This document shows, piece after piece, positions 1 to 64,000 of a stretch of 64,000 nt of DNA. The DNA is taken from contig OY970368.1 of assembly GCA_963718615.1 (NCBI GenBank), positions 1,536,001 to 1,600,000 on the forward strand. Direction: 5' to 3'. The position numbers were made by a program, and so were the translations under genes. The notes beneath the pieces were generated by a model. That model was not told where the DNA came from and did no database searches. It worked only from the letters and a program-made list of their open reading frames with translations. The stretch comes from an uncultured cyanobacterium. GTDB taxonomy: Bacteria; Cyanobacteriota; Cyanobacteriia; PCC-9006; JAAUQQ01. Every line of letters starts with the position of its first letter. Position 1 is the first letter of the stretch.

Positions 1-134
1 AAAAGCTCCAGGTTTCGATTCAAGGAGATGCATTACGAGTTAGCAGTAAATCTAAGGATGACCTGCAATATGTGATTCAATTTCTCAAGCAAGGGGACTG
101 GCCGGTGGCGCTTCAGTTTACCAACTATCGTTAG
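1..134 (+). CDS. yajQ: YajQ family nucleotide/c-di-GMP-binding protein, 3' end (partial)
   Basis: Frame from nt 3 reads [43 protein letters not shown], the characteristic YajQ C-terminus. Confidence 0.9.
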
Positions 135-149
135 GGTCGGCGATGAATT

Positions 150-731
150 ATGACGCCTGCTGAGCTTACGCAGATTTTGACGGAACGCTTTGGAGAGACC
201 GCTGTGGTCTTATCTCCCGAAGCTATTCAAATTGATACCCCCGAGTTTCGGCTGCTTGCACTGCTCTCGGAGGATCAGCAGTGGCTGCGGCTGTTGCTGC
301 CGATTGTGCCCCTACAGGAAGCCGAGCCCTATCTCAAACAGGCACTTCAGGCTAACTTTGACGAGACGCAACTGGTTCGTTATGCCGTTGAGCAGGACAT
401 TCTCTGGGCGGTGTACCATCACCATCTGGGGCGATTGGATCCGGAGGAGTTGGCGGTGGCGATCGCCCAGCTCCTAGCCCTCCAGCAAGCGGGCATCACC
501 TCCTTGTTCAACCATCAGCTTGAAACCCAGCTCCGTCAAATCATCTGGGCCAGCAAACGTCAGGGTCAAACCCTCGCCACGACTCTTCAAACCTTGGAGC
601 GCTTCTATGCAGAGGGCATGATGGGGGAGCTTGACCAATCCGCTGAATCTCGCGATCGCACCCTAGCAGCCTGGCGTAACCAGCTCAATCGCCTCTGGGA
701 CACCATCGATCCTGCCGACCCGACTCCCTAG
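150..731 (+). CDS. Conserved cyanobacterial hypothetical protein (YbjN/T3SS-chaperone-like N-terminal domain)
   Basis: 193-aa ORF; WLRLLLPI...LQANFD...RYA motif resembles YbjN-like chaperone folds. Confidence 0.6.
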   Translation: MTPAELTQILTERFGETAVVLSPEAIQIDTPEFRLLALLSEDQQWLRLLLPIVPLQEAEPYLKQALQANFDETQLVRYAVEQDILWAVYHHHLGRLDPEELAVAIAQLLALQQAGITSLFNHQLETQLRQIIWASKRQGQTLATTLQTLERFYAEGMMGELDQSAESRDRTLAAWRNQLNRLWDTIDPADPTP

Positions 732-850
732 GGCTTAGAGGAGGTAGGGATGACCGTCTGCACTCAGCCTCTAGAGCAAGCTACAATCAGCCCAAGACGA
801 TGCTGGCACCCGCTGCAAGGCCGTCCTGCCCTCTAGAGAGACCACAATGC

Positions 851-1171
851 ATGGATAGCAATAACCTATTGCGACAGCTCATGATGATTGGCGTTGGCAC
901 CACGTCCCTCGTCGCCGATAAGCTGCGCGAAGTCAGCGAAGAATGGGTCAATACCGGACGACTAGACCCGAACCAAGCCTCTGCGTTTGTGGATGATTTT
1001 CTCAAGCAATTTAAGGCCGATCCGGGCAATTTTGAAGCGCAGTTTCAGCGCCAACTGCAAAATCTACTCCAGGAGTTGGGGGTGCCTCGCCAGAACGAGA
1101 TGGACGAACTCCGAGGCCGTTTGGATCGCCTTGAACGCAAACTACGAGAATTGGAGAATCGCCACTGGTAA
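851..1171 (+). CDS. Phasin-family (PhaF/PhaI-like) small coiled-coil protein
   Basis: MDSNNLLRQLMMIGVGTTS...EMDELRGRLDRLE; start moved to ATG 851. Confidence 0.75.
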   Translation: MDSNNLLRQLMMIGVGTTSLVADKLREVSEEWVNTGRLDPNQASAFVDDFLKQFKADPGNFEAQFQRQLQNLLQELGVPRQNEMDELRGRLDRLERKLRELENRHW

Positions 1172-1213
1172 ACTGGGGTGCAGTGAAATCAGTCACCCTG
1201 AGGAGCAATCCCT

Positions 1214-1798
1214 GTGCGCGAAATTTTTATCAGCTTGGGCGTGATGGTTGCCTGTTTGGCAATCTTTTTGGTGGCCCAGTTTAGTGGTCCGACCCCGAGT
1301 GCAACGGCGGCTCGTCTCGACGAAGCTGAAATGACCGCTGATCTTCTGGCTAGTATCCCTCGCGCTCAATCGATTAGCTTGGGCGTGCCAAAACCGGCTG
1401 AAGCAACCCTCTCTGATCCATCCATGTCTGAAGATTCTAATCCGATGTCCGAAAGCTTAACAACCACTCCCTCTGGCCTCCAGTATGAAGATCTAGTGGC
1501 AGGGGAAGGTGCATCGCCCCAAACCGGTCAGCGTGTGTCGGTTCATTACACCGGCACGTTGGAAGATGGGACGCAATTTGATAGCTCGCGCGATCGCAAC
1601 CGTCCCTTTGAATTCAAAATCGGCGTGGGCCAAGTCATCAAGGGCTGGGATGAAGGCGTGGCCTCGATGCAAGTGGGCGGTCGCCGTAAGCTATTGATTC
1701 CGCCGGATCTGGCCTATGGCGAACGGGGTGCCGGGGGGGTAATTCCCCCCAATGCCACACTGATTTTTGATGTTGAACTGTTGCGGATTGCGGGTTAG
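1214..1798 (+). CDS. FKBP-type peptidyl-prolyl cis-trans isomerase with N-terminal signal/anchor
   Basis: [43 protein letters not shown]. Confidence 0.95.
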
Positions 1799-1807
1799 GA
1801 GCACTAG

Positions 1808-2872
1808 TTAGCGATAGGCAGCCAGGGCCACGCGCAGCCGATCCACTTCAAAGCTCCGGGGATCAAAGCGATCGCCGGAGCGATCAATGGCCTGGTGGGT
1901 CGTAATCCGATCTAGGGACACGCGACTCTGGCCGATGAGCCAAGCCAGAGAATCATACTGGGCCTGGGTATAGCCGCTGTGGATGGGTTCGTCGCCATAA
2001 CCATCCGGTGGGCTTTCTAGGGAAATGTGATAGGCAAAGTTATTTACCGACGGCGGCAGTTTGGGGTGGGTTTTGACCGTTTCCGCTTGACCATCGACAC
2101 CAACAAAGATGGAGTTTCCTGCGCCGTAGGCCCGCTTTTCGGGTGGCACCAAATAGACCACTGTGCCATTGCGCCGAATCAGCGTGTGATAGCTAGCCTG
2201 GTCTTCGTCGTTGGGATGGGGCGTCTGGAAAAAGGCGATGGCTGAATCCGCCGAGGAAACGGTTTCATGCAAAACAATAATGGGCAGATGATTCGCGGGC
2301 TTTTGGTCGATATCCTTAGCGAAGCGATCGCCATAGTTCGTCGGATCAGCCCAGGCAATTTCATAGGCAGGCTGTCGGCTGGCTAACCCAACCTTGCCTG
2401 TCGTATTCACATTCGTCACGGGAGCCATACTCTGGGCAACGGGGTCATCGGTGACGGAGCGGACTGGTAACGCCGGGTTATTGATCGAGGCGCTGGACTG
2501 ACTAGGGCTGGACTGACTGGAGCTGGCCTGCGGAGTTGATGGGGAGAGTGCCGCCGGGGGGGTGGGAGGAACAGTTGATGCCGGCAAAGGGACCTGACCC
2601 ACAACCGACTTCGACCGCTGTTCAAAGCGATCAATCCCGGTCTTCGGTGTTGAGGCCGAAGGGGGCACAGCCTTGGAATTGGAAGGTATTGCTGCTGCCG
2701 GACTTGCCGCTGCCGGAGGAGAAGCAGAGACTAAAGCGGGTATTTCCTGTGCGTCTCCCGTTTGGGCGATCGCCCCCGGCAGCAGTTTGATCGCAAAAAA
2801 ACTACAAAACCCAAAGAGAAAACACCCAATCAGGACCAGGTAGGTTGTCGGGTTGCGGAGATCCAGTCTCAT
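1808..2872 (-). CDS. N-acetylmuramoyl-L-alanine amidase (Amidase_2 type) with TM anchor and Pro/Ser linker
   Basis: IVLHET, ASYHTLI, RAYGAG, ITTH...DP motifs. Confidence 0.85.
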   Translation of the reverse strand: MRLDLRNPTTYLVLIGCFLFGFCSFFAIKLLPGAIAQTGDAQEIPALVSASPPAAASPAAAIPSNSKAVPPSASTPKTGIDRFEQRSKSVVGQVPLPASTVPPTPPAALSPSTPQASSSQSSPSQSSASINNPALPVRSVTDDPVAQSMAPVTNVNTTGKVGLASRQPAYEIAWADPTNYGDRFAKDIDQKPANHLPIIVLHETVSSADSAIAFFQTPHPNDEDQASYHTLIRRNGTVVYLVPPEKRAYGAGNSIFVGVDGQAETVKTHPKLPPSVNNFAYHISLESPPDGYGDEPIHSGYTQAQYDSLAWLIGQSRVSLDRITTHQAIDRSGDRFDPRSFEVDRLRVALAAYR

Positions 2873-3062
2873 AGGGGGGCGGGAAAGGAAGATGAGAGAA
2901 ACAATTGAGCCTTAAGTCAACCAGCACATGAACCAGCACATGAACCAGCTATCAGTCCACCAGTTATGCCCTACACCGTAACGGATCCTTGAGAACTTAT
3001 TTGTTCGGTTCAAGACACAACATCCATCACCGTCTCGTTGCTCACCGGGTAATCCTGGCGGG

Positions 3063-4799
3063 TTAAGCCCCTGATTGCGGATGGAATCGGTAAACTAGCT
3101 GGGTTTCCCAAGGCTCAAGGGAGCCGTCGACGAGTTGGCTCAAGGGATAAGCACGACGGTCGAGTTTCATTTGTAACCCAACAAACGAATCCGTGCCATC
3201 GGAGACAAGCAGCTCAAGCTGTTTAATTTCACTCCAGGTACTCAGGTCTTGGAGGAGCCGCTGCATGGCCTGGTAGGTTGCCGCATCGGGTTGACGGTAC
3301 CAGTCGGCGGGTGCGCCGTCGAAATGGGTGAAGCCTATCTGCACAATGAGCGATCGCCCCCCAAAGACCGCGATCGCCACGGGACGAGGCTCTTCTTGCA
3401 AATCAAACCCCTGCTGCTGCACCCAGCCCCGCAGTTTTTCCAACCGTTGGTAGCGCTGTTGCAGCGTCAGCGGTTCGTCGTTCCACTGGATCGCCAGGGT
3501 CGTCAAGAACGTGCGCAGGAACAAATGGCCCAGCTTTTCAGCCTTCGTCGCCAAATACTGGGAGTTAAATTCCGTCGCTTCAATCAACAGCGGCACGCGA
3601 TCAACCACTTCCAGGCCATAGCCCTTGAGTCCGGCGATTTTACGGGGATTATTGGTAATCAGCCGAATTTTGTGGATCCCCAGGTCATTGAGAATCTGAG
3701 CCCCAACGCCGTAGTTGCGCAGATCCGCCGGGAAACCCAGGCGCTCATTGGCTTCGACGGTATCTAGACCCAAATCCTGAAGGGAATAGGCTTTGAGCTT
3801 ATTAATCAGGCCAATGCCTCGACCTTCCTGCCGCAGATAGACCACAACCCCCTGGTCCGCATTTTCGATCATCTTGAGCGCCGCCTGGAGCTGCATCCGG
3901 CAGTCGCAGCGCAGCGACCCCAGGGCATCCCCGGTCAAACATTCCGAGTGCATCCGCACCATCACCGGTTCCTGGGTAAACCGCTGGGGATCGCCCTTGA
4001 CGATGGCCACATGCTCCGAGTTATCCAGGGTATTGCGATAGGCATAAATCTGGAATCGGCCAAATTCACTAGGCAAATTCGTGACGGTTTCTCGGACGAC
4101 AAACCGTTCATTTTGTAGCCGATAACTAATCAGATCCGCAATGCTAATCAGCTTCAATTTGTGCTCACGGGCATAGCTGACCAATTGGGGTAACCGCGCC
4201 ATCGAGCCATCAAAATTTTGAATTTCGCAAATCACCCCCGCCGGATAAAGTCCGGCCAAGCTCACCAGATCGACCGCTGCTTCGGTATGGCCTGCCCGTT
4301 GCAAAACGCCGCCAGACTTGGCCCGTAATGGGAAAATATGGCCGGGGCGGCGTAAATCCGCAGGTTTGGTTTGGGGATTGATGATGGCCTGGATGGTGCG
4401 AGCGCGGTCTTCGGCAGAAATACCTGTGGTGACTCCTAACTGAGGCGAGGCATCCACACTGACGGTAAACGCAGTTTGGTTGCTGTCGGTGTTTTTGTTC
4501 ACCATCAGCGGTAAATCGAGCTCGTCGAGGCGATCGCCCGTTGCCGCCAAACAAATCAACCCCCTGGCTTCCACCGCCATAAAGTTAATCATGTCGGGGG
4601 TGGCAAACTGGGCTGCACCGATCAGATCGCCCTCGTTTTCACGACCTTCATCATCAACCACCACGATGGCCCGACCCGCCTTTAAATCCAGCAGAGCCGC
4701 TTCAATGGGGTCAAACTGAAACTCTGGCAGCGCTTCCGCTTGGGGATCCAGGTCAGGATTGAATGAAGGGTTGGCGTTGGTAGAAGATGAAGCGTTCAA
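3063..4799 (-). CDS. ribBA: Bifunctional DHBP synthase / GTP cyclohydrolase II with cyanobacterial C-terminal extension (start uncertain)
   Basis: [47 protein letters not shown]. Confidence 0.95.
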
Positions 4800-5104
4800 A
4801 GACAATAACCTTGGCGACAAACTGAAGAACAAAGGACAAAAACAAAAAAGGCATTTTTTCTTCTCTTGGCTATCAAATCCAAGGAGAGGGATCAAAGGCC
4901 CTGTCTTGATTGTATCTGCTTTAGCAAAACCCATTCTGGTGTTGGGCCTGTTGACCGGCTAACTTGCAGCATTCTTCTCCTAAATCTAAGTCCTCCCTTC
5001 CTGGAACCGCCCAAGCGTGAATCTGCCTCACCCCCGTAGCAAGCAATACCTTGCCAAGTGAGTTTCCTCCAAATAATGGAGATAACGTCCTAAGGTAAAG
5101 TGCC

Positions 5105-6832
5105 ATGCCTCGCATTGTCATCTGTGGGCTAGGCCAAACGGGCCAGAGAATTTTTTCGCTGCTGTATCACCAGGGAGCAGATGTCGTCGGAATTCATCCG
5201 GAACGGCTCAGCACGGGTCCCCTCGCGATGGGGCCGATGGCTGAGCGCCTGATTGTGGGGGATGGACGACTAACGGCAACGCTGTTGCAAGCGGGGATTC
5301 GCGAGGCTCAGGTACTGATTTTAGCCAGCAGTGACGATACGTTGAATTTGGCGGTTTTGGTTCAAGCGCGGGTGCTCAACGCTCGGTTATGCATTATTAA
5401 CCGTCTGTTTAATACCAGTTTGGGGGAACGACTCGATCGCACGTTGGTCAATCATGTTTCCATGAGCGTGTCGGCCCTGTCCGCCCCCATTTTTACGTTT
5501 GCGGCGTTGGGGAGTCAGGCGATCGGCCAACTCCAACTTTTCGGTCAGACCTGGCCAATCTATGAAGAACACATTGATGACCATCATCCCTGGCTAGGGC
5601 GTCTCCTGAGTGATCTTTGGGACGATCGCGATCGCATGCTGATCTATCACCGCCTCCAGGGAGAAGCCACGGGCTTGGTGCAGGGATTGTTTGATGCCCG
5701 TTGCTTGCAGGTGGGCGATCGCCTCGTCGTGGCCACCCGGCCCAGTGTCTTTCGCCGTCGCAATTCTTTCAAACGCCTAGCGACTCGATGCATCAATGGG
5801 TTACGTCGGTTTCAGCAGTATGGGCGATCGACTCTTTTGGTGACCTTACTGTTGTTGAGCGCGGTGGCGATCGCCACACTCACCTACATTTCCGACAATG
5901 CCCCCACCTCCATGATTGATGCGCTCTATTTTGCCGTGGGTATGATTACCGGCGCGGGGGGCAATGAGTTTGTCGTGGAAGGGGCTCCAGCCTGGGTCAA
6001 GCTCTTTACGGTGCTGATGATGCTGGTGGGGGCAGCAATCATTGGTATTTTCTACGCCCTGTTGAATGATTTCATCCTCGGCAGCCGCTTTCGGCAGCTC
6101 TGGCAAGTGGCCCAAGTCCCGGCGCGCCACCATTACATCGTCTGCGGTATGGGCGGCGTTGGGATTCAAATCACGCGCCAACTGCGGGCCAATGGCCATG
6201 ATGTCGTGGTGATTGAACAGGACCTCCACAATCGCTTTTTGGGAACGGCTCAATCGCTCAAAGTGCCTGTGATCCACGCCGACGCCACCCTGGCCAATAG
6301 CCTTCAGGCCGCCAACCTCAGTCGAGCCGCAGCGCTGTTGGCTGTCACCAGCCAGGACCTCACCAATATTGAAATTGCCCTGACGGCCAAGGGTCTTGCG
6401 CCCCGTTTACCGGTGATTGTCCGCTCCTACGACCCCGAGTTCGCGCGCAAAGCCCCCCAAGTTTTTGAGTTTGATGCGGTCTTGAGTCCGGCAGAATTGG
6501 CAGCGCCTTCCTTTGCGGCGGCGGCCTTGGGCGGTCGAGTTTTGGGAAATGGCACGATCGCCGGTAGTCTTTGGGTTGCCCTGGCAACCTTGATCACACC
6601 TCACCACCCCCTCTGCGGACAATCGGTGAAGCAGGCAGCGATCGCCACCGACTTTGTCCCGCTTTATCTAGAGGCCCCTGAGCACACCTCCCATGGCTGG
6701 GAATTATTAGATACGACCCTCCAGGCAGGCCACGTACTTTATTTGACCTTGCCTGCCCACCGGCTCGAACGCCTCTGGCAACCGACGGCTCAGACCTTCA
6801 TTGACGCTTTTCCATCCTCCATGACATTCTGA
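5105..6832 (+). CDS. TrkA-N/RCK domain-containing ion (K+) channel family protein
   Basis: Two GxGxxG RCK domains (CGLGQTG, CGMGGVG) flanking a TM-pore-TM segment. Confidence 0.85.
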   Translation: MPRIVICGLGQTGQRIFSLLYHQGADVVGIHPERLSTGPLAMGPMAERLIVGDGRLTATLLQAGIREAQVLILASSDDTLNLAVLVQARVLNARLCIINRLFNTSLGERLDRTLVNHVSMSVSALSAPIFTFAALGSQAIGQLQLFGQTWPIYEEHIDDHHPWLGRLLSDLWDDRDRMLIYHRLQGEATGLVQGLFDARCLQVGDRLVVATRPSVFRRRNSFKRLATRCINGLRRFQQYGRSTLLVTLLLLSAVAIATLTYISDNAPTSMIDALYFAVGMITGAGGNEFVVEGAPAWVKLFTVLMMLVGAAIIGIFYALLNDFILGSRFRQLWQVAQVPARHHYIVCGMGGVGIQITRQLRANGHDVVVIEQDLHNRFLGTAQSLKVPVIHADATLANSLQAANLSRAAALLAVTSQDLTNIEIALTAKGLAPRLPVIVRSYDPEFARKAPQVFEFDAVLSPAELAAPSFAAAALGGRVLGNGTIAGSLWVALATLITPHHPLCGQSVKQAAIATDFVPLYLEAPEHTSHGWELLDTTLQAGHVLYLTLPAHRLERLWQPTAQTFIDAFPSSMTF

Positions 6833-6913
6833 ATGGGCAACGCTCAGATGGCCTCAGCTTTCCCAACTGGTTTCCCAACTGGGATCTAACCGTCTGCTCA
6901 CATTTCCCTTCCT

Positions 6914-7357
6914 ATGGCACGAGGACTGGTTTGGCTACCCCTATTGGCTCTTTTCATCGGTCTCGCCTGGGCGGGATGGAATGAGTTCCGCAAGGTCGAA
7001 GCCTTTCGGGCTTGGGCGGCTTCGTTTGAAGCGGCCAAGTATGACCTATACTCCGTCCTTGGGCTCACGCCCGATCACCTAGTCGTGGGCAAACCAACCC
7101 GTCAGGGACCCATCGACCTAGAGACGATCGCCTTGGCCCAAATCCAGGGGGTTTATCTGCGTTTGGACGGCCAGCGTCAGCCAGACGCCGCCGTTGATCC
7201 CGCAGTGAAGACCGCAGTTGATGGGAATGAGCGCGCACGCTGTATTGAGCTGTGCTTAGAGTTAGGCGATCGCATCAAACCCATCCGCTTTACCGAGGTC
7301 GATCGGGCTCGGGCGTGGACTGCAAAATTGCTGTCGATCCAGGGAGAGCTTCGCTAG
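6914..7357 (+). CDS. Conserved cyanobacterial hypothetical protein with N-terminal TM helix
   Basis: MARGLVWLPLLALFIGLAWAGWNE...AKYDLYSVLG. Confidence 0.7.
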   Translation: MARGLVWLPLLALFIGLAWAGWNEFRKVEAFRAWAASFEAAKYDLYSVLGLTPDHLVVGKPTRQGPIDLETIALAQIQGVYLRLDGQRQPDAAVDPAVKTAVDGNERARCIELCLELGDRIKPIRFTEVDRARAWTAKLLSIQGELR

Positions 7358-7422
7358 ATGATCCCTCCGGAGCGTCAAAGGATGTTGATTTCTGCTTGGG
7401 TTCCCTTAACCGTAGAAGACTG

Positions 7423-8595
7423 ATGCCCAAAAGGTCCTCCCCTCCTCCATCCACCGCTCGGCCTCCCCGAGCCAATCGTGCCGAACGGGTTGCCCGCCTC
7501 GCCAAAAGTCGTGCGGCCCGTTCAGGAGCTCGTTCAGGGACAGAAATTCCTGCAACCCAGCCGCGACGTCGCCGCCCCGCTTCGCCTCCTCGGTCCGTGT
7601 CTCGCAGCGATTTAAGCCAGCGTCGCCAAACCCTGCGCCGTAAGCGGGGGGTCAATCATCTCAAGCAGCTCTGGCGACTCGCCTTTGTGGGGGCCGCCGC
7701 CGTTGGCCTAGGCTGGCTCATGACCCAACCCATTTGGGTTCTCAGCAGTCCTGAGCAAATTCATTTCAAGGGCAATGTCACGGCCAGCGAAGCCGCCCTG
7801 CGGGCGCTAGTTCCCATTGATTACCCCCAATCTTTGCTCAAACTTGAACCTCGGCAGTTAGAAACCGACCTGTTGGCCAAGGCTCCCCTGCAATCGGCAC
7901 AGATTTCTCGACAGATATTCCCACCGGGTCTACAAATTCAGGTCCAAGAACGGCATCCGGTGGCGATCGCCGAACTCATGGACCCCCTGCCTGTCACTGA
8001 ATCAGTCGCCACGAGCGACGCATCTACCAGAAACGCATCTACTCCCAGCAACGCATCGACCAGCGGCGCATCCGCCCCGGAAAAACCAGCAGTGAGTGCC
8101 GACCGTACTCCAGCTGTCCCCCCTAGCCCTGCCCCCACCCGCCCCACCCAAGTTCTCTTAGATGAAACAGGAGAATGGGTTCCACTCGATCACTACCAGG
8201 CCCAAGGACAATTGTTCCAGTTGCCCAAGCTCAAGGTCTTGGGGATGCGGGCTGAATATCGCCAAGCTTGGTCGGAGCTGTATCAAGTGATTCGCCAAAG
8301 CCCCATTCAAGTCTCAGAAATTGATTGGCGTAATCCTTCCAATATCAAACTCAAAACCGATCTGGGGGAAGTCCATGTTGGGCCTTACAGTCCCCAGTTT
8401 GCGCAACAACTAGAAGTCCTCGATCGCATGCGACACTTGGCCAACCACCAAGAAGCTAATCGGGTTGAATTCATTGACTTGCGCATTCCGTCTGTGCCAA
8501 GACTCACGATGAAATCGGAATTGCGCAACCCTTCTCCAGAAATTGCCCCAGACCAATCCTCCGAAGCCCCTCCAACTATTACCTCAGAGGAATGA
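7423..8595 (+). CDS. ftsQ: Cell division protein FtsQ/DivIB
   Basis: Basic N-terminus, single TM, POTRA-like region (IQVQERHPVA), directly upstream of ftsZ. Confidence 0.85.
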   Translation: MPKRSSPPPSTARPPRANRAERVARLAKSRAARSGARSGTEIPATQPRRRRPASPPRSVSRSDLSQRRQTLRRKRGVNHLKQLWRLAFVGAAAVGLGWLMTQPIWVLSSPEQIHFKGNVTASEAALRALVPIDYPQSLLKLEPRQLETDLLAKAPLQSAQISRQIFPPGLQIQVQERHPVAIAELMDPLPVTESVATSDASTRNASTPSNASTSGASAPEKPAVSADRTPAVPPSPAPTRPTQVLLDETGEWVPLDHYQAQGQLFQLPKLKVLGMRAEYRQAWSELYQVIRQSPIQVSEIDWRNPSNIKLKTDLGEVHVGPYSPQFAQQLEVLDRMRHLANHQEANRVEFIDLRIPSVPRLTMKSELRNPSPEIAPDQSSEAPPTITSEE

Positions 8596-8825
8596 AGCCT
8601 GGAAAGGAATGAAGCCTGGGATACAAATGTCATCTTTACTTTTGAAATAGAAGATGTCAAAAAATACCGGAATGAATTCAGCATTTAGGCTGATTTCGCC
8701 GACTTTAGAGAGGCTCAATACCAAACCCGTCATTGGTTTTTCAGGCGATTTACCCTATAGTTGACTAGGATTACACGACATAGCGTTAGAATAGCGATTC
8801 ATAATGTAGAGGCCCCTCCCTCAAG

Positions 8826-10118
8826 ATGGCACTTGATAATCCGAATCACAACCACAGGTCTTCTGCTGCTGAGGAGCAATCCGTATTTTCAATGACCTCT
8901 GTCGCATCTCAATCTATGGGTAACTCTGGGTTTGGTATGGCCCATCACGACAGTGGTCATTCCACTGAATCGGGTGCTCAGCCAGCTGGCATAATGCCGA
9001 GCAGCATCGCCAAGATCAAAGTGATTGGTGTTGGAGGGGGCGGCAGCAATGCGGTCAATCGCATGATTGCCAGCGACGTCAGCGGCGTCGAATTTTGGGC
9101 GATTAATACAGATGCTCAGGCCCTAGTGGGGGCGGCTTCGCCCCAGCGTTTACAAATTGGCCAAAAGCTCACCCGTGGATTGGGGGCAGGGGGCAATCCT
9201 GCCATTGGCCATAAGGCGGCGGAAGAATCGCGAGATGAAATTGCCGCAGCCCTGGAGGGGGCCGATTTAGTTTTTATTACCGCAGGTATGGGCGGTGGGA
9301 CGGGTACGGGAGCTGCCCCCATTGTGGCGGAGGTGGCTAAGGAATTGGGGGCGTTGACCGTTGGGATTGTAACCCGACCTTTTATGTTTGAAGGGCGTCG
9401 CCGTACCTCCCAAGCCGATGAAGGGATTTCAGCGCTGCGAGGCAGTGTGGATACGCTGATTGTGATTCCCAATGACAAGTTGCTCACCGTTATTTCTGAC
9501 CAGACCCCGGTTCAAGAAGCGTTCCGTATGGCCGATGATGTCCTGCGCCAAGGGGTTCAGGGTATTTCGGACATCATCATCATTCCAGGGCTGGTGAACG
9601 TTGACTTTGCTGATGTGCGGGCGGTGATGGCCGATGCGGGGTCGGCGCTGATGGGTATTGGGGTGGGTTCTGGTAAGTCACGCGCGCGCGAGGCGGCGAC
9701 GGCGGCGATTTCCTCCCCCTTGCTTGAGTCTTCGATTGATGGAGCCAAGGGCGTTGTCTTCAACATTACCGGTGGCAATGATTTGACCCTTCACGAAGTC
9801 AATGCTGCCGCTGAGGCGATCTACGAGGTGGTTGATCCGGAGGCGAATATTATCTTTGGCGCGGTGATCGACGATCGCCTCCAGGGTGAAATTCGGATTA
9901 CGGTAATTGCCACGGGCTTTAGTACTGACAATAAGGTGGGTCGGATGGCTGCCCCCCGAGCGATCGCCGTTCCTCAACCGCCGCTATCCCCCCCGCCCAT
10001 CAGTTCGCCGCGACCTGCGGCAGCGCCACCCCCAGAACCGCAGCAGCCGCCCAATCGAGGCGGGGGAGGGGGCCTAGACATCCCTGAATTCCTCCAGCGT
10101 CGTCGTCCGAAGCCTTAA
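8826..10118 (+). CDS. ftsZ: Cell division protein FtsZ
   Basis: [29 protein letters not shown]-terminal LDIPEFL. Confidence 0.99.
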
Positions 10119-10126
10119 GGGTTGGC

Positions 10127-10990
10127 ATGGTTTTATCTTCTTGTCCCCCCGTAGCGTTGACGATCGCGGGCTCAGATAGTGGTGGTGGTGCGGGCATTCA
10201 GGCCGATCTGCGCACCTTTGCATTTCATCGGGTCCATGGAACCAGCGCGCTCACCTGTGTGACCGCTCAAAATACCCTTGGTGTCAGCCGAGTGGATGCG
10301 CTTTTGCCAGAGGCTGTCCTTGCCCAGATCGAGGCGGTAGCGAATGATATTGGCTTTCAAGCCGTTAAAACAGGAATGTTGCTGAATGCCGCGATTATTG
10401 CGGCGGTGGCTGAACGCCTACGGCTGCTGGGGGTGACCCAGTTAGTCGTCGATCCGGTCATGGTGTCTCGCACGGGGGCGCAGCTCATTGATGATGGGGC
10501 GATCGCCCAGCTCCAGCAATCCATGATTCCCCAAGCGCTGATTTTGACGCCCAATCGTTACGAGGCGGAGAGGTTGAGCGGGGTGGCGATCGCAGATCTC
10601 GACACCATGGAAAAGGCCGCCCAAATCATTGAACAACTCGGACCCCGATATGTGCTGGTGAAAGGGGGTGCGCTAACCGGCAAGCTGCGGGGGGTGGATT
10701 TGTGGTGGGATGGGCAGAGGGCAACGGTGTTGGAAACGGAAACGGTGGAGACAACCCATACCCATGGAACGGGCTGTACGCTGTCGGCTGCGATCGCGGC
10801 CAACCTCGCCCTCGGCTATGAACCGGAGCAGGCTGCGCGGCTCGCCAAGGATTACGTCACCCAAGCCCTGCACCATGCGCTGCCCATTGGTCAAGGCCAA
10901 GGCCCGGTGGGGCATTTTTATCCATTGTTCCAGGGGGTGTTGTCCCAGGTGGATTCCCAGTCGGGGCAGCGATCGCCTTCACAGCCGTAG
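10127..10990 (+). CDS. thiD: Hydroxymethylpyrimidine/phosphomethylpyrimidine kinase
   Basis: TIAGSDSGGGAGIQAD, KTGML, DPVM, THGTGCT. Confidence 0.96.
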   Translation: MVLSSCPPVALTIAGSDSGGGAGIQADLRTFAFHRVHGTSALTCVTAQNTLGVSRVDALLPEAVLAQIEAVANDIGFQAVKTGMLLNAAIIAAVAERLRLLGVTQLVVDPVMVSRTGAQLIDDGAIAQLQQSMIPQALILTPNRYEAERLSGVAIADLDTMEKAAQIIEQLGPRYVLVKGGALTGKLRGVDLWWDGQRATVLETETVETTHTHGTGCTLSAAIAANLALGYEPEQAARLAKDYVTQALHHALPIGQGQGPVGHFYPLFQGVLSQVDSQSGQRSPSQP

Positions 10991-11376
10991 GGATGAACGG
11001 CGCAAACCAACATCGTTTCGTTATAGGTGCTGCCATTGTAGTTGCGACAGCCCACGCAAACGGGATGTTCATTGACGAGGGGCGTCAGGGTTTGATTGAC
11101 CGGACGCAAGGCCTCCTCTAACAAGGATTCCGCCTGGAACGGCAAATTTTCCAGCGATGCAGACCAGGTTTCGAGCTGTTCTTCGACCTGTTTGGCCCAA
11201 ACCGGCGGTACGGTTTCGCTGAGCTGGTCAAGCTGTTGGCTAATCTGATCGCTGAACTGCTCTAGGGCTTCGTCCGTGGCGTCCAGGGTTTGATCAACGA
11301 AAGTAATAATCTGTGTCTCGACGGTTGTCGCAAGGCGATCGAGCGTTTGGAGCGAGGTCGTGAGCCAGTCTTCCAT
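10918..11376 (-). CDS. Conserved cyanobacterial protein with C-terminal Cys/His cluster
   Basis: MEDWL...CVGCRNY...VCAVHPYG...CPDW; start moved to ATG 11376; 3' end overlaps thiD. Confidence 0.7.
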   Translation of the reverse strand: MEDWLTTSLQTLDRLATTVETQIITFVDQTLDATDEALEQFSDQISQQLDQLSETVPPVWAKQVEEQLETWSASLENLPFQAESLLEEALRPVNQTLTPLVNEHPVCVGCRNYNGSTYNETMLVCAVHPYGCEGDRCPDWESTWDNTPWNNG

Positions 11377-11428
11377 GGAGGGAGAGAGATGATTAGGGAC
11401 AGAAGGAGTTTTAAGGCTGAATCGCGGC

Positions 11429-11851
11429 CTAGGACTCCGATTGGCGAAGACGCTCAAGTTGCGCTTGCAGTTCGGCAACCTGTCGGCGGAGTTCTTCGGC
11501 TTGATGTTTGGCGGCGGCTTGCGGATCCGAGGCTTGGGGGATTTGAGCCGGTGCAGTAGCCGAACCCGAGGGCTCGTCTTCAACCTCAATGTCGATGGAA
11601 CGAGGCTTTGAGTCAGCCGCAGGCTGGGCTGCCACTGTGGTCGCCTGAGAGCGATTAATCAAATCATCAACCATGCGGCGGGCTTCCTCGGTGGTGAGTT
11701 CCCCCCGCTGTACCAGTTCATCCACAAGGGCCTGAGCCTGCCCTCGCAGGTCGCCCAAATTCTCGGCAGCTTTATCGCTGGCATAGGACGCAAGCCCGAC
11801 TCCCAGATATACTGCCTTTTGAAATAAATTTCCCAATCCTGCCATGGTCAC
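11429..11851 (-). CDS. Phasin-family protein
   Basis: KAVYLGVGLAS...LVDELVQRGELTTEEARRMVD; AGGAG RBS upstream. Confidence 0.75.
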   Translation of the reverse strand: MTMAGLGNLFQKAVYLGVGLASYASDKAAENLGDLRGQAQALVDELVQRGELTTEEARRMVDDLINRSQATTVAAQPAADSKPRSIDIEVEDEPSGSATAPAQIPQASDPQAAAKHQAEELRRQVAELQAQLERLRQSES

Positions 11852-11978
11852 GCCACTCCTGAGGCAACGCTTTCTGTTTCAGAATAGCCCGTCAATTGAA
11901 GGATGGGGAGAAGAGGTTTCCAGACCTGGTGAAGCGTGTTTGGCCGGGTTTCCCCACAGTTAACTCCCCTAAAAAGCA

Positions 11979-12078
11979 GGAGACCCGGAGTCTACGCCTA
12001 CCCCAAGCATCCCGTATTGCTGCTACCTTCCGGTCCTGACAAGATTTGGGCGTTGTGATCGCATAGGTCCGAGTCACC
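11979..12078 (-). ncRNA. ffs: Signal recognition particle RNA (small bacterial SRP, 4.5S)
   Basis: Minus strand contains the helix-8 signature GTCAGGACCGGAAGGTAGCAGC; ends GGTGACTCGG...CCGGGTCTCC can pair; T-run follows. Confidence 0.93.
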
Positions 12079-12259
12079 TTTAGCATACCATCTTGGCGTC
12101 CGGTTAGGCGAAGTCCCTGGGATTTTGGGATTCTTCCTAGAATTTTCGGGGTCCGATTGTCCGATTTGACAAATTTCGACACGAGTGGTTTTATTCTTGA
12201 CCCAGTGGCACAACCCGTGGTAACCAGTGGCAAAACCTGATGATGGGGAGATCTGTGGG

Positions 12260-13423
12260 ATGAAACGACCAAGGCAAGGGAGATCGAAGCAATGTAGCCG
12301 TCACAAGGGACTACAGGCGCTACAGGCGCTACAGGGACCGCAGAGGCCGATCGTTGTGCCGCTGGTGCTGGGACTTTGGGGGACGATGGCGATTGGTGTT
12401 TGTGGTTATTCGGGGGGAGCATTCGCCCAAACCCCCTCCCTCACGACATCGAGCGATCGCAACGTGGTGTATCCCCTTGATGCTCCCCCGCCCGGTCAGG
12501 ACCCGCTGCCCAGCGAACGTCCTCTCAATGCAGGGACGGGGCTAGATACCGATTATCGGGTGCCGGTTTTGCAACAGGACTACAAGGGTGGGCTCTGGGT
12601 AGGCTCCTGGCAGGGTTTAGCTCGGATTGACCCCAATACGGGTCGCATTCTTTCGCGGGTGGGACTGCCCAATACGGTGATTGGGGCGATCGCCGAGGAT
12701 AAGGTCGGACGCATCTGGGTGGGCACAAGCGATGGTCTCAAACGGATCGACCCCCGCAGTAGCGAAATCACGGCGGAGAATTTTACGCTGCCGTCTAATC
12801 GGGTGCGGGCACTGCTGATCGATACCCGAGGGTATTTGTGGGCAGGGGGCGATCGCGGTCTTGCGTTGATCAGCCCAGACCAGGGATTGATGATGACAAC
12901 GTTGCAAAAACTACCCGGAATCAGCGCCAATGCTATGACGTTGGATCGCAATGGCGATCTGTGGGTGGGGACACTGGAGGGGCTGGCCAAGATTGAAACC
13001 GCCAGTGCCTTTGTCAAACAGCGGATGCTGGATCTGCCGGGTCAAACGGTGACAGCCTTAGTGACGGACCGCTTTGGCACCCTCTGGGCTGGAACCCCGG
13101 AAGGTTTGCTGGTGATTGACCCCAATAAGAATTTGGTGACGCGCTCCGTGACACCGATGCGAGGCCGCAATGTCACGGCTCTGAGCTTTGATCAGGACGG
13201 GGGGCTCTGGGTGGGAACCAGTCGAGGGCTCTTCCGGATTAATCCCTACAACGGCGCAATCATTGACGAAATCTATTCCCTCCCCTCCAGCCGTATCCTG
13301 AGCCTCTCACCCGACACGGGGAATAAGCTTTGGGTGGGCACCAGCGAAGGGCTAGCCTGGGTCCGAACCGATTTGGGCAGTCGTGCGGAAGCTCACAGTA
13401 CGTTTAGCCGCGTCTTCGACTAG
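12260..13423 (+). CDS. Exported beta-propeller protein (two-component regulator propeller repeats), start uncertain
   Basis: Seven D-x-x-G-x-LW(V/A)G(T/S/G)xxGL repeats after a signal-like segment. Confidence 0.85.
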   Translation: MKRPRQGRSKQCSRHKGLQALQALQGPQRPIVVPLVLGLWGTMAIGVCGYSGGAFAQTPSLTTSSDRNVVYPLDAPPPGQDPLPSERPLNAGTGLDTDYRVPVLQQDYKGGLWVGSWQGLARIDPNTGRILSRVGLPNTVIGAIAEDKVGRIWVGTSDGLKRIDPRSSEITAENFTLPSNRVRALLIDTRGYLWAGGDRGLALISPDQGLMMTTLQKLPGISANAMTLDRNGDLWVGTLEGLAKIETASAFVKQRMLDLPGQTVTALVTDRFGTLWAGTPEGLLVIDPNKNLVTRSVTPMRGRNVTALSFDQDGGLWVGTSRGLFRINPYNGAIIDEIYSLPSSRILSLSPDTGNKLWVGTSEGLAWVRTDLGSRAEAHSTFSRVFD

Positions 13424-13453
13424 GATAGGGGCGTCTAGTGCGGAGTCCTTCCT

Positions 13454-14230
13454 ATGGCCGTCTCGGTTCAAAAGCTGCTGCAATATAAGCCCCAAGGCAA
13501 ATCCATCACAATGCTGACCGCCTGGGACTATACCAGTGCGATGATGGTGGACCAGGCGGGGGTCGATATTGTCCTAGCGGGGGACTCCATGGCGATGGCG
13601 ACCTTGGGACACACCACGACGCTACCGCTGACGCTGGAGGAGATGCTTTACCACACGCGCTCGGTGCGGCGGGGTCTGAAGCAGGCGCTGCTAGTTTGTG
13701 ACTTGCCGTTTTTGAGCTATCAAGAAAGCATTCCCCAAGCCATTCGCAATGCCGGACGGGCTTTAAAGGAAGCCGGTGCCCAGGCGGTCAAGCTGGAAGG
13801 GGGCTATCCGACCCTGGTAGAGACTGTGCAACGGCTGGTGGAGGTGGGTATTCCGGTGATGGGTCATATTGGTCTGACGCCCCAGTCGATTCATCAGATG
13901 GGGTTACGGCAACAGGGCCAGGAAGAGGCGGCTCAGGAAAAACTGATTGAGCAGGCGATCGCCCTAGAGCAAGCGGGCGTATTTGCCATCGTTCTAGAAC
14001 ATATCCCCACGGACTTGGCCTTGCGCATTACGCAAAAACTACTCATCCCCACCATTGGCATTGGGGCTGGTCCCTACTGTGATGGTCAGGTGTTGGTTAC
14101 CGCTGATCTCTGGGGCCTAACCGAACGGCAACCGCCCTTTGCGAAGGTCTATGTCAATTTGCGCGAAGCAGCGGTGAAGGCGGCTCAAGCCTTTTGTGAG
14201 GATGTGCGTCAACATCGGTTTGAGGTTTAG
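13454..14230 (+). CDS. panB: 3-methyl-2-oxobutanoate hydroxymethyltransferase
   Basis: [35 protein letters not shown]. Confidence 0.97.
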
Positions 14231-14257
14231 GATTGAAATTTAGCGTCCATAAACCTA

Positions 14258-14935
14258 ATGTGCGGTCGATATACGCAAACCCAGACTGGAGAGGCGATCG
14301 CCCAAGCCTTCGATCTCCCCGAAACCCCGCAACTAGAACTACGCTACAACATTGCCCCAAGCCAATCCGTCGCGGTGATTGGTCGTCCCAACGCGAATAG
14401 TCCTCGGCAACTCAAATATTTGCGCTGGGGTTTGATTCCAATCTGGGCAAAAGACCCCAGTATTGGCAGCCGTTTGATCAATGCCCGTGCCGAAACCGCT
14501 GCCGAGAAACCATCGTTCCGCGCGGCCTTTCGCCGTCGTCGCTGTTTGCTTGTTGCGGATGGCTTCTATGAGTGGCATCGACAACTGAGTGGAAATAAGC
14601 AGCCCTATTATTGTCGGCTACGCCAGGGAGAGCCCTTTGGCTTTGCGGGGCTCTGGGAGCAGTGGCAATCGCCGCAAGGCGAGATTTTGCGCACCTGCAC
14701 GATCTTGACCACCCGAGCCAACGCGACGCTCAAACCGCTGCACGATCGCATGCCGGTGATTCTGCGTCCTCAAGACTATGACGTATGGCTAAACCCCGAA
14801 GAAGTCGAAAACGATGCGCTTCAGTCGCTGCTACAACCCTACGACGATCAGGCTCTAATCGCCTATCCGGTGAGCACCCGAGTAAACCGGGCGAGTTACG
14901 ACTCTGTGGACTGTTTGGAGCCGTTGGAAACTTAG
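14258..14935 (+). CDS. SOS response-associated peptidase (SRAP/HMCES, YedK-like)
   Basis: MCGRY N-terminus, RYNIAP, INARAET, GFYEW, HDRMPVIL. Confidence 0.95.
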   Translation: MCGRYTQTQTGEAIAQAFDLPETPQLELRYNIAPSQSVAVIGRPNANSPRQLKYLRWGLIPIWAKDPSIGSRLINARAETAAEKPSFRAAFRRRRCLLVADGFYEWHRQLSGNKQPYYCRLRQGEPFGFAGLWEQWQSPQGEILRTCTILTTRANATLKPLHDRMPVILRPQDYDVWLNPEEVENDALQSLLQPYDDQALIAYPVSTRVNRASYDSVDCLEPLET

Positions 14936-14970
14936 AGGGTTTGTTGTTTCGGTCACAGCACCATGGCTGG

Positions 14971-16329
14971 TTACGATTGCCCCACGATCGCTTCCACGGC
15001 CTCAATCGCTGTGGGTAAGGCTGCGGTTAACACTTCTGCGTGGGCCTCCGTCACCAAGACATCATCCTCAATCCGAATGCCGCGCACATCGCTGAACTGT
15101 GCCAACCGTTCCCAATCCACAGCGTCCTGATACTTTGCCCGAAACTCGGGATTTTCTAGAATGGCAGGGACTTGATAAAAACCGGGTTCAATGGTCACCA
15201 CCATTCCCGGCTGAAGCGGACGATCGAGGCGAAGATACCCGAGACCAAAGCGATCGCTCCGACGCCGTCCCGGTCCATACCCCGCTAAATCCCCCAAATC
15301 CTCCATATCATGCACATCCAACCCCAGCAAATGCCCCACCCCATGGGGAAAAAACAAGGCATGGGCATCCTGCTCCACCAAATCTTGCGGGTGCCCCTTC
15401 AAAATTCCAAGATCCACCAACCCTTCGGCCAAGACTCGACAGGCCAACAAATGCACATCCCGGTATTCCACCCCCGGCTTGACCGCCTGGATACAAAGAT
15501 CGTGGGCCGCTAGGACCACCTCATACAAATCCCGCTGGGTCGCCGAGAATCGCCCCGACACGGGCCAAGTGCGGGTAATATCCGATGCCCAGCCCAAGGC
15601 CGACTCCGCCCCCACATCCGCCAAGAGCAAATCCTGATGGGTTAAGGGATGAGAATAAACCTCATTGTGCAAGACCTCACCGTGAACCGTGACGATACTG
15701 TTGTAGGCACAGCTCATATTAGCCCCCAGAATCACCGCTTCCATGGCGGCCCGGACTTGGGCTTCGGTTTGGGCGAGGTGAGTGGCCGCCATCCCCGCCT
15801 CGTGGGCAATAACCGAGACCGTGGCAGCTTTACGGATTTCGGTGAGCGCGAACGCATCGTGACAGAGGCGCAGTTGGACGAGGGCGATCGCCAAATCCCC
15901 AGCGCGTCCTTTCCCCTGGCCCTCTCCTTGAGTTTTTCCCTGGAGCATTGCGGCTCCAGTGCTGTGCTGCTCCCAATCCGCCAAGGGAAAGGCTGCAACG
16001 GCTCCGATCGCCTCAGCCCATTCCTCTCGATTAGGCGTTGGTCCATGCCACAGTGCCGCACTGGGCGGCGGGTTATCAACAAACAACGTCAGCTTGCCCC
16101 CCTCCAGTTTGATCACCGCATCGGGGAATGGCAACCCTGCGAAGTAGAGAAAATGGCTATTGGCCCGGAAGAAATACTGATTGGCAGGAAAATTGCGCGG
16201 CACCGTCGAACCCGATCTGAGGAGCACTGGTCCATCGATGAGGTCGGCCAGACGCTGGCGGCGATCGCCCAAAACGGTCTGATACAGAGTTTGAAATTCA
16301 GCGGGAAACGCAGTCAACATGGTACTCAT
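14971..16329 (-). CDS. pepP: Xaa-Pro aminopeptidase (M24B)
   Basis: DVGAE...SDITRT, HGVGHLLGLDVHD, TIEPG, GIRIEDD. Confidence 0.92.
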   Translation of the reverse strand: MSTMLTAFPAEFQTLYQTVLGDRRQRLADLIDGPVLLRSGSTVPRNFPANQYFFRANSHFLYFAGLPFPDAVIKLEGGKLTLFVDNPPPSAALWHGPTPNREEWAEAIGAVAAFPLADWEQHSTGAAMLQGKTQGEGQGKGRAGDLAIALVQLRLCHDAFALTEIRKAATVSVIAHEAGMAATHLAQTEAQVRAAMEAVILGANMSCAYNSIVTVHGEVLHNEVYSHPLTHQDLLLADVGAESALGWASDITRTWPVSGRFSATQRDLYEVVLAAHDLCIQAVKPGVEYRDVHLLACRVLAEGLVDLGILKGHPQDLVEQDAHALFFPHGVGHLLGLDVHDMEDLGDLAGYGPGRRRSDRFGLGYLRLDRPLQPGMVVTIEPGFYQVPAILENPEFRAKYQDAVDWERLAQFSDVRGIRIEDDVLVTEAHAEVLTAALPTAIEAVEAIVGQS

Positions 16330-16421
16330 CCTCTAGGACGGGGCAGTGGGAAAGGCCCAAGTCCAAGGGAGATGAGTCAATCCTGGTTCTTTTGGGATTG
16401 TAATCGAGCGACCGCCCTTTC

Positions 16422-16548
16422 TTACAAAACGTCAATGGCGTTGCCGACGTAGGGTTCATTTTGGTTTTGTTCGATCCATTGGGTGAGGACGGGGAGGACG
16501 TTGGGGGATTTTTGCCGAGTTGGATGAGGGATTGGGCGGCGCGATCGC
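16422..16548 (-). pseudogene. Remnant 3' end of a NACHT-HEAT gene paralog
   Basis: About 90% identical (my manual count: 11 differences in ~107 nt) to 20755-20861; reads RAAQSLIQLGK(-1)SPNVLPVLTQWIEQNQNEPYVGNAIDVL*. Confidence 0.85.
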
Positions 16549-16596
16549 TAACTCAACATGAAGCTGACAATTTGTTGAGGGTGAAGGAAGAATCTA

Positions 16597-16957
16597 TCAA
16601 TAATTCCATTGATTTAAAACAATAAACTTGTTCTCTAGGAATAGATTTGCATCGATAAGGTTGGCAATAGAATTCACAATATTTTGATAGCTCATATTTT
16701 TGCTCGGGTCAGCATTTTGGTAGACGGCAAGAATCCCTGGGTGCGATGAATTGGCTTGATGAAGTTCTTGAAAGTCACTGCAATTTCGAGTTAGGAGGAC
16801 TCGTTGATTCTGACGGGCAAAAGCAAGTATCTGGTCGTCCGGTGAGCTAGCGATCGCCCCATCGTTCACCGTCATAACATCGTGACCTGCCGCTTGAAGC
16901 ATTTTGACAAGAGACTTGGCCTTGGGAGTCTTCATCCAGCAGTAGCGATAGGCTCAA
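16597..16957 (-). pseudogene. DUF5615 (VapC45-like PIN) toxin, +1 frameshift
   Basis: TTG-start MSLSLLLDEDSQ, one extra base, then AKSLVKMLQAAGHDV...LLTRNCSDF...HPGIL; 361 nt = 120 codons + 1. Confidence 0.8.
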
Positions 16958-17100
16958 GGGAGACTCCTTGCTCTTGCAGTCGTTGTTTTTCTTCTTGGGT
17001 TTCGAGTTTGAGGAGAGCTTGGTGGGTTTCGCAGTATTGAATGATTTCTTGGATGGCGGCGATCGGCAGGTCCCAGTTTTCGGCGGCTTCTTCTGGGGAC

Positions 17101-18389
17101 TGAGGTGGACCCAATCGACTGAACAGATTTAACAGGAGACTAAGCTCTGAATTCTCCCCGGATTGGACCTCTATTCAGCGACTGCTCTCAGCTGCACCGT
17201 CAAAGTAAATCTCATCCGGTGTTTTGTAATCCAACGACTGATGCAATCTCAACTGATTATACCAGCTAAACCATTTCTTCACCTCCTGATTTAAGTGATT
17301 CCCATCCTCAAAACTCTTCAGATAAATCAGCTCGTACTTCAGCGATCGCCACAGCCTTTCAATGAAGATGTTGTCATGACACCTTCCCCGTCCATCCATG
17401 CTCACCTGGGCTCCGGCTGTTCTCAACCTCTCGGTAAACACCTTCGCCGTGAACTGAGACCCCTGATCTGAATTGAAGATATCAGGACATCCATATTCCT
17501 CCAACGCTTCCTCCAATGCATCCAAACAGAACTGCACATCCATCGTGTTCGAGATTCGCCAGCTCAGCACCTTACGGCTGTACCAGTCCATAATCGCCAC
17601 CAGATAGAAATGCCCCTTCAGCACCGGCAGATAGGTGATGTCCGTGCTCCAGACCTGGTTTACCTTATCAATCGCCACACCCCTCAGCAGATAGGGATAT
17701 ATCTTGTGCTCCGGGTTTGCCACAGTCAGCTTCGGCTTCGGATACAGCGTTTGTAGACCCAGCTTTCGCATCAACCGCTGCACTCGCTTGCGATTCACAT
17801 CATGACCCTCTCTCTTCAACTGAGCCGTCATCCGACGAGAGCCATAGAACGGCATCTCCAGATACAGCTCATCCAAGCGACGCAGCAGTTCTAGCTCAGA
17901 GTCACTCACTGCTTTGGCACGGTAGTACAAGCTCGAACGGCTGATGCCCAGTAGCTGACATTGACGCACCAGGCTCAACTCCTCGTGCTCTCGCTCTACC
18001 AGGGCTTTTCGCTGCTCAACCCCAGTTTGGCTGAGCACTCCGCTAAAAAATCCCGTTCCACCTTCAGCTTGCCGATTTGCCGATACAGCTCGTTGATTTC
18101 TGCCTGTTTATTCGCTTCCTCCTTTCCTCTATCAGATGTCTGGCCTGAATCAAAGACGCTGCTTGCCCCTTCCAAGAGCTGCCTCTTCCACTGATGGATC
18201 AGCGTTGGATGCACATTGTGTTGGCTCGCCAGTTCCGGCACCGTCTTTGCCCCTTGCAAGGCTTCCAAGGCGATTCTCGATTTGAACTGGGCGCTGTACT
18301 GTCGGCGTTTCTTGCTCATCTTCTACTCCTATCATTTTTCGTGGAGTTTCAGAGCTTAACCCCCTGTCCAGTTTTTGGGGTCCACTATA
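17101..18389 (-). mobile_element. IS3-family insertion sequence, copy 1 (1289 bp)
   Basis: Ends TATAGTGGACCC / GGGTCCACCTCA; target duplication GAC at 17098-17100 and 18390-18392. Confidence 0.97.
17175..18319 (-). CDS. IS3 transposase OrfA (17996-18319) / OrfB (17175-18038), fused by -1 frameshift
   Basis: HTH OrfA; DDE OrfB (WSTDITY, NSDQGSQF, IERLW). Confidence 0.95.
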
Positions 18390-18716
18390 GACATTTGGTT
18401 GGTGAGCAGGTCTTGCCAGAGGGTGAAGGCCGTTAGTTTTCGGCCTTTGATGTAGAGCTGTCGTCGCCAGGGGTGGGGACGGGCGACGAGGAAGGTCCAA
18501 GATTCGGCAGGTGAGGGGTTGGAGTCGGCGCTAAGTTCAGCGGTGAGCAGGCGGACTAGCTCCCGCTTGTCGGAGGTGGAGAGTTGCTGAACGGCGGGGA
18601 GGAGTTCGGAGAGTGTCATGGGGTGTATGCCTTATCCTGCCGCCAGTTTATCGCGTTCCCTGGGCAAGCCGCTTTTGGTTATGATGGAGTAGAGAGCTTC
18701 TGTGAGGTTGCCACCT

Positions 18717-19004
18717 GTGAGCCCATTGGTTGAGCAAATTGTCCAACGCCTTGAACTTTTGCCTGAGAGAATCCTAGAGCAGGTGCTGGAAATTGTGAGG
18801 TTTCTGGAGATTTCTGCATTGCCTCACGCAGTAGATACGGCATCTCAACAGCAGCAAGAGCCAGATGTCGATCGCTTAACCAAATTGAAAAAGTCTGGCA
18901 GCGTATGGATTGTAAGGGCAAGCAGCTCTCCAACAGAAATTAACTGGGATGATTGTATTCTTGATGCTCGCCAGGAACGAATTGAGAAGTTCATGCAATG
19001 GTAG
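18717..19004 (+). CDS. Putative VapB-type antitoxin (DUF2281-like)
   Basis: MSPLVEQIVQRLELLPERILEQVLEIVRFL; GAGG RBS; stop overlaps start of the PIN gene. Confidence 0.65.
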   Translation: MSPLVEQIVQRLELLPERILEQVLEIVRFLEISALPHAVDTASQQQQEPDVDRLTKLKKSGSVWIVRASSSPTEINWDDCILDARQERIEKFMQW

Positions 19005-19086
19005 ACCAGGTTCTGTTTGATACTTCTTCTTTGGTGCCATCTCTTTTGGAAGAGCATCCCTTTCACCAGGCATGTCTGCCATGGTT

Positions 19087-20375
19087 TATAGTGGACCCCA
19101 AAAACTGGACAGGGGGTTAAGCTCTGAAACTCCACGAAAAATGATAGGAGTAGAAGATGAGCAAGAAACGCCGACAGTACAGCGCCCAGTTCAAATCGAG
19201 AATCGCCTTGGAAGCCTTGCAAGGGGCAAAGACGGTGCCGGAACTGGCGAGCCAACACAATGTGCATCCAACGCTGATCCATCAGTGGAAGAGGCAGCTC
19301 TTGGAAGGGGCAAGCAGCGTCTTTGATTCAGGCCAGACATCTGATAGAGGAAAGGAGGAAGCGAATAAACAGGCAGAAATCAACGAGCTGTATCGGCAAA
19401 TCGGCAAGCTGAAGGTGGAACGGGATTTTTTAGCGGAGTGCTCAGCCAAACTGGGGTTGAGCAGCGAAAAGCCCTGGTAGAGCGAGAGCACGAGGAGTTG
19501 AGCCTGGTGCGTCAATGTCAGCTACTGGGCATCAGCCGTTCGAGCTTGTACTACCGTGCCAAAGCAGTGAGTGACTCTGAGCTAGAACTGCTGCGTCGCT
19601 TGGATGAGCTGTATCTGGAGATGCCGTTCTATGGCTCTCGTCGGATGACGGCTCAGTTGAAGAGAGAGGGTCATGATGTGAATCGCAAGCGAGTGCAGCG
19701 GTTGATGCGAAAGCTGGGTCTACAAACGCTGTATCCGAAGCCGAAGCTGACTGTGGCAAACCCGGAGCACAAGATATATCCCTATCTGCTGAGGGGTGTG
19801 GCGATTGATAAGGTAAACCAGGTCTGGAGCACGGACATCACCTATCTGCCGGTGCTGAAGGGGCATTTCTATCTGGTGGCGATTATGGACTGGTACAGCC
19901 GTAAGGTGCTGAGCTGGCGAATCTCGAACACGATGGATGTGCAGTTCTGTTTGGATGCATTGGAGGAAGCGTTGGAGGAATATGGATGTCCTGATATCTT
20001 CAATTCAGATCAGGGGTCTCAGTTCACGGCGAAGGTGTTTACCGAGAGGTTGAGAACAGCCGGAGCCCAGGTGAGCATGGATGGACGGGGAAGGTGTCAT
20101 GACAACATCTTCATTGAAAGGCTGTGGCGATCGCTGAAGTACGAGCTGATTTATCTGAAGAGTTTTGAGGATGGGAATCACTTAAATCAGGAGGTGAAGA
20201 AATGGTTTAGCTGGTATAATCAGTTGAGATTGCATCAGTCGTTGGATTACAAAACACCGGATGAGATTTACTTTGACGGTGCAGCTGAGAGCAGTCGCTG
20301 AATAGAGGTCCAATCCGGGGAGAATTCAGAGCTTAGTCTCCTGTTAAATCTGTTCAGTCGATTGGGTCCACCTCA
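19087..20375 (+). mobile_element. IS3-family insertion sequence, copy 2 (1289 bp)
   Basis: Same ends; target duplication GTT at 19084-19086 and 20376-20378. Confidence 0.97.
19157..20301 (+). CDS. IS3 transposase OrfA (19157-19480) / OrfB (19438-20301)
   Basis: Translations identical to copy 1; slippery heptamer T TTT TTA at 19426-19432. Confidence 0.95.
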
Positions 20376-20869
20376 GTTTGAGCGGGCTGTGGAAGGAGAT
20401 ATCAGAGGCTATATCTCGACACATTCTTTGGCTGAGCTGTACTCTGTCCTAACTCGATTACCACATCAATCTCGGGTATCACCCTCTGAAATTGAGATAT
20501 TGTTTAGCAACTTGTCAAATTTTGAGAAGGTAGCGTTAGATGCAGATGACTACGTTGCTGTAATTCGACGCTTAGTTAAGCTGAATCTAACAGGTGGTTC
20601 AATTTTTGATGCGCTGATTGCTCAGGCTGCATTGAAGGCTAAAGTTGATTTTCTGTTAACAGCAAATCCTAAGGATTTTATTCGTTTGGGTCAGGATGTG
20701 ACAGATATAGTTCGGGTGCCAACAGCACCATAGTTGATCAATTTACCAGTTCCCACAAAACGTCGATGCCGTTGCCGACGCGGGGTTCGGTTTGGTTTTG
20801 TTCGAGCCATTGGGTGAGGGCGGGGAGGACGTTGGGGGATTTTTTGCCAAATTGGATGAGGAGTTGAGT

Positions 20870-21863
20870 GATATGAGAATGTGCATGGTGATTATCAGCT
20901 CTTAGCAGTGCTAGCAGGCTATTAACTATTTGACTTGATGGATTACTTAGCTTTTGAAGGGACTTTGCTGCGCGAGAACGCACCATAGACTCATCCTCTT
21001 TTAGAGGCGCGAGCAAGCTATTAACAACTGCATCTGATTCGTTACCTAACTTGACCAGGGATTGAGCAGTGCTAGAACGCACCATAGGCTCATCCTCTTT
21101 TAGAAGCGCGAGCAAGCTATTAACAACTGTGTCCGATGCGTTACTTAGCTTTCCAAGAGACTCTGCTGCGAAATAACGCACTGCAGGCTCATCCTCTTGA
21201 AGAAATGCAAGCAAGTCATTAATGATGGCATCCGATTTATTCCCTAGCTTGATCAAGGATTGAGCAGCGCGGGAACGCATAATGGAGGATGCAACCGTGT
21301 GAGGAGAGCACACATCCCGATCATCTTCGAGCAATGCGAACAAGCTATTGACAACTGAGTCGGAAGCATTGCCTAGCTCTCCTAGAGATTCAACCACGTG
21401 GTAGCGTACAGCCCAGTTGTCATCTTTGAGAAGTGCAAGAAGGCAACTGATAACTGAGTCAGAAGCATTGCCTAGCTCTGCTAGAAGCTTTGCCGCATCA
21501 GAACGCACAACAGAGTTATCATCCTTGAGAAATTCGAGCAAGCCATTGACGACCGAGTCAGAAGCATTGCTCAGCCCTTTCAGAAGTTCTGCCGCATCAG
21601 AACGCACAAAACCCAGGTCGTCATCTTCGAGAAATGCGAACGTAAGTAAGCTATCAACAACTGGGTCAGATGTATTGCCTAGCTTAATTAGAGACTCCGC
21701 TGCAGAATAAAGCACACTTCCATTATCGTTTTTAAGAAGTGCAAGTAAGCAATTGACGACCGCGTCCGATGCATTACTCAGCTCTCCCAAGCACTCTGCT
21801 GCATAGGAACGCCTACGTAAATTGTTATCTTCAAGAAATGTGAGTAAGCAATTAACGGCTGCA
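20870..21863 (-). repeat. HEAT-repeat array, ~99-bp (33-aa) units
   Basis: Repeating VRSxAAESLxKLGNASDxVVNSLLALLKDD; DNA near-repeats at ~20976 and ~21075. Confidence 0.9.
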
Positions 21864-23150
21864 TGTTAGACGACAATAGCATTGGCGGCTGCTCGACATT
21901 TCCTGGCGGGAGTTGTCGCGAAAGCGTGGCTTGGATCGTGAGACAGACGTGAGACTTTGACAGCTCACTGGCGTGGCGATCGACAAAAAAAGACACTCAT
22001 AGGGTCCCCCTGGAAAGAAAGGACTCTAACGAGTGTCGAGAGTAATAATGTATCAACAGCGAGTGTACATGAATGCAAAGGAGCATGGCCTGTCGCAGCA
22101 AGATGCGGCAGCGGTGGCGGAATTTTCGGTGCGAACCGCGCAACGAATGGATGCCAACGAGTGGCAGCAGGGGAGTGGAGAGGGCACCGGGGTGCGGACC
22201 CGGCCAGATCCACTCAACGGTCTTTGGGAAGCCGAACTAGAGGCGATGCTGCGAGCTGAGCCAAGACTGAAACCGACGACGTTATTTGAGCATTTGCAGG
22301 ACAAATATCCGGGTCAATATCCGCAAGTGCTCAGGACGCTTCAGCGGCGAGTGAGAACCTGGAAAGCACTGTATGGTCCAGCTCCCGAGGTGATGTTTGA
22401 GCTGCGTCACGAGCCGGGGGTGCAAGGATTTTCCGACTTCACCGAACTCAAAGGGACGGTGGTGACGATAAATGGAAAGCCCTATGAGCACTTGATTTAT
22501 CACTACCGCTTGGGCTACAGCGGCTGGTCCTACGCGGAGTTAATCGAGGGGGGTGAAAGCTTTGTCGCCCTATCCGAAGGATTGCAGAATGCCCTGTTTG
22601 CCTGCGGCGGGGCTCCAAAGCAGCATCGCACCGATAGCCTGAGTGCGGCCTATCGAAATCTGGGTGGGAAGAAGACCAAACCGCTGACGCGCTTGTATGA
22701 CGACCTGTGTGAGCACTATCGGTTGCAACCGACGCGAAACAACCGGGGAATCGCCCACGAGAACGGTTCTATTGAAGGCCCCCACGGTCATCTGAAGAAC
22801 CGCATTGTCCAAGCGATGTACCTGCGCGGCAGCACCGACTTCGCTAGCGTCAGCGACTATCAAGACCTGCTCAATGACTGTGTGGCCAAGCTCAATGCCC
22901 AGCATCAGGATAAGTATGAGCATGAGAAAGCGCATCTCCAGGCGTTGCCCAAATACCGGGCTGCGGACTACGAACTCCTCACCGCTAAGGTGAGCAGCAA
23001 CAGCACGATTGATATCCGCTGCATGCTCTACAGCGTGCCGTCTCGCTTAATTGGCCGGTCCCTGGAAGTGCATCTGCACCACAACCGCCTGATGGGCTAC
23101 CTCGAAGGCCATGAAGTGTTCAGGTTGAAACGGATTCGTTCTACTGACAA

Positions 23151-24439
23151 TATAGTGGACCCCAAAAACTGGACAGGGGGTTAAGCTCTGAAACTCCACG
23201 AAAAATGATAGGAGTAGAAGATGAGCAAGAAACGCCGACAGTACAGCGCCCAGTTCAAATCGAGAATCGCCTTGGAAGCCTTGCAAGGGGCAAAGACGGT
23301 GCCGGAACTGGCGAGCCAACACAATGTGCATCCAACGCTGATCCATCAGTGGAAGAGGCAGCTCTTGGAAGGGGCAAGCAGCGTCTTTGATTCAGGCCAG
23401 ACATCTGATAGAGGAAAGGAGGAAGCGAATAAACAGGCAGAAATCAACGAGCTGTATCGGCAAATCGGCAAGCTGAAGGTGGAACGGGATTTTTTAGCGG
23501 AGTGCTCAGCCAAACTGGGGTTGAGCAGCGAAAAGCCCTGGTAGAGCGAGAGCACGAGGAGTTGAGCCTGGTGCGTCAATGTCAGCTACTGGGCATCAGC
23601 CGTTCGAGCTTGTACTACCGTGCCAAAGCAGTGAGTGACTCTGAGCTAGAACTGCTGCGTCGCTTGGATGAGCTGTATCTGGAGATGCCGTTCTATGGCT
23701 CTCGTCGGATGACGGCTCAGTTGAAGAGAGAGGGTCATGATGTGAATCGCAAGCGAGTGCAGCGGTTGATGCGAAAGCTGGGTCTACAAACGCTGTATCC
23801 GAAGCCGAAGCTGACTGTGGCAAACCCGGAGCACAAGATATATCCCTATCTGCTGAGGGGTGTGGCGATTGATAAGGTAAACCAGGTCTGGAGCACGGAC
23901 ATCACCTATCTGCCGGTGCTGAAGGGGCATTTCTATCTGGTGGCGATTATGGACTGGTACAGCCGTAAGGTGCTGAGCTGGCGAATCTCGAACACGATGG
24001 ATGTGCAGTTCTGTTTGGATGCATTGGAGGAAGCGTTGGAGGAATATGGATGTCCTGATATCTTCAATTCAGATCAGGGGTCTCAGTTCACGGCGAAGGT
24101 GTTTACCGAGAGGTTGAGAACAGCCGGAGCCCAGGTGAGCATGGATGGACGGGGAAGGTGTCATGACAACATCTTCATTGAAAGGCTGTGGCGATCGCTG
24201 AAGTACGAGCTGATTTATCTGAAGAGTTTTGAGGATGGGAATCACTTAAATCAGGAGGTGAAGAAATGGTTTAGCTGGTATAATCAGTTGAGATTGCATC
24301 AGTCGTTGGATTACAAAACACCGGATGAGATTTACTTTGACGGTGCAGCTGAGAGCAGTCGCTGAATAGAGGTCCAATCCGGGGAGAATTCAGAGCTTAG
24401 TCTCCTGTTAAATCTGTTCAGTCGATTGGGTCCACCTCA
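23151..24439 (+). mobile_element. IS3-family insertion sequence, copy 3 (1289 bp)
   Basis: Same ends; target duplication CAA at 23148-23150 and 24440-24442. Confidence 0.97.
23221..24365 (+). CDS. IS3 transposase OrfA (23221-23544) / OrfB (23502-24365)
   Basis: Translations identical to copies 1 and 2. Confidence 0.95.
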
Positions 24440-24834
24440 CAAGGACAAGCGGCGCGCCCGCTCGGTGGACTATCACCATGTCATCGAAGGGTTGCGCAAA
24501 AAGCCCTTGGCCTTCCTCCACAGCACCTGGCGAGAGGACCTCCTGCCCAATGAGCGCTATCACCAACTCTGGAAACAGCTCCAGGCTGGCTTTGAGCTTG
24601 ATTCTGCCGCCGTGCTCATGGTCGAAGCCCTCTATATTGCGGCGACCCAAAACAAGGAAGCGGCGGTCGCTGACTACCTCTTCCCAGAGATTGAGGCCAA
24701 AACCCTCACCCTCTCAAGGCTCAGACTCCATTTTCAGTTGCTCACCAAACTCGAATTCCCCACCGTGAATGTCCAACAACATGACCTCAACGACTACGAT
24801 GCCCTTCTGTTCACCCACAGCAGCGTCATCCCAG

Positions 24835-25683
24835 ATGCAGAACCAGAGCTCGTCTCAACCGGAGCTGAGCCCTTACCAAAGCCTCAGCGCTCAGCTCAAG
24901 CACCTGCGCTTATCCCATATGCTCAACCACTGGGAGACCTTGGAGCAGCAAGCCATGCGAGAGACCTGGTCCTACGCGCAATTTCTCTTGGCCCTGTGCC
25001 AACTCGAAACAGACCGCCGCAAGGCTTTGCGCCTCCAAAGAGCCATCACCGAAGCTCAACTGCCCAACGCCAAAACGGTTTCCAATTTCGATTGGACACA
25101 CCTGCCCCTGGTTAACCCTCTCCCGATTCAAAAACTCGCCACTGAACCCCAGTGGATTGATGACGCCCAAAACTGTCTCTTCTTCGGACCTTCTGGGGTC
25201 GGCAAAACCCATCTGGCCGCTGGCATCGCTCGTGCCGCCCTGGAAGCGGGCAAGCGCGTCAAATTCTTCTGTGCCACCACCCTGGTGCAGTATCTCCAAA
25301 AAGAAAAGCTTCATCTCCAGCTTCAGCCTGCCCTGAAAAAGCTCGACCGCTTTGACCTCGTGATCATTGATGACCTCGGCTATGTCCAAAAATCCGAGGC
25401 AGAAACCTCCGTTCTCTTTGAACTCATTGCCTATCGCTATGAGCGCAAAAGCATCATGGTCACTGCCAATCAGCCGTTCAGTGAGTGGAACTCCATCTTT
25501 GGTGATTCCATGATGACCGTCGCCGCCGTTGACCGCCTCATTCACCATGCGGTCATTCTCGAAATCAAGGCGGACAGTTTTCGTAAACGCTCCGCTCACC
25601 AGCGCTCTGAGAACTTGAAGGCACTCCCGGCAAAATCCTCTGAATCTGACTCCCAAACATCGACACACCAGAAGCGATCTTAG
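24835..25683 (+). CDS. istB: IS21 helper ATPase IstB
   Basis: GPSGVGKTHLA, IIDDLGY, TANQPFSEW, AAVDRLIHHA. Confidence 0.95.
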   Translation: MQNQSSSQPELSPYQSLSAQLKHLRLSHMLNHWETLEQQAMRETWSYAQFLLALCQLETDRRKALRLQRAITEAQLPNAKTVSNFDWTHLPLVNPLPIQKLATEPQWIDDAQNCLFFGPSGVGKTHLAAGIARAALEAGKRVKFFCATTLVQYLQKEKLHLQLQPALKKLDRFDLVIIDDLGYVQKSEAETSVLFELIAYRYERKSIMVTANQPFSEWNSIFGDSMMTVAAVDRLIHHAVILEIKADSFRKRSAHQRSENLKALPAKSSESDSQTSTHQKRS

Positions 25684-28600
25684 ATTGTCGTCTTGACCTG
25701 AGATTGCCGCTTCTCATTTCCTTTTGCCAATTCAGTGGGCTCCCCGCCTTCTAATTGTCGCGACAGGCAAATGTCTTGACACTTGATAGCTGCATCTAAT
25801 ACGTTGCCATTACCTAGCTTAATTAGGGCTCCTGCTGCGTGAGCACGTACATCAAGATTGTCATCTTTGAGAAGCGTGAGCAAGACGTTGATAACTGGGT
25901 CAGAAGCATTATCTAGCTGTCCCAGAAATAAAGCTATATATGAGCGTATGTCAGAATTTCCATTTTCAAGAAGCGTGAGTAAGCAGCTAACGGCCGTATC
26001 TGATGCATCATTACTTAACTTTACTATGGACGCAGCCGCAGAAGAAAGCGCTATTCTTGGGTCATTTTTGAACAGCATCAGCAGTGTGCTGGCTGCCTGT
26101 TCTGGCTGTAACTCTGCCTGATATTCCAGCAATCGCAATTGCTCAATTTTTCCACTCGTTTGTAGCTGCTGTATTGTCTCAGTATCAAACTGCGTTTCGC
26201 TAAGACTAATCAAGGATTGGAATGTTTGCTGCTTGAGCTTTTTGTTAATTTGCGGTTCTTCGCTGACTTCAAACGCCACCAGCCGCCCAATAATTTCCGA
26301 CGCCAAACCAGGCTGCGTCACCGTCACATTTTCTGCCAAACACTTCGCCGCAAAAAACAAATTTCGATGCAGCCACTGCTCATAGGGCGTCTCCCGCGCC
26401 AAAATTGCCTGCAATACCTTCGACGGATTTCCTCCCTTTTGTTGAGCAATCAGTAACAGTAAGACCTCTTCCCAATGGGGATCATGCAGATACTTCTCCA
26501 CATGCTCCAGCACCACCTCAAAGCCTTCCTCCTGACGCTCACGAATGTCCATCGCCGCCAGATATTCCTGAAACGTCTTATGCACAAACGCATAGCGATC
26601 CTGCCCCTGCTGCGCCAAAAGACCAGCGCGATCGCGTACCACCAAATCCAAAAATTGCTTTGCCTCCTTCTTTGCCTTATACCGCTCCAACCCCTTCATC
26701 TCGTGAATAAACTTTGCAAGTTGATTAGTCAACTCATCCCTGTCTATCAACGTCCCTCCTTCCTCGTCCGTCGTTCCCCCCTTAGAATGAATCCAATAGG
26801 CTAACCGTCTCATCAGCTCAAGAAAATCATATGCTTCTAGATATTTAAGGTTTTCCTCGGTGTTGATCTCTTTTGGGTCATCCCAAGTACTCAGAAGTGT
26901 TTCTACAGCTTTTTCGTAGAGTTCATGCCTCTTTTGGGGCAATTTCCTGTACTGACGGCTTATGAGAGCAATAATTGTGAGCAACAGCGGATTCCGCGCC
27001 AGCCGCTGAATCCGAGGCTGATCCTTCAGCGCCTTGCGTAGGCTTTCCTTACGCCGCTGCCGCTCGCTGGCCAGCTCAAACCGACTGTCGTACCAATGGT
27101 CAATAAACTCATCAATCTTGCCATCATCAAAGGGCTGTAGCTCATAGTGCGGGAACTCCTCCGTCCGAAAGAAATCCCGCTTATAGCCCGAAGGCCGCGA
27201 CGTAATAATCGCTGGATTCTCCTCGTACTGACCCAGAAAACTCTCAATTTTGGCAACAACCTTATACCGCTGCGTCTCATCTGCCACCTCATCCAATCCG
27301 TCCAGCAAAATCAGCGCCTGCCCATTCTCCAGCCAATACTCAAAGAACCCCTGCGGCAACACCTTCACCGCCAACTCCCGCTCCGCAAAATCCTGCGCGA
27401 ATTCCAACACCGTCATCTCCGGATGCCGAGCCAACTCCCGAATCCGAATCAAAATCGGCAAACAATCCTCCGGAAACCCCGAATTAGTATCTTTCTCATC
27501 CGAACAGGTTGCCACCGCCCAAAAGCTCATCAGCGTCGTCTTCCCAGAACCCGGAGCCCCCAACAAAACTGATCGCTTACTTTGCCTCACCAATTCTTGT
27601 GCAGATAACACTCGTCCTTTTTCTTGCTCTTGTTGCCAAGCAATCTGCTGCCGTTGCTCTTCTATCAGAGATTCCTGTTTATCTGAAGCATAATGCCCCG
27701 AGAAGGCAATGATTTCTGGATCAACTAGAGAAAGTGCTTCTTCTAGATTTTTAGCTCTATCCCCATCTACTTTTTGGATGAGAAACTCAGCTCTCAATCG
27801 AGAACTCATCGGTATAGATTTCACCTCCTCCCGCACATCCGGCATCACAAAAATATCCGCCAACTTCTCCGCCCGATCAATCTCCTGCCCCTCCACCGCA
27901 AAGCCCGCAAACTTCACATCATCAAAGGCATTGCGCAACTGCTCGCAGTAATCCTGCCGCGCCACCCGGAACCGAATGAAATTTGCCGTCGCCTGGAAAT
28001 AATGCTCCACAAACGCCACCAGCCAAACCCGCAGCAGCTCCGGCTTCAGCTTCCGTGCCTCCTGATGCTGCGCCGCCTCCTGCTCAAACGCCGCCACCAA
28101 AAAATCCACATCAGGTCGCCCCTCCCCCTGCAATGGCCTCTGCAACTCAGCCAAGGCCGTGGACTTAAAAAACGCCTGCAAAAAACGACTGATCCCCTTG
28201 AGCCCCTGCCGCTCACAACTGAAGAACAACTTAGGAGCCGCCCCCTCCGCTGCCGCCACCGCCTCCCGAATTGCTCGCTTGAGCTGATCCGGAGTCACCG
28301 TCGTCTTGGCCCCCTCCAGCAGCTTCGTTGTCAACCACTCACCGCCCCACTTGGCAAATTCCAGTGCGATTGGCGCTAACACCGTTGTCATTGGTCAAAA
28401 ATCTCCATCCAGCCCTCTCTCGTCTCATTATGACGAAGGACAGTCAAACTGCGTGCTCCGATTCATCATCAGACTCAAAATGCTAGACAGAACAAAAGCT
28501 AAAATCGCCCAAAAGTAACCGATATAGAGTCCAAGATTCAGCAGAAAAGAGAGTGAGTCTAGAGTGAGGTTAGGCTCTCAAGCGCAACCACAGGTGCAAA

Positions 28601-28692
28601 AGGGCTCTTTTCAGTTTAATCTTTATCCCAGCGCTTTATCCCAGCGCTATTTACCCGCACCGTTGACTTAAGTTTTTACCAACCGGGGAATC

Positions 28693-28863
28693 ATGGACCT
28701 ACTCGCCGAAATTATCGATTTTTTCAAAGACCTCTGGGGATTTCTCAAGGTCCGTAAAAAGTACTGGCTGGGACCGCTGATTTTAGTGCTGTTATTCTTG
28801 GGGGGATTATTGGTCTTTACCCAGGGGAGTGCGATCGCCCCCTTTATCTACACGTTGTTCTAA
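28693..28863 (+). CDS. DUF5989 / SxtK-like small membrane protein (56 aa, absent from the ORF track)
   Basis: MDLLAEIIDFFKDLWGFLKVRKKYWLGPLILVLLFLGGLLVFTQGSAIAPFIYTLF*. Confidence 0.9.
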   Translation: MDLLAEIIDFFKDLWGFLKVRKKYWLGPLILVLLFLGGLLVFTQGSAIAPFIYTLF

Positions 28864-28881
28864 TTTGTTATAAGAACCTCT

Positions 28882-30111
28882 ATGGCCCCCCAGCAAGAAC
28901 GTCCCCCCGTCCAGCGTGAATCGAAAGAGCGCATCTTTCAAAAACATCCTCGAATTGCGCTGCTGATTGTCTTTAGCACCTTGCTATTGATTTCATTAAC
29001 CGTTATTGACTTGGTCTGCCAACTGCTGCTGAGTAATCACATCATTCGGGGACGTTCTTACGATTTACTGATTAACCTAAAAACCACAAAGCTCAACCCC
29101 AATGCCAAGTGTGACCAAAGCTTTTTGGATCCGCTTTTGGGGTATGCCCATAGCAATTGCGATCGCTTCAACATCGAACAAATTCCCAGCTTTGTCACCT
29201 ATGGTCCCGCCGAGGCTCCGTTGCGGGTTGTGACCCTCGGCGGCTCCACCACCGATCCCATTATTATGGGCGAAAAATCCGAAATTGGCCCGGACAACTG
29301 GCCCAAATTATTCAGCGAGTTGTGCACCCAAACAGGAACACCCTGTCGAGTCTTTAATGGAGGCTCCGGTGCCTTTACTTCTAGTCAGGAACTGCTCAAG
29401 TTGATCCGAGATGTGCGACCGCTTCAGCCCCAGGTGGTGATTTCGCTCAATGGGATTAACGAGCATTATTTTTTTGATCCACCTGCTGCCCAATATCCCT
29501 ATACTTCGACCTATCAGCAGTATTTTTTTCGGGCGATCGCCACCACGGGAGAAGTCGCCCGCTACAACGATGCCCGCCACCCTGAAAATGAGCGGTTTCG
29601 CGGTGGTTTATTGAATCGACTCATTCCGAATACTCGTCAGGTTTTCCTCAGCCTGCGCAACCAAACACTACCTTCAGAACAACCGACTGAATTTGTGGGG
29701 CCAGTGAACTTTGGCACAGCGTCAACGCTACCCCCCTGGGAAATTTGGGAAAACAATGTCCAAATGATGCATGCCATTAGTCAGCAGATGGGGGCAAAAT
29801 ACTATGTCTTTCTGCAACCGACTATGGGAATTGGTAACTATAACTATGACAATCCCCGAGATGCGGAAATGCGGGCCAAGAAAGACGAGAATTATTACGC
29901 CCAAATGAACCAGCTATACAACGAGATTCGGCCTCGCTGCGCGAAGTTAGATTATTGCTTTGATATGAGCAATGCCTTTGATGGCCAGTCAGAGCTTTAT
30001 CGCGATCCACGCCATCCCAATGGGAAGGGCAATCAAATTCAGGCAAAGGTGATTTTTCAGCGGGTTTTTGCTGGGCCTAGACCCACCGAATCTCAGCCTA
30101 AAACACCTTAG
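28882..30111 (+). CDS. Membrane-anchored SGNH/GDSL-like hydrolase
   Basis: LGGSTT, GINE, DPRHPNGKGN (DxxH) motifs; N-terminal TM. Confidence 0.8.
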   Translation: MAPQQERPPVQRESKERIFQKHPRIALLIVFSTLLLISLTVIDLVCQLLLSNHIIRGRSYDLLINLKTTKLNPNAKCDQSFLDPLLGYAHSNCDRFNIEQIPSFVTYGPAEAPLRVVTLGGSTTDPIIMGEKSEIGPDNWPKLFSELCTQTGTPCRVFNGGSGAFTSSQELLKLIRDVRPLQPQVVISLNGINEHYFFDPPAAQYPYTSTYQQYFFRAIATTGEVARYNDARHPENERFRGGLLNRLIPNTRQVFLSLRNQTLPSEQPTEFVGPVNFGTASTLPPWEIWENNVQMMHAISQQMGAKYYVFLQPTMGIGNYNYDNPRDAEMRAKKDENYYAQMNQLYNEIRPRCAKLDYCFDMSNAFDGQSELYRDPRHPNGKGNQIQAKVIFQRVFAGPRPTESQPKTP

Positions 30112-30159
30112 CTCTTCTTATCATCTGTCCCCTATTGTCACTTTTCCTAACCCCTTTCA

Positions 30160-30417
30160 CTAGCGCTGTTCAAACCGACTGTACCAAATCCAATTGGCTA
30201 GGATTTCGATCGCCAATAAAACAACCAGCGCAGCCATTCCTAGACCTGGATAATAGCCACTGCGGCTGAGGTTAGTCAGCCAGAGGGTCGTGCGATCGCT
30301 ATGTACCAAAACATTGGCCAAAAACGGAAACAGATACATCAGAACTGCACCAACCAACAGCCAGCCCACCATGGAAGCTAGCAAAAATAGAGTTTTCGCA
30401 GGAGATTGAGCGCCCAT
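30160..30417 (-). CDS. Small membrane hypothetical protein
   Basis: 85 aa with two hydrophobic helices. Confidence 0.65.
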   Translation of the reverse strand: MGAQSPAKTLFLLASMVGWLLVGAVLMYLFPFLANVLVHSDRTTLWLTNLSRSGYYPGLGMAALVVLLAIEILANWIWYSRFEQR

Positions 30418-30447
30418 AAAATCAAGTAAATATTACTAATATTAAAC

Positions 30448-30795
30448 CTAGAGCCCCCCACTTTTGACCTGCTCACCCACCCAATTCAAATAGGCTGCGG
30501 AAGCATCCACAATGGGAATTGCAATCAGCTCAGGTAACTCGTAGGAATGGAGATTATCAAGCTGCGCTTTGACCTCTTCAAAGAGCGAAAGACGGGTTTT
30601 AATCATCAGTTGCCATTCAGGCTCTCGCTGAATTTCCCCCTGCCAGACGTAAACCGAATGAATGGGAAATAGATTCACACAGGCAGCCAGCTTAGCCTCG
30701 ACTAAAACCGTCGCTAAACGCTCAGCCTCTGCCTGTGAAGCAGCCGTGGTGAGCAAAACGACGAACTTAGATTGGCCGGGAAGAAAATCATTCAT
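30448..30795 (-). CDS. cutA: Divalent-cation tolerance protein CutA
   Basis: LVEAKLAACVN, SVYVWQG, HSYELPELI. Confidence 0.95.
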   Translation of the reverse strand: MNDFLPGQSKFVVLLTTAASQAEAERLATVLVEAKLAACVNLFPIHSVYVWQGEIQREPEWQLMIKTRLSLFEEVKAQLDNLHSYELPELIAIPIVDASAAYLNWVGEQVKSGGL

Positions 30796-30819
30796 GCAAA
30801 CTGGGCTCAACGATAGGGT

Positions 30820-31464
30820 TTAAGGATTCGGCTCAAATTCTACGGTTTCATAACCCGCCTTATTGAGGATTTCTGCCACAATCACTTCTGCGTTGTGCTG
30901 AGCCGCCGTCAAGATTTTGGTCTCTTGGGCCTCTTGCTGAATGATGGTCAGCGCCTTTTGTTCCGCCAGGGTTTGCATTTCTGCATCTGCGCGGGGGGCT
31001 AAACCCTGGCGATAGTTCGCCAAAACATTGGAATGGGCGACATCCAGTCGAACTTCGTTGACCGTGGGGAGCGGTAGCCGGAGCTGAATGCGATGATTGA
31101 ACTCATCCACCGACAGCACTTCGATCGCCTGCAAATCCATCCCCGCGCGAATCGTGCCCACTCCCTCATAGACCAAATGGGTTTCCCCCAACGGCAGCCG
31201 CCAAAGCTGACGCGGTCGCTCCACTACCACCGTTGCTTTTCCCGAAGACATCACGGTCGTCAGTTCGCTGCTATTTTGCAATCCGCCTAGGATCAAATTC
31301 CGCACCTGAGCCGAAGTTTGCACCGCAGGCGTAGTAAACAGCGCCTGAAACCCCCAGATTAGCAGGAGCAACAGTACTGCTGTGGCGATCGCCCCCTTCA
31401 CAATCTGGGCAATCAGTTTTGCCGTAACCTGGGCAACGGGTTTAAGCACGTTGAGCATAGCCAT
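30820..31464 (-). CDS. DUF4230 domain protein
   Basis: TM helix, ELTT, GxIRAGMDL, LPLP, AQHNAE. Confidence 0.8.
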   Translation of the reverse strand: MAMLNVLKPVAQVTAKLIAQIVKGAIATAVLLLLLIWGFQALFTTPAVQTSAQVRNLILGGLQNSSELTTVMSSGKATVVVERPRQLWRLPLGETHLVYEGVGTIRAGMDLQAIEVLSVDEFNHRIQLRLPLPTVNEVRLDVAHSNVLANYRQGLAPRADAEMQTLAEQKALTIIQQEAQETKILTAAQHNAEVIVAEILNKAGYETVEFEPNP

Positions 31465-31544
31465 AGAAAAGCAGGGAGAATGAATGAAGAACGAACCAGC
31501 AAAGCAGGCTATCGAACCCTCTGATTGTACGTCAGGCTTCACGC

Positions 31545-32258
31545 CTAGGAAAACTTGACCTTATAGAGCCGAAACACATCGTTGCTAGATTCTTTGACGA
31601 TTTTTCCCCCCATGTGCTGAATCAAATCCCTCCAGACGGTCAGCTCATGGAGCATGACTTCGGCCCCCATGAAGGTTTCCAAAATCGACCAGTTTTCGGT
31701 GAGAGGGGCATCGGGATCCACAACATCAAAGACAAAGAAGCCCGCCGGTTTGAGCACTTTCTTCACCCCTGCCAAGACGATTTCCCAATAGCTGGGGTCG
31801 TAATAGCAACTGACGCCGGTGGCGATCGCCAAATCAAAAAACTGGGGCTTGTAGTCCAGCTCATGGGCCGGGGCCAGCCGAATTTCCTTGAATAGCTTGG
31901 AATTGAGCTGGGGACCGCGAGAGGCGATCGCCTCTCGCGCCACGGTACTAATCTCCTGCCCATGAAACAGCGCCTGCCAATCCCGCCAGGGATAGACCAA
32001 AAAGCTTAGTCCACAGCCCAGGTCAAGGCATTGATCATTCTTTTTGGGTTTCGCCAGGTCCCAAAAGGGAGAGGCGATCTTGGCCTGGATTGTCCCCGCT
32101 GCCCAGTCCTGGAACACCGGCATGGCCTCTATTTCCTCCGGCAGATCAAAGGATTTTCCCTGGTACTCCTGACTAAACCGACGCGCCACCGCACTAATTT
32201 GGGCTGACACATCGACGCCCTTCGGAAATGCCGAAGACTCATCCCACAAATCCGCCAT
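31545..32258 (-). CDS. Class I SAM-dependent methyltransferase
   Basis: CLDLGCG motif I; KVLKPAG. Confidence 0.85.
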   Translation of the reverse strand: MADLWDESSAFPKGVDVSAQISAVARRFSQEYQGKSFDLPEEIEAMPVFQDWAAGTIQAKIASPFWDLAKPKKNDQCLDLGCGLSFLVYPWRDWQALFHGQEISTVAREAIASRGPQLNSKLFKEIRLAPAHELDYKPQFFDLAIATGVSCYYDPSYWEIVLAGVKKVLKPAGFFVFDVVDPDAPLTENWSILETFMGAEVMLHELTVWRDLIQHMGGKIVKESSNDVFRLYKVKFS

Positions 32259-32327
32259 AGTTTTATCCTGTTCCTTGTCCTGGTGTCCTAGTACTGGGTT
32301 GGGTTCTGTCAGATTGGCCGCTAGGAT

Positions 32328-32510
32328 TTACCCCTTGAGCGCCTTTTGGAAATTTTGACGATAGGAGCGATTCGCCAACACTAACACCGGCCAGAGCGCC
32401 GTCAGCATCAGCCGGTTGCCATTAAAGTTGGTGCGTCGGAACCCCCCCCAGAACTTGGCGGCTCCCCAGACATAAACCCCAACCCCAACCAAAAGCAGTA
32501 AATAACCCAT
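32328..32510 (-). CDS. Small conserved cyanobacterial membrane protein
   Basis: 60 aa; KFWGGFRRTNF...LWP...SYRQNFQKALKG; GGAGG RBS. Confidence 0.75.
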   Translation of the reverse strand: MGYLLLLVGVGVYVWGAAKFWGGFRRTNFNGNRLMLTALWPVLVLANRSYRQNFQKALKG

Positions 32511-32753
32511 TCACGCCTCCTTTGGATGAATCAATCCAATCAACAGATCAACATCAAGATAAACAAATCCGTGGGTAGGGTGCCCCTTGGTGTCTATCCT
32601 TGACGCAAAGAAACATTACGTTTTGTGCCAGTTCCACAACCGAGATGGGGCGCTTGCTCACCCCAAACGTTGCCGCCTGGATCTCTACGTTAACCTACGA
32701 ATAAGGGCGATCGCCCACCCACCTTTTGAACCACCTTTTTACCCGAGAGAGCT

Positions 32754-35279
32754 ATGCGCGCAGTACTGATGGCCGGGGGCTCCGGAACCAGGCTTCGGCC
32801 CCTGACCTATGACCTGCCCAAACCCATGGTCCCGATTCTCAACCGACCCATTGCCCACCATATTGTCAATTTACTCAGACGTCACCAGATTACCGAAATC
32901 ATTACCACGCTACATTTTCTGCCGGGGGTAATGCAGGACTATTTTCAGAATGGTCAGGACTTTGGCGTGCAGATGACCTATGAGGTGGAGGAAGACCAAC
33001 CCCTAGGAACGGCGGGCTGTGTCAAAAACTGCGCGGAGCTGTTGACTGATACGTTTGTGGTGATTAGTGGGGATAGTTTGACGGATTTTGATCTGACGGA
33101 GGCGATCGCCTTCCATCGTGCCAAGGGAGCCAAAGCCACGCTCATCCTCACCCGAGTCCCGAACCCCGTTGAGTTTGGCGTTGTCATCACCGATGCCGAG
33201 CATCGCATCCTGCGCTTTCTTGAAAAACCCTCCACCAGCGAAGTCTTCTCCGACACCGTCAACACCGGAGTTTATATTCTCGAACCGGAGGTGCTGGACT
33301 ATCTGCCGGAGGGCCGAGAGTCAGACTTCTCCAAGGACCTATTCCCGATGTTGCTGGGGCGAGGGGAGCCGATCTATGGCTACATCGCCGATGGCTATTG
33401 GTGCGATATCGGCCATCTCGAAGCCTATCGCCGCGCCCACTACGACTGTTTGACCGGTGCCGTCAAGCTCGAAAGCGGGTACCATCAGCAACGCGAAGGG
33501 CTATGGGTCGGCGCGAATACCTACATTGATGAAACGGCTCGGATTGAAACGCCGGTTTTGATTGGCGAGAACTGCCGGGTCGGGCCTCGGGTCCAGATTA
33601 GCGCCAACACCATCATTGGCGATAACGTCACCATTGGAGCCGATGCAATTTTGTCGCGCCCGGTGATTTGGAATGGTGTTTATATTGGCGAAGAAGTCAC
33701 GCTAGAGGCTTGCACGATCGCCCGAGGGGTCAGAATCGAACGACGAGCCCATATTTTAGAAGGTGTTGTTGTGGGGTCCTTATCAACCGTGGGTGAAGAA
33801 GCGCAAATTAGCCCCCATGTGCGGGTGTGGCCAAGCAAGCGGGTGGAGTCTGGGGCAACCCTCAATATCAATTTGATTTGGGGCCATACGGCCTATCGCA
33901 ATCTCTTCAGCCAGCGTGGGGTTTCGGGTCTGGCGAATATCGACATTACGCCGGAATTTGCAGTCAAGCTGGGGGCGGCCTTTGGGTCAACGTTGCCCCT
34001 AGGGTCCCAGGTCGCAGTCTCGCGGGACCAGCGCAGCATTGCGCGGATGCTATCGCGCGCCTTTATTTCCGGTCTCATGTCCGTGGGGATTCATGTCCAA
34101 GATCTGCGGGCCACAGCCATTCCCATTGCCCGCACCCTTGTGCCCACCCTAGGCGTCGAAGGGGGCGTACATATTCGGATTCACCCCGGTCGCCCGGACC
34201 ACATTCTGATTGAGTTTTTTGATGCCAAGGGGGTCAATCTCTCCAAGTCCCGCGAGAAAAAAATTGAAGGCACGTTTTTCAAGGAAGACCTCCGACGGGT
34301 TCAGGCCCATGAAATTGGCGATATTGTCTCCTCGGGGCAAATCATTGAAATCTACAGCCACGCCTTTGAGAAAAACCTCAATACCGCTGCTATCCGGTCC
34401 AGTCGTGCCAAGGTGGTGATTGACTATGCTTACTCGGTCTCAGGGGCAGTTTTGCCTCGACTCCTGGCCAAGTTTGGCGGCGATGCGGTGGTGCTCAATG
34501 CCAGTCTGCAACTATCGGTGCTTTCGGAAGCGGAACGGGAGGGCTTGCTGATTCAGTTGGGTCATGTGGTGGAAGCTCTGCGGGCACACTTTGGCGTGCA
34601 GGTGTCGGCCAATGGGGAACAGTTGATTCTTGTGGATGAGGCCGGAATTCCCATTCGGGGTGAGCAGTTGACTGCGCTCATGGTTCATACTATTTTGACT
34701 GCCCGTCCCCGTGGAACGGTGGTGGTACCGGTGAATGCGTCGAGTGCCATCGAGCAAATTGCCCGTCGCCACGATGGCCATGTGGTTCGGACTAAAGCCA
34801 ATCCGACGGCCCTCATGGAAGCCTGTTTGGCCCATACCAATGTGGTGATGGGCGGCAGTGGCGAAATGGGATTTATTTTTCCACAGCTCCATCCGGGGTT
34901 TGACTCGATGTTTTGCATTGCCAAGCTCATGGAAATGCTGACGATTCAAGAGCGCTCCCTGGGGCAAATTCGCACCGAGTTGCCGAATATGTTCCACCGT
35001 CGCTATACGATTCGCTGTCCCTGGAACGATAAGGGGCGATTGATGCGCTATTTGATTGAGATTAATCCGGCGGAATGCGTAGAGCTGATTGATGGGGTGA
35101 AAATTTGGGATTATCCTCACGATCGCTGGGTGTTGATTTTGCCGGATGCGGGTGAGCCCTTGGTGCATATTTATGCAGATGGTGAGGACCGGGAATGGGT
35201 TGACCGCAGTTTACAAAACTACCGCGAACGCATTCAAAACTTCGTGGACCAGACCCATGAAGTCGGGGGCGCGGTGTAG
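32754..35279 (+). CDS. Mannose-1-phosphate guanylyltransferase fused to LbH and phosphomannomutase-like domains
   Basis: MAGGSGTRLRPLT, PKPMVP, EKP, WCDIG, hexapeptide repeats, PGM/PMM-like C-terminal half. Confidence 0.9.
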   Translation: MRAVLMAGGSGTRLRPLTYDLPKPMVPILNRPIAHHIVNLLRRHQITEIITTLHFLPGVMQDYFQNGQDFGVQMTYEVEEDQPLGTAGCVKNCAELLTDTFVVISGDSLTDFDLTEAIAFHRAKGAKATLILTRVPNPVEFGVVITDAEHRILRFLEKPSTSEVFSDTVNTGVYILEPEVLDYLPEGRESDFSKDLFPMLLGRGEPIYGYIADGYWCDIGHLEAYRRAHYDCLTGAVKLESGYHQQREGLWVGANTYIDETARIETPVLIGENCRVGPRVQISANTIIGDNVTIGADAILSRPVIWNGVYIGEEVTLEACTIARGVRIERRAHILEGVVVGSLSTVGEEAQISPHVRVWPSKRVESGATLNINLIWGHTAYRNLFSQRGVSGLANIDITPEFAVKLGAAFGSTLPLGSQVAVSRDQRSIARMLSRAFISGLMSVGIHVQDLRATAIPIARTLVPTLGVEGGVHIRIHPGRPDHILIEFFDAKGVNLSKSREKKIEGTFFKEDLRRVQAHEIGDIVSSGQIIEIYSHAFEKNLNTAAIRSSRAKVVIDYAYSVSGAVLPRLLAKFGGDAVVLNASLQLSVLSEAEREGLLIQLGHVVEALRAHFGVQVSANGEQLILVDEAGIPIRGEQLTALMVHTILTARPRGTVVVPVNASSAIEQIARRHDGHVVRTKANPTALMEACLAHTNVVMGGSGEMGFIFPQLHPGFDSMFCIAKLMEMLTIQERSLGQIRTELPNMFHRRYTIRCPWNDKGRLMRYLIEINPAECVELIDGVKIWDYPHDRWVLILPDAGEPLVHIYADGEDREWVDRSLQNYRERIQNFVDQTHEVGGAV

Positions 35280-35328
35280 GATCGAGGCAGAGACAAACGA
35301 GATTCGTGGGAAAAAGGACGAAGGCGCG

Positions 35329-35757
35329 ATGAATCAATGCATTCTCATGGCTGAGGTTGTACAGGCCCCTCAACTTCGCTATACCCAAGATAATCAAACG
35401 GCAGTGGCCGAGTTGATGATTCAATTTCCGGGGCTGCGGCCTGAGGACCCAGCGACGACGATGAAGGCGGTGGGCTGGGGCAATTTGGCGCAGGAAATCC
35501 AGGAACGCTGTCAGATGGGCGATCGCTTCGTGTTCGAAGGTCGGCTGCGCATGAGCACGGTGGATCGGCCCGAGGGCTTTAAGGAAAAACAGGCGGAACT
35601 GACGATTAGCAAGGTTTATTCCCTCAGTGGCGAAGACCCCGTGGCCCGCCCAGCCAGTGCTCCTGGTCCAGCGGTGGCAACAACAAGCAGTCGACCCGCC
35701 CCTAAACCAGCGGCTCCCTCGGCTCCGGAACCGGATTATGACGATATTCCGTTTTAG
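35329..35757 (+). CDS. ssb: Single-stranded DNA-binding protein
   Basis: MNQCILMAEV...PQLRYT...EGRL; acidic tail DDIPF. Confidence 0.92.
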   Translation: MNQCILMAEVVQAPQLRYTQDNQTAVAELMIQFPGLRPEDPATTMKAVGWGNLAQEIQERCQMGDRFVFEGRLRMSTVDRPEGFKEKQAELTISKVYSLSGEDPVARPASAPGPAVATTSSRPAPKPAAPSAPEPDYDDIPF

Positions 35758-36605
35758 AGTCGGGCCAAACCCACACCGACGAGGGCAAGGAAAACCAGGC
35801 CCATTATCCCTGCGAGCAAATAGCCGCCCATTCCCGTAACCCAGGCCGGAACCTTGCCCGTGGGTTGGATGGCTTGGAGGGTATCGAGACTGGCGATCGC
35901 CCAAACCCATCCCCCATGGAGACCGATCGCCAGACCCAAATTCCCTTGTCTGGCATAGGCCAAGGACAACACCATCCCCAAGAGCCACAGCCCTGGGAGC
36001 TGGGGGACCACATTTTGCCAACGGTCCCAGGGAAAATGGAGTAGGGCAAACAGGAGGTTGGCGATCGCCACGATTCCCCATCCCCCTAACGATCCAATCT
36101 CACCCAGAGATCCAATCCCAAAATAGCTGAACAAGGCTGGCAAACTCACGGGAACGAATCCACGAAAAACAATCTCCTCAACTCCACTGATGAAGAGGGC
36201 GATCGCCAAAACGAGAGGAGCCGTTTTGAGCAGTTGATCCGGGTCAAGGGTGAAGGTAATCCAGCCTAGGGACCATGCCAGCCCCCACAGCAAAGCCAGA
36301 CTGAGCAGTGCCAAGCCCAGCCCCGTCAAAATTCCAAAGCCAAACGTCAAAGTCCAAGAGCTGCCGTAGTCAGACCAGGGGTGATGCCCAAAGCAGGTTA
36401 GGAGCCCCAGCAGCGGTAGTGCGAAAACGTAGAGCGAGAGAACGAGCGGAATCTTTTGTTCTGGCCTAGGCGGTTGGGGAAAAGCCCAACCCAGTCGATA
36501 TCCTAGCCAAATGCCCCAAGGTATCCAGAGGAGCAGCCAACTGAGAAAAAAGAAAACTAGACTGAACGGTTCGAGGCGATCGCCCATGTCCACCGCTTCT
36601 AGCAC
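35754..36605 (-). CDS. CPBP (CAAX/Abi) family intramembrane metalloprotease
   Basis: EEIVFRG, FALLH, HGGW motifs; multi-TM. Confidence 0.9.
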   Translation of the reverse strand: MLEAVDMGDRLEPFSLVFFFLSWLLLWIPWGIWLGYRLGWAFPQPPRPEQKIPLVLSLYVFALPLLGLLTCFGHHPWSDYGSSWTLTFGFGILTGLGLALLSLALLWGLAWSLGWITFTLDPDQLLKTAPLVLAIALFISGVEEIVFRGFVPVSLPALFSYFGIGSLGEIGSLGGWGIVAIANLLFALLHFPWDRWQNVVPQLPGLWLLGMVLSLAYARQGNLGLAIGLHGGWVWAIASLDTLQAIQPTGKVPAWVTGMGGYLLAGIMGLVFLALVGVGLARL

Positions 36606-36623
36606 GAGCCTCCAACACGGCCC

Positions 36624-36818
36624 CTAGGCAGCGGTTTCCATCCAGTCATAGATCTTTTCAAGTTGTTCGAGCGTAATCAGTCCATAGCGCCACAAAATCA
36701 TATGTAGCGGCCCTGGATCCTGTTCAGACTGCCTAAGCGCCATGGAAATTGACGCCGAGGACAGATCTAGCTCTTCTTGCAAAAATTCAATTAGTCGAGC
36801 ATAAGATGCAGATGCCAT
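36624..36818 (-). CDS. DUF2949 family protein
   Basis: FLQEEL...MILWRYGLITLEQLEKIYDW; AGGAGG RBS. Confidence 0.85.
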   Translation of the reverse strand: MASASYARLIEFLQEELDLSSASISMALRQSEQDPGPLHMILWRYGLITLEQLEKIYDWMETAA

Positions 36819-37213
36819 CTGTCCTCACCTCCTTTGGTTTGCTCCAGAAAATGATCAACAATGAATTGGGTTGGCCTATTTTAGCGGCCTTGGATTAGAT
36901 CTTGCATGAAGGTTAACTAGCTTAACCTCTGTCCGGGGAGAGGGGCTAGACCCTCTCTCCTGCTTCTTGCAATACAATGCAACACAAATATACAGAGACA
37001 ATCAACAGAGACAATCCAGCTTGTTCCTGAAAGATCACGCCTGAAAGATCGCCTCTCAAGAGTGCTCCCTTGACCTGAATTTGAGTGGGGGTCAGTTAAA
37101 CCTTGGCAGAGAATACACCCTAACGAGGTCGTATTACGCAAATTACGCAAAGATCAGGTCTAGATTTTGCCACAGAACTTGCAAGATATCGAAAGGTATC
37201 GCTCAAAACAGGA

Positions 37214-39742
37214 TTAGCCATGCTCAAGCAATAGGCCCTGACGCTCCTGCAAAACTAGGCCCCGTAAATCTTCTAGGGTTTTGAGTTCTAGGCCGGGAGA
37301 CGCGATCGCCAATCGCCACTCATCCAAATCGAGCTGAAGCCAATCAGCCAGAGCCGTTTGGGCCGGTTCCCCTCCCATGTGGGCTAAAAAGGCAACTTGC
37401 TTAAACTGAGCCGCTGCAATCGGGCTAGAGTGAGCCGGACTGGGTTGGGTGCGAACGCCATAGAACAACGTATGTCCAGCCTCGCTGATTCGGTTGAACC
37501 GATCCGTTGCCGAGAGATTTTGGCTCAGCCAGGGATTGTTTTTGCGGTACTGACGCAGGGCTAGGTTAAACCGGCTGCGATCGCCATCCACCGTCTCAAA
37601 ATAGTGAGAGACTCGACAAAACTCGTGCCCCTCCTCCATGAAGATACGGGCAAAGGTCTGGAGCGCAGCCGCATCCAAGGATAGAAAAAAGGATTGAACC
37701 TCTGGGCTAGCTTCAGCCAGAGCAGTTGTCCCCCAAGCTTGGCAGAATTGAGCCACTTGATCGAGGTCGTACTCTTGCTTCTCCATGGCGATCGCCAACT
37801 GCTGGCCAAAGGCTTTGAGTGCCGCCAAACTTTTGAAGCCTAACTGCTTGAGTTGGGGGAAAAACTCGGGGCGATCGTATAACGCTGGCGTCACTTGCCA
37901 ATCCCAAAAACCCAGCTCTTCCATCGCCACCTTCACGCCATACAGATCGTCCGTGTTGCGAAAAAAGCCCCAGCCGCTGTGCATCAGCGCATTCAAAAAG
38001 TCCATGGGGAGGCCAGGGCTAAAGCCATAGGTCCAGAGCGTTGTGGCGGGATTGTCATAGGCATTGTTAAGGACTTCTGGCAGGGTCTGACCCAGATTCC
38101 AATTAATGTCGGTATCAATGGGAATTTGATTGCCCCGGCGGACGGTGTCGTGGTTGGCGCAGCCGGTGATCCAGCGATCGCCCTGCATCATCACTTCACA
38201 AACCCGAGACCACTTATAATCCCAAAATCCCTTCAGCGTCGGCGTATTGTGAGCAAAAATTAGCGGTCCCCACTGAAAGGCATCGGGCCGCAGCTCAATT
38301 AAATCTCGGTAAGTAGAGGTCGTTTCCCAACCCTCCGCAGGCCAAGGTCGCCCATCTTCAAAAATCGTAAACAGCAACCGTTTATGGCCCTGAATCGTTT
38401 GCACCCCATCGCTCATCGCCAGCAAATAGGCATTGTCATATTCGATCCGTCCAGAAAGGGGGTTAAAAAAGCGAAAGTCCTGCCCCCCGTCAATGCGAAT
38501 GCCATCTACCCCTGTGTTGATTTTACGGCGCTGCATTTCTAAAAGTAAGGCCCGCACCATCGGTAAGGTGTGACAAATATCTTGGCCATACATATTGGGT
38601 CCCGCTAAAAACTGGCGACTCACCAACTCCAGCGCTTGATTATCCGCATGGCCATAGACCAAGTCATAAATCACCTGAATCGGTTGTCCCGGAAAAGTAT
38701 GCAGCGTCGCAATAAAGTCAATGACCTCATCGGGACGTAGGCTGCTGAGCAGTGCCGGATTGGTGGTAGAGCTGCCCAAAAGCGGCACATCGTAGCCCCA
38801 ATTTTGGGTATTGGGTCGTCGGAGCTGAATCGTCAGGGGATCGGGGATGCAGACAGGACCTTGGTGGGCGGAGAACTCGGTGGCGATCGCAAAAAAATCT
38901 GGACTGGCCGGTTCGTTTTCCGTTCGAGAGGAACGAAACTCAATGGTGGGCTCCGTCGGCAGCAGTTGAACTGCGTCATAGCCGATATAGTTCTGTTCGC
39001 TGGGACTGGGGGTCTCACCCCGCTCCAGCTTGGCCGCAATTTGGCGATATATCTCGGTCAGTCCTGCTAGCGTTCCAGCTTCAGAGGCAGTCGGCACATG
39101 AATTTGCAAAATACTGACCGGGGCTGACGCCCGAGGGAGAGCCGGTTCTAGGCCTGTTGCAGCGGGAATCACAGGCGGTTGCTCCGCCTGCTGAGCCAAA
39201 TAGGCCAAATCGGCTCGCTCGCGCTGCATGGCTTCAAAGTCATAGAGTTCTGCTGGAGCAAAGATCCCATAGGGTAAGGAATAGGGCACCATATCGCGCA
39301 CGGTGCGCCAAGCTCCATCCCCAGGATCTTGATACCGTAGCCAATACAGCGAGCCCAAGGTCTGCCGCTGCCCCACTTGCAGGCCTGCCACTACAGCCCA
39401 GACAAATTCCCATTGAACCGGCACAGGTACACAATCATAGCGAAATCGAAGAATCTGTTCCGAGGCCAGCCAATCTACGGGATCAAGGGGGGTAAAAACT
39501 TCCAGGTACACCTCTTGAGCCGTTGGCGTAATTTGTGCAGCCAGCTCTGGTACCCAAAAACCAAATTCAGTTAAACCATCGGGTCGAGGATGTGCTCCTA
39601 GTCGGTGGGACAGTTGCCGCCCAATTTCAAAATAGGGAATTCCAGAATCAGCAATTTTTGCGGCCCAATCGAGGAATTGATGGGTTTCGATAGTTTGAAG
39701 CTGGATTGCAGTGGAGGATTGTGTGAGGGTTTGATCGATCAT
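37214..39742 (-). CDS. gghA: Glucosylglycerol hydrolase
   Basis: NWGYD, YDLVYGHADNQ, GIRIDGGQDF, FEDGRPWP, CANHDT; divergent from ggpS. Confidence 0.88.
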   Translation of the reverse strand: MIDQTLTQSSTAIQLQTIETHQFLDWAAKIADSGIPYFEIGRQLSHRLGAHPRPDGLTEFGFWVPELAAQITPTAQEVYLEVFTPLDPVDWLASEQILRFRYDCVPVPVQWEFVWAVVAGLQVGQRQTLGSLYWLRYQDPGDGAWRTVRDMVPYSLPYGIFAPAELYDFEAMQRERADLAYLAQQAEQPPVIPAATGLEPALPRASAPVSILQIHVPTASEAGTLAGLTEIYRQIAAKLERGETPSPSEQNYIGYDAVQLLPTEPTIEFRSSRTENEPASPDFFAIATEFSAHQGPVCIPDPLTIQLRRPNTQNWGYDVPLLGSSTTNPALLSSLRPDEVIDFIATLHTFPGQPIQVIYDLVYGHADNQALELVSRQFLAGPNMYGQDICHTLPMVRALLLEMQRRKINTGVDGIRIDGGQDFRFFNPLSGRIEYDNAYLLAMSDGVQTIQGHKRLLFTIFEDGRPWPAEGWETTSTYRDLIELRPDAFQWGPLIFAHNTPTLKGFWDYKWSRVCEVMMQGDRWITGCANHDTVRRGNQIPIDTDINWNLGQTLPEVLNNAYDNPATTLWTYGFSPGLPMDFLNALMHSGWGFFRNTDDLYGVKVAMEELGFWDWQVTPALYDRPEFFPQLKQLGFKSLAALKAFGQQLAIAMEKQEYDLDQVAQFCQAWGTTALAEASPEVQSFFLSLDAAALQTFARIFMEEGHEFCRVSHYFETVDGDRSRFNLALRQYRKNNPWLSQNLSATDRFNRISEAGHTLFYGVRTQPSPAHSSPIAAAQFKQVAFLAHMGGEPAQTALADWLQLDLDEWRLAIASPGLELKTLEDLRGLVLQERQGLLLEHG

Positions 39743-40385
39743 TCCTAGGAGGTTGAATTCTGTATTCTCTGCTTGGTAAGCATTGCAAGGTAGAAGCTGC
39801 AAAGCCAAGCTGGACTGATCGCAGAGGGCTCAATTTGCCTATTTTCGCTCATACAACTCTGAGAATGATTGATGGTCTGGTGAGAACTTGGATGGGCGAT
39901 TGAGCCTCGAACTTGCAATCACTTAGTCTTAGTTTAGAAGTTATCGCATTTCAAACGATTGAGCTTAATTGCCCACAGGATGTTACAATCTGCACGGACA
40001 ATGCTGTTTCCTACACCAGTCCCTTTGTCTGATGCCTTTAAATTCCCATTTTGCCTTGCAGCTGGGTCAGATAGGCTTTGAACGAAGTTACTGTTGTAGC
40101 TCAGTTGTGCCAAAGTCGTGACAGGGATGAATCGGCAATAAAATTTGATTTTCAATCTGATTTTGTAATCCGTTTGTGATCCATGGCTACTGCTTCTGGG
40201 AGCCCATGGATAGTCTGTCTGAGCGTTAGATTTAGGTCAAGCCTAGAAGTGATCTAGGCAAGGTTTTGTGTTGTCTAATTTGCGTTTAATTTCGGTCAAG
40301 CGAGGGGCTGGAGTGGTCGCCTATGGCAGCGATCGCCACTGTCTTCTTGTACCGTTTTAAGCTCAACTCTAAGAGGAAACTGCTG

Positions 40386-41921
40386 ATGAAATCCACGTTA
40401 TCTTCGCTGGTTATTCTCTACCATCGTGAACCCTATGATGAGGTGGTAGAGGATGGAAAAACCTACTATCGCGAGAAGAAAAGCCCCAACGGAATTTTAC
40501 CAACGCTCAAAAGCTTCTTCTCAAATGCGCAGCAAAGTACCTGGATTGCCTGGAAGCAGGTGAACCCAAAAGAGAGCACGGCATTTCAAGCTCGCATGAC
40601 CTTTGACGGCAATCCTAATGGCCTAGTGCGGCGCATTCCCCTGGATGCCGAACAGGTCAAAAATTTCTATCACATCACGTCAAAAGAAGCCTTCTGGCCG
40701 ATTCTACACTCGTTCCCCTGGCAGTTTACCTACGATTCTTCCGATTGGGAAAACTTTCGGCAAATTAATCAACAGTTTGCAGAGGCCGCTTGCGAAGACG
40801 CCGCAGACGATGCCCTCATTTGGATCCACGACTACAATCTTTGGCTTGCGCCCTACTATATTCGGCAGCAGCGACCCAACGCCAAAATTGTCTTTTTCCA
40901 TCACACACCATTTCCATCAGCCGATATTTTCAATATCCTCCCCTGGAGAGAAGCCATTGTAGACAGTTTGTTGTGCTGCGATGTTTGTGGATTTCATATT
41001 CCTCGCTATGTGGAGAATTTTGTCGGGGTCGCTCGTAGTTTACGAGACATTGAAATCCTGCGACGGGAACCTGTGCCTTCTGTATTTACGCCCAGCGGAA
41101 CGGCGCTAGCAGAACCTGAAATGACCACTCATATTCGCTACAAAGCTCAGACGGTTCATCTAAATGCCTTTCCTGTAGGAACAAATCCGGCGCAATTGCG
41201 GGCGATCGTTGAACGGCCTGAGGTCCAGCAGCGAGCGGTAGAGATTAAAGCGGAAATGAGTAATTCCGCTGAACAATCTCCGCGCGATCGCAAACTGATT
41301 GTCTCCGCCGGTCGGGTGGACTATGTGAAAGGTACCAAGGAAATGTTGCTTTGCTATGAACGGTTGCTCGATCGTCAACCTGAACTGCAGGGCAAAATTA
41401 ATCTTGTGGTAGCAGTCGCGAAGCCTGCGACGGGAATGCGGGTTTATCACACCGCTCAAAGCGAAATTGAACAATTGGTGGGCAAAATTAATGGCCGCTT
41501 TGCCAAGCTGGACTGGAGGCCGATTGTCTTGTTTACCTCAGCCCTGCCCCAAGAAGAAATTTTGGCGCTCTACAAGGCTGCGGACATTGCCTGGATTACG
41601 CCGCTGCGGGATGGGCTAAACCTCGTCGCGAAAGAATATGTGGTGGCCAAGGGCGGCAAAGCTGGAGTCTTAGTCTTCTCTGAATTTGCGGGGGCGGCGG
41701 TGGAGTTGCCTGATGCGATTTTGACCAATCCCTATGCGGATAGCAAGATGGATGCGGCGATTGATCAAGCCTTAGCGATGGACCCGCAGGAACAACAGGA
41801 GCGCATGGGCCGGATGTATGCAGCGATTCAGGCTTACGATGTCGATCGCTGGGCGCAAGAGTTACTCGGGGCCGTCAAGTCAACCCAGACAATCCGTCAG
41901 GAAGCACTGGCCGCAGTCTAG
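40386..41921 (+). CDS. ggpS: Glucosylglycerol-phosphate synthase (GT20)
   Basis: ILYHREPYDE, KSPNGILPTL, WIHDYNLW, GRVDYVKG, DGLNLVAKEY. Confidence 0.93.
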   Translation: MKSTLSSLVILYHREPYDEVVEDGKTYYREKKSPNGILPTLKSFFSNAQQSTWIAWKQVNPKESTAFQARMTFDGNPNGLVRRIPLDAEQVKNFYHITSKEAFWPILHSFPWQFTYDSSDWENFRQINQQFAEAACEDAADDALIWIHDYNLWLAPYYIRQQRPNAKIVFFHHTPFPSADIFNILPWREAIVDSLLCCDVCGFHIPRYVENFVGVARSLRDIEILRREPVPSVFTPSGTALAEPEMTTHIRYKAQTVHLNAFPVGTNPAQLRAIVERPEVQQRAVEIKAEMSNSAEQSPRDRKLIVSAGRVDYVKGTKEMLLCYERLLDRQPELQGKINLVVAVAKPATGMRVYHTAQSEIEQLVGKINGRFAKLDWRPIVLFTSALPQEEILALYKAADIAWITPLRDGLNLVAKEYVVAKGGKAGVLVFSEFAGAAVELPDAILTNPYADSKMDAAIDQALAMDPQEQQERMGRMYAAIQAYDVDRWAQELLGAVKSTQTIRQEALAAV

Positions 41922-42027
41922 GTTTTCGCTTAGGGTGTGAAAGCGTCGGTTGGGGTTTGTTGGGGTTTACTGTACTTGACCCGACCTACGGATAATTTCG
42001 ATCTTGGCGTTATACCTGCAATTTTCC

Positions 42028-43758
42028 ATGCGTGACCTCTCTTCCTTGGCTCATCAAACCTTTGATCTGGTCATTATTGGAGGTGGGATTAATGGTGCCG
42101 GAACTGCACGGGAAGCGGCACTGTCTGGCTTACGCACGTTATTAGTTGAGAAAGGAGACTATGGCAGCGGCACCAGCAGTTGGTCTAGTCGCCTCATCCA
42201 TGGGGGGCTCCGCTATCTAGAATATTTTGAGTTTAACCTCGTGCGGGAGTCCCTGCGGGAGCGGGAGATTTTGCTGCGGTCCGCGCCCCATTTGGTTCAG
42301 CCACTACAGATGACGATTCCGATTTACCAAAATAATCGGCGGGGACCAAGCCTGGTCCGAGCGGGGATGATGTTGTATGACCTGCTGAGTTTTGACAAAA
42401 CCTTACCGGGACATCGGATGTTGACTCCCTCATCGTTCCGTCAACTATTTCGAGGGGTCAATTGCACTGGGCTAACGGGAGCGGCGCAATATTACGATGG
42501 ACAGGTTGCCTATGCCGAACGGCTCTGCCTGGAAAATGTGCTCTCAGCGCAAGCAGCGGGTGCGACGGTGTTGAACTATGTCAAGGTTGAGCGATTGGAG
42601 CGGCAGACATCGGCAGATACTCAGGGGGAGCGGATTGGGGCGATCGCCCTCCAAGACCGCCTCACGGATCAAAGGCTCACGATCAACACCCACAACGCCA
42701 TCATTATCAATACCGCTGGCCCCTGGGTTGATCAAGTCTGCAAAATGGGGTGGCAAATAGACCAGCCTGACCCCCTTAGCCCCGATCGCCTCATGGGCGG
42801 CACCCAGGGCAGCCACATCATCGTCGATGCCTTTCCCGGTGCGCCGGAGGGGGCGCTTTACGTGGAGGCGGAAAGCGATGGGCGACCCTATTTCATTCTG
42901 CCTTGGCTGGGCAAATATCTCATTGGCACCACGGATCTGCGGTTTCATGGCGACCTGGATGCCGTCAAGGCGAGCGACGACGAAATTGACTATCTCTTGC
43001 GGGAAACCAATCGAGTCTTGCCCAGGGCGAGACTAACCCGTGACGATGTGCGCTTTACCTACGCAGGCGTTCGGCCCCTGCCCTATAGCGAGGGTAAAAA
43101 GACCAGCAGCATTACGCGCCGCCACATTTTGCATGACCACGCCCCCGCTACCGCAGGGGGAATTGAAAATCTGATTTCGTTGATTGGCGGAAAACTGACC
43201 ACCTATCGTCAGGTGGGGGAAGAGCTGGTACAGGCTGCTTGCCGAAAACTCAAGCGGTCTGCACCCGAGAGCCCAACCCGTGATCAGCCGTTGCCCGGTG
43301 CCGTGGGGTTGACGACGGAGGCGATCGCCCAAACCACAGACCAATACGCACACCGAGAGGTAGACCAACAGGTCGACCAAGACCCCCCCCAGATCTCACC
43401 CCAAACCATTAACCACCTCTTCCAGCTCTATGGCAGCCGTGCCAAGGCGGTCCTTCAGCTCACGGTAGATCATCCCAACCTAGGTCAAAAGTTGGTGCCG
43501 CATCTGCCCGATATTCGAGCTCAGATGGTCTACGGGATTGAAGCCGAGCAGGCGCAGACGCTGGTAGATCTGTGCTGTCGTCGGACGCTGGTGGCAATGA
43601 TGGGGAATTATGGTTGGGAGGCGCTGGATGGAGTGGTGTTAACGTTGCAACAGCATTGTGGCTGGAGCGAGGAAGAGGGCGATCGCCAACGGCAGGCTTA
43701 TCAAGCCCACATCAAGGCTCATGCGCGGCCAGACTACAGCGATGAACCTACAACCTAA
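42028..43758 (+). CDS. glpD: FAD-dependent glycerol-3-phosphate dehydrogenase
   Basis: IGGGING, GTSSWSSRLIHGGLRYLE, GVRPL, GGKLTTYR. Confidence 0.95.
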   Translation: MRDLSSLAHQTFDLVIIGGGINGAGTAREAALSGLRTLLVEKGDYGSGTSSWSSRLIHGGLRYLEYFEFNLVRESLREREILLRSAPHLVQPLQMTIPIYQNNRRGPSLVRAGMMLYDLLSFDKTLPGHRMLTPSSFRQLFRGVNCTGLTGAAQYYDGQVAYAERLCLENVLSAQAAGATVLNYVKVERLERQTSADTQGERIGAIALQDRLTDQRLTINTHNAIIINTAGPWVDQVCKMGWQIDQPDPLSPDRLMGGTQGSHIIVDAFPGAPEGALYVEAESDGRPYFILPWLGKYLIGTTDLRFHGDLDAVKASDDEIDYLLRETNRVLPRARLTRDDVRFTYAGVRPLPYSEGKKTSSITRRHILHDHAPATAGGIENLISLIGGKLTTYRQVGEELVQAACRKLKRSAPESPTRDQPLPGAVGLTTEAIAQTTDQYAHREVDQQVDQDPPQISPQTINHLFQLYGSRAKAVLQLTVDHPNLGQKLVPHLPDIRAQMVYGIEAEQAQTLVDLCCRRTLVAMMGNYGWEALDGVVLTLQQHCGWSEEEGDRQRQAYQAHIKAHARPDYSDEPTT

Positions 43759-43770
43759 GGGTCTAGCCAC

Positions 43771-45297
43771 TCAACCCAAACAACGAATCGCTTCCAGCAA
43801 CCCCCTCGCCTTATTCAACGTTTCCTGATACTCACTCTCCGGCACTGAATCCGCCACCAGCCCCGCCCCCGCCTGCACACTGACTTGATGATGACCATCC
43901 CCCTGGGGTTGTACCATCATCGTGCGAATCGTAATCGCGCTATTGAGCTGACCTTCAAAGTCGTAGAAGCCATAAACCCCTGAGTAGGGACCGCGCCGAC
44001 AACCCTCTAGCTCATGGATAATCTCCATCGCCCGGATCTTCGGCGCACCGCTGACGGTACCCGCCGGGAAACAGGCCTTGAGCAAATCCCAGGCAGTTTT
44101 TCCCTCGGCCAGGTGACCCACCACATTGCTGACAATATGCATGACGTGGGAATAGCGCTCGATTACCATCAGCTCATTGACCTTGACGCTGCCGGGTTTG
44201 CACACGCGCCCCAGGTCATTGCGACCCAGATCCACCAGCATCACATGCTCCGCAATTTCCTTTGGGTCTTGGAGCAACTCTTCTGCATAGGCAACATCTT
44301 CGCCGTGGGTCTTACCCCGAGGTCTGGTGCCTGCGATCGGACGCACCGTCGCCACCCGCTCCGTGTGATCCGCTGACCATTCCGCCTTCACCATTACCTC
44401 TGGGCTTGACCCGATCAATTGCCAGTCCTTGAAGTTGAAATAGGCCATGTAGGGCGAGGGATTGATCAGCCGCAGCGATCGATACAACTGAAACGGATCC
44501 CCCTCAAACACTGTGCTCAACCGCTGGGAGATCACCACCTGAAAAATATCCCCAGCCCGAATATATTCCTTAGCCCGCTCCACATTGGCACAAAACTTCT
44601 CCTGCGGGGTGTTACTCGTCCAATCCAGGGTTTGTGGCGCTTTCCGCGAGGGTTTCCAGGAGAGCAAGGTGCTTTGGGCCGCGAGGGGCTGCTGGAGTTT
44701 GTGGACCAACTGCTGAACCCGATCACAAGCCTCCCCATAGGCCTTGGCCAAATCCGGTTCGGCTTGGAGATCGGCGTAGGCGATCGCCCAAATCTTCCGT
44801 TTCACCTGGTCAAAGATCAGCAGACTATCCACCTGCATCCAGAGGCCATCGGGTAAATCTTCCGGATTCTCCGGCCCATACACCGGCACACGGGACTCAA
44901 TCCAGTGAATCAGTTCATAGCCCCAAAATCCAAATAACCCCCCAATCCCTGGCGGCAGTTCGGGCAGCGTTACGGGTTTGTAGGGCGCAAGACGTTGGGC
45001 CAAGGTTTTGAAGGGATCCCCCTCAAAGGTCTCCATAGAACCATCGCGGAAGGTTTGGGTGGTGCGATCGCCCCGCGCCTCCAGCGTCCACAGCGGATTG
45101 CAGCCCAAAAAGCTATAGCGCCCGATCGTTTCGCCCCCTTCCACCGACTCCAGCAAAAAGCTATAGGGCTCCCCCGCACAGACCCGATACCAAGCAGAAA
45201 CCGGCGTATCGAGGTCAGCAACCCACTCTTGATAGACCGGGACGAAATTGCCTTGCTGCGCTAAGGTCTGAAATTCGTCAAAGCTTGGAAAAATCAT
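43771..45297 (-). CDS. trpE: Anthranilate synthase component I
   Basis: LLESVEGG, GDIFQVV, NPSPY, PIAGTRPRG, GTVSGAPK. Confidence 0.97.
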   Translation of the reverse strand: MIFPSFDEFQTLAQQGNFVPVYQEWVADLDTPVSAWYRVCAGEPYSFLLESVEGGETIGRYSFLGCNPLWTLEARGDRTTQTFRDGSMETFEGDPFKTLAQRLAPYKPVTLPELPPGIGGLFGFWGYELIHWIESRVPVYGPENPEDLPDGLWMQVDSLLIFDQVKRKIWAIAYADLQAEPDLAKAYGEACDRVQQLVHKLQQPLAAQSTLLSWKPSRKAPQTLDWTSNTPQEKFCANVERAKEYIRAGDIFQVVISQRLSTVFEGDPFQLYRSLRLINPSPYMAYFNFKDWQLIGSSPEVMVKAEWSADHTERVATVRPIAGTRPRGKTHGEDVAYAEELLQDPKEIAEHVMLVDLGRNDLGRVCKPGSVKVNELMVIERYSHVMHIVSNVVGHLAEGKTAWDLLKACFPAGTVSGAPKIRAMEIIHELEGCRRGPYSGVYGFYDFEGQLNSAITIRTMMVQPQGDGHHQVSVQAGAGLVADSVPESEYQETLNKARGLLEAIRCLG

Positions 45298-45362
45298 GGA
45301 TAAAAAACCGTGGGCCGTTCGCCCCAAGACTGGACAAAGAACTAGACGAAGCTAAATAAAAA

Positions 45363-45428
45363 AAACACAAACACAAACACAAACACAAACACAAACACAA
45401 ACACAAACACAAACACAAACACAAACAC
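45363..45428. repeat. Perfect hexanucleotide microsatellite (AAACAC)x11
   Basis: Counted directly; preceded by an A-run. Confidence 0.95.
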
Positions 45429-45434
45429 AAAAAT

Positions 45435-45473
45435 TATGGCAGCTAGCGGGAATTTCCCAGACTAACTGCCATA
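45435..45473 (-). terminator. Probable intrinsic terminator of psaD
   Basis: Stem TATGGCAG.TAG..GGGAA / TTCCC..CTA.CTGCCATA followed by a T-rich tract on the minus strand. Confidence 0.7.
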
Positions 45474-45507
45474 TCCAGAGAACCATCCCTGACCGTAACC
45501 TAGACGA

Positions 45508-45936
45508 TTATTCGTCGTAGGTGGTCTTACCGGAGAATTTCACCTTGGAAGGCTCAGGATTTTCGCCAATAGGCCGGGGGTTATGATTAACCTTCTCACG
45601 ACCCTCATTCACTTTCTCGGGGAAAACGCCATCCTTAGGATGGAGATACTCGGTGTCACCACTGGGAAAAACCCGGTAAACCTTGTAATCGTCAATCTTC
45701 GGCTTGAATTTGGTCCGCAGTTGAGTTCCTAGGGCTAGGCACTGCTCTTTACGAGCCAAATAAAGAAGATTTTCCCCTTCGTTCATGATGGCTGCGCCAC
45801 CCGTGGGCATTTCAAAAACCTGCTCCTTCGAGCTGGTCCAGGTGATGGCGTATTTTTCTTCTGTCTCTGCCGCCTTCAGAAGGCCGCCCGTGCTGCCTCC
45901 AAATTTAGGCATCTGTCCTGTAAGTGCTTCTGACAT
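45508..45936 (-). CDS. psaD: Photosystem I subunit II
   Basis: [41 protein letters not shown]. Confidence 0.98.
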
Positions 45937-46006
45937 AGGAATCGTTATTTGAATATTTTTACGGAATCCTAGCACCCAGTTTCCCCCATCCCGTAGGCAG
46001 AGACGC

Positions 46007-46021
46007 GAACTGTTACAGTTC
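46007..46021. promoter_or_regulatory. Perfect palindrome GAACTGT-T-ACAGTTC in the psaD / pseudouridine synthase divergent promoter
   Basis: Inverted repeat seen directly; contains GTTACA (HLR1-like half-site). Confidence 0.4.
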
Positions 46022-46079
46022 TTCAGAGAATACAAGACCTTGAGTTCACGAGGGCTAAGCCGTTCCTTAGCTGGTCAAT

Positions 46080-46790
46080 ATGGCCTATCAATCCATTTTG
46101 TTTTACAAACCTTATAACGTTCTGTGTCAGTTTACGAACCCAGAGGCGTTGGACTGTCTGACTTTAAAAGACTTTGTTGCGTTGCCGCAGCTCTATCCGG
46201 TGGGGCGTCTCGATCGCGATAGTGAAGGTCTACTGCTACTCACCAACCATGGAGCCCTCAAACATCGGCTGATCCATCCCCAGTTTTATCATCCTCGAAC
46301 CTATTGGGCGCAGGTGGAGGGGATCCCCGAGGAAGCTGCCTTGGAACAACTGCGTCAGGGCGTCAGGATTAAGGGAGAGTATCAAACCCGGCCTGCTCAG
46401 GTGGAGCGATTGGCAGTTGCACCGAACCTACCCGAGCGGGAGCCACCGATTCGGTTTCGTAAAACAGTGCCTACGGCTTGGCTGACCCTAACGCTTACGG
46501 AGGGACGCAACCGCCAGGTGCGCCGGATGACGGCGGCGGTGGGGCTGCCGACACTGCGGCTGGTGCGGGCGGCGATAGGTCTCTTCAGGTTGCCCTCCGA
46601 GTCGAATGGCTTGCCCGCGCCCTTCGCGACTGGCGATGCACCTTGGCTGACCCTTGATGGCCTCCAGCCTGGGGAATGGCGATCGCCCACCCCCCCCGAA
46701 CAAGCTGCCCTCACGGGTCTTTTGCAGTCTCCGCGATCGCCCCAGCACCGCCGTCCAACCCCCTTGCCTCAGCGGCGATCGCGCCCGTAG
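46080..46790 (+). CDS. rRNA pseudouridine synthase (RluE/RsuA family)
   Basis: GRLDRDSEGLLLLT, EGRNRQVRRM. Confidence 0.92.
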   Translation: MAYQSILFYKPYNVLCQFTNPEALDCLTLKDFVALPQLYPVGRLDRDSEGLLLLTNHGALKHRLIHPQFYHPRTYWAQVEGIPEEAALEQLRQGVRIKGEYQTRPAQVERLAVAPNLPEREPPIRFRKTVPTAWLTLTLTEGRNRQVRRMTAAVGLPTLRLVRAAIGLFRLPSESNGLPAPFATGDAPWLTLDGLQPGEWRSPTPPEQAALTGLLQSPRSPQHRRPTPLPQRRSRP

Positions 46791-47007
46791 TTTCCCTGGT
46801 CAGCTAGTTTTCCTTTTGATAGACGCACCCTGAAAAATGCGGAGACCAATAGGCGAGAAGAAAAATCGTTTGGGTAATCTTCGGCTGTACATCGATTGTG
46901 ACCTTGGGCACACTAAGGCTAACCGATGAGAATGCTGTGGTCATCGCTTCCGCTGCTGACAATGGCAGCTTTGACCGCACTGTTCTTCGCAGCTTGAGAG
47001 CAAGATT

Positions 47008-48522
47008 ATGCCGACGAACCGTCAATCCTCTTCGCCGTTGTCGCTGTCTGCCCTAAGGGAGCCAACGGGCGATCGCCTGGTGGGTTTCTCACAATCGAAT
47101 TTGGGGATGCGATCGCTGGCCTCCAAGGAAGCCCTAGCGGAATGTTTGGCTCAGGCCCAAGCCCAAGAGGACCAACGGGTTCAAATTGCGGAGCTGGTGC
47201 GGATCAACGAGCAGCTACAACAGGAAATGGAGGCGCGAACGGCCCAATTGCAGCAGGCGCTGGAGTATGAGGCAGCCCTCAAACGCATTACCGATCGCGT
47301 GCGTGACAGTCTTGACGAACATCAGATTTTGCAAAATGCCGTGCAGGAGTTGGCGGTCGTCCTCAATGCCAGCGGCTGCAACGCGGCGCTCTATGACCTG
47401 ACGGAAGGTACGTCAACGGTTCGCTACGAATACACCGCTGCCTCTCCCGCCTTTCAGGGCCGAGTGGCCAAGATGAACAACGCCCCCCAGCTCTATGAAC
47501 AGTTGCTCAAGGGGGAGTATTTCCAGTTTTGTTCCTTAGTGCCCCATCCCGAGCGAGGCCGGGTGGCGATGCTGGCCTGTCCGATTTTGGATGACCAGGG
47601 CGTCATGGGGGATCTGTGGCTGATTAACCAAACTGGCTATAGCTTTAGCGAGTTAGAAATTCGGTTGGTTCAGCAGGCGGCGAATCAGTGTGCGATCGCC
47701 ATTCGTCAAGCCCGACTCTACCAGGCCGCCCAGGCCCAGGTGCAAATGTTGGAGCGACTCAATCAGCTCAAGGACGACTTTCTCAGTACCGTTTCCCACG
47801 AGCTGCGCACCCCTATGACCAACATGAAAATGGGGATCCAAATGTTAACGATGAAGATGGAACGGGTGCTCGAAACGGCTCCGCCAGAGGTCGCCAGAGC
47901 TGCGGCAGATATGCAGGTCGATCACTACCTCAAAATTCTGCGGGTCGAATGTGAACGGGAAATTAATCTGATTAACGACCTGCTCGATCTTCAACAACTG
48001 GAGCAAGAGGGTCATAATCTGCCTTGCCAAGTCATTGATCTCAACGCTTGGCTGAGTCGCTTGGTCGATCCCTTCTATGCGCGGGTCCAGCAGCATCAGC
48101 AGCAGTTGATCGTCCAGCTTCAGCCTGATCTACCGACAATTTTTTCCCACGCAGGATGCCTGACTCGAATCCTCTCGGAGCTGCTGAACAACGCCTGTAA
48201 ATATACGCCGAAAGCTGGTGAAATCACGGTCGACATTGCTCAGAAAGATCAGGCTTTATACCTTCAAGTGATCAATACCGGCATTGAAATTGCCCCCCAA
48301 GAACTCAACCGGATTTTTGAAAAGTTCTACCGGGTGCCCAGTTCCGATCCTTGGGGACAACCGGGGACCGGCTTGGGACTCGCCTTGGTTCAAGGATTGG
48401 TCCATCGACTCGGCGGTCACATCGTTGCCACCAGTGGCGCTGGAAAAACGACGTTTAGGGTTGAGCTTCCTTGCGATCGCCCCTCGCCCGTTACAGATCT
48501 TTGTCGCTCCCCAGGGGGTTAA
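47008..48522 (+). CDS. GAF-domain sensor histidine kinase
   Basis: Coiled coil, GAF, H-box SHELRTP, N-box NNACKY, G-boxes GTGLGL. Confidence 0.93.
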   Translation: MPTNRQSSSPLSLSALREPTGDRLVGFSQSNLGMRSLASKEALAECLAQAQAQEDQRVQIAELVRINEQLQQEMEARTAQLQQALEYEAALKRITDRVRDSLDEHQILQNAVQELAVVLNASGCNAALYDLTEGTSTVRYEYTAASPAFQGRVAKMNNAPQLYEQLLKGEYFQFCSLVPHPERGRVAMLACPILDDQGVMGDLWLINQTGYSFSELEIRLVQQAANQCAIAIRQARLYQAAQAQVQMLERLNQLKDDFLSTVSHELRTPMTNMKMGIQMLTMKMERVLETAPPEVARAAADMQVDHYLKILRVECEREINLINDLLDLQQLEQEGHNLPCQVIDLNAWLSRLVDPFYARVQQHQQQLIVQLQPDLPTIFSHAGCLTRILSELLNNACKYTPKAGEITVDIAQKDQALYLQVINTGIEIAPQELNRIFEKFYRVPSSDPWGQPGTGLGLALVQGLVHRLGGHIVATSGAGKTTFRVELPCDRPSPVTDLCRSPGG

Positions 48523-48652
48523 GGCAGGGTCTTCCTGACCCGGAAAAATCATGTAACCTTAGTAGTATCAGGACTCAAGGATTTGCAGTGTGTCTCTCCA
48601 TTGGTTGTCTTTCGGTTTGCGATTCCCTCTCATTATTTTTTGTTAGCCCGCA

Positions 48653-49963
48653 ATGTTGACCTGCTCCCAGTGCCGATTCGAAAATCCCACAGAGAATCGG
48701 TTCTGTCAGAGATGTGGGGCACCTTTGATGGGCAGCGTTGAGGCTGCAGCGGATCCGCTTGTCGGAATTGATCTACAAATTGATCTACAAAGCGACACCC
48801 CTCCCGCCGATGATGGGGAGGAGCCATGGGAGGCTTTTGGGCTCGATGAACAGTCCGAAGACCCAACGGTGCCCTTAAATTTTGACGAAGTGAGTAACCT
48901 TCCGACTGAGCCTCCTGAAGATCTGGCCCCGGAAGACTTGGCCCCGGAAGACTTGGCCCCGGCAGATCTGGTCCTTAACGAGCTAGACGACTTACCAGAA
49001 ATCACCTCGCCACCCCTAGACCTCACCCCAGAGGCCGAGCCCCTGGATACAGAGTCGGTCTTGCCGATGCCAGCCTTTGAGGAAATGCGCACGGTCCGCC
49101 CCGATGAAGATTTGCCCACGATGGTGCTGCCGATGCAGTTGGCTCGGCTAGAGAGTGCGGGGGCAACCCATGTGGGCCGCCAGCGGGAGCATAACGAGGA
49201 TTTTTTTGATACCTATACTGAGATGACCGCTGCCGAGAGTCCCATGGGACAGATTGTGCAGGCCCGAGGTCTTTATATTCTCTGCGATGGCATGGGGGGG
49301 CACAGTGCAGGCGAAGTCGCCAGCGCCATGGCGGTGGAACAGCTTAAAAATTACTTCAAACTTCACTGGAAAGAGACGTTGCCGGATGAAGACTGTATTC
49401 GTCAAGGTATTTTTGCAGCGAATCAAGCCATCTTTGAAGTGAATGAAGCCCATGAGAGCGCAGGTAGCGGACGAATGGGGACAACCCTCGTGCTGATGCT
49501 GTTGCAAAACACCCAGGTGGCGATCGCCCATGTCGGCGACAGTCGGCTCTATGCCTATTCCCGTCGCTACGGCCTCGAACAGCTGACTCTGGATCACGAG
49601 GTCGGACAGCTAGAGGTCCTGCGGGGCGTCGATCCGGAAGTAGCCTATGCGCGCCCGGAGTCCTATCAGCTCACCCAAGCGATGGGACCCAAAGACAATG
49701 ATTACCTCAGCCCGGATATTCAGTTTGTGGATATCCAAGAAGACACCCTGTTTCTGCTCTGTTCCGATGGTCTGTCGGACTACGACTTTTTAGAAGAGCA
49801 GGCTCAAGACCGCATTGAACCCCTCCTCAGTTCCCGTGCTTCGCTCGAACAGGGCATGGGTGAACTGATTTCCTTGGCAAACGAATTCAATGGTCATGAC
49901 AACATCACGGCCATTGCCATTCGCGCCAAGGTCCGTCCAGACCCCCGAGCCCTCAGGAACTAA
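48653..49963 (+). CDS. PP2C-family Ser/Thr phosphatase with N-terminal zinc ribbon
   Basis: CSQC...CQRC; REHNED, CDGMGG, HVGDSR, CSDGL, GHDNIT. Confidence 0.93.
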   Translation: MLTCSQCRFENPTENRFCQRCGAPLMGSVEAAADPLVGIDLQIDLQSDTPPADDGEEPWEAFGLDEQSEDPTVPLNFDEVSNLPTEPPEDLAPEDLAPEDLAPADLVLNELDDLPEITSPPLDLTPEAEPLDTESVLPMPAFEEMRTVRPDEDLPTMVLPMQLARLESAGATHVGRQREHNEDFFDTYTEMTAAESPMGQIVQARGLYILCDGMGGHSAGEVASAMAVEQLKNYFKLHWKETLPDEDCIRQGIFAANQAIFEVNEAHESAGSGRMGTTLVLMLLQNTQVAIAHVGDSRLYAYSRRYGLEQLTLDHEVGQLEVLRGVDPEVAYARPESYQLTQAMGPKDNDYLSPDIQFVDIQEDTLFLLCSDGLSDYDFLEEQAQDRIEPLLSSRASLEQGMGELISLANEFNGHDNITAIAIRAKVRPDPRALRN

Positions 49964-49977
49964 AACCACGATTCCCC

Positions 49978-51627
49978 GTGATCATACTGGCGCTGCTTAA
50001 ATCCAATGGTCGCACCCCGCTTCAGTGGTGGACTTTCCGTGAGGCAAAACCCATCTCAGTGGGCCGCTCCCTGAGCAATCAGGTGATTGTGCGAAATTCC
50101 CATGTGTCCCGTCACCATTGCGAACTGCGCCCGGTGTATCAGCCGGATCAATCGATCGCCTGGGAGCTCATTAGCCAGGGCAAAAATGGCACCTTTTTAG
50201 AGGGCAAACTGATTTCCCAGGTTCTCTTGAGCGATAATGCCACCATTCAGCTTGCGCCCAAGGGGCCTGTGCTTAAGGTTTATTTGCGCGATCGCATTCC
50301 CAATCGCGAAGAGCTGATTTTCTCATCCTTGGGTTCTGACCCCAAGCCTACCAATGGGGATTCTGAGGACAATCCAGAAGCGGGTCTAGAGCTTGTAGTC
50401 CCCGCGATCGCCCCCGCGATCGCCCTAGATCGGATAACGGATATCACTCCCCTAGATTTGTCATCGGTTTCTGATGTAGCCAAGGGGCAGTCTAAGAATA
50501 AACCTCAGAGTTTGTCTCAGAGTCCGTCTCAGGGTCCGTCTCAGGGTCCGCCTGCGGCTGTTTGTCCGGTACCCGCTCCCACTGAGTTTCGACTGTCCGG
50601 CTCAATCCGCCCGTTCGTGCCCCTACGGTCTGTGGTGGAAGACCGTATTCGACCACTGAACCCCTCGGAACCGGCCCCAGCCCCTTGGAACGACCCCAGT
50701 GATCTGTCCACGGCGGGGAGCGGTTGCACTCACCCCGGTAACCCGCCGGGCAATTTGCTTTGCATTCACTGTGGCCATCCCCTGCGAGTGATGCGCAATG
50801 TTCGCCATTACCAGCTTCTGAGGATTTTGGGCCAAGGGGGGATGGGAACGACGTTTTTGGCTTGGCGATTGCCCCGGCAGCCCTCCCAGCCTTCGCCCCC
50901 GATCCCGGAAACGCCACCCCAAAGTCCTGGTCAACGCCTAGTGGTGGTGAAGCAGCTCAATCCGGAAATTGCGGCGATCGCCAAGGCCCGTGAACTCTTC
51001 GAGCGAGAAGCGGCGGTGCTCCAGCGGATGAATCACCCTGGCATTCCCAAGTTTCTGGATGCCTTTTCCGAGGGCGACCAAGCCTATCTGGTGATGGAGT
51101 TAGTCCATGGCCAGAACCTGGAGCAATACGTTCTCAAACAGGGAGCCGCTGAACCGGCCCAGGCGATCCAGTGGATGCAGCAGACCTGTGATGTCTTGCA
51201 TCACTTACATACCCAGCATCCGCCAATTCTGCATCGGGATATCAAGCCAGCGAATCTGCTCCGGCAATACCGGGATGGACGCATTGTCGTGGTCGATTTT
51301 GGCGCGGTCAAGGCCATGGCGGGGGCCATGGGCACCTGCATTAAGGCGGAGGGCTACACGGCTCCTGAGCAGGAAAGTGGCAAGCCGATGATTGAATCGG
51401 ACCTATTTTCCGTCGGCGCAACGTTGGTCTTTTTAGTGACCCGTAGGAGCCCGCTCGATTTTTATACTGCCCTAGCGGACAATGCCCCTAATTTGAATGA
51501 AATCGCCCAGATGCCAGTGAGCTTGCGCCGGGTTTTGACCAAGGTATTGGCTTTGAATGCGAGCGATCGCTACAGCTCCGCCCTCGAACTCAAGCTGGCG
51601 CTGACGGCCTGCCTCGACGATTGTTAA
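49978..51627 (+). CDS. FHA-domain Ser/Thr protein kinase
   Basis: FHA (GR...VSRHH...NGT); GQGGMG, HRDIKPAN, DFG, APE. Confidence 0.93.
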   Translation: MIILALLKSNGRTPLQWWTFREAKPISVGRSLSNQVIVRNSHVSRHHCELRPVYQPDQSIAWELISQGKNGTFLEGKLISQVLLSDNATIQLAPKGPVLKVYLRDRIPNREELIFSSLGSDPKPTNGDSEDNPEAGLELVVPAIAPAIALDRITDITPLDLSSVSDVAKGQSKNKPQSLSQSPSQGPSQGPPAAVCPVPAPTEFRLSGSIRPFVPLRSVVEDRIRPLNPSEPAPAPWNDPSDLSTAGSGCTHPGNPPGNLLCIHCGHPLRVMRNVRHYQLLRILGQGGMGTTFLAWRLPRQPSQPSPPIPETPPQSPGQRLVVVKQLNPEIAAIAKARELFEREAAVLQRMNHPGIPKFLDAFSEGDQAYLVMELVHGQNLEQYVLKQGAAEPAQAIQWMQQTCDVLHHLHTQHPPILHRDIKPANLLRQYRDGRIVVVDFGAVKAMAGAMGTCIKAEGYTAPEQESGKPMIESDLFSVGATLVFLVTRRSPLDFYTALADNAPNLNEIAQMPVSLRRVLTKVLALNASDRYSSALELKLALTACLDDC

Positions 51628-51649
51628 AGGCCTTGAATCCGGCCAAACA

Positions 51650-51668
51650 AGAACAAAAGAACTATAAT
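51650..51668 (+). promoter_or_regulatory. Possible LexA-box-like site overlapping a TATAAT -10 element upstream of dnaE
   Basis: AGAACAAAAGAACT (one mismatch to the reverse of RGTACNNNDGTWCB); TATAAT at 51663-51668. Confidence 0.35.
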
Positions 51669-51828
51669 AAACGCATCAGGATTTGTTGAGTCGATCTCCG
51701 GCTCGGCACGGCTTAACGCTATATTTGGGGGTGGCTGCGTTGACCTAGCCTGTATCTAGCGTTAGGTGTCAGGATAGGCAGAGTCGACGCACCCTTATCT
51801 TACGCCTCTTTGTTTGGGTTGATTGCTT

Positions 51829-54800
51829 ATGTCCTTTGTCGGTCTCCACATCCACACAGACTACAGTTTGCTGGACGGAGCGAGTCAAATTCCTGCGATG
51901 ATTGACCGGGCGATCGAGTTAGGGATGCCTGCGATCGCCCTCACGGACCACGGGGTGATGTATGGGGCGATCGAGCTGCTCAAAACCTGTAAAGGCAAGA
52001 ACATTCGCCCGATCATTGGCAATGAAATGTACATCATTAATGGCAACATTGAGGATGCGCCAAAGCGGGTGAAGAAATATCACCAAGTAACGCTGGCAAA
52101 AAACAAGAAGGGTTATCAAAATCTGGTAAAGCTGACGACGATCTCTCACCTCAAAGGGGTCAAAGGCAGCGGCATTTTTTCACGGCCTTGTATCGACAAG
52201 GAATTATTAACGCAGTATCACGAAGGGCTGATCGTCACCAGCGCTTGTTTAGGCGGTGAAATTCCCCAGGCCATTTTGCAAAACAAACCCGATGTCGCCC
52301 GCCAGGTTGCTACTTGGTATAAGGATTTGTTTGGCGATGATTACTATATTGAAATTCAAGATCATGGTTCGCCAGAAGACCGTATGGTCAATGTGGAACT
52401 AGTGAAGATTGCACGAGAACTGGATATTAAGATTGTTGCAACAAACGATTCCCACTTTATTTCTTGTAAGGATGTTGAGGCCCATGATGCGTTGCTTTGT
52501 ATTCAAACCGGTAAGCTGATCATTGAAGAAAAGCGATTGCGCTATAGCGGTACAGAATATCTCAAGTCTGCGGATGAAATGCGGCAGATTTTTCGGGATC
52601 ATTTACCGCCGGAGGTGATTGAGGAGGCGATCGCCAACACCCTAGAAGTCGCCGCAAAAATTGAGGATTACGACATTCTAGGAAACCCGAGAATTCCCGA
52701 CTATCCCATCCCCGAGGGCTACACCAACGAAAGCTACATGGCCAAGGTGGCGCGAGATGGCATTGTGGAGCGGTTTAAGCTATCGAGCTATGACGAGCTC
52801 CAGCCCGAATACCGGGAACGGATGGAATACGAAATTGAGATGATGATTCAAATGGGCTTTGCAGCCTATTTCCTCGTTGTCTGGGATTACATCAAATATG
52901 CGCGAGACCAGGGCATTCCTGTCGGACCAGGGCGGGGCTCAGCGGCGGGATCGCTGGTGGCCTATGCCATGGGAATTACCAATATTGACCCGGTTCACTA
53001 CGGTTTGCTGTTTGAGCGTTTCCTCAATCCTGAGCGTAAGTCTATGCCGGATATTGACACGGACTTCTGCATTGAGCGGCGGGGGGAAGTGATTGATTAT
53101 GTGACAGAAAAATACGGTGAGGAACGAGTTGCTCAGATTATTACGTTCAACCGCATGACCTCAAAAGCCGTGCTCAAGGATGTGGCGCGGGTGTTGAATA
53201 TTCCCTACGGTGAGTCCGATCGCATGGCGAAGCTTATCCCGGTTTCGCGGGGCAAACCGGCAAAGCTCAAGGAGATGATTGGGGATAGTTCACCGGACCC
53301 AGAATTCAAAAAAAAGTACGATGAAAATTCGTTAATTCCTGGCACAGATCCACCGGTTACCTATCAGCGTTGGATCGATATGGCCATCCGCATTGAAGGC
53401 ACAAACAAAACCTTTGGCGTTCATGCTGCTGGGGTTGTCATTTCCAAAGAGCCCCTCGATGAAATTGTACCGCTTCAACGCAATAACGACGGCTCAGTCA
53501 TTACCCAGTACTACATGGAAGATGTGGAAGCGGTGGGTCTATTGAAGATGGACTTTTTGGGTCTAAAAAACCTGACGATGATCCAAAAAACCGTAGAGCT
53601 CGTCAAACAGTCACAGGGCCAAGTGGTGGATCCAGATGAACTTGCAATGGATGATCCAGAGGTTTATAAGCTCTTAGGACGAGGGGATCTCGAAGGTGTT
53701 TTTCAGCTTGAGTCCTCCGGCATGCGGCAAATTGTGCGGGAGCTTAAACCCTCGGACGTGGTAGATATTTCTTCAGTTTTGGCTCTCTATCGACCGGGTC
53801 CTTTGGATGCAGGATTGATTCCTAAGTTTATCAACCGTAAGCATGGACGTGAGCAAATTGATTATGCGGATGCCATTTTACAACCCATCCTGAAGGAAAC
53901 CTATGGAATTATGGTTTATCAGGAGCAAATCATGAAAATTGCTCAGGATATGGGGGGCTATACGCTGGGTGAAGCAGATTTACTCCGTCGGGCCATGGGT
54001 AAGAAAAAAGTGTCGGAGATGGAGAAGCATCAAAGCATTTTTACCGAAGGTGCAGCCAAGAATGGAGTTGACAAAAAAGTTGCCAACGCCCTTTGGGATG
54101 ATATGGTTTTGTTCGCAGCTTACTGTTTTAATAAAAGCCATTCCGCTGCCTACGCTTACGTCACCTATCAAACGGCTTATCTGAAAGCTCACTTTCCCGT
54201 CGAATACATGGCGGCGTTGCTCACCGTTAACAGCGGTCAGCAAGACAAAGTACAGCGGTACATCGCCAACGCGATCGCCATGGGGATCGAAGTGGAGCCC
54301 CCCGATATCAACCGTTCCACTGTCGACTTTACCCCCGTCGAAGGCAAAATTCTCTTTGGCCTTTCCGCCGTGCGCAACCTTGGACAAGGCGCGATCGAAA
54401 ATCTGCTCGAAGCTCGGGATCAAGACGGTTCCTTTAGTTCCCTGGCGGAATTGTGCGATCGCATCGATTCCCGCACGGTCAACCGCCGTGCCCTAGAAGC
54501 CCTGATCCATTCCGGAGCCTGCGATGCCCTGGAACCCAACGCCAACCGTCGTCAACTGGCCGAAGATTTGCCCCTGATTTTGGAATGGGCTCAGGGCCGT
54601 GCCAAGGATCGTGCCAGTGGCCAGGGGAGTTTGTTTGATCTTTTGGGTGGTCCAGTGGGTGGCCCAAACCCCTCAACCGCCAGCAACGACGCTGCTGGGA
54701 TCGCCATGGCTCCGAAAGCGCCGGCGGTCCCAGACTATCAACCCCAGGAACGACTCAAACTAGAAAAGGAATTACTGGGCTTTTACGTTTCCGATCATCC

Positions 54801-55389
54801 GCTCAAGTCGGTGCAGCAGCCTTCGCGGATTTTAGCACCCGTAAATATTGGCGATCTGGATCAATATATAGAGAAGGGTACGGTTAGCGCCATTGTTCTA
54901 CTCCCCGAAATCAAGGATGTGATTACCAAAAAGGGCGATCGCATGTCCATCCTCCAGGTAGAAGATCTTACCGGCAATGCCGATGCCGTGGTTTTCCCCA
55001 AGAGCTACGCTCGCATTGGCCAACATATTCGCGTTGATGCCCGCTTGATGGTTTGGGGGAAAGTCGATCGCCGGGACGATCGCGTCCAGTTCATTATTGA
55101 AGACGCTGAGCCCGTCGAAGATATCCGCTTAGTGATGGTCGAGATGGCTTTGCAACAGGCCAGTGACATTACCCAACAACATCGCCTTAAAACCCTGATC
55201 CAGTCCCAGCAAAGCGAAGAAAAAGATGAAAATAAAGTCCCTGTTGTGGCAGTCATTAATGCCGGGGGGCAGCGGCACTTTGTTCGCCTGGGTTCACAAT
55301 TTCGGGTGAGGGATCCAGAAGAAACGGCATTAGCCCTATCTGCTGCTAATTTTAGGGCTAGAGCCGAGTCCTTACTCCAAATGAATTAA
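51829..55389 (+). CDS. dnaE: DNA polymerase III alpha subunit, contiguous (no intein)
   Basis: [36 protein letters not shown]-fold, all in one ORF. Confidence 0.97.
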
Positions 55390-55814
55390 GTTGTTTAAAA
55401 TACCGTTTTGTAATTTATTCAAATCCCCAAACATCAGAAAGTTCCCGGATATTAGATATTGTTATCGCTCCCCGCTAAATGATGTGATTACTATCGCATT
55501 TGTTAATCAATGTTGCGACTTTGGCGTTACACTGTTAACGTCGGTAACAACTGACCCCATACGCCAAAAATTCAGTTTGCGATTCTACGCCTGAATCTGT
55601 ACCGGGGTCAGAAGATCTAGAGTCTCTGCAATTGCTGTTCTTGACTTATATTTGTCTGTCTCTCCTTGCGGTTCTCACTACAGCCCTTCGTTCCCTCCCC
55701 CAGTCACTCTCGCTTCATTCCTCGCTCAACCCTGGCCTGAGCCTTAAATGCAGAGTGGTCTGAACTATCCACAACAGCGCAGAGACAGTGGACTCAATTT
55801 TGGAGGTATTTCCG

Positions 55815-56645
55815 ATGATTTTTCGTAACCCTTTTGCTCGCAGTCCTGATCTTCGAGGGCAAACGGCTTTAATTACCGGCGCATCACGGGGGATCGGTCG
55901 GGCGATCGCCTTCGCCCTAGCCCGTGAAGGTGTTGCCAAGCTGATCTTGGTTGCTCGTCAAGAAACCCGTTTAGCGCAGACCGCAGAAGACCTACGCGAC
56001 CTTGGAATTGAGGTCATTACGGTCACCGTCGATCTGGCTGAACCTATGGCTGTCCATCAAAAACTAGGACCGGTACTGCGGGATCAAGGTCCCGTTGACC
56101 TGCTAATCAATTGTGCCGGGGTTGCCCACCAAGCCTTATTTTTGCGATCGCGCTTGGCGGATATCCAATCTGAACTCTCCACGAACCTACTGGGGCTCTA
56201 CACGGTCACTCGCCTTGTGGCGCGGCAAATGGCGAAACGACGGCAGGGTTGCATTGTCAACGTCACCAGCTTAATGGGCAAGATCGCCGCGCCTTCCATG
56301 GCGACTTACTCGGCAACCAAGTATGCGATCGTGGGTTTTACCCAGGCGTTGCGCAGCGAACTCGCGCCCTATAACGTTAAAGTGATTGCTCTCTTACCCT
56401 CCCTCACCGCCACCGATATGGTGCGGGACATGGCCTGGTTCCGCTGGGTGCAGGCCAGCCGTCCCGAGCAGGTGGCCCAAGCCTTAGTCTGGGGGATCAA
56501 ACGGGGGCAGCCTGAAATTCTCGTGGGCTGGCAAAGTCAAGCCGCCATTTGGGCATCTCGGCTACTGCCAGGACTCGTGGCCTATGGAGTTGGTCGAGCG
56601 GCTCCCCTGCCGAATCTTTACCGAGAGAGGGCCGTATATCCCTAG
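55815..56645 (+). CDS. Short-chain dehydrogenase/reductase
   Basis: TGASRGIG, INCAG, YSATK; GGAGG RBS. Confidence 0.92.
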   Translation: MIFRNPFARSPDLRGQTALITGASRGIGRAIAFALAREGVAKLILVARQETRLAQTAEDLRDLGIEVITVTVDLAEPMAVHQKLGPVLRDQGPVDLLINCAGVAHQALFLRSRLADIQSELSTNLLGLYTVTRLVARQMAKRRQGCIVNVTSLMGKIAAPSMATYSATKYAIVGFTQALRSELAPYNVKVIALLPSLTATDMVRDMAWFRWVQASRPEQVAQALVWGIKRGQPEILVGWQSQAAIWASRLLPGLVAYGVGRAAPLPNLYRERAVYP

Positions 56646-56703
56646 GCAGATGCACTGAGTTTGGCTAAGCTGGGGCTGTTTTGATTGATCAGGAGTATCA
56701 AGG

Positions 56704-57666
56704 ATGACAGTCCCGCTTGGTGCCAGATGTCTGGCGATCGCCCTAAGGCAAAAAACTTTAAGCAACGGCTGCAAAACCCTTTGGCAGACTATCAGGGGGG
56801 GGGGACTGTCGTTGTTGCTGGCCTTACCGGTGATCGCCCAACCGATTCGCGCCATCGAGATCAATCCCGATACTTCTGCTTTTCAAAATAAAACGCTGCA
56901 ACTCGGCAAGCTCAGCATCCAGGTGAGCTATACGCCGCTGAAGCGTGAGGAAGTGGGGAGCGATCGCAAAAATCTCACCTACCAAATTCTGAATGATGGC
57001 AAACCACAGCTAACGGGTGAATTGCAAACCGCTGTCATAGGGCATATTAGCCTTCTAGATCTCGACAACAACCTTAGCCCTGAAGTGGCGATCAAAACCT
57101 ATACTGGTGGCACCCATTGTTGTACTACACTAACAATCTTTAGTGCGGCTAAGGGACAACCCTATGGCCAAGCCCAGATGCTTGAAGGACTGGATGGTAC
57201 CGGGGGAGAGTTCAAAGATTTAGATGGAAATGGCTCGATTGAATTTATCAGTTCAGATAATCGTTTTCTATACAACTTTTCTGGCTATGCTCAAGCGTTT
57301 CCACCCTCGCAAATTCTAGCCTGGAGTAATGGCAAGTTTATTGATGTGACCCGTCGCTATCCCAAGGAATTGCGGGCTCGGGCCTGGCTAATGTTCCAGC
57401 AGTTGCAGGAGCTAGAAAAGGGCGGCACAGGGCTTTCGACCAATGGAATTTTGGCAGGCTATGTGGCTCAAAAAGCGATGCTAGGTGAGTACGATGCCGG
57501 TTGGCAACTGATGCTGGCGCGTTATGACAAAACCACGACTTGGGGATTGGAAAAGCGGGATAGTCAAGGTCGTGAAGTGGGAAAATATGCGAATTTTCCA
57601 GATGCGTTAAAGGCATTTTTGATTCAGAGTGGTTATCTGGATCAGAATGGTCAGCCGAAGAAATAG
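56704..57666 (+). CDS. Secreted hypothetical protein with DxDxxG motifs
   Basis: Signal-like segment; DLDNNLSPE, YTGGTHCC, DLDGNGSIEF. Confidence 0.7.
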   Translation: MTVPLGARCLAIALRQKTLSNGCKTLWQTIRGGGLSLLLALPVIAQPIRAIEINPDTSAFQNKTLQLGKLSIQVSYTPLKREEVGSDRKNLTYQILNDGKPQLTGELQTAVIGHISLLDLDNNLSPEVAIKTYTGGTHCCTTLTIFSAAKGQPYGQAQMLEGLDGTGGEFKDLDGNGSIEFISSDNRFLYNFSGYAQAFPPSQILAWSNGKFIDVTRRYPKELRARAWLMFQQLQELEKGGTGLSTNGILAGYVAQKAMLGEYDAGWQLMLARYDKTTTWGLEKRDSQGREVGKYANFPDALKAFLIQSGYLDQNGQPKK

Positions 57667-57703
57667 AATCTCAACGCTGTGTTGATTGCGATCGCGACGG
57701 ACA

Positions 57704-57724
57704 GGACATGGCATTGCCATGTCC
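57704..57724. repeat. REP-like palindrome GGACATGGCATTGCCATGTCC
   Basis: Perfect 10-bp inverted repeat around a single T, between convergent genes. Confidence 0.6.
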
Positions 57725-57914
57725 CGACAGGATTTATGATTTTATGGATTTTGCTTGGGGCTTGGTCCGTAGAGGGGACGATCGCCCGCCGCAGGCCAAG
57801 TTGGTCCCAAAGGAATCGCCGGTTTCAAAAAGGCCGGAGCCTGGGGTTTTGGGGCTGAGGATTGCGGTATAGGTTCCGTAGGTTCCGTGGGTTCTTGGGG
57901 GGCTTTGGGGACTT

Positions 57915-60014
57915 CTAAAGTTTGCTCGGGTTCAGGTGTAGAAGCATCTGGTGTTGAGACAAAGCTATCACTCCAGGGGGTCTCGTTAGGGGGGGGAGCA
58001 GAGGTCCCATGACCTGGCGATCGCGCGGATTCTGAGGCAAAACCGGCCCAAGCATTTCAGGTTTGGGTTCAGGCTTTAATTCAGGCTTTAATTCAGGCTT
58101 GGCCTCGGTTGAAGTTTGCGGTTGAATCGGTCCAATCAGTTCAGACTTATCGCTTGCCTTGGGTTCCGCGCTTGGCGCGGTACTGGGCGTTGAACTGGGT
58201 GTTGGACTGGGTGTTGGACTGGAATTGGGCGTGGGCGTTGCACTAGGTGTCGAACTGGATGTCGAACTGGATGTCGAACTGGGCGCAGTGGGTTTAGCCT
58301 CTGGCAGAAGCGTATCAAAGGAGCGCAAGAACTGAAAATTGAGATCGTATCGAGTCCAGCGTTCATCTTCAATCCGACGCTCTGCCCCAGCGCTCTTAAG
58401 CGCATCTACGAAGGGCTGAAGACCAACGGGCAAGGGCAAAAGCGAGGGTAAATTGGTTTTGGAAACGCGATCGAGATCCATAAACAACTGACCCGTTGCA
58501 GGGGTAGCGTCTTGGGAACGCGGCATCCCCTCCCGATAGAGCGGACTGCCCGCCAAGGTCGCCTGGGGTTGCGGCAACAGCAAGCTGGCTCCTGGGGCTC
58601 CGACGATTAAAAAGGCGACATTCCCCTCTAGCCAGCCGTGGGTAACCACCGGTTCGCCGGCCTGATTCAGCCAATTGACCACGGGTTGACCCGCTAAGGT
58701 ACCGGTGTTGAGCCGCAGTCGGTATTTGTTGACCATGAGCGAATCCAGCTTTTGCAGCGATCGCTCCGCCAGCCGCCGGTTACCGGTCTGGACCATCACC
58801 GTTAGACCCGCCTCAAACCGAGAATTGGCCTTAGAGGGAATGGGTAAAAGACCCACCGCATAGGACCCATCCATCCAGGTTAGCCAGTCTTGGTCGAGAT
58901 CCATGCTCGTGACGGCCTTGATTTGCTCTCGCAGGGCGTTGGCATTGAGCAAGGGCGAGGCATTAGGGTTTTGGCTATAGGAACTCCAGGCATCCTTGAG
59001 GCTGCGGCCCGTGAGCAACAGTGACGTGGAGGCTGGGAAGCGATCGCCCAAGGCCGTCGTCAGGTCCACCCGCTTGCCATCGGATGGATTGAGCAAACTT
59101 AGGCCCGAGTTGCGGGGCAATTGCCAGGTCAAGCTTTCGATGGAAAAACCATTGTCCACCAGATCGATCTGGGCCATCAGCCCTTGAATATCGCTGGGCA
59201 GAGGCAATAAACGACCCGCAGCAGTGGTTGCTTGCGTCGCTGCTGGAGCATTGAGATAGAGCGTCGCGAAGGGGTCACGCTCGCTGTCGCTGTTAGCAGG
59301 CTGTTGCCGCTGTTGGGCGATGCGGTAGTCTTCGAGCTGGAGCAAGGATTTGCGGTCAAAATAGCTGTCGATCGCCCGCTCCAATGTCGCCCCATTGGCC
59401 GCGACTAACGCGTAGGACCCCAAAATCGCCACATGATGACGCTGGGCCAGATCCGCTTGAATCTGCCAAACTTCTACCCCGCGATAATCAGAAACCTGAT
59501 TTTCGAAGCCCTGGGGCGGTTTGAGTTGACGAATTTTTTGCTGAATCGCCCCTGGGTTTTTGAGGGGAGCGACGAGCAGCAGATCGGACTGGGGTTTGAG
59601 CGCTGGATTCGTCGAAGGATTCGCGACCGTCGCCGGGACGAGGGCGATCGCCGGTTCTCCCGCCAGTTGCGTCTGGACCTGCTGCCAATCTCCGTAGCCC
59701 AAATTCGTGATGCGATCGCGCCCAATCGCCAACCATTGCCCTAAGCCCTTTTGTAGCGAAGGTGTTCCCAGTCGCCGTGCCGTCTCCCACTGGCTGCGAT
59801 CATCGGTCAAGGAAAGGACGGCGATCGCATTCTCCGGTACCAAACTCAGCGCCTGCTCCGGACCCGGCACCACCGTCCGCTGACTGACATAGGCCGCCAC
59901 TCCCCCACCCAAAATCACCGCCACTGCCCCAATTCCCAACAGCAGCTTACGACCCTTGGGTCGAGGCGGTTGAGCAGGAAAGTCTTGCTGAAGTGGCAGT
60001 TCGGCTTGGGTCAT
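57915..60014 (-). CDS. DUF3352 domain membrane-anchored protein with S/T/P-rich tail
   Basis: TM near N-terminus, YRGVEV, DWLTWMDGSYA, HGWL; low-complexity C-terminal repeats. Confidence 0.8.
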   Translation of the reverse strand: MTQAELPLQQDFPAQPPRPKGRKLLLGIGAVAVILGGGVAAYVSQRTVVPGPEQALSLVPENAIAVLSLTDDRSQWETARRLGTPSLQKGLGQWLAIGRDRITNLGYGDWQQVQTQLAGEPAIALVPATVANPSTNPALKPQSDLLLVAPLKNPGAIQQKIRQLKPPQGFENQVSDYRGVEVWQIQADLAQRHHVAILGSYALVAANGATLERAIDSYFDRKSLLQLEDYRIAQQRQQPANSDSERDPFATLYLNAPAATQATTAAGRLLPLPSDIQGLMAQIDLVDNGFSIESLTWQLPRNSGLSLLNPSDGKRVDLTTALGDRFPASTSLLLTGRSLKDAWSSYSQNPNASPLLNANALREQIKAVTSMDLDQDWLTWMDGSYAVGLLPIPSKANSRFEAGLTVMVQTGNRRLAERSLQKLDSLMVNKYRLRLNTGTLAGQPVVNWLNQAGEPVVTHGWLEGNVAFLIVGAPGASLLLPQPQATLAGSPLYREGMPRSQDATPATGQLFMDLDRVSKTNLPSLLPLPVGLQPFVDALKSAGAERRIEDERWTRYDLNFQFLRSFDTLLPEAKPTAPSSTSSSTSSSTPSATPTPNSSPTPSPTPSSTPSTAPSAEPKASDKSELIGPIQPQTSTEAKPELKPELKPEPKPEMLGPVLPQNPRDRQVMGPLLPPLTRPPGVIALSQHQMLLHLNPSKL

Positions 60015-60167
60015 AGCGTAGATCGAGCCCGACAAAATGGATGGCGGAGAGGAAAAGGTAGCGGAATGGGACGGAGCTTAAATAAGTATCTTTTTTATCA
60101 TGATAGAACTTCAGTGACGTAAGTTCCCGCAGGGTTAACGGTCAGCGTTATTTCAGTGTTATTCGCG

Positions 60168-61520
60168 TCACTGCGCCGGAGTCACTTGAGACACTTGTTC
60201 AGCGGCCTGGACTGCGGCAGTCAGCTTGGCGTCGTTGAGAGCGGAAACCACCGCTTCTTGCTGTCTGTAGAAATAATCCAAATCAGAACCGTAGTTTTGG
60301 ATGGCAAAACAAACCGAGTCCGGTTGCTCCAACGATAGCGCGGGTTGGCTGGCGATGGGCAAGACGCCTGCGAGATTGCTGACGGTAGCCAAAGTTCCGG
60401 TTTTCCCAATCAGCCCCGACGGCAAATTGCGGTCTTCGAGGGTCCCCCGATCCACGGGGACAATCGGTAATACATCCCTGAGGCCCAGCTGATGGGGGTT
60501 TAGCTGATGGCCGATGACATCCAGAATGCGGCAAGCGGCCCGAGGCGAAAGCTGGTTTTCCTCGCCTAGACCTGAGCCATTAATAAACTCAACTTCAGAG
60601 GCGGGCACCCCGGCCACCCGCTCCACGGCGCTCTTCATCATGGTGGGTCCCCCTAGCAAATCCGACAGCAGTTGGGCCATGTCGTTGTTGCTATACATAT
60701 TCATGCGCTTGAGCAGTTCCTGAAGCGCAAAGGAGTGGTGCTCAGCCACGATCGGGGTGGTGGCTTTGTCGATGTCGTTGACCCCGAGGGCTTGCCCACG
60801 AATTTTGACCTCAGGCTTAGCCGTTCCCGCTGGCAGCGTGGCGTACTGCTGGGCGGCTTCCCAGCCCCAGATGCTTGAATCTAGACCCTGGCGGAGGAGT
60901 TCGGTGGCGGCGTCGCGATCGCGATCAAAGTTCATCACAAACACCCCGGTAACGAGCAAGTTCCCCGTGACTTCGCGAATTCCCAGTTTATTCAGGCTGT
61001 TGCCAACGGCGATCGCCGACTCCCAAACAAACATCGGATCCGCACCGCCAAAAAAGACCAGATCGCCATTGAGTACACCGTCTTGGACTGTGCCGCGAAT
61101 GCCAATGCGGGTAATAAATTTATAGTTGGGATCCCAGCGATCGAGGGCTGTCAGCGTCGTGGCCAATTTGGTGAGGGAGGCGGCGGGGAGGCGGGTTTTG
61201 CCTTGATGTTCTGCTAGGAGGCGATCGCCACTTTGCACCCAGATGCCCTGGGCATTGGGGTCTACCCCAGTTGCCGCTAACCGGTCTACATATTGCTGAA
61301 CAATGCTTTGAATTTGCGTATCTGGCTGATCTTCCCGAACCGCAACATAGAGCTTAGGGGGATCGGGGGGCTGAACCGGAAAAATAGTCGTTGGAGCGTT
61401 GGCGACACCTGGAGCGTCTGCTCTAGGCATTCGACTCGCCAGGGCCAGCTTGAGGGCGGCAAGGCCCACCACTACACCGGTGACCACCGACAGGGTTCGG
61501 AAGAAATTGGGATTACCCAT
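60168..61520 (-). CDS. dacB: D-alanyl-D-alanine carboxypeptidase/endopeptidase (peptidase S13, PBP4)
   Basis: PAASLTK (SxxK), SNN, NGSGL, KTGTL. Confidence 0.9.
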   Translation of the reverse strand: MGNPNFFRTLSVVTGVVVGLAALKLALASRMPRADAPGVANAPTTIFPVQPPDPPKLYVAVREDQPDTQIQSIVQQYVDRLAATGVDPNAQGIWVQSGDRLLAEHQGKTRLPAASLTKLATTLTALDRWDPNYKFITRIGIRGTVQDGVLNGDLVFFGGADPMFVWESAIAVGNSLNKLGIREVTGNLLVTGVFVMNFDRDRDAATELLRQGLDSSIWGWEAAQQYATLPAGTAKPEVKIRGQALGVNDIDKATTPIVAEHHSFALQELLKRMNMYSNNDMAQLLSDLLGGPTMMKSAVERVAGVPASEVEFINGSGLGEENQLSPRAACRILDVIGHQLNPHQLGLRDVLPIVPVDRGTLEDRNLPSGLIGKTGTLATVSNLAGVLPIASQPALSLEQPDSVCFAIQNYGSDLDYFYRQQEAVVSALNDAKLTAAVQAAEQVSQVTPAQ

Positions 61521-61632
61521 AGAACGCGGGGGAGAACGATCGCACTCAGCATGCCCTATCCTGCCGTCCTTGACAATTGTTCCTCATCCTAATCCTTAGC
61601 CTGGGACGGTCTGGGCGCTGGGACGGTCTAGA

Positions 61633-62730
61633 TTATACCGGTGCCTTGGGAAAGCTCGGGAGATCAATTGCAGCCAGCGAAGACAACTTTTTCTTCGTGG
61701 GTCGCAACGGGTTGACCAGCGGTGAAGGCCAGTTCGTCGGCTCTCCCAAATGTAATTCGCCTTCAAAAGGAAGCGCCTCAGAAAGGACTTCGGAAATGGT
61801 TCCAGGAACGGCTCCGGTCTCTACTGAAAGGGCTTCGGTAGACTCGCTTGGTGACGGTTTTTCCAGCGGCTCGAAGCGGGACTCGGTCTTTTCGAGAATC
61901 ATCTCGTTGTCTTCGTTAGACCCCTCTGCCGCCGGACGAATCCCCCAATCCTCAGCTTCCACCCCCCCCATGGGGGTCAGATGCTCATGAATCTGATTGA
62001 AGGCTGCCTCATCGACCTGCTGCGACCAAGGCTTGACCGGCTGGGAACGGGGAAAAAACTCACCGGGGAAATCGATGGGCTCTACGTCTAATTCCGGAAG
62101 CTCAAAATTGGCTGGCGTCACAGAAACTTCTAAGCTTTTTTCCAGGGCCGCTTTGAACTGAAGCGTATGGCGCTGTTGGCGATGGAGACGACTCTTGAGA
62201 TCACGGCAGAGCTGCTCTGCCTGCAGCAACTGCTGGGCCTGCTCGGTACTGCGTCGCTGAACCAACGTACATTCCCGTTCCATTTGGGCGATTCGCTCTT
62301 GCCCGGTCTCCAACTGAGCCGTCATGGTTTCGACCAAAATCGTTTGCCGTTGGGCCGTCTTGCGACAGGTCTCTAGATCGCGAGTTAGGACGGTAACCCG
62401 TTCTTGGGCTGCCGTCAATTCTTGGGTGCGGCGCTCCAGCAAAATTTCCTGCTGGCGAAACTGCTGCAAGTGCGCCTGGAAGTCTGCCTGACAGTCACTG
62501 AGGGAATGCTCCAGCTCGCTGATCCAGCCGAGGAGCTCCTGGTTTTGGGCCAGCAGTTCTGCCTGGGTGGCCTGAGCCATGTCTGTATCGGCGTCCACCT
62601 CCGTCATGGCAACCTCGACCATGGGAACCTCGACGGCTGTGACATCTACCGCTGTAACATCCACAGCAGGCTCCTGTCGCTCGGCCTCTAGATCTAGGAT
62701 TTCAACCTTCAGTGTTTCAATGTCGCTCAT
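61633..62730 (-). CDS. Conserved cyanobacterial coiled-coil protein
   Basis: Long heptad region; RQQRHTLQFKAALEK; C-terminal SLAAIDLPSFP. Confidence 0.75.
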   Translation of the reverse strand: MSDIETLKVEILDLEAERQEPAVDVTAVDVTAVEVPMVEVAMTEVDADTDMAQATQAELLAQNQELLGWISELEHSLSDCQADFQAHLQQFRQQEILLERRTQELTAAQERVTVLTRDLETCRKTAQRQTILVETMTAQLETGQERIAQMERECTLVQRRSTEQAQQLLQAEQLCRDLKSRLHRQQRHTLQFKAALEKSLEVSVTPANFELPELDVEPIDFPGEFFPRSQPVKPWSQQVDEAAFNQIHEHLTPMGGVEAEDWGIRPAAEGSNEDNEMILEKTESRFEPLEKPSPSESTEALSVETGAVPGTISEVLSEALPFEGELHLGEPTNWPSPLVNPLRPTKKKLSSLAAIDLPSFPKAPV

Positions 62731-62830
62731 CGCTCCTCACCCACCCGTAAAATCGACTGCGCTTTGCTCAACTTGCCCTGGTCATCCTGACGGCCTTGGA
62801 CTGGCCCTGTCTTTCACGATTACTCTGCCG

Positions 62831-62875
62831 TTAGTGACTCCTGCTTAGTGACTCCTGCTTAGTGACTCCGCTTAG
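62831..62875. repeat. 14-bp tandem repeat TTAGTGACTCCTGC x~3
   Basis: Seen directly; third unit has a 1-bp deletion. Confidence 0.85.
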
Positions 62876-63124
62876 AAATATCGTTCAAGAAAATGTATCT
62901 AGATGCCTACTAGCTAATATCAGAACCCTAGAAATATCGAGCCGTAATTTTACCTAAATTTAACAAGCAGATTTCAGGACCCAACTTTACAAATCTTGTT
63001 CGATCCCTGCCTGATTCAACCGTCAATTTACGGACGCCGACTTAGTGTATATCGAATTTTTCAAAAGCTGTAAACCGCTGGATCGCCGATTGCCGTGGGA
63101 TCCGTAGGGGGATTCAACTTAATG

Positions 63125-63144
63125 TGCGTACGCAATGATACGCA
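63125..63144. promoter_or_regulatory. Palindrome TGCGTA-N8-TACGCA containing a GTA-N8-TAC (NtcA-like) core
   Basis: GTACGCAATGATAC at 63128-63141; no canonical -10 at 22 nt spacing. Confidence 0.35.
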
Positions 63145-63269
63145 AAAAGGGGTGGTGACCCTTACCCCTGGCGGGAGAAGACCCCCAGGAAATTTTGTCG
63201 ATTTTTAGAGGTTTGGGGCTTTAGGTGGGGCGGTTAAGGGCTGAAGATAGGCAGGAATTGCCTGTGCCT

Positions 63270-64000
63270 TTAGGCGGCGAGAGTGGTGTGTAACAAGTCA
63301 CGATGGATGAGGGCGCGATCGCGTAAAGATTGTCGTTGATTTGTAGACAAAGGTTGATGCTGGGTACAGTGGGCTAGCCAAGCTTCAAATAAGACCGTTG
63401 GCTGCTCCGGAAGTTGTGCTAAATTCCAACCCGGTAAACCCACATCCTCCATCAAGGCATCTACCTTGGGGTCGTAGCTGAGGGCGGAACAGCGGCAGCC
63501 CTCTGAGGCCGCCATAATCAGCCCATGCAAACGCATAGAAAGGGCAAAGTTAATGTGCTTGAAAACACCTTTTAAGGTTCGTGGATCTTGACGTTCGAGG
63601 ATGAGTGTAGGGCCGGGGAGGGCAGTGGCAAGCTGTTGGGCGATCGCCCCATCCTGAATCGGTTGAAAGGGCAACAGGACGAAAGAGGCTTGGAGCTTGT
63701 CCTGAAGCAGCTTGAGGGCTTCGATGATGCAGGCCAGTCGGGGTGGTGTCAGGCTGGGGTGGGGCCGCAGACTGATGGCGATGCGAGGCTCAGGGAGCTC
63801 TAAAACAGCAGGGGCCGGTAGGGCTTCCAAGGCCCAAACGGGGTCTGGGGCCAACAGGCAGGGAATTTGCCAGTCGCTCAAAAGCTGGGCCGAGGTGCTA
63901 TCACGGACGCTGATGCGATCGCAGCGGCTAAAGGTCTTTTCGGCCAGCCAGCGGGTAAACGGGTGTTGCAATGGACCAATGCCCTGGGCCCAGGCCAGGG
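63270..64000 (-). CDS. csaB: Polysaccharide pyruvyl transferase CsaB (5' truncated by window)
   Basis: AQGIGP, ISVRD, APDPVW, MRLHGLI, SYDPKV. Confidence 0.9.
   Translation of the reverse strand, partial: LAWAQGIGPLQHPFTRWLAEKTFSRCDRISVRDSTSAQLLSDWQIPCLLAPDPVWALEALPAPAVLELPEPRIAISLRPHPSLTPPRLACIIEALKLLQDKLQASFVLLPFQPIQDGAIAQQLATALPGPTLILERQDPRTLKGVFKHINFALSMRLHGLIMAASEGCRCSALSYDPKVDALMEDVGLPGWNLAQLPEQPTVLFEAWLAHCTQHQPLSTNQRQSLRDRALIHRDLLHTTLAA

What the first reader, a model, noticed from the sequence alone, without database searches (positions are those of the whole stretch)
430..63660. Base composition flips from G/T-rich to C/A-rich across HIP1 sites, independent of coding strand
Seen: many GCGATCGC sites have keto-rich (G/T) sequence on the left and amino-rich (C/A) sequence on the right. 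Examples: 459 ggaggagttggcggtg|HIP1|ccagctcctagccctcc; 35893 tgggttggatggcttggagg..|HIP1|ccaaacccatccccc; 36061 caggaggttg|HIP1|cacgattccccatccccctaac; 43321 ccgtggggttgacgacggag|HIP1|ccaaaccacagaccaatacgcacacc; 45064 aggtttgggtggt|HIP1|cccgcgcctccagc; 52627 ggaggtgattgaggag|HIP1|caacaccctag. The host genes lie on both strands, and the pattern reads the same on the reverse complement. Established: HIP1 is hyper-abundant and methylated in many cyanobacteria, and its function is unresolved (methyl-directed repair and recombination have been proposed). Inference: each site may initiate a strand-asymmetric process (nicking, resection, resynthesis or conversion) that leaves a local mutational footprint like a miniature origin skew. 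This would be a direct clue to what HIP1 does. The examples were picked by eye, so selection bias is possible.
Basis: partly seen in the sequence, partly recalled or inferred. Interest (0 to 1): 0.75.

Follow-up and report, generated by a model that had tools for sequence, protein, structure and literature searches.

The report
G-to-C skew gradient flanking HIP1
Each copy of the very abundant cyanobacterial palindrome GCGATCGC is flanked, on both strands, by 30-100 bases that are G-rich before it and C-rich after it, a footprint that suggests a strand-directed DNA repair or recombination process starting at the site and offers a new way to study the palindrome's long-unknown function.

Summary
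In the window, 67 of 87 left flanks and 68 of 89 right flanks (ties dropped) have the predicted sign. In the 6.1-Mb genome (8,832 HIP1 sites), 4-fold-site GC skew is about +0.5 at 4-9 nt 5' of the site on either strand. It decays as a single exponential (lambda 32.6 nt, 95% range 30-35). It is a pure G/C exchange, with no A/T skew beyond 10 nt and no GC-content change. It occurs in both gene orientations, all three frames and intergenic DNA. Controls lack it: internal one-mismatch octamers, CGATCG or GATC alone, 19 other palindromes, non-HIP1 Ala-Ile-Ala codons, every other 6-8-mer, and orthologous flanks lacking HIP1. Half-sites (GCGATCG) carry it on their 5' side only. At offset -25 it is positive in 44 of 45 HIP1-rich genomes, and absent at chance HIP1 sites in HIP1-poor genomes and around the alternate palindrome GGGATCCC. 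Hairpins, a second motif and coding effects are excluded. Best reading (0.55): a HIP1-anchored nick followed by short 5'-to-3' removal of the opposite strand, biasing repair or conversion towards G on the retained strand. No enzyme was identified. I found no published report in my literature searches.

The parts
430..63660 (.).
   Evidence: mean G-C in the 30-nt flank is +2.84 left and -3.19 right
459..466 (.).
   Evidence: left +12, right -6; gene +
652..659 (.). HIP1
   Evidence: left +2, right -6; gene +
1590..1597 (.). HIP1
   Evidence: left +6, right -1; gene +
1868..1875 (.). HIP1 (against the trend)
   Evidence: left -3, right +7; gene -
2324..2331 (.). HIP1
   Evidence: left +2, right -1; gene -
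2766..2773 (.). HIP1
   Evidence: left +1, right -2; gene -
3350..3357 (.). HIP1, first of a pair 20 nt apart
   Evidence: left +2, right -3; gene -
3370..3377 (.). HIP1, second of the pair
   Evidence: left -6 (C-rich flank of its neighbour), right -1; gene -
4530..4537 (.). HIP1
   Evidence: left -2, right -8; gene -
5628..5635 (.). HIP1
   Evidence: left +5, right -1; gene +
5715..5722 (.). HIP1
   Evidence: left +6, right -4; gene +
5867..5874 (.). HIP1
   Evidence: left +5, right -12; gene +
6638..6645 (.). HIP1
   Evidence: left -2, right -4; gene +
7266..7273 (.). HIP1
   Evidence: left +4, right -6; gene +
7963..7970 (.). HIP1
   Evidence: left -1, right -5; gene +
9960..9967 (.). HIP1
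   Evidence: left +2, right -14; gene +
10499..10506 (.). HIP1
   Evidence: left +5, right -7; gene +
10586..10593 (.). HIP1
   Evidence: left +11, right -3; gene +
10790..10797 (.). HIP1
   Evidence: left +1, right -4; gene +
10969..10976 (.). HIP1
   Evidence: left +3, right +1; gene +
12453..12460 (.). HIP1 (left flank against the trend)
   Evidence: left -13, right -5; gene +
12686..12693 (.). HIP1
   Evidence: left +7, right +9; gene +
12849..12856 (.). HIP1
   Evidence: left +7, right +1; gene +
13955..13962 (.). HIP1
   Evidence: left +5, right +2; gene +
14294..14301 (.). HIP1
   Evidence: left 0, right -10; gene +
15250..15257 (.). HIP1
   Evidence: left +1, right -9; gene -
15884..15891 (.). 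HIP1
   Evidence: left +5, right -10; gene -
16261..16268 (.). HIP1
   Evidence: left +2, right +1; gene -
16541..16548 (.). HIP1
   Evidence: left +11, right +1; intergenic
16850..16857 (.). HIP1
   Evidence: left +3, right -7; gene -
17342..17349 (.). HIP1 inside a repeated element (inverted copy)
   Evidence: left -5, right 0; gene -
20127..20134 (.). HIP1 inside the same repeated element
   Evidence: left 0, right +5; gene +
24191..24198 (.). HIP1 inside the same repeated element
   Evidence: left 0, right +5; gene +
26628..26635 (.). HIP1
   Evidence: left -5, right -8; gene -
28831..28838 (.). HIP1
   Evidence: left +9, right -4; intergenic
29159..29166 (.). HIP1
   Evidence: left +1, right -6; gene +
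29533..29540 (.). HIP1
   Evidence: left -3, right -2; gene +
30292..30299 (.). HIP1
   Evidence: left +7, right -1; gene -
31385..31392 (.). HIP1
   Evidence: left +1, right -5; gene -
31822..31829 (.). HIP1
   Evidence: left +4, right +1; gene -
31924..31931 (.). HIP1
   Evidence: left +7, right -8; gene -
32707..32714 (.). HIP1
   Evidence: left -3, right -11; intergenic
33102..33109 (.). HIP1
   Evidence: left +7, right -2; gene +
35519..35526 (.). HIP1
   Evidence: left +3, right +4; intergenic
35893..35900 (.).
   Evidence: left +11, right -9; gene -
36061..36068 (.).
   Evidence: left +11, right -12; gene -
36199..36206 (.). HIP1 (against the trend)
   Evidence: left -5, right +6; gene -
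36576..36583 (.). HIP1
   Evidence: left +3, right -8; gene -
37302..37309 (.). HIP1
   Evidence: left +7, right -5; gene -
37577..37584 (.). HIP1
   Evidence: left +4, right -2; gene -
37788..37795 (.). HIP1
   Evidence: left -2, right 0; gene -
38174..38181 (.). HIP1
   Evidence: left +5, right -9; gene -
38883..38890 (.). HIP1
   Evidence: left +7, right 0; gene -
40329..40336 (.). HIP1
   Evidence: left +8, right -4; gene +
41284..41291 (.). HIP1
   Evidence: left -1, right +2; gene +
42640..42647 (.). HIP1
   Evidence: left +8, right -6; gene +
43321..43328 (.).
   Evidence: left +7, right -6; gene +
43679..43686 (.). HIP1
   Evidence: left +7, right -2; gene +
44780..44787 (.). HIP1
   Evidence: left +3, right -5; gene -
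45064..45071 (.).
   Evidence: left +5, right -5; gene -
46679..46686 (.). HIP1, first of three within 100 nt
   Evidence: left 0, right -10; gene +
46733..46740 (.). HIP1, second of three
   Evidence: left -3, right -13; gene +
46775..46782 (.). HIP1, third of three
   Evidence: left -11 (C-rich flank of its neighbour), right -4; gene +
47069..47076 (.). HIP1
   Evidence: left 0, right +6; gene +
47109..47116 (.). HIP1
   Evidence: left +6, right +1; gene +
47692..47699 (.). HIP1
   Evidence: left +6, right -7; gene +
48473..48480 (.). HIP1
   Evidence: left +4, right -8; gene +
49520..49527 (.). HIP1
   Evidence: left 0, right -1; gene +
50288..50295 (.). HIP1
   Evidence: left +3, right -3; gene +
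50404..50411 (.). HIP1, first of a pair 12 nt apart
   Evidence: left +1, right -2; gene +
50416..50423 (.). HIP1, second of the pair
   Evidence: left -5, right -4; gene +
50974..50981 (.). HIP1
   Evidence: left +4, right +2; gene +
51563..51570 (.). HIP1
   Evidence: left +5, right -6; gene +
51931..51938 (.). HIP1
   Evidence: left +6, right +6; gene +
52627..52634 (.).
   Evidence: left +6, right -2; gene +
54271..54278 (.). HIP1
   Evidence: left -1, right +2; gene +
54455..54462 (.). HIP1
   Evidence: left +2, right -7; gene +
54935..54942 (.). HIP1
   Evidence: left 0, right -3; gene +
55902..55909 (.). HIP1
   Evidence: left +3, right 0; gene +
56144..56151 (.). HIP1
   Evidence: left -1, right -5; gene +
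56734..56741 (.). HIP1
   Evidence: left +1, right -1; gene +
56960..56967 (.). HIP1
   Evidence: left +8, right -4; gene +
57688..57695 (.). HIP1
   Evidence: left +3, right 0; intergenic
58017..58024 (.). HIP1
   Evidence: left +7, right -1; gene -
58757..58764 (.). HIP1
   Evidence: left 0, right -4; gene -
59040..59047 (.). HIP1
   Evidence: left +7, right -5; gene -
59644..59651 (.). HIP1
   Evidence: left +3, right -2; gene -
59712..59719 (.). HIP1
   Evidence: left -4, right -11; gene -
59821..59828 (.). HIP1
   Evidence: left +3, right -8; gene -
60915..60922 (.). HIP1
   Evidence: left +8, right -7; gene -
61009..61016 (.). HIP1
   Evidence: left -3, right -7; gene -
61221..61228 (.). 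HIP1
   Evidence: left +6, right 0; gene -
63315..63322 (.). HIP1
   Evidence: left +9, right +6; gene -
63640..63647 (.). HIP1
   Evidence: left +11, right +2; gene -
63915..63922 (.).
   Evidence: left +4, right +1; gene -

Best explanation
The gradient is the compositional footprint of a DNA transaction anchored at HIP1 that has two-fold symmetry and treats the two strands differently. Shown: the unit is the strand-specific half-site 5'-GCGATCG-3'; the effect lies 5' of it on the same strand; the two arms act independently; each nucleotide is affected independently; the effect falls off as a single exponential with a mean reach of about 30 nt; and it acts as a fixation-type bias with G favoured, C disfavoured and A/T neutral. 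Inferred mechanism: a protein recognises the half-site and nicks the opposite strand at or beside the site. That strand is then removed 5'-to-3' and resynthesised, or corrected within a short heteroduplex, over a geometrically distributed tract of about 30 nt. As a result, the strand carrying GCGATCG is always the template or 'winner' on its 5' side. Two sources of bias would both give the observed sign under this geometry, and I cannot separate them. (a) Complementary mismatches are recognised unequally, G.G well and C.C hardly at all (recalled from E. coli MutS and pneumococcal Hex work), so 'retained strand wins when the mismatch is seen' drives G onto the retained strand. (b) Patch synthesis occurs with scarce dGTP relative to dCTP (recalled), making the resynthesised strand C-rich and G-poor. 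In either case the skew is a by-product, a strand-polar form of biased conversion or mutation, and not itself the function of HIP1. Its amplitude varies between lineages: this window's family is the strongest seen and family f6 shows none.
For: Specificity: in an unbiased scan of all 7-mers, GCGATCG has z = 114. After masking +-130 nt around half-sites, no 6-, 7- or 8-mer stands out (z SD 1.0-1.3, maximum 3.5-4.9). CGATCG without the outer G/C, GATC alone, GCGATC[not G] and 19 other GC-rich palindromes give about 0. Internal one-mismatch octamers give about 0. Strand-specific unit: octamers mismatched only at the outer base keep the skew on the intact side only (ACGATCGC right -0.31/-0.29, left +0.12/+0.07; GCGATCGT left +0.37/+0.34, right about 0). 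GCGATCG[not C] gives 5' +0.25/+0.17/+0.14 and 3' about 0. This is replicated in G001 (5' +0.057+-0.013, 3' +0.014+-0.013). DNA-level symmetry: the change in ln(G/C) at 4-fold sites is equal and opposite upstream and downstream at every distance, in both gene orientations and all 3 frames, and is also present in intergenic DNA. Tract-like decay: single exponential, lambda 32.6 nt (bootstrap 30.2-35.3) and amplitude 0.59 at 4-fold sites; lambda is 28.5+-5 in G058, 37+-10 in G001 and 31+-10 in G023; no 10.5-nt periodicity. Per-nucleotide bias: 2-fold sites shift as well (C/(C+T) 0.39 to 0.22; G/(A+G) 0.53 to 0.69). Flank k-mers sit at mononucleotide expectation. There is no left/right co-adaptation or hairpin, no compensation between codon positions (r = +0.13 against +0.055 at random), and no under-dispersion (SD 4.9 against 4.7). 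The skew follows HIP1: orthologous flanks lacking HIP1 carry +0.025+-0.011 against +0.13 where HIP1 is present (255 lineage-specific sites). It needs the HIP1 system: 44 of 45 HIP1-rich genomes are positive at -25, while 8 pooled HIP1-poor genomes give -0.012+-0.018. The process is local: there is no dependence on neighbour distance beyond 150-300 nt. Outside support: Elhai's model makes the 7-mer on one strand the functional unit and has the opposite strand nicked and degraded. Kamoku and Nielsen report that HIP1 inside homology arms raises integration up to 7-fold when unmethylated, independently of AddAB.
Against: No enzyme was found. G000 has no Vsr and no MutH homologue. Its only C5-methyltransferase sits beside a BsuBI/PstI-type endonuclease and looks like an R-M partner, so the m5C mark that Elhai's model needs may be missing. 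18 of 45 HIP1-rich genomes have no PF00145 hit, and presence does not track the skew. MutS1 is in 61 of 61 genomes, so it explains none of the lineage differences. Fully intergenic flanks are less skewed than 4-fold sites (change in ln(G/C) about 0.43 against 1.1 at 4-9 nt; all-position skew +0.20 against +0.25 in coding flanks), which a purely neutral per-site process does not predict. Family f6 is HIP1-dense (2.7 per kb) yet has no skew (+0.004 and -0.003), so HIP1 abundance does not require this process. The alternate palindrome GGGATCCC has none (-0.022+-0.006). The half-site effect was not seen in G023 (+0.008+-0.018) and could not be tested in G058 (30 half-sites). Conserved sites are more skewed than lineage-specific ones only at 2-9 nt (z = 3.2), not at 10-39 nt (z = 0.5), so build-up over time is not shown for the long gradient. 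The sign argument rests on recalled biochemistry from other organisms. Mutation bias, conversion bias and selection cannot be separated from composition alone.
Confidence: 0.55

Rival explanations
1. Direct selection on flank composition: HIP1 works better (as a recombination, uptake or structural signal) when each strand is G-rich 5' and C-rich 3' of it, and weak selection on many nucleotides maintains the gradient.
For: HIP1 motifs are conserved beyond codon conservation (Xu 2018, passages read). HIP1 stimulates integration in a Chi-like way. Total skew is similar in coding and intergenic flanks (+0.25 against +0.20), as if a target total were being met. At 2-fold and 4-fold sites the pattern behaves as a fixation bias and not as one mutation class.
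Against: There is no compensation between constrained and free codon positions (r = +0.13 against +0.055 background) and no under-dispersion. There is no G-run or any other motif beyond composition, and no arm-to-arm co-adaptation. T is not enriched and A/T skew is nil beyond 10 nt, which speaks against the recalled RecA GT-preference and against purine-rich RNA:DNA hybrid models. The effect per nucleotide at 60-100 nt is minute and exponentially graded, which is hard to reconcile with a binding or structural requirement. f6 genomes keep dense HIP1 without it.
Confidence: 0.2
2. Reversed causality: HIP1 arises or survives preferentially where a G-rich stretch already meets a C-rich stretch, so the skew is a precondition and not a consequence.
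For: GGCGATCGCC is itself G-rich then C-rich. Lineage-specific sites have as much skew at 10-39 nt as conserved ones (+0.130 against +0.137). Orthologous flanks lacking HIP1 keep a small residue (+0.025+-0.011).
Against: Conditioning on G-rich starts has no effect: GCGATC[not G] gives 0.00-0.02. Orthologous flanks without HIP1 have lost at least 80% of the skew. No source of G|C junctions exists elsewhere in the genome. Half-sites carry the skew on the intact side only. Chance HIP1 sites in HIP1-poor genomes have none.
Confidence: 0.08
3. A coding or translation effect: G-ending codons are preferred upstream and C-ending codons downstream of HIP1-encoded peptides in the mRNA sense. Because the pattern is its own reverse complement, this would look strand-independent.
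For: The effect is largest at third codon positions, and 3,745 Ala-Ile-Ala tripeptides are encoded by HIP1.
Against: It is present in intergenic DNA. It is equal and opposite upstream and downstream at every distance and the same in all three frames. It is absent at 228 Ala-Ile-Ala tripeptides not encoded by HIP1. It is one-sided at half-sites and absent at chance HIP1 sites in HIP1-poor genomes with the same frames.
Confidence: 0.02
4. HIP1 is the core of a longer degenerate palindrome, hairpin or dispersed repeat whose arms happen to be G-rich and C-rich.
For: The GG..CC extension is real (58% G at -1; mirror pairing at +-1 is 0.45 against 0.39 after swapping partners).
Against: Mirror complementarity equals that of swapped partners from +-2 outwards. 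MFE is -18.04 native against -18.15 swapped. Only 60 of 8,831 sites lie in repeated contexts, and removing them changes nothing. There is no position-specific consensus beyond about -4.
Confidence: 0.01

Closest known systems
Elhai's G-m5C-dependent mismatch-repair ratchet for HIP1 (Life 2015, PMC4390886; abstract, passages and section 3.4 part 1 read)
   Same: The functional unit is the 7-mer GCGATCG on one strand. The opposite strand is nicked, degraded and resynthesised, and the motif-bearing strand is preserved. This predicts exactly the one-sided half-site behaviour found here.
   Different: It is a model of how HIP1 is created and says nothing about flanks. It assumes MutH-like long-range repair (about 1 kb), whereas the reach here is about 30 nt with no territory effect. 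It needs an m5C CGATCG methylase and a MutH analogue. G000 has no MutH homologue and only an R-M-type C5 methylase, and dense-HIP1 family f6 has no gradient.
Very-short-patch (Vsr) repair and its distortion of oligonucleotide frequencies in E. coli (recalled, not read here)
   Same: A sequence-specific nick, a short Pol I-type patch 3' of the nick, and a compositional by-product in the genome.
   Different: No Vsr homologue in G000. VSP alters the frequency of the target word itself; a graded skew in the flanks has not, as far as I recall, been described.
Chi sites / Chi-like recombination hotspots
   Same: An over-represented octamer that acts on one strand with polarity towards its 5' side. 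HIP1 in homology arms stimulates recombination (Kamoku and Nielsen preprint; abstract and Discussion read).
   Different: Chi is not palindromic, acts over kilobases, depends on RecBCD/AddAB and is co-oriented with replication. The HIP1 effect reported there is AddAB-independent. No flank-composition gradient is known for Chi (recalled).
Replication-associated GC skew at origins and termini
   Same: An antisymmetric switch of G-C between the two sides of a point, attributed to strand-asymmetric DNA metabolism.
   Different: The scale is about 30 nt, not megabases. The polarity is terminus-like. There is no accompanying T>A skew. There are 8,832 centres per genome. G000 itself has no clean replichore skew.
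GC-biased gene conversion footprints at recombination hotspots (recalled)
   Same: A fixation-type bias that is centred on initiation sites, decays with distance and is strongest at neutral sites.
   Different: gBGC raises G+C on both strands. Here G+C is unchanged (0.68-0.69) and the bias is between strands (G against C).
DNA uptake sequences (USS/DUS); HIP1-as-uptake-signal hypothesis (GBE 2026, PMC13756078; abstract and Discussion read)
   Same: A hyper-abundant short motif that raises transformation efficiency.
   Different: An uptake receptor would not be expected to shape 100 nt of flank with exponential decay and strand polarity. The gradient points to a step inside the cell that acts on one strand.

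Membership tests
HIP1 (hyper-abundant GCGATCGC) | Octamer GCGATCGC far above compositional expectation, in both coding and non-coding DNA | tested here: met
   95 sites in the window against 1.3 expected. 8,832 in 6.1 Mb, or 1.45 per kb, with 7,916 in genes and 916 intergenic.
Extended HIP1 palindrome GGCGATCGCC | The flank signal is confined to 1-3 palindromic positions next to the octamer | tested here: not met
   Skew at 4-fold sites is still +0.26 at 20-39 nt and +0.13 at 40-79 nt. Mirror pairing exceeds the swapped control only at +-1. Extension and gradient vary independently between genomes.
Replication-origin-type skew switch | C-rich to G-rich polarity on the + strand, kb-Mb scale, accompanying T>A skew | tested here: not met
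   Polarity is G-rich to C-rich. Lambda is 32.6 nt and A/T skew is within +-0.024 beyond 10 nt.
Very-short-patch (Vsr) repair | Vsr endonuclease gene present | tested here: not met
   PF03852: 0 matches in G000 (100% complete); the control rings in E. coli.
Very-short-patch (Vsr) repair | Short patch on the 3' side of a strand-specific nick | tested here: inconclusive
   A 30-nt exponential reach and the polarity are compatible, but no nick was observed.
Methyl-directed MMR / Elhai's G-m5C model | Strand-specific 7-mer GCGATCG as the acting unit | tested here: met
   One-sided skew at half-sites in G000 and G001. Not seen in G023 and untestable in G058.
Methyl-directed MMR / Elhai's G-m5C model | MutH-type nickase present | tested here: not met
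   PF02976: 0 matches in G000 at E <= 0.1. A non-homologous analogue cannot be excluded.
Methyl-directed MMR / Elhai's G-m5C model | Orphan m5C methyltransferase acting on CGATCG | tested here: inconclusive
   One PF00145 gene, adjacent to a BsuBI/PstI-family endonuclease. Its specificity is unknown and the methylome was not available.
Methyl-directed MMR / Elhai's G-m5C model | Long-range action (about 1 kb), with each site serving the territory up to the next site | tested here: not met
   Flank skew is +0.33 to +0.36 whatever the neighbour distance from 150 nt to over 1,200 nt; lambda is about 30 nt.
Chi-like hotspot | Dependence on RecBCD/AddAB and co-orientation with replication | not testable with these tools
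   HIP1 is palindromic and the genome has no clear replichores. The preprint reports AddAB independence in another species.
GC-biased gene conversion | Rise of G+C towards the centre | tested here: not met
   GC fraction at 4-fold sites is 0.694, 0.691, 0.689, 0.680, 0.679 from 4-9 nt out to 80-149 nt.
Hairpin / REP-like extended palindrome | Base-for-base complementarity of the two arms within a site | tested here: not met
   Native equals swapped partners for mirror pairing from +-2 outwards and for MFE.
DNA uptake sequence | Motif-specific binding by an uptake receptor | not testable with these tools
   Known only from the literature.

The most novel reading that the evidence does not exclude
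HIP1 is the entry site of a dedicated, strand-polar short-patch repair or recombination system in cyanobacteria. Each half-site directs a nick on the opposite strand, and about 30 nt of that strand are replaced. The result is a previously unrecognised 'skew-biased gene conversion' that makes the retained strand G-rich. The flank gradient would then be a genomic record of the system's polarity, tract length and per-lineage activity, and it would reshape synonymous codon choice near HIP1: 43% of this genome lies within 130 nt of a half-site. The amplitude could serve as a quantitative trait for finding the unknown HIP1 nuclease by comparative genomics.
Probability: 0.35. Interest if true: 0.9.

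Novelty: new variant of a known kind. Interest (0 to 1): 0.8.

Why it matters
HIP1 was described three decades ago and its function is still debated; proposals include a mismatch-repair ratchet, chromosome structure, a Chi-like hotspot and an uptake signal. The flank gradient adds a new kind of evidence that can be read from any genome sequence. It shows that the acting unit is a strand-specific half-site, that something polar happens on its 5' side, that the reach is about 30 nt, and that the two arms act independently. It is nearly universal where HIP1 is hyper-abundant (44 of 45 genomes) and is missing at chance sites and at an alternate palindrome. Those numbers constrain the models: long-patch MutH-type repair, ssDNA deamination, hairpins and receptor binding alone do not fit. 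They also make the question testable through nick mapping, co-conversion gradients, and regressing amplitude on gene content. In practice, synonymous codon usage within about 100 nt of HIP1 is strongly distorted (G:C at 4-fold sites is about 2.5:1 upstream and 1:3.8 downstream). This confounds codon-bias, selection and skew analyses in cyanobacteria and matters when genes are recoded for these hosts.

Tried and rejected
Hairpin or extended palindrome: mirror pairing and MFE are the same with swapped partners. Second motif or G-runs in the flank: k-mers sit at mononucleotide expectation. Helical (10.5-nt) periodicity: none; only a 3-nt residual. Replication-direction test: not possible, because G000 has no clean cumulative-skew replichores. 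Polarising substitutions: not possible, because the nearest genomes held are 70-80% identical. Age effect: the first sample suggested that older sites are more skewed. With double the data this holds only at 2-9 nt (z = 3.2), not at 10-39 nt (z = 0.5). 'Lineage-specific trait': my reading after the -10 survey was too strong. At -25 the skew is positive in 44 of 45 HIP1-rich genomes, and single-offset raw values understate 4-fold gradients (G023: +0.05 at -10 against +0.29 at 4-fold sites, 10-19 nt). The apparent reversed skew in G039 (-0.185 at -10) is local; at -25 it is +0.058. Candidate genes: Vsr none; MutH none; C5-methylase presence does not track the skew; MutS1 is universal. The dose-response with the GG..CC extension is weak (+0.24 to +0.34). 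MMR-type territory effect: none. Stabilising selection on total skew: no compensation. Sequencing runs: 6 listed, all kept as contigs with word shares of 0.13 or less; no raw reads, so read-end pile-ups at HIP1 could not be examined; no RNA holder listed; I did not lay any run.

Full report
WHAT WAS CHECKED. The window is G000:C1:1536001-1600000 of a single-contig 6.10-Mb genome (52.4% G+C) that could be laid whole. It holds 95 GCGATCGC (HIP1) sites against 1.3 expected from base composition. The genome holds 8,832, or 1.45 per kb. No annotation is supplied, so I built a self-trained ORF caller (4,781 genes, 83.7% coding). All codon-position statements rest on that home-made gene model.

All six quoted examples are HIP1 sites with G-C > 0 in the left 30 nt and < 0 in the right 30 nt, in genes on both strands. 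Over all 95 window sites, left is >0 / =0 / <0 in 67 / 8 / 20 and right is <0 / =0 / >0 in 68 / 6 / 21 (p = 4e-7 and 6e-7). 49 sites fit on both sides and 9 on neither. Genome-wide, the raw GC skew left of the site is +0.60 at -1, +0.45 at -2, +0.24 at -10, +0.17 at -25, +0.12 at -40 and about +0.03 at -70, with the mirror image on the right. The per-site distribution is a unimodal shift: mean +3.2 G-C per 30 nt, SD 4.9 against 4.7 at random positions. It is not driven by a subset of extreme sites. Only 60 of 8,831 sites lie in repeated contexts, and dropping them changes nothing.

IT IS A DNA-LEVEL EFFECT, STRONGEST AT NEUTRAL SITES. On the coding strand, the 4-fold-site GC skew has a baseline of -0.08. 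Upstream of HIP1 it is +0.44, +0.36, +0.22, +0.13, +0.09, +0.01 at 4-9, 10-19, 20-29, 30-39, 40-59, 60-99 nt. Downstream it is -0.59, -0.48, -0.37, -0.30, -0.24, -0.17. Expressed as the change in ln(G/C) from baseline, the two sides are equal and opposite at every distance. Codon positions 1 and 2 shift much less. The pattern holds separately in + strand genes (3,857 sites), in - strand genes (4,057 sites) and in each of the three reading frames. It is also present in intergenic DNA (+0.21, +0.15, +0.12, +0.09, +0.06). Two-fold sites move as well: upstream C/(C+T) falls from 0.39 to 0.22 and G/(A+G) rises from 0.53 to 0.69, with the mirror image downstream. So this is not one mutation class. 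It behaves as a fixation-type bias with G favoured and C disfavoured on the strand 5' of the site. A/T skew is +0.105 at 4-9 nt and within +-0.024 beyond, and G+C stays at 0.68-0.69.

SHAPE. At 4-fold sites the skew on the 5' side follows a single exponential: amplitude 0.59 (0.57-0.61), lambda 32.6 nt (bootstrap 30.2-35.3), offset 0.03. A double exponential collapses to the same lambda. The residual shows only the 3-nt codon period and no helical period.

CONTROLS. Random positions give 0.00. The 18 octamers with an internal mismatch, taken more than 150 nt from any HIP1 (30-151 copies each), scatter around 0. CGATCG without the outer G/C (1,722 strand-occurrences), GATC without flanking C/G (28,940), GCGATC[not G] (2,689) and 19 other GC-rich palindromes all give about 0. 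The 228 Ala-Ile-Ala tripeptides not encoded by HIP1 and more than 150 nt from any HIP1 show no antisymmetric skew, whereas the 3,745 encoded by HIP1 do. In an unbiased scan of all 7-mers, GCGATCG and its complement lead with z = 114, and every other top word overlaps HIP1. After masking +-130 nt around half-sites (43% of the genome), no 6-, 7- or 8-mer stands out: z SD 1.0-1.3 and maximum 3.5-4.9 over 4,089, 16,031 and 49,541 words.

THE UNIT IS A STRAND-SPECIFIC HALF-SITE. Octamers mismatched only at the outermost base keep the skew on the intact side alone. ACGATCGC has right -0.31/-0.29/-0.17 and left +0.12/+0.07/-0.04. GCGATCGT has left +0.37/+0.34/+0.16 and right about 0. Pooled, GCGATCG[not C] gives +0.25/+0.17/+0.14 on its 5' side and about 0 on its 3' side. 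Recently decayed full sites would have kept both flanks, so these are stable half-sites. The effect is also not an artefact of conditioning on a G, because GCGATC[not G] gives nothing. The same one-sidedness appears in G001 (5' +0.057+-0.013, 3' +0.014+-0.013). It was not seen in G023 (+0.008+-0.018, where about +0.035 would be expected) and could not be tested in G058, which has only 30 half-site occurrences in 400 kb.

WHAT IT IS NOT. It is not a hairpin or a longer palindrome. Pairing between mirrored positions equals that of flanks swapped between sites from +-2 outwards, and the MFE of 68-mers is -18.04 native against -18.15 swapped. It is not a second motif: enriched flank words are generic G-rich words at 1.0-1.2 times their mononucleotide expectation. 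It is not stabilising selection on a total, since skew at codon positions 1+2 and at position 3 of the same flank correlate positively (r = +0.14 and +0.12, against +0.055 at random). It is not long-patch, territory-type repair: flank skew is +0.33 to +0.36 whether the next HIP1 is 150 nt or more than 1,200 nt away, and closer neighbours simply superimpose their opposing gradients (+0.18).

THE SKEW FOLLOWS HIP1. I aligned 583 kb of a same-family draft (G001) to G000: 268 segments, 246 kb, 73% identity. Overlapping weaker segments and octamer columns with gaps were dropped. At 212 shared sites both genomes are skewed. At 144 G000-only and 111 G001-only sites, the genome with HIP1 is skewed (+0.13 at 10-39 nt) while the orthologous flank without HIP1 has +0.025+-0.011. 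Protein context therefore does not cause the skew. Conserved sites exceed lineage-specific ones only at 2-9 nt (+0.298 against +0.212, z = 3.2), not at 10-39 nt (+0.137 against +0.130, z = 0.5). The long gradient thus seems to equilibrate faster than sites turn over at this saturated divergence. My earlier impression of a general age effect did not survive the larger sample.

ACROSS GENOMES. I counted G against C at fixed offsets from HIP1 by pattern search over a fixed sample of 61 genomes of the class. Of these, 45 have more than 1,000 HIP1 sites. Eight with 128-482 sites were pooled as 'HIP1-poor'. Eight with fewer than 100 sites were left out. At -25, 44 of the 45 are positive, 38 by more than 2 SE, and none is significantly negative (mean +0.066). 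G000 is the highest (+0.167), followed by G058 (+0.142) and G033 (+0.138). Family f6 is at zero (+0.004 and -0.003). All 21 family means are at or above 0; note that related genomes are not independent. The HIP1-poor pool gives -0.012+-0.018. At -10 the picture is noisier (33 of 45 positive, 5 significantly negative), because local context intrudes: G039 is -0.185 at -10 but +0.058 at -25. Five same-family drafts give +0.21 to +0.24 at -10. In 400-kb samples with my gene caller, the 4-fold gradients are: G058 +0.53 falling to +0.08 with lambda 28.5+-5.4; G001 +0.45 falling to +0.08 with lambda 37+-10; G023 amplitude 0.21 with lambda 31+-10; G029 weak; G016 at most 0.10; G012 0.00-0.06. So the length scale is shared and the amplitude varies more than ten-fold. 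Amplitude falls weakly with HIP1 density (rho = -0.37). The GG..CC extension is a separate feature: G023 has 68% G at -1 but a weak gradient, while G058 has 40% G at -1 and a strong one. The alternate hyper-abundant palindrome GGGATCCC (2,100-5,200 copies in family f4) has no such flank (-0.022+-0.006 at -25, five genomes pooled).

MECHANISM. Shown: a half-site on one strand; an effect confined to its 5' side; independent arms; per-nucleotide action; geometric reach of about 30 nt; and a G-over-C bias with A/T neutral. Inferred: the simplest process with these properties is a nick opposite the half-site, followed by 5'-to-3' removal and resynthesis of the nicked strand, or correction within a short heteroduplex, so that the motif-bearing strand is always the template on its 5' side. 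Elhai proposed this geometry for other reasons (section 3.4). The length scale suggests short-patch or nick-translation-type events and not MutH-type tracts. Two sources of bias, both recalled from work in other bacteria and not tested here, would give the observed sign under that geometry: poor recognition of C.C relative to G.G mismatches, and dGTP scarcity during patch synthesis. ssDNA deamination would give T>A, which is not seen. Independent experiments report that HIP1 in homology arms stimulates integration, AddAB-independently.

WHAT DOES NOT FIT. No enzyme was identified. G000 has no Vsr, no MutH and one Dam-class methylase. Its one C5 methylase lies next to a BsuBI/PstI-type endonuclease, and its homologues are scattered outside cyanobacteria. 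18 of 45 HIP1-rich genomes have no PF00145 hit, and presence does not track amplitude. MutS1 is universal. Intergenic flanks are less affected than 4-fold sites. f6 genomes keep the densest HIP1 without any gradient. Composition alone cannot separate mutation bias, conversion bias and selection.

LITERATURE. I read passages of Xu et al. 2018. For Elhai 2015 I read the abstract, passages and section 3.4 part 1. For the 2026 GBE paper I read the abstract, passages and Discussion. For the Kamoku and Nielsen preprint I read the abstract and Discussion. In Xu 2018 and Elhai 2015, 'skew' and 'asymmetr' do not occur. In the GBE paper 'skew' occurs twice, only about uneven genome sampling. I did not run that term search on the Kamoku and Nielsen preprint. 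Elhai reports only 1-3-nt palindromic extensions. Full-text searches for HIP1 with 'skew' (4 papers, none on flanks), with 'flanking' (5 papers) and with 'asymmetr' (0 papers) found no report of the gradient. The 1990s HIP1 papers and all supplements were not seen.

VERDICT. The interpretation as a site-anchored strand-asymmetric process is the best-supported reading (0.55), but it remains an inference. In the literature I could search, the gradient is an undescribed property of a known element. It gives the HIP1 question measurable parameters: unit, polarity, tract length and per-lineage intensity.

Noticed in passing
window 17342-17349, 20127-20134, 24191-24198: Three HIP1 sites share identical flanks of 25 nt or more on both sides (one copy inverted), so a repeated element is present three times within 7 kb. 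Their flanks do not follow the G-to-C trend (-5/0, 0/+5, 0/+5).
   Followed up: no
window 3350/3370, 50404/50416, 46679/46733/46775: Closely spaced HIP1 pairs and a triplet, some joined by a short C-run. The inner flanks carry the neighbour's opposing skew, as superposition predicts; genome-wide, flanks with a neighbour closer than 150 nt have about half the skew.
   Followed up: partly
G000:C1:6016157-6020026 (locus L109), outside the window: A photolyase gene, followed by the genome's only C5-cytosine methyltransferase and a BsuBI/PstI-family restriction endonuclease. Several 6-mer palindromes are almost absent from the genome: GGCGCC 13 observed against 1,402 expected, CCGCGG 17 against 950, CGGCCG 34 against 1,058, CCCGGG 35 against 958, GGGCCC 92 against 1,403, CTCGAG 120 against 1,267, CTGCAG 418 against 1,960. 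This suggests many present or past restriction systems.
   Followed up: partly
whole genome G000: Ala-Ile-Ala is almost always written with HIP1: 3,745 tripeptides are encoded as GCGATCGC-N, against 228 encoded otherwise and lying more than 150 nt from any HIP1.
   Followed up: no
genomes G010, G036, G072, G087, G099, G111, G123, G144, G154, G164, G173, G191, G199, G231 (family f4): GGGATCCC occurs 2,100-5,200 times per 2.2-3.7-Mb genome, while HIP1 is rare where it was counted (57 in G010, 43 in G036). Its flanks show a very slight opposite skew (-0.022+-0.006 at -25, five genomes).
   Followed up: partly
class sample of 61 genomes: 18 of the 45 HIP1-rich genomes give no six-frame match to the C5-methyltransferase family PF00145. 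They include the very HIP1-dense G012, G031 and G035. HIP1 hyper-abundance therefore does not seem to require an m5C methylase of this family in the genomes searched.
   Followed up: no
G058, 400 kb sampled (loci L123-L142): Half-sites and bare CGATCG cores are almost absent (30 and 10 strand-occurrences, against 988 for full HIP1). In this lineage nearly every CGATCG is a complete HIP1.
   Followed up: no
G039 (family f7): Skew at offset -10 is -0.185+-0.029 but at -25 it is +0.058+-0.028. This points to a strong local sequence preference about 10 nt from HIP1 in this genome, possibly a longer motif or a repeat family.
   Followed up: no
G000 intergenic HIP1 flanks (1,753 fully intergenic flanks): In intergenic flanks G rises (x1.33) while C falls only slightly (x0.86). 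At 4-fold sites G rises x1.6 and C halves. I have no explanation for the weaker and differently shaped intergenic response.
   Followed up: partly
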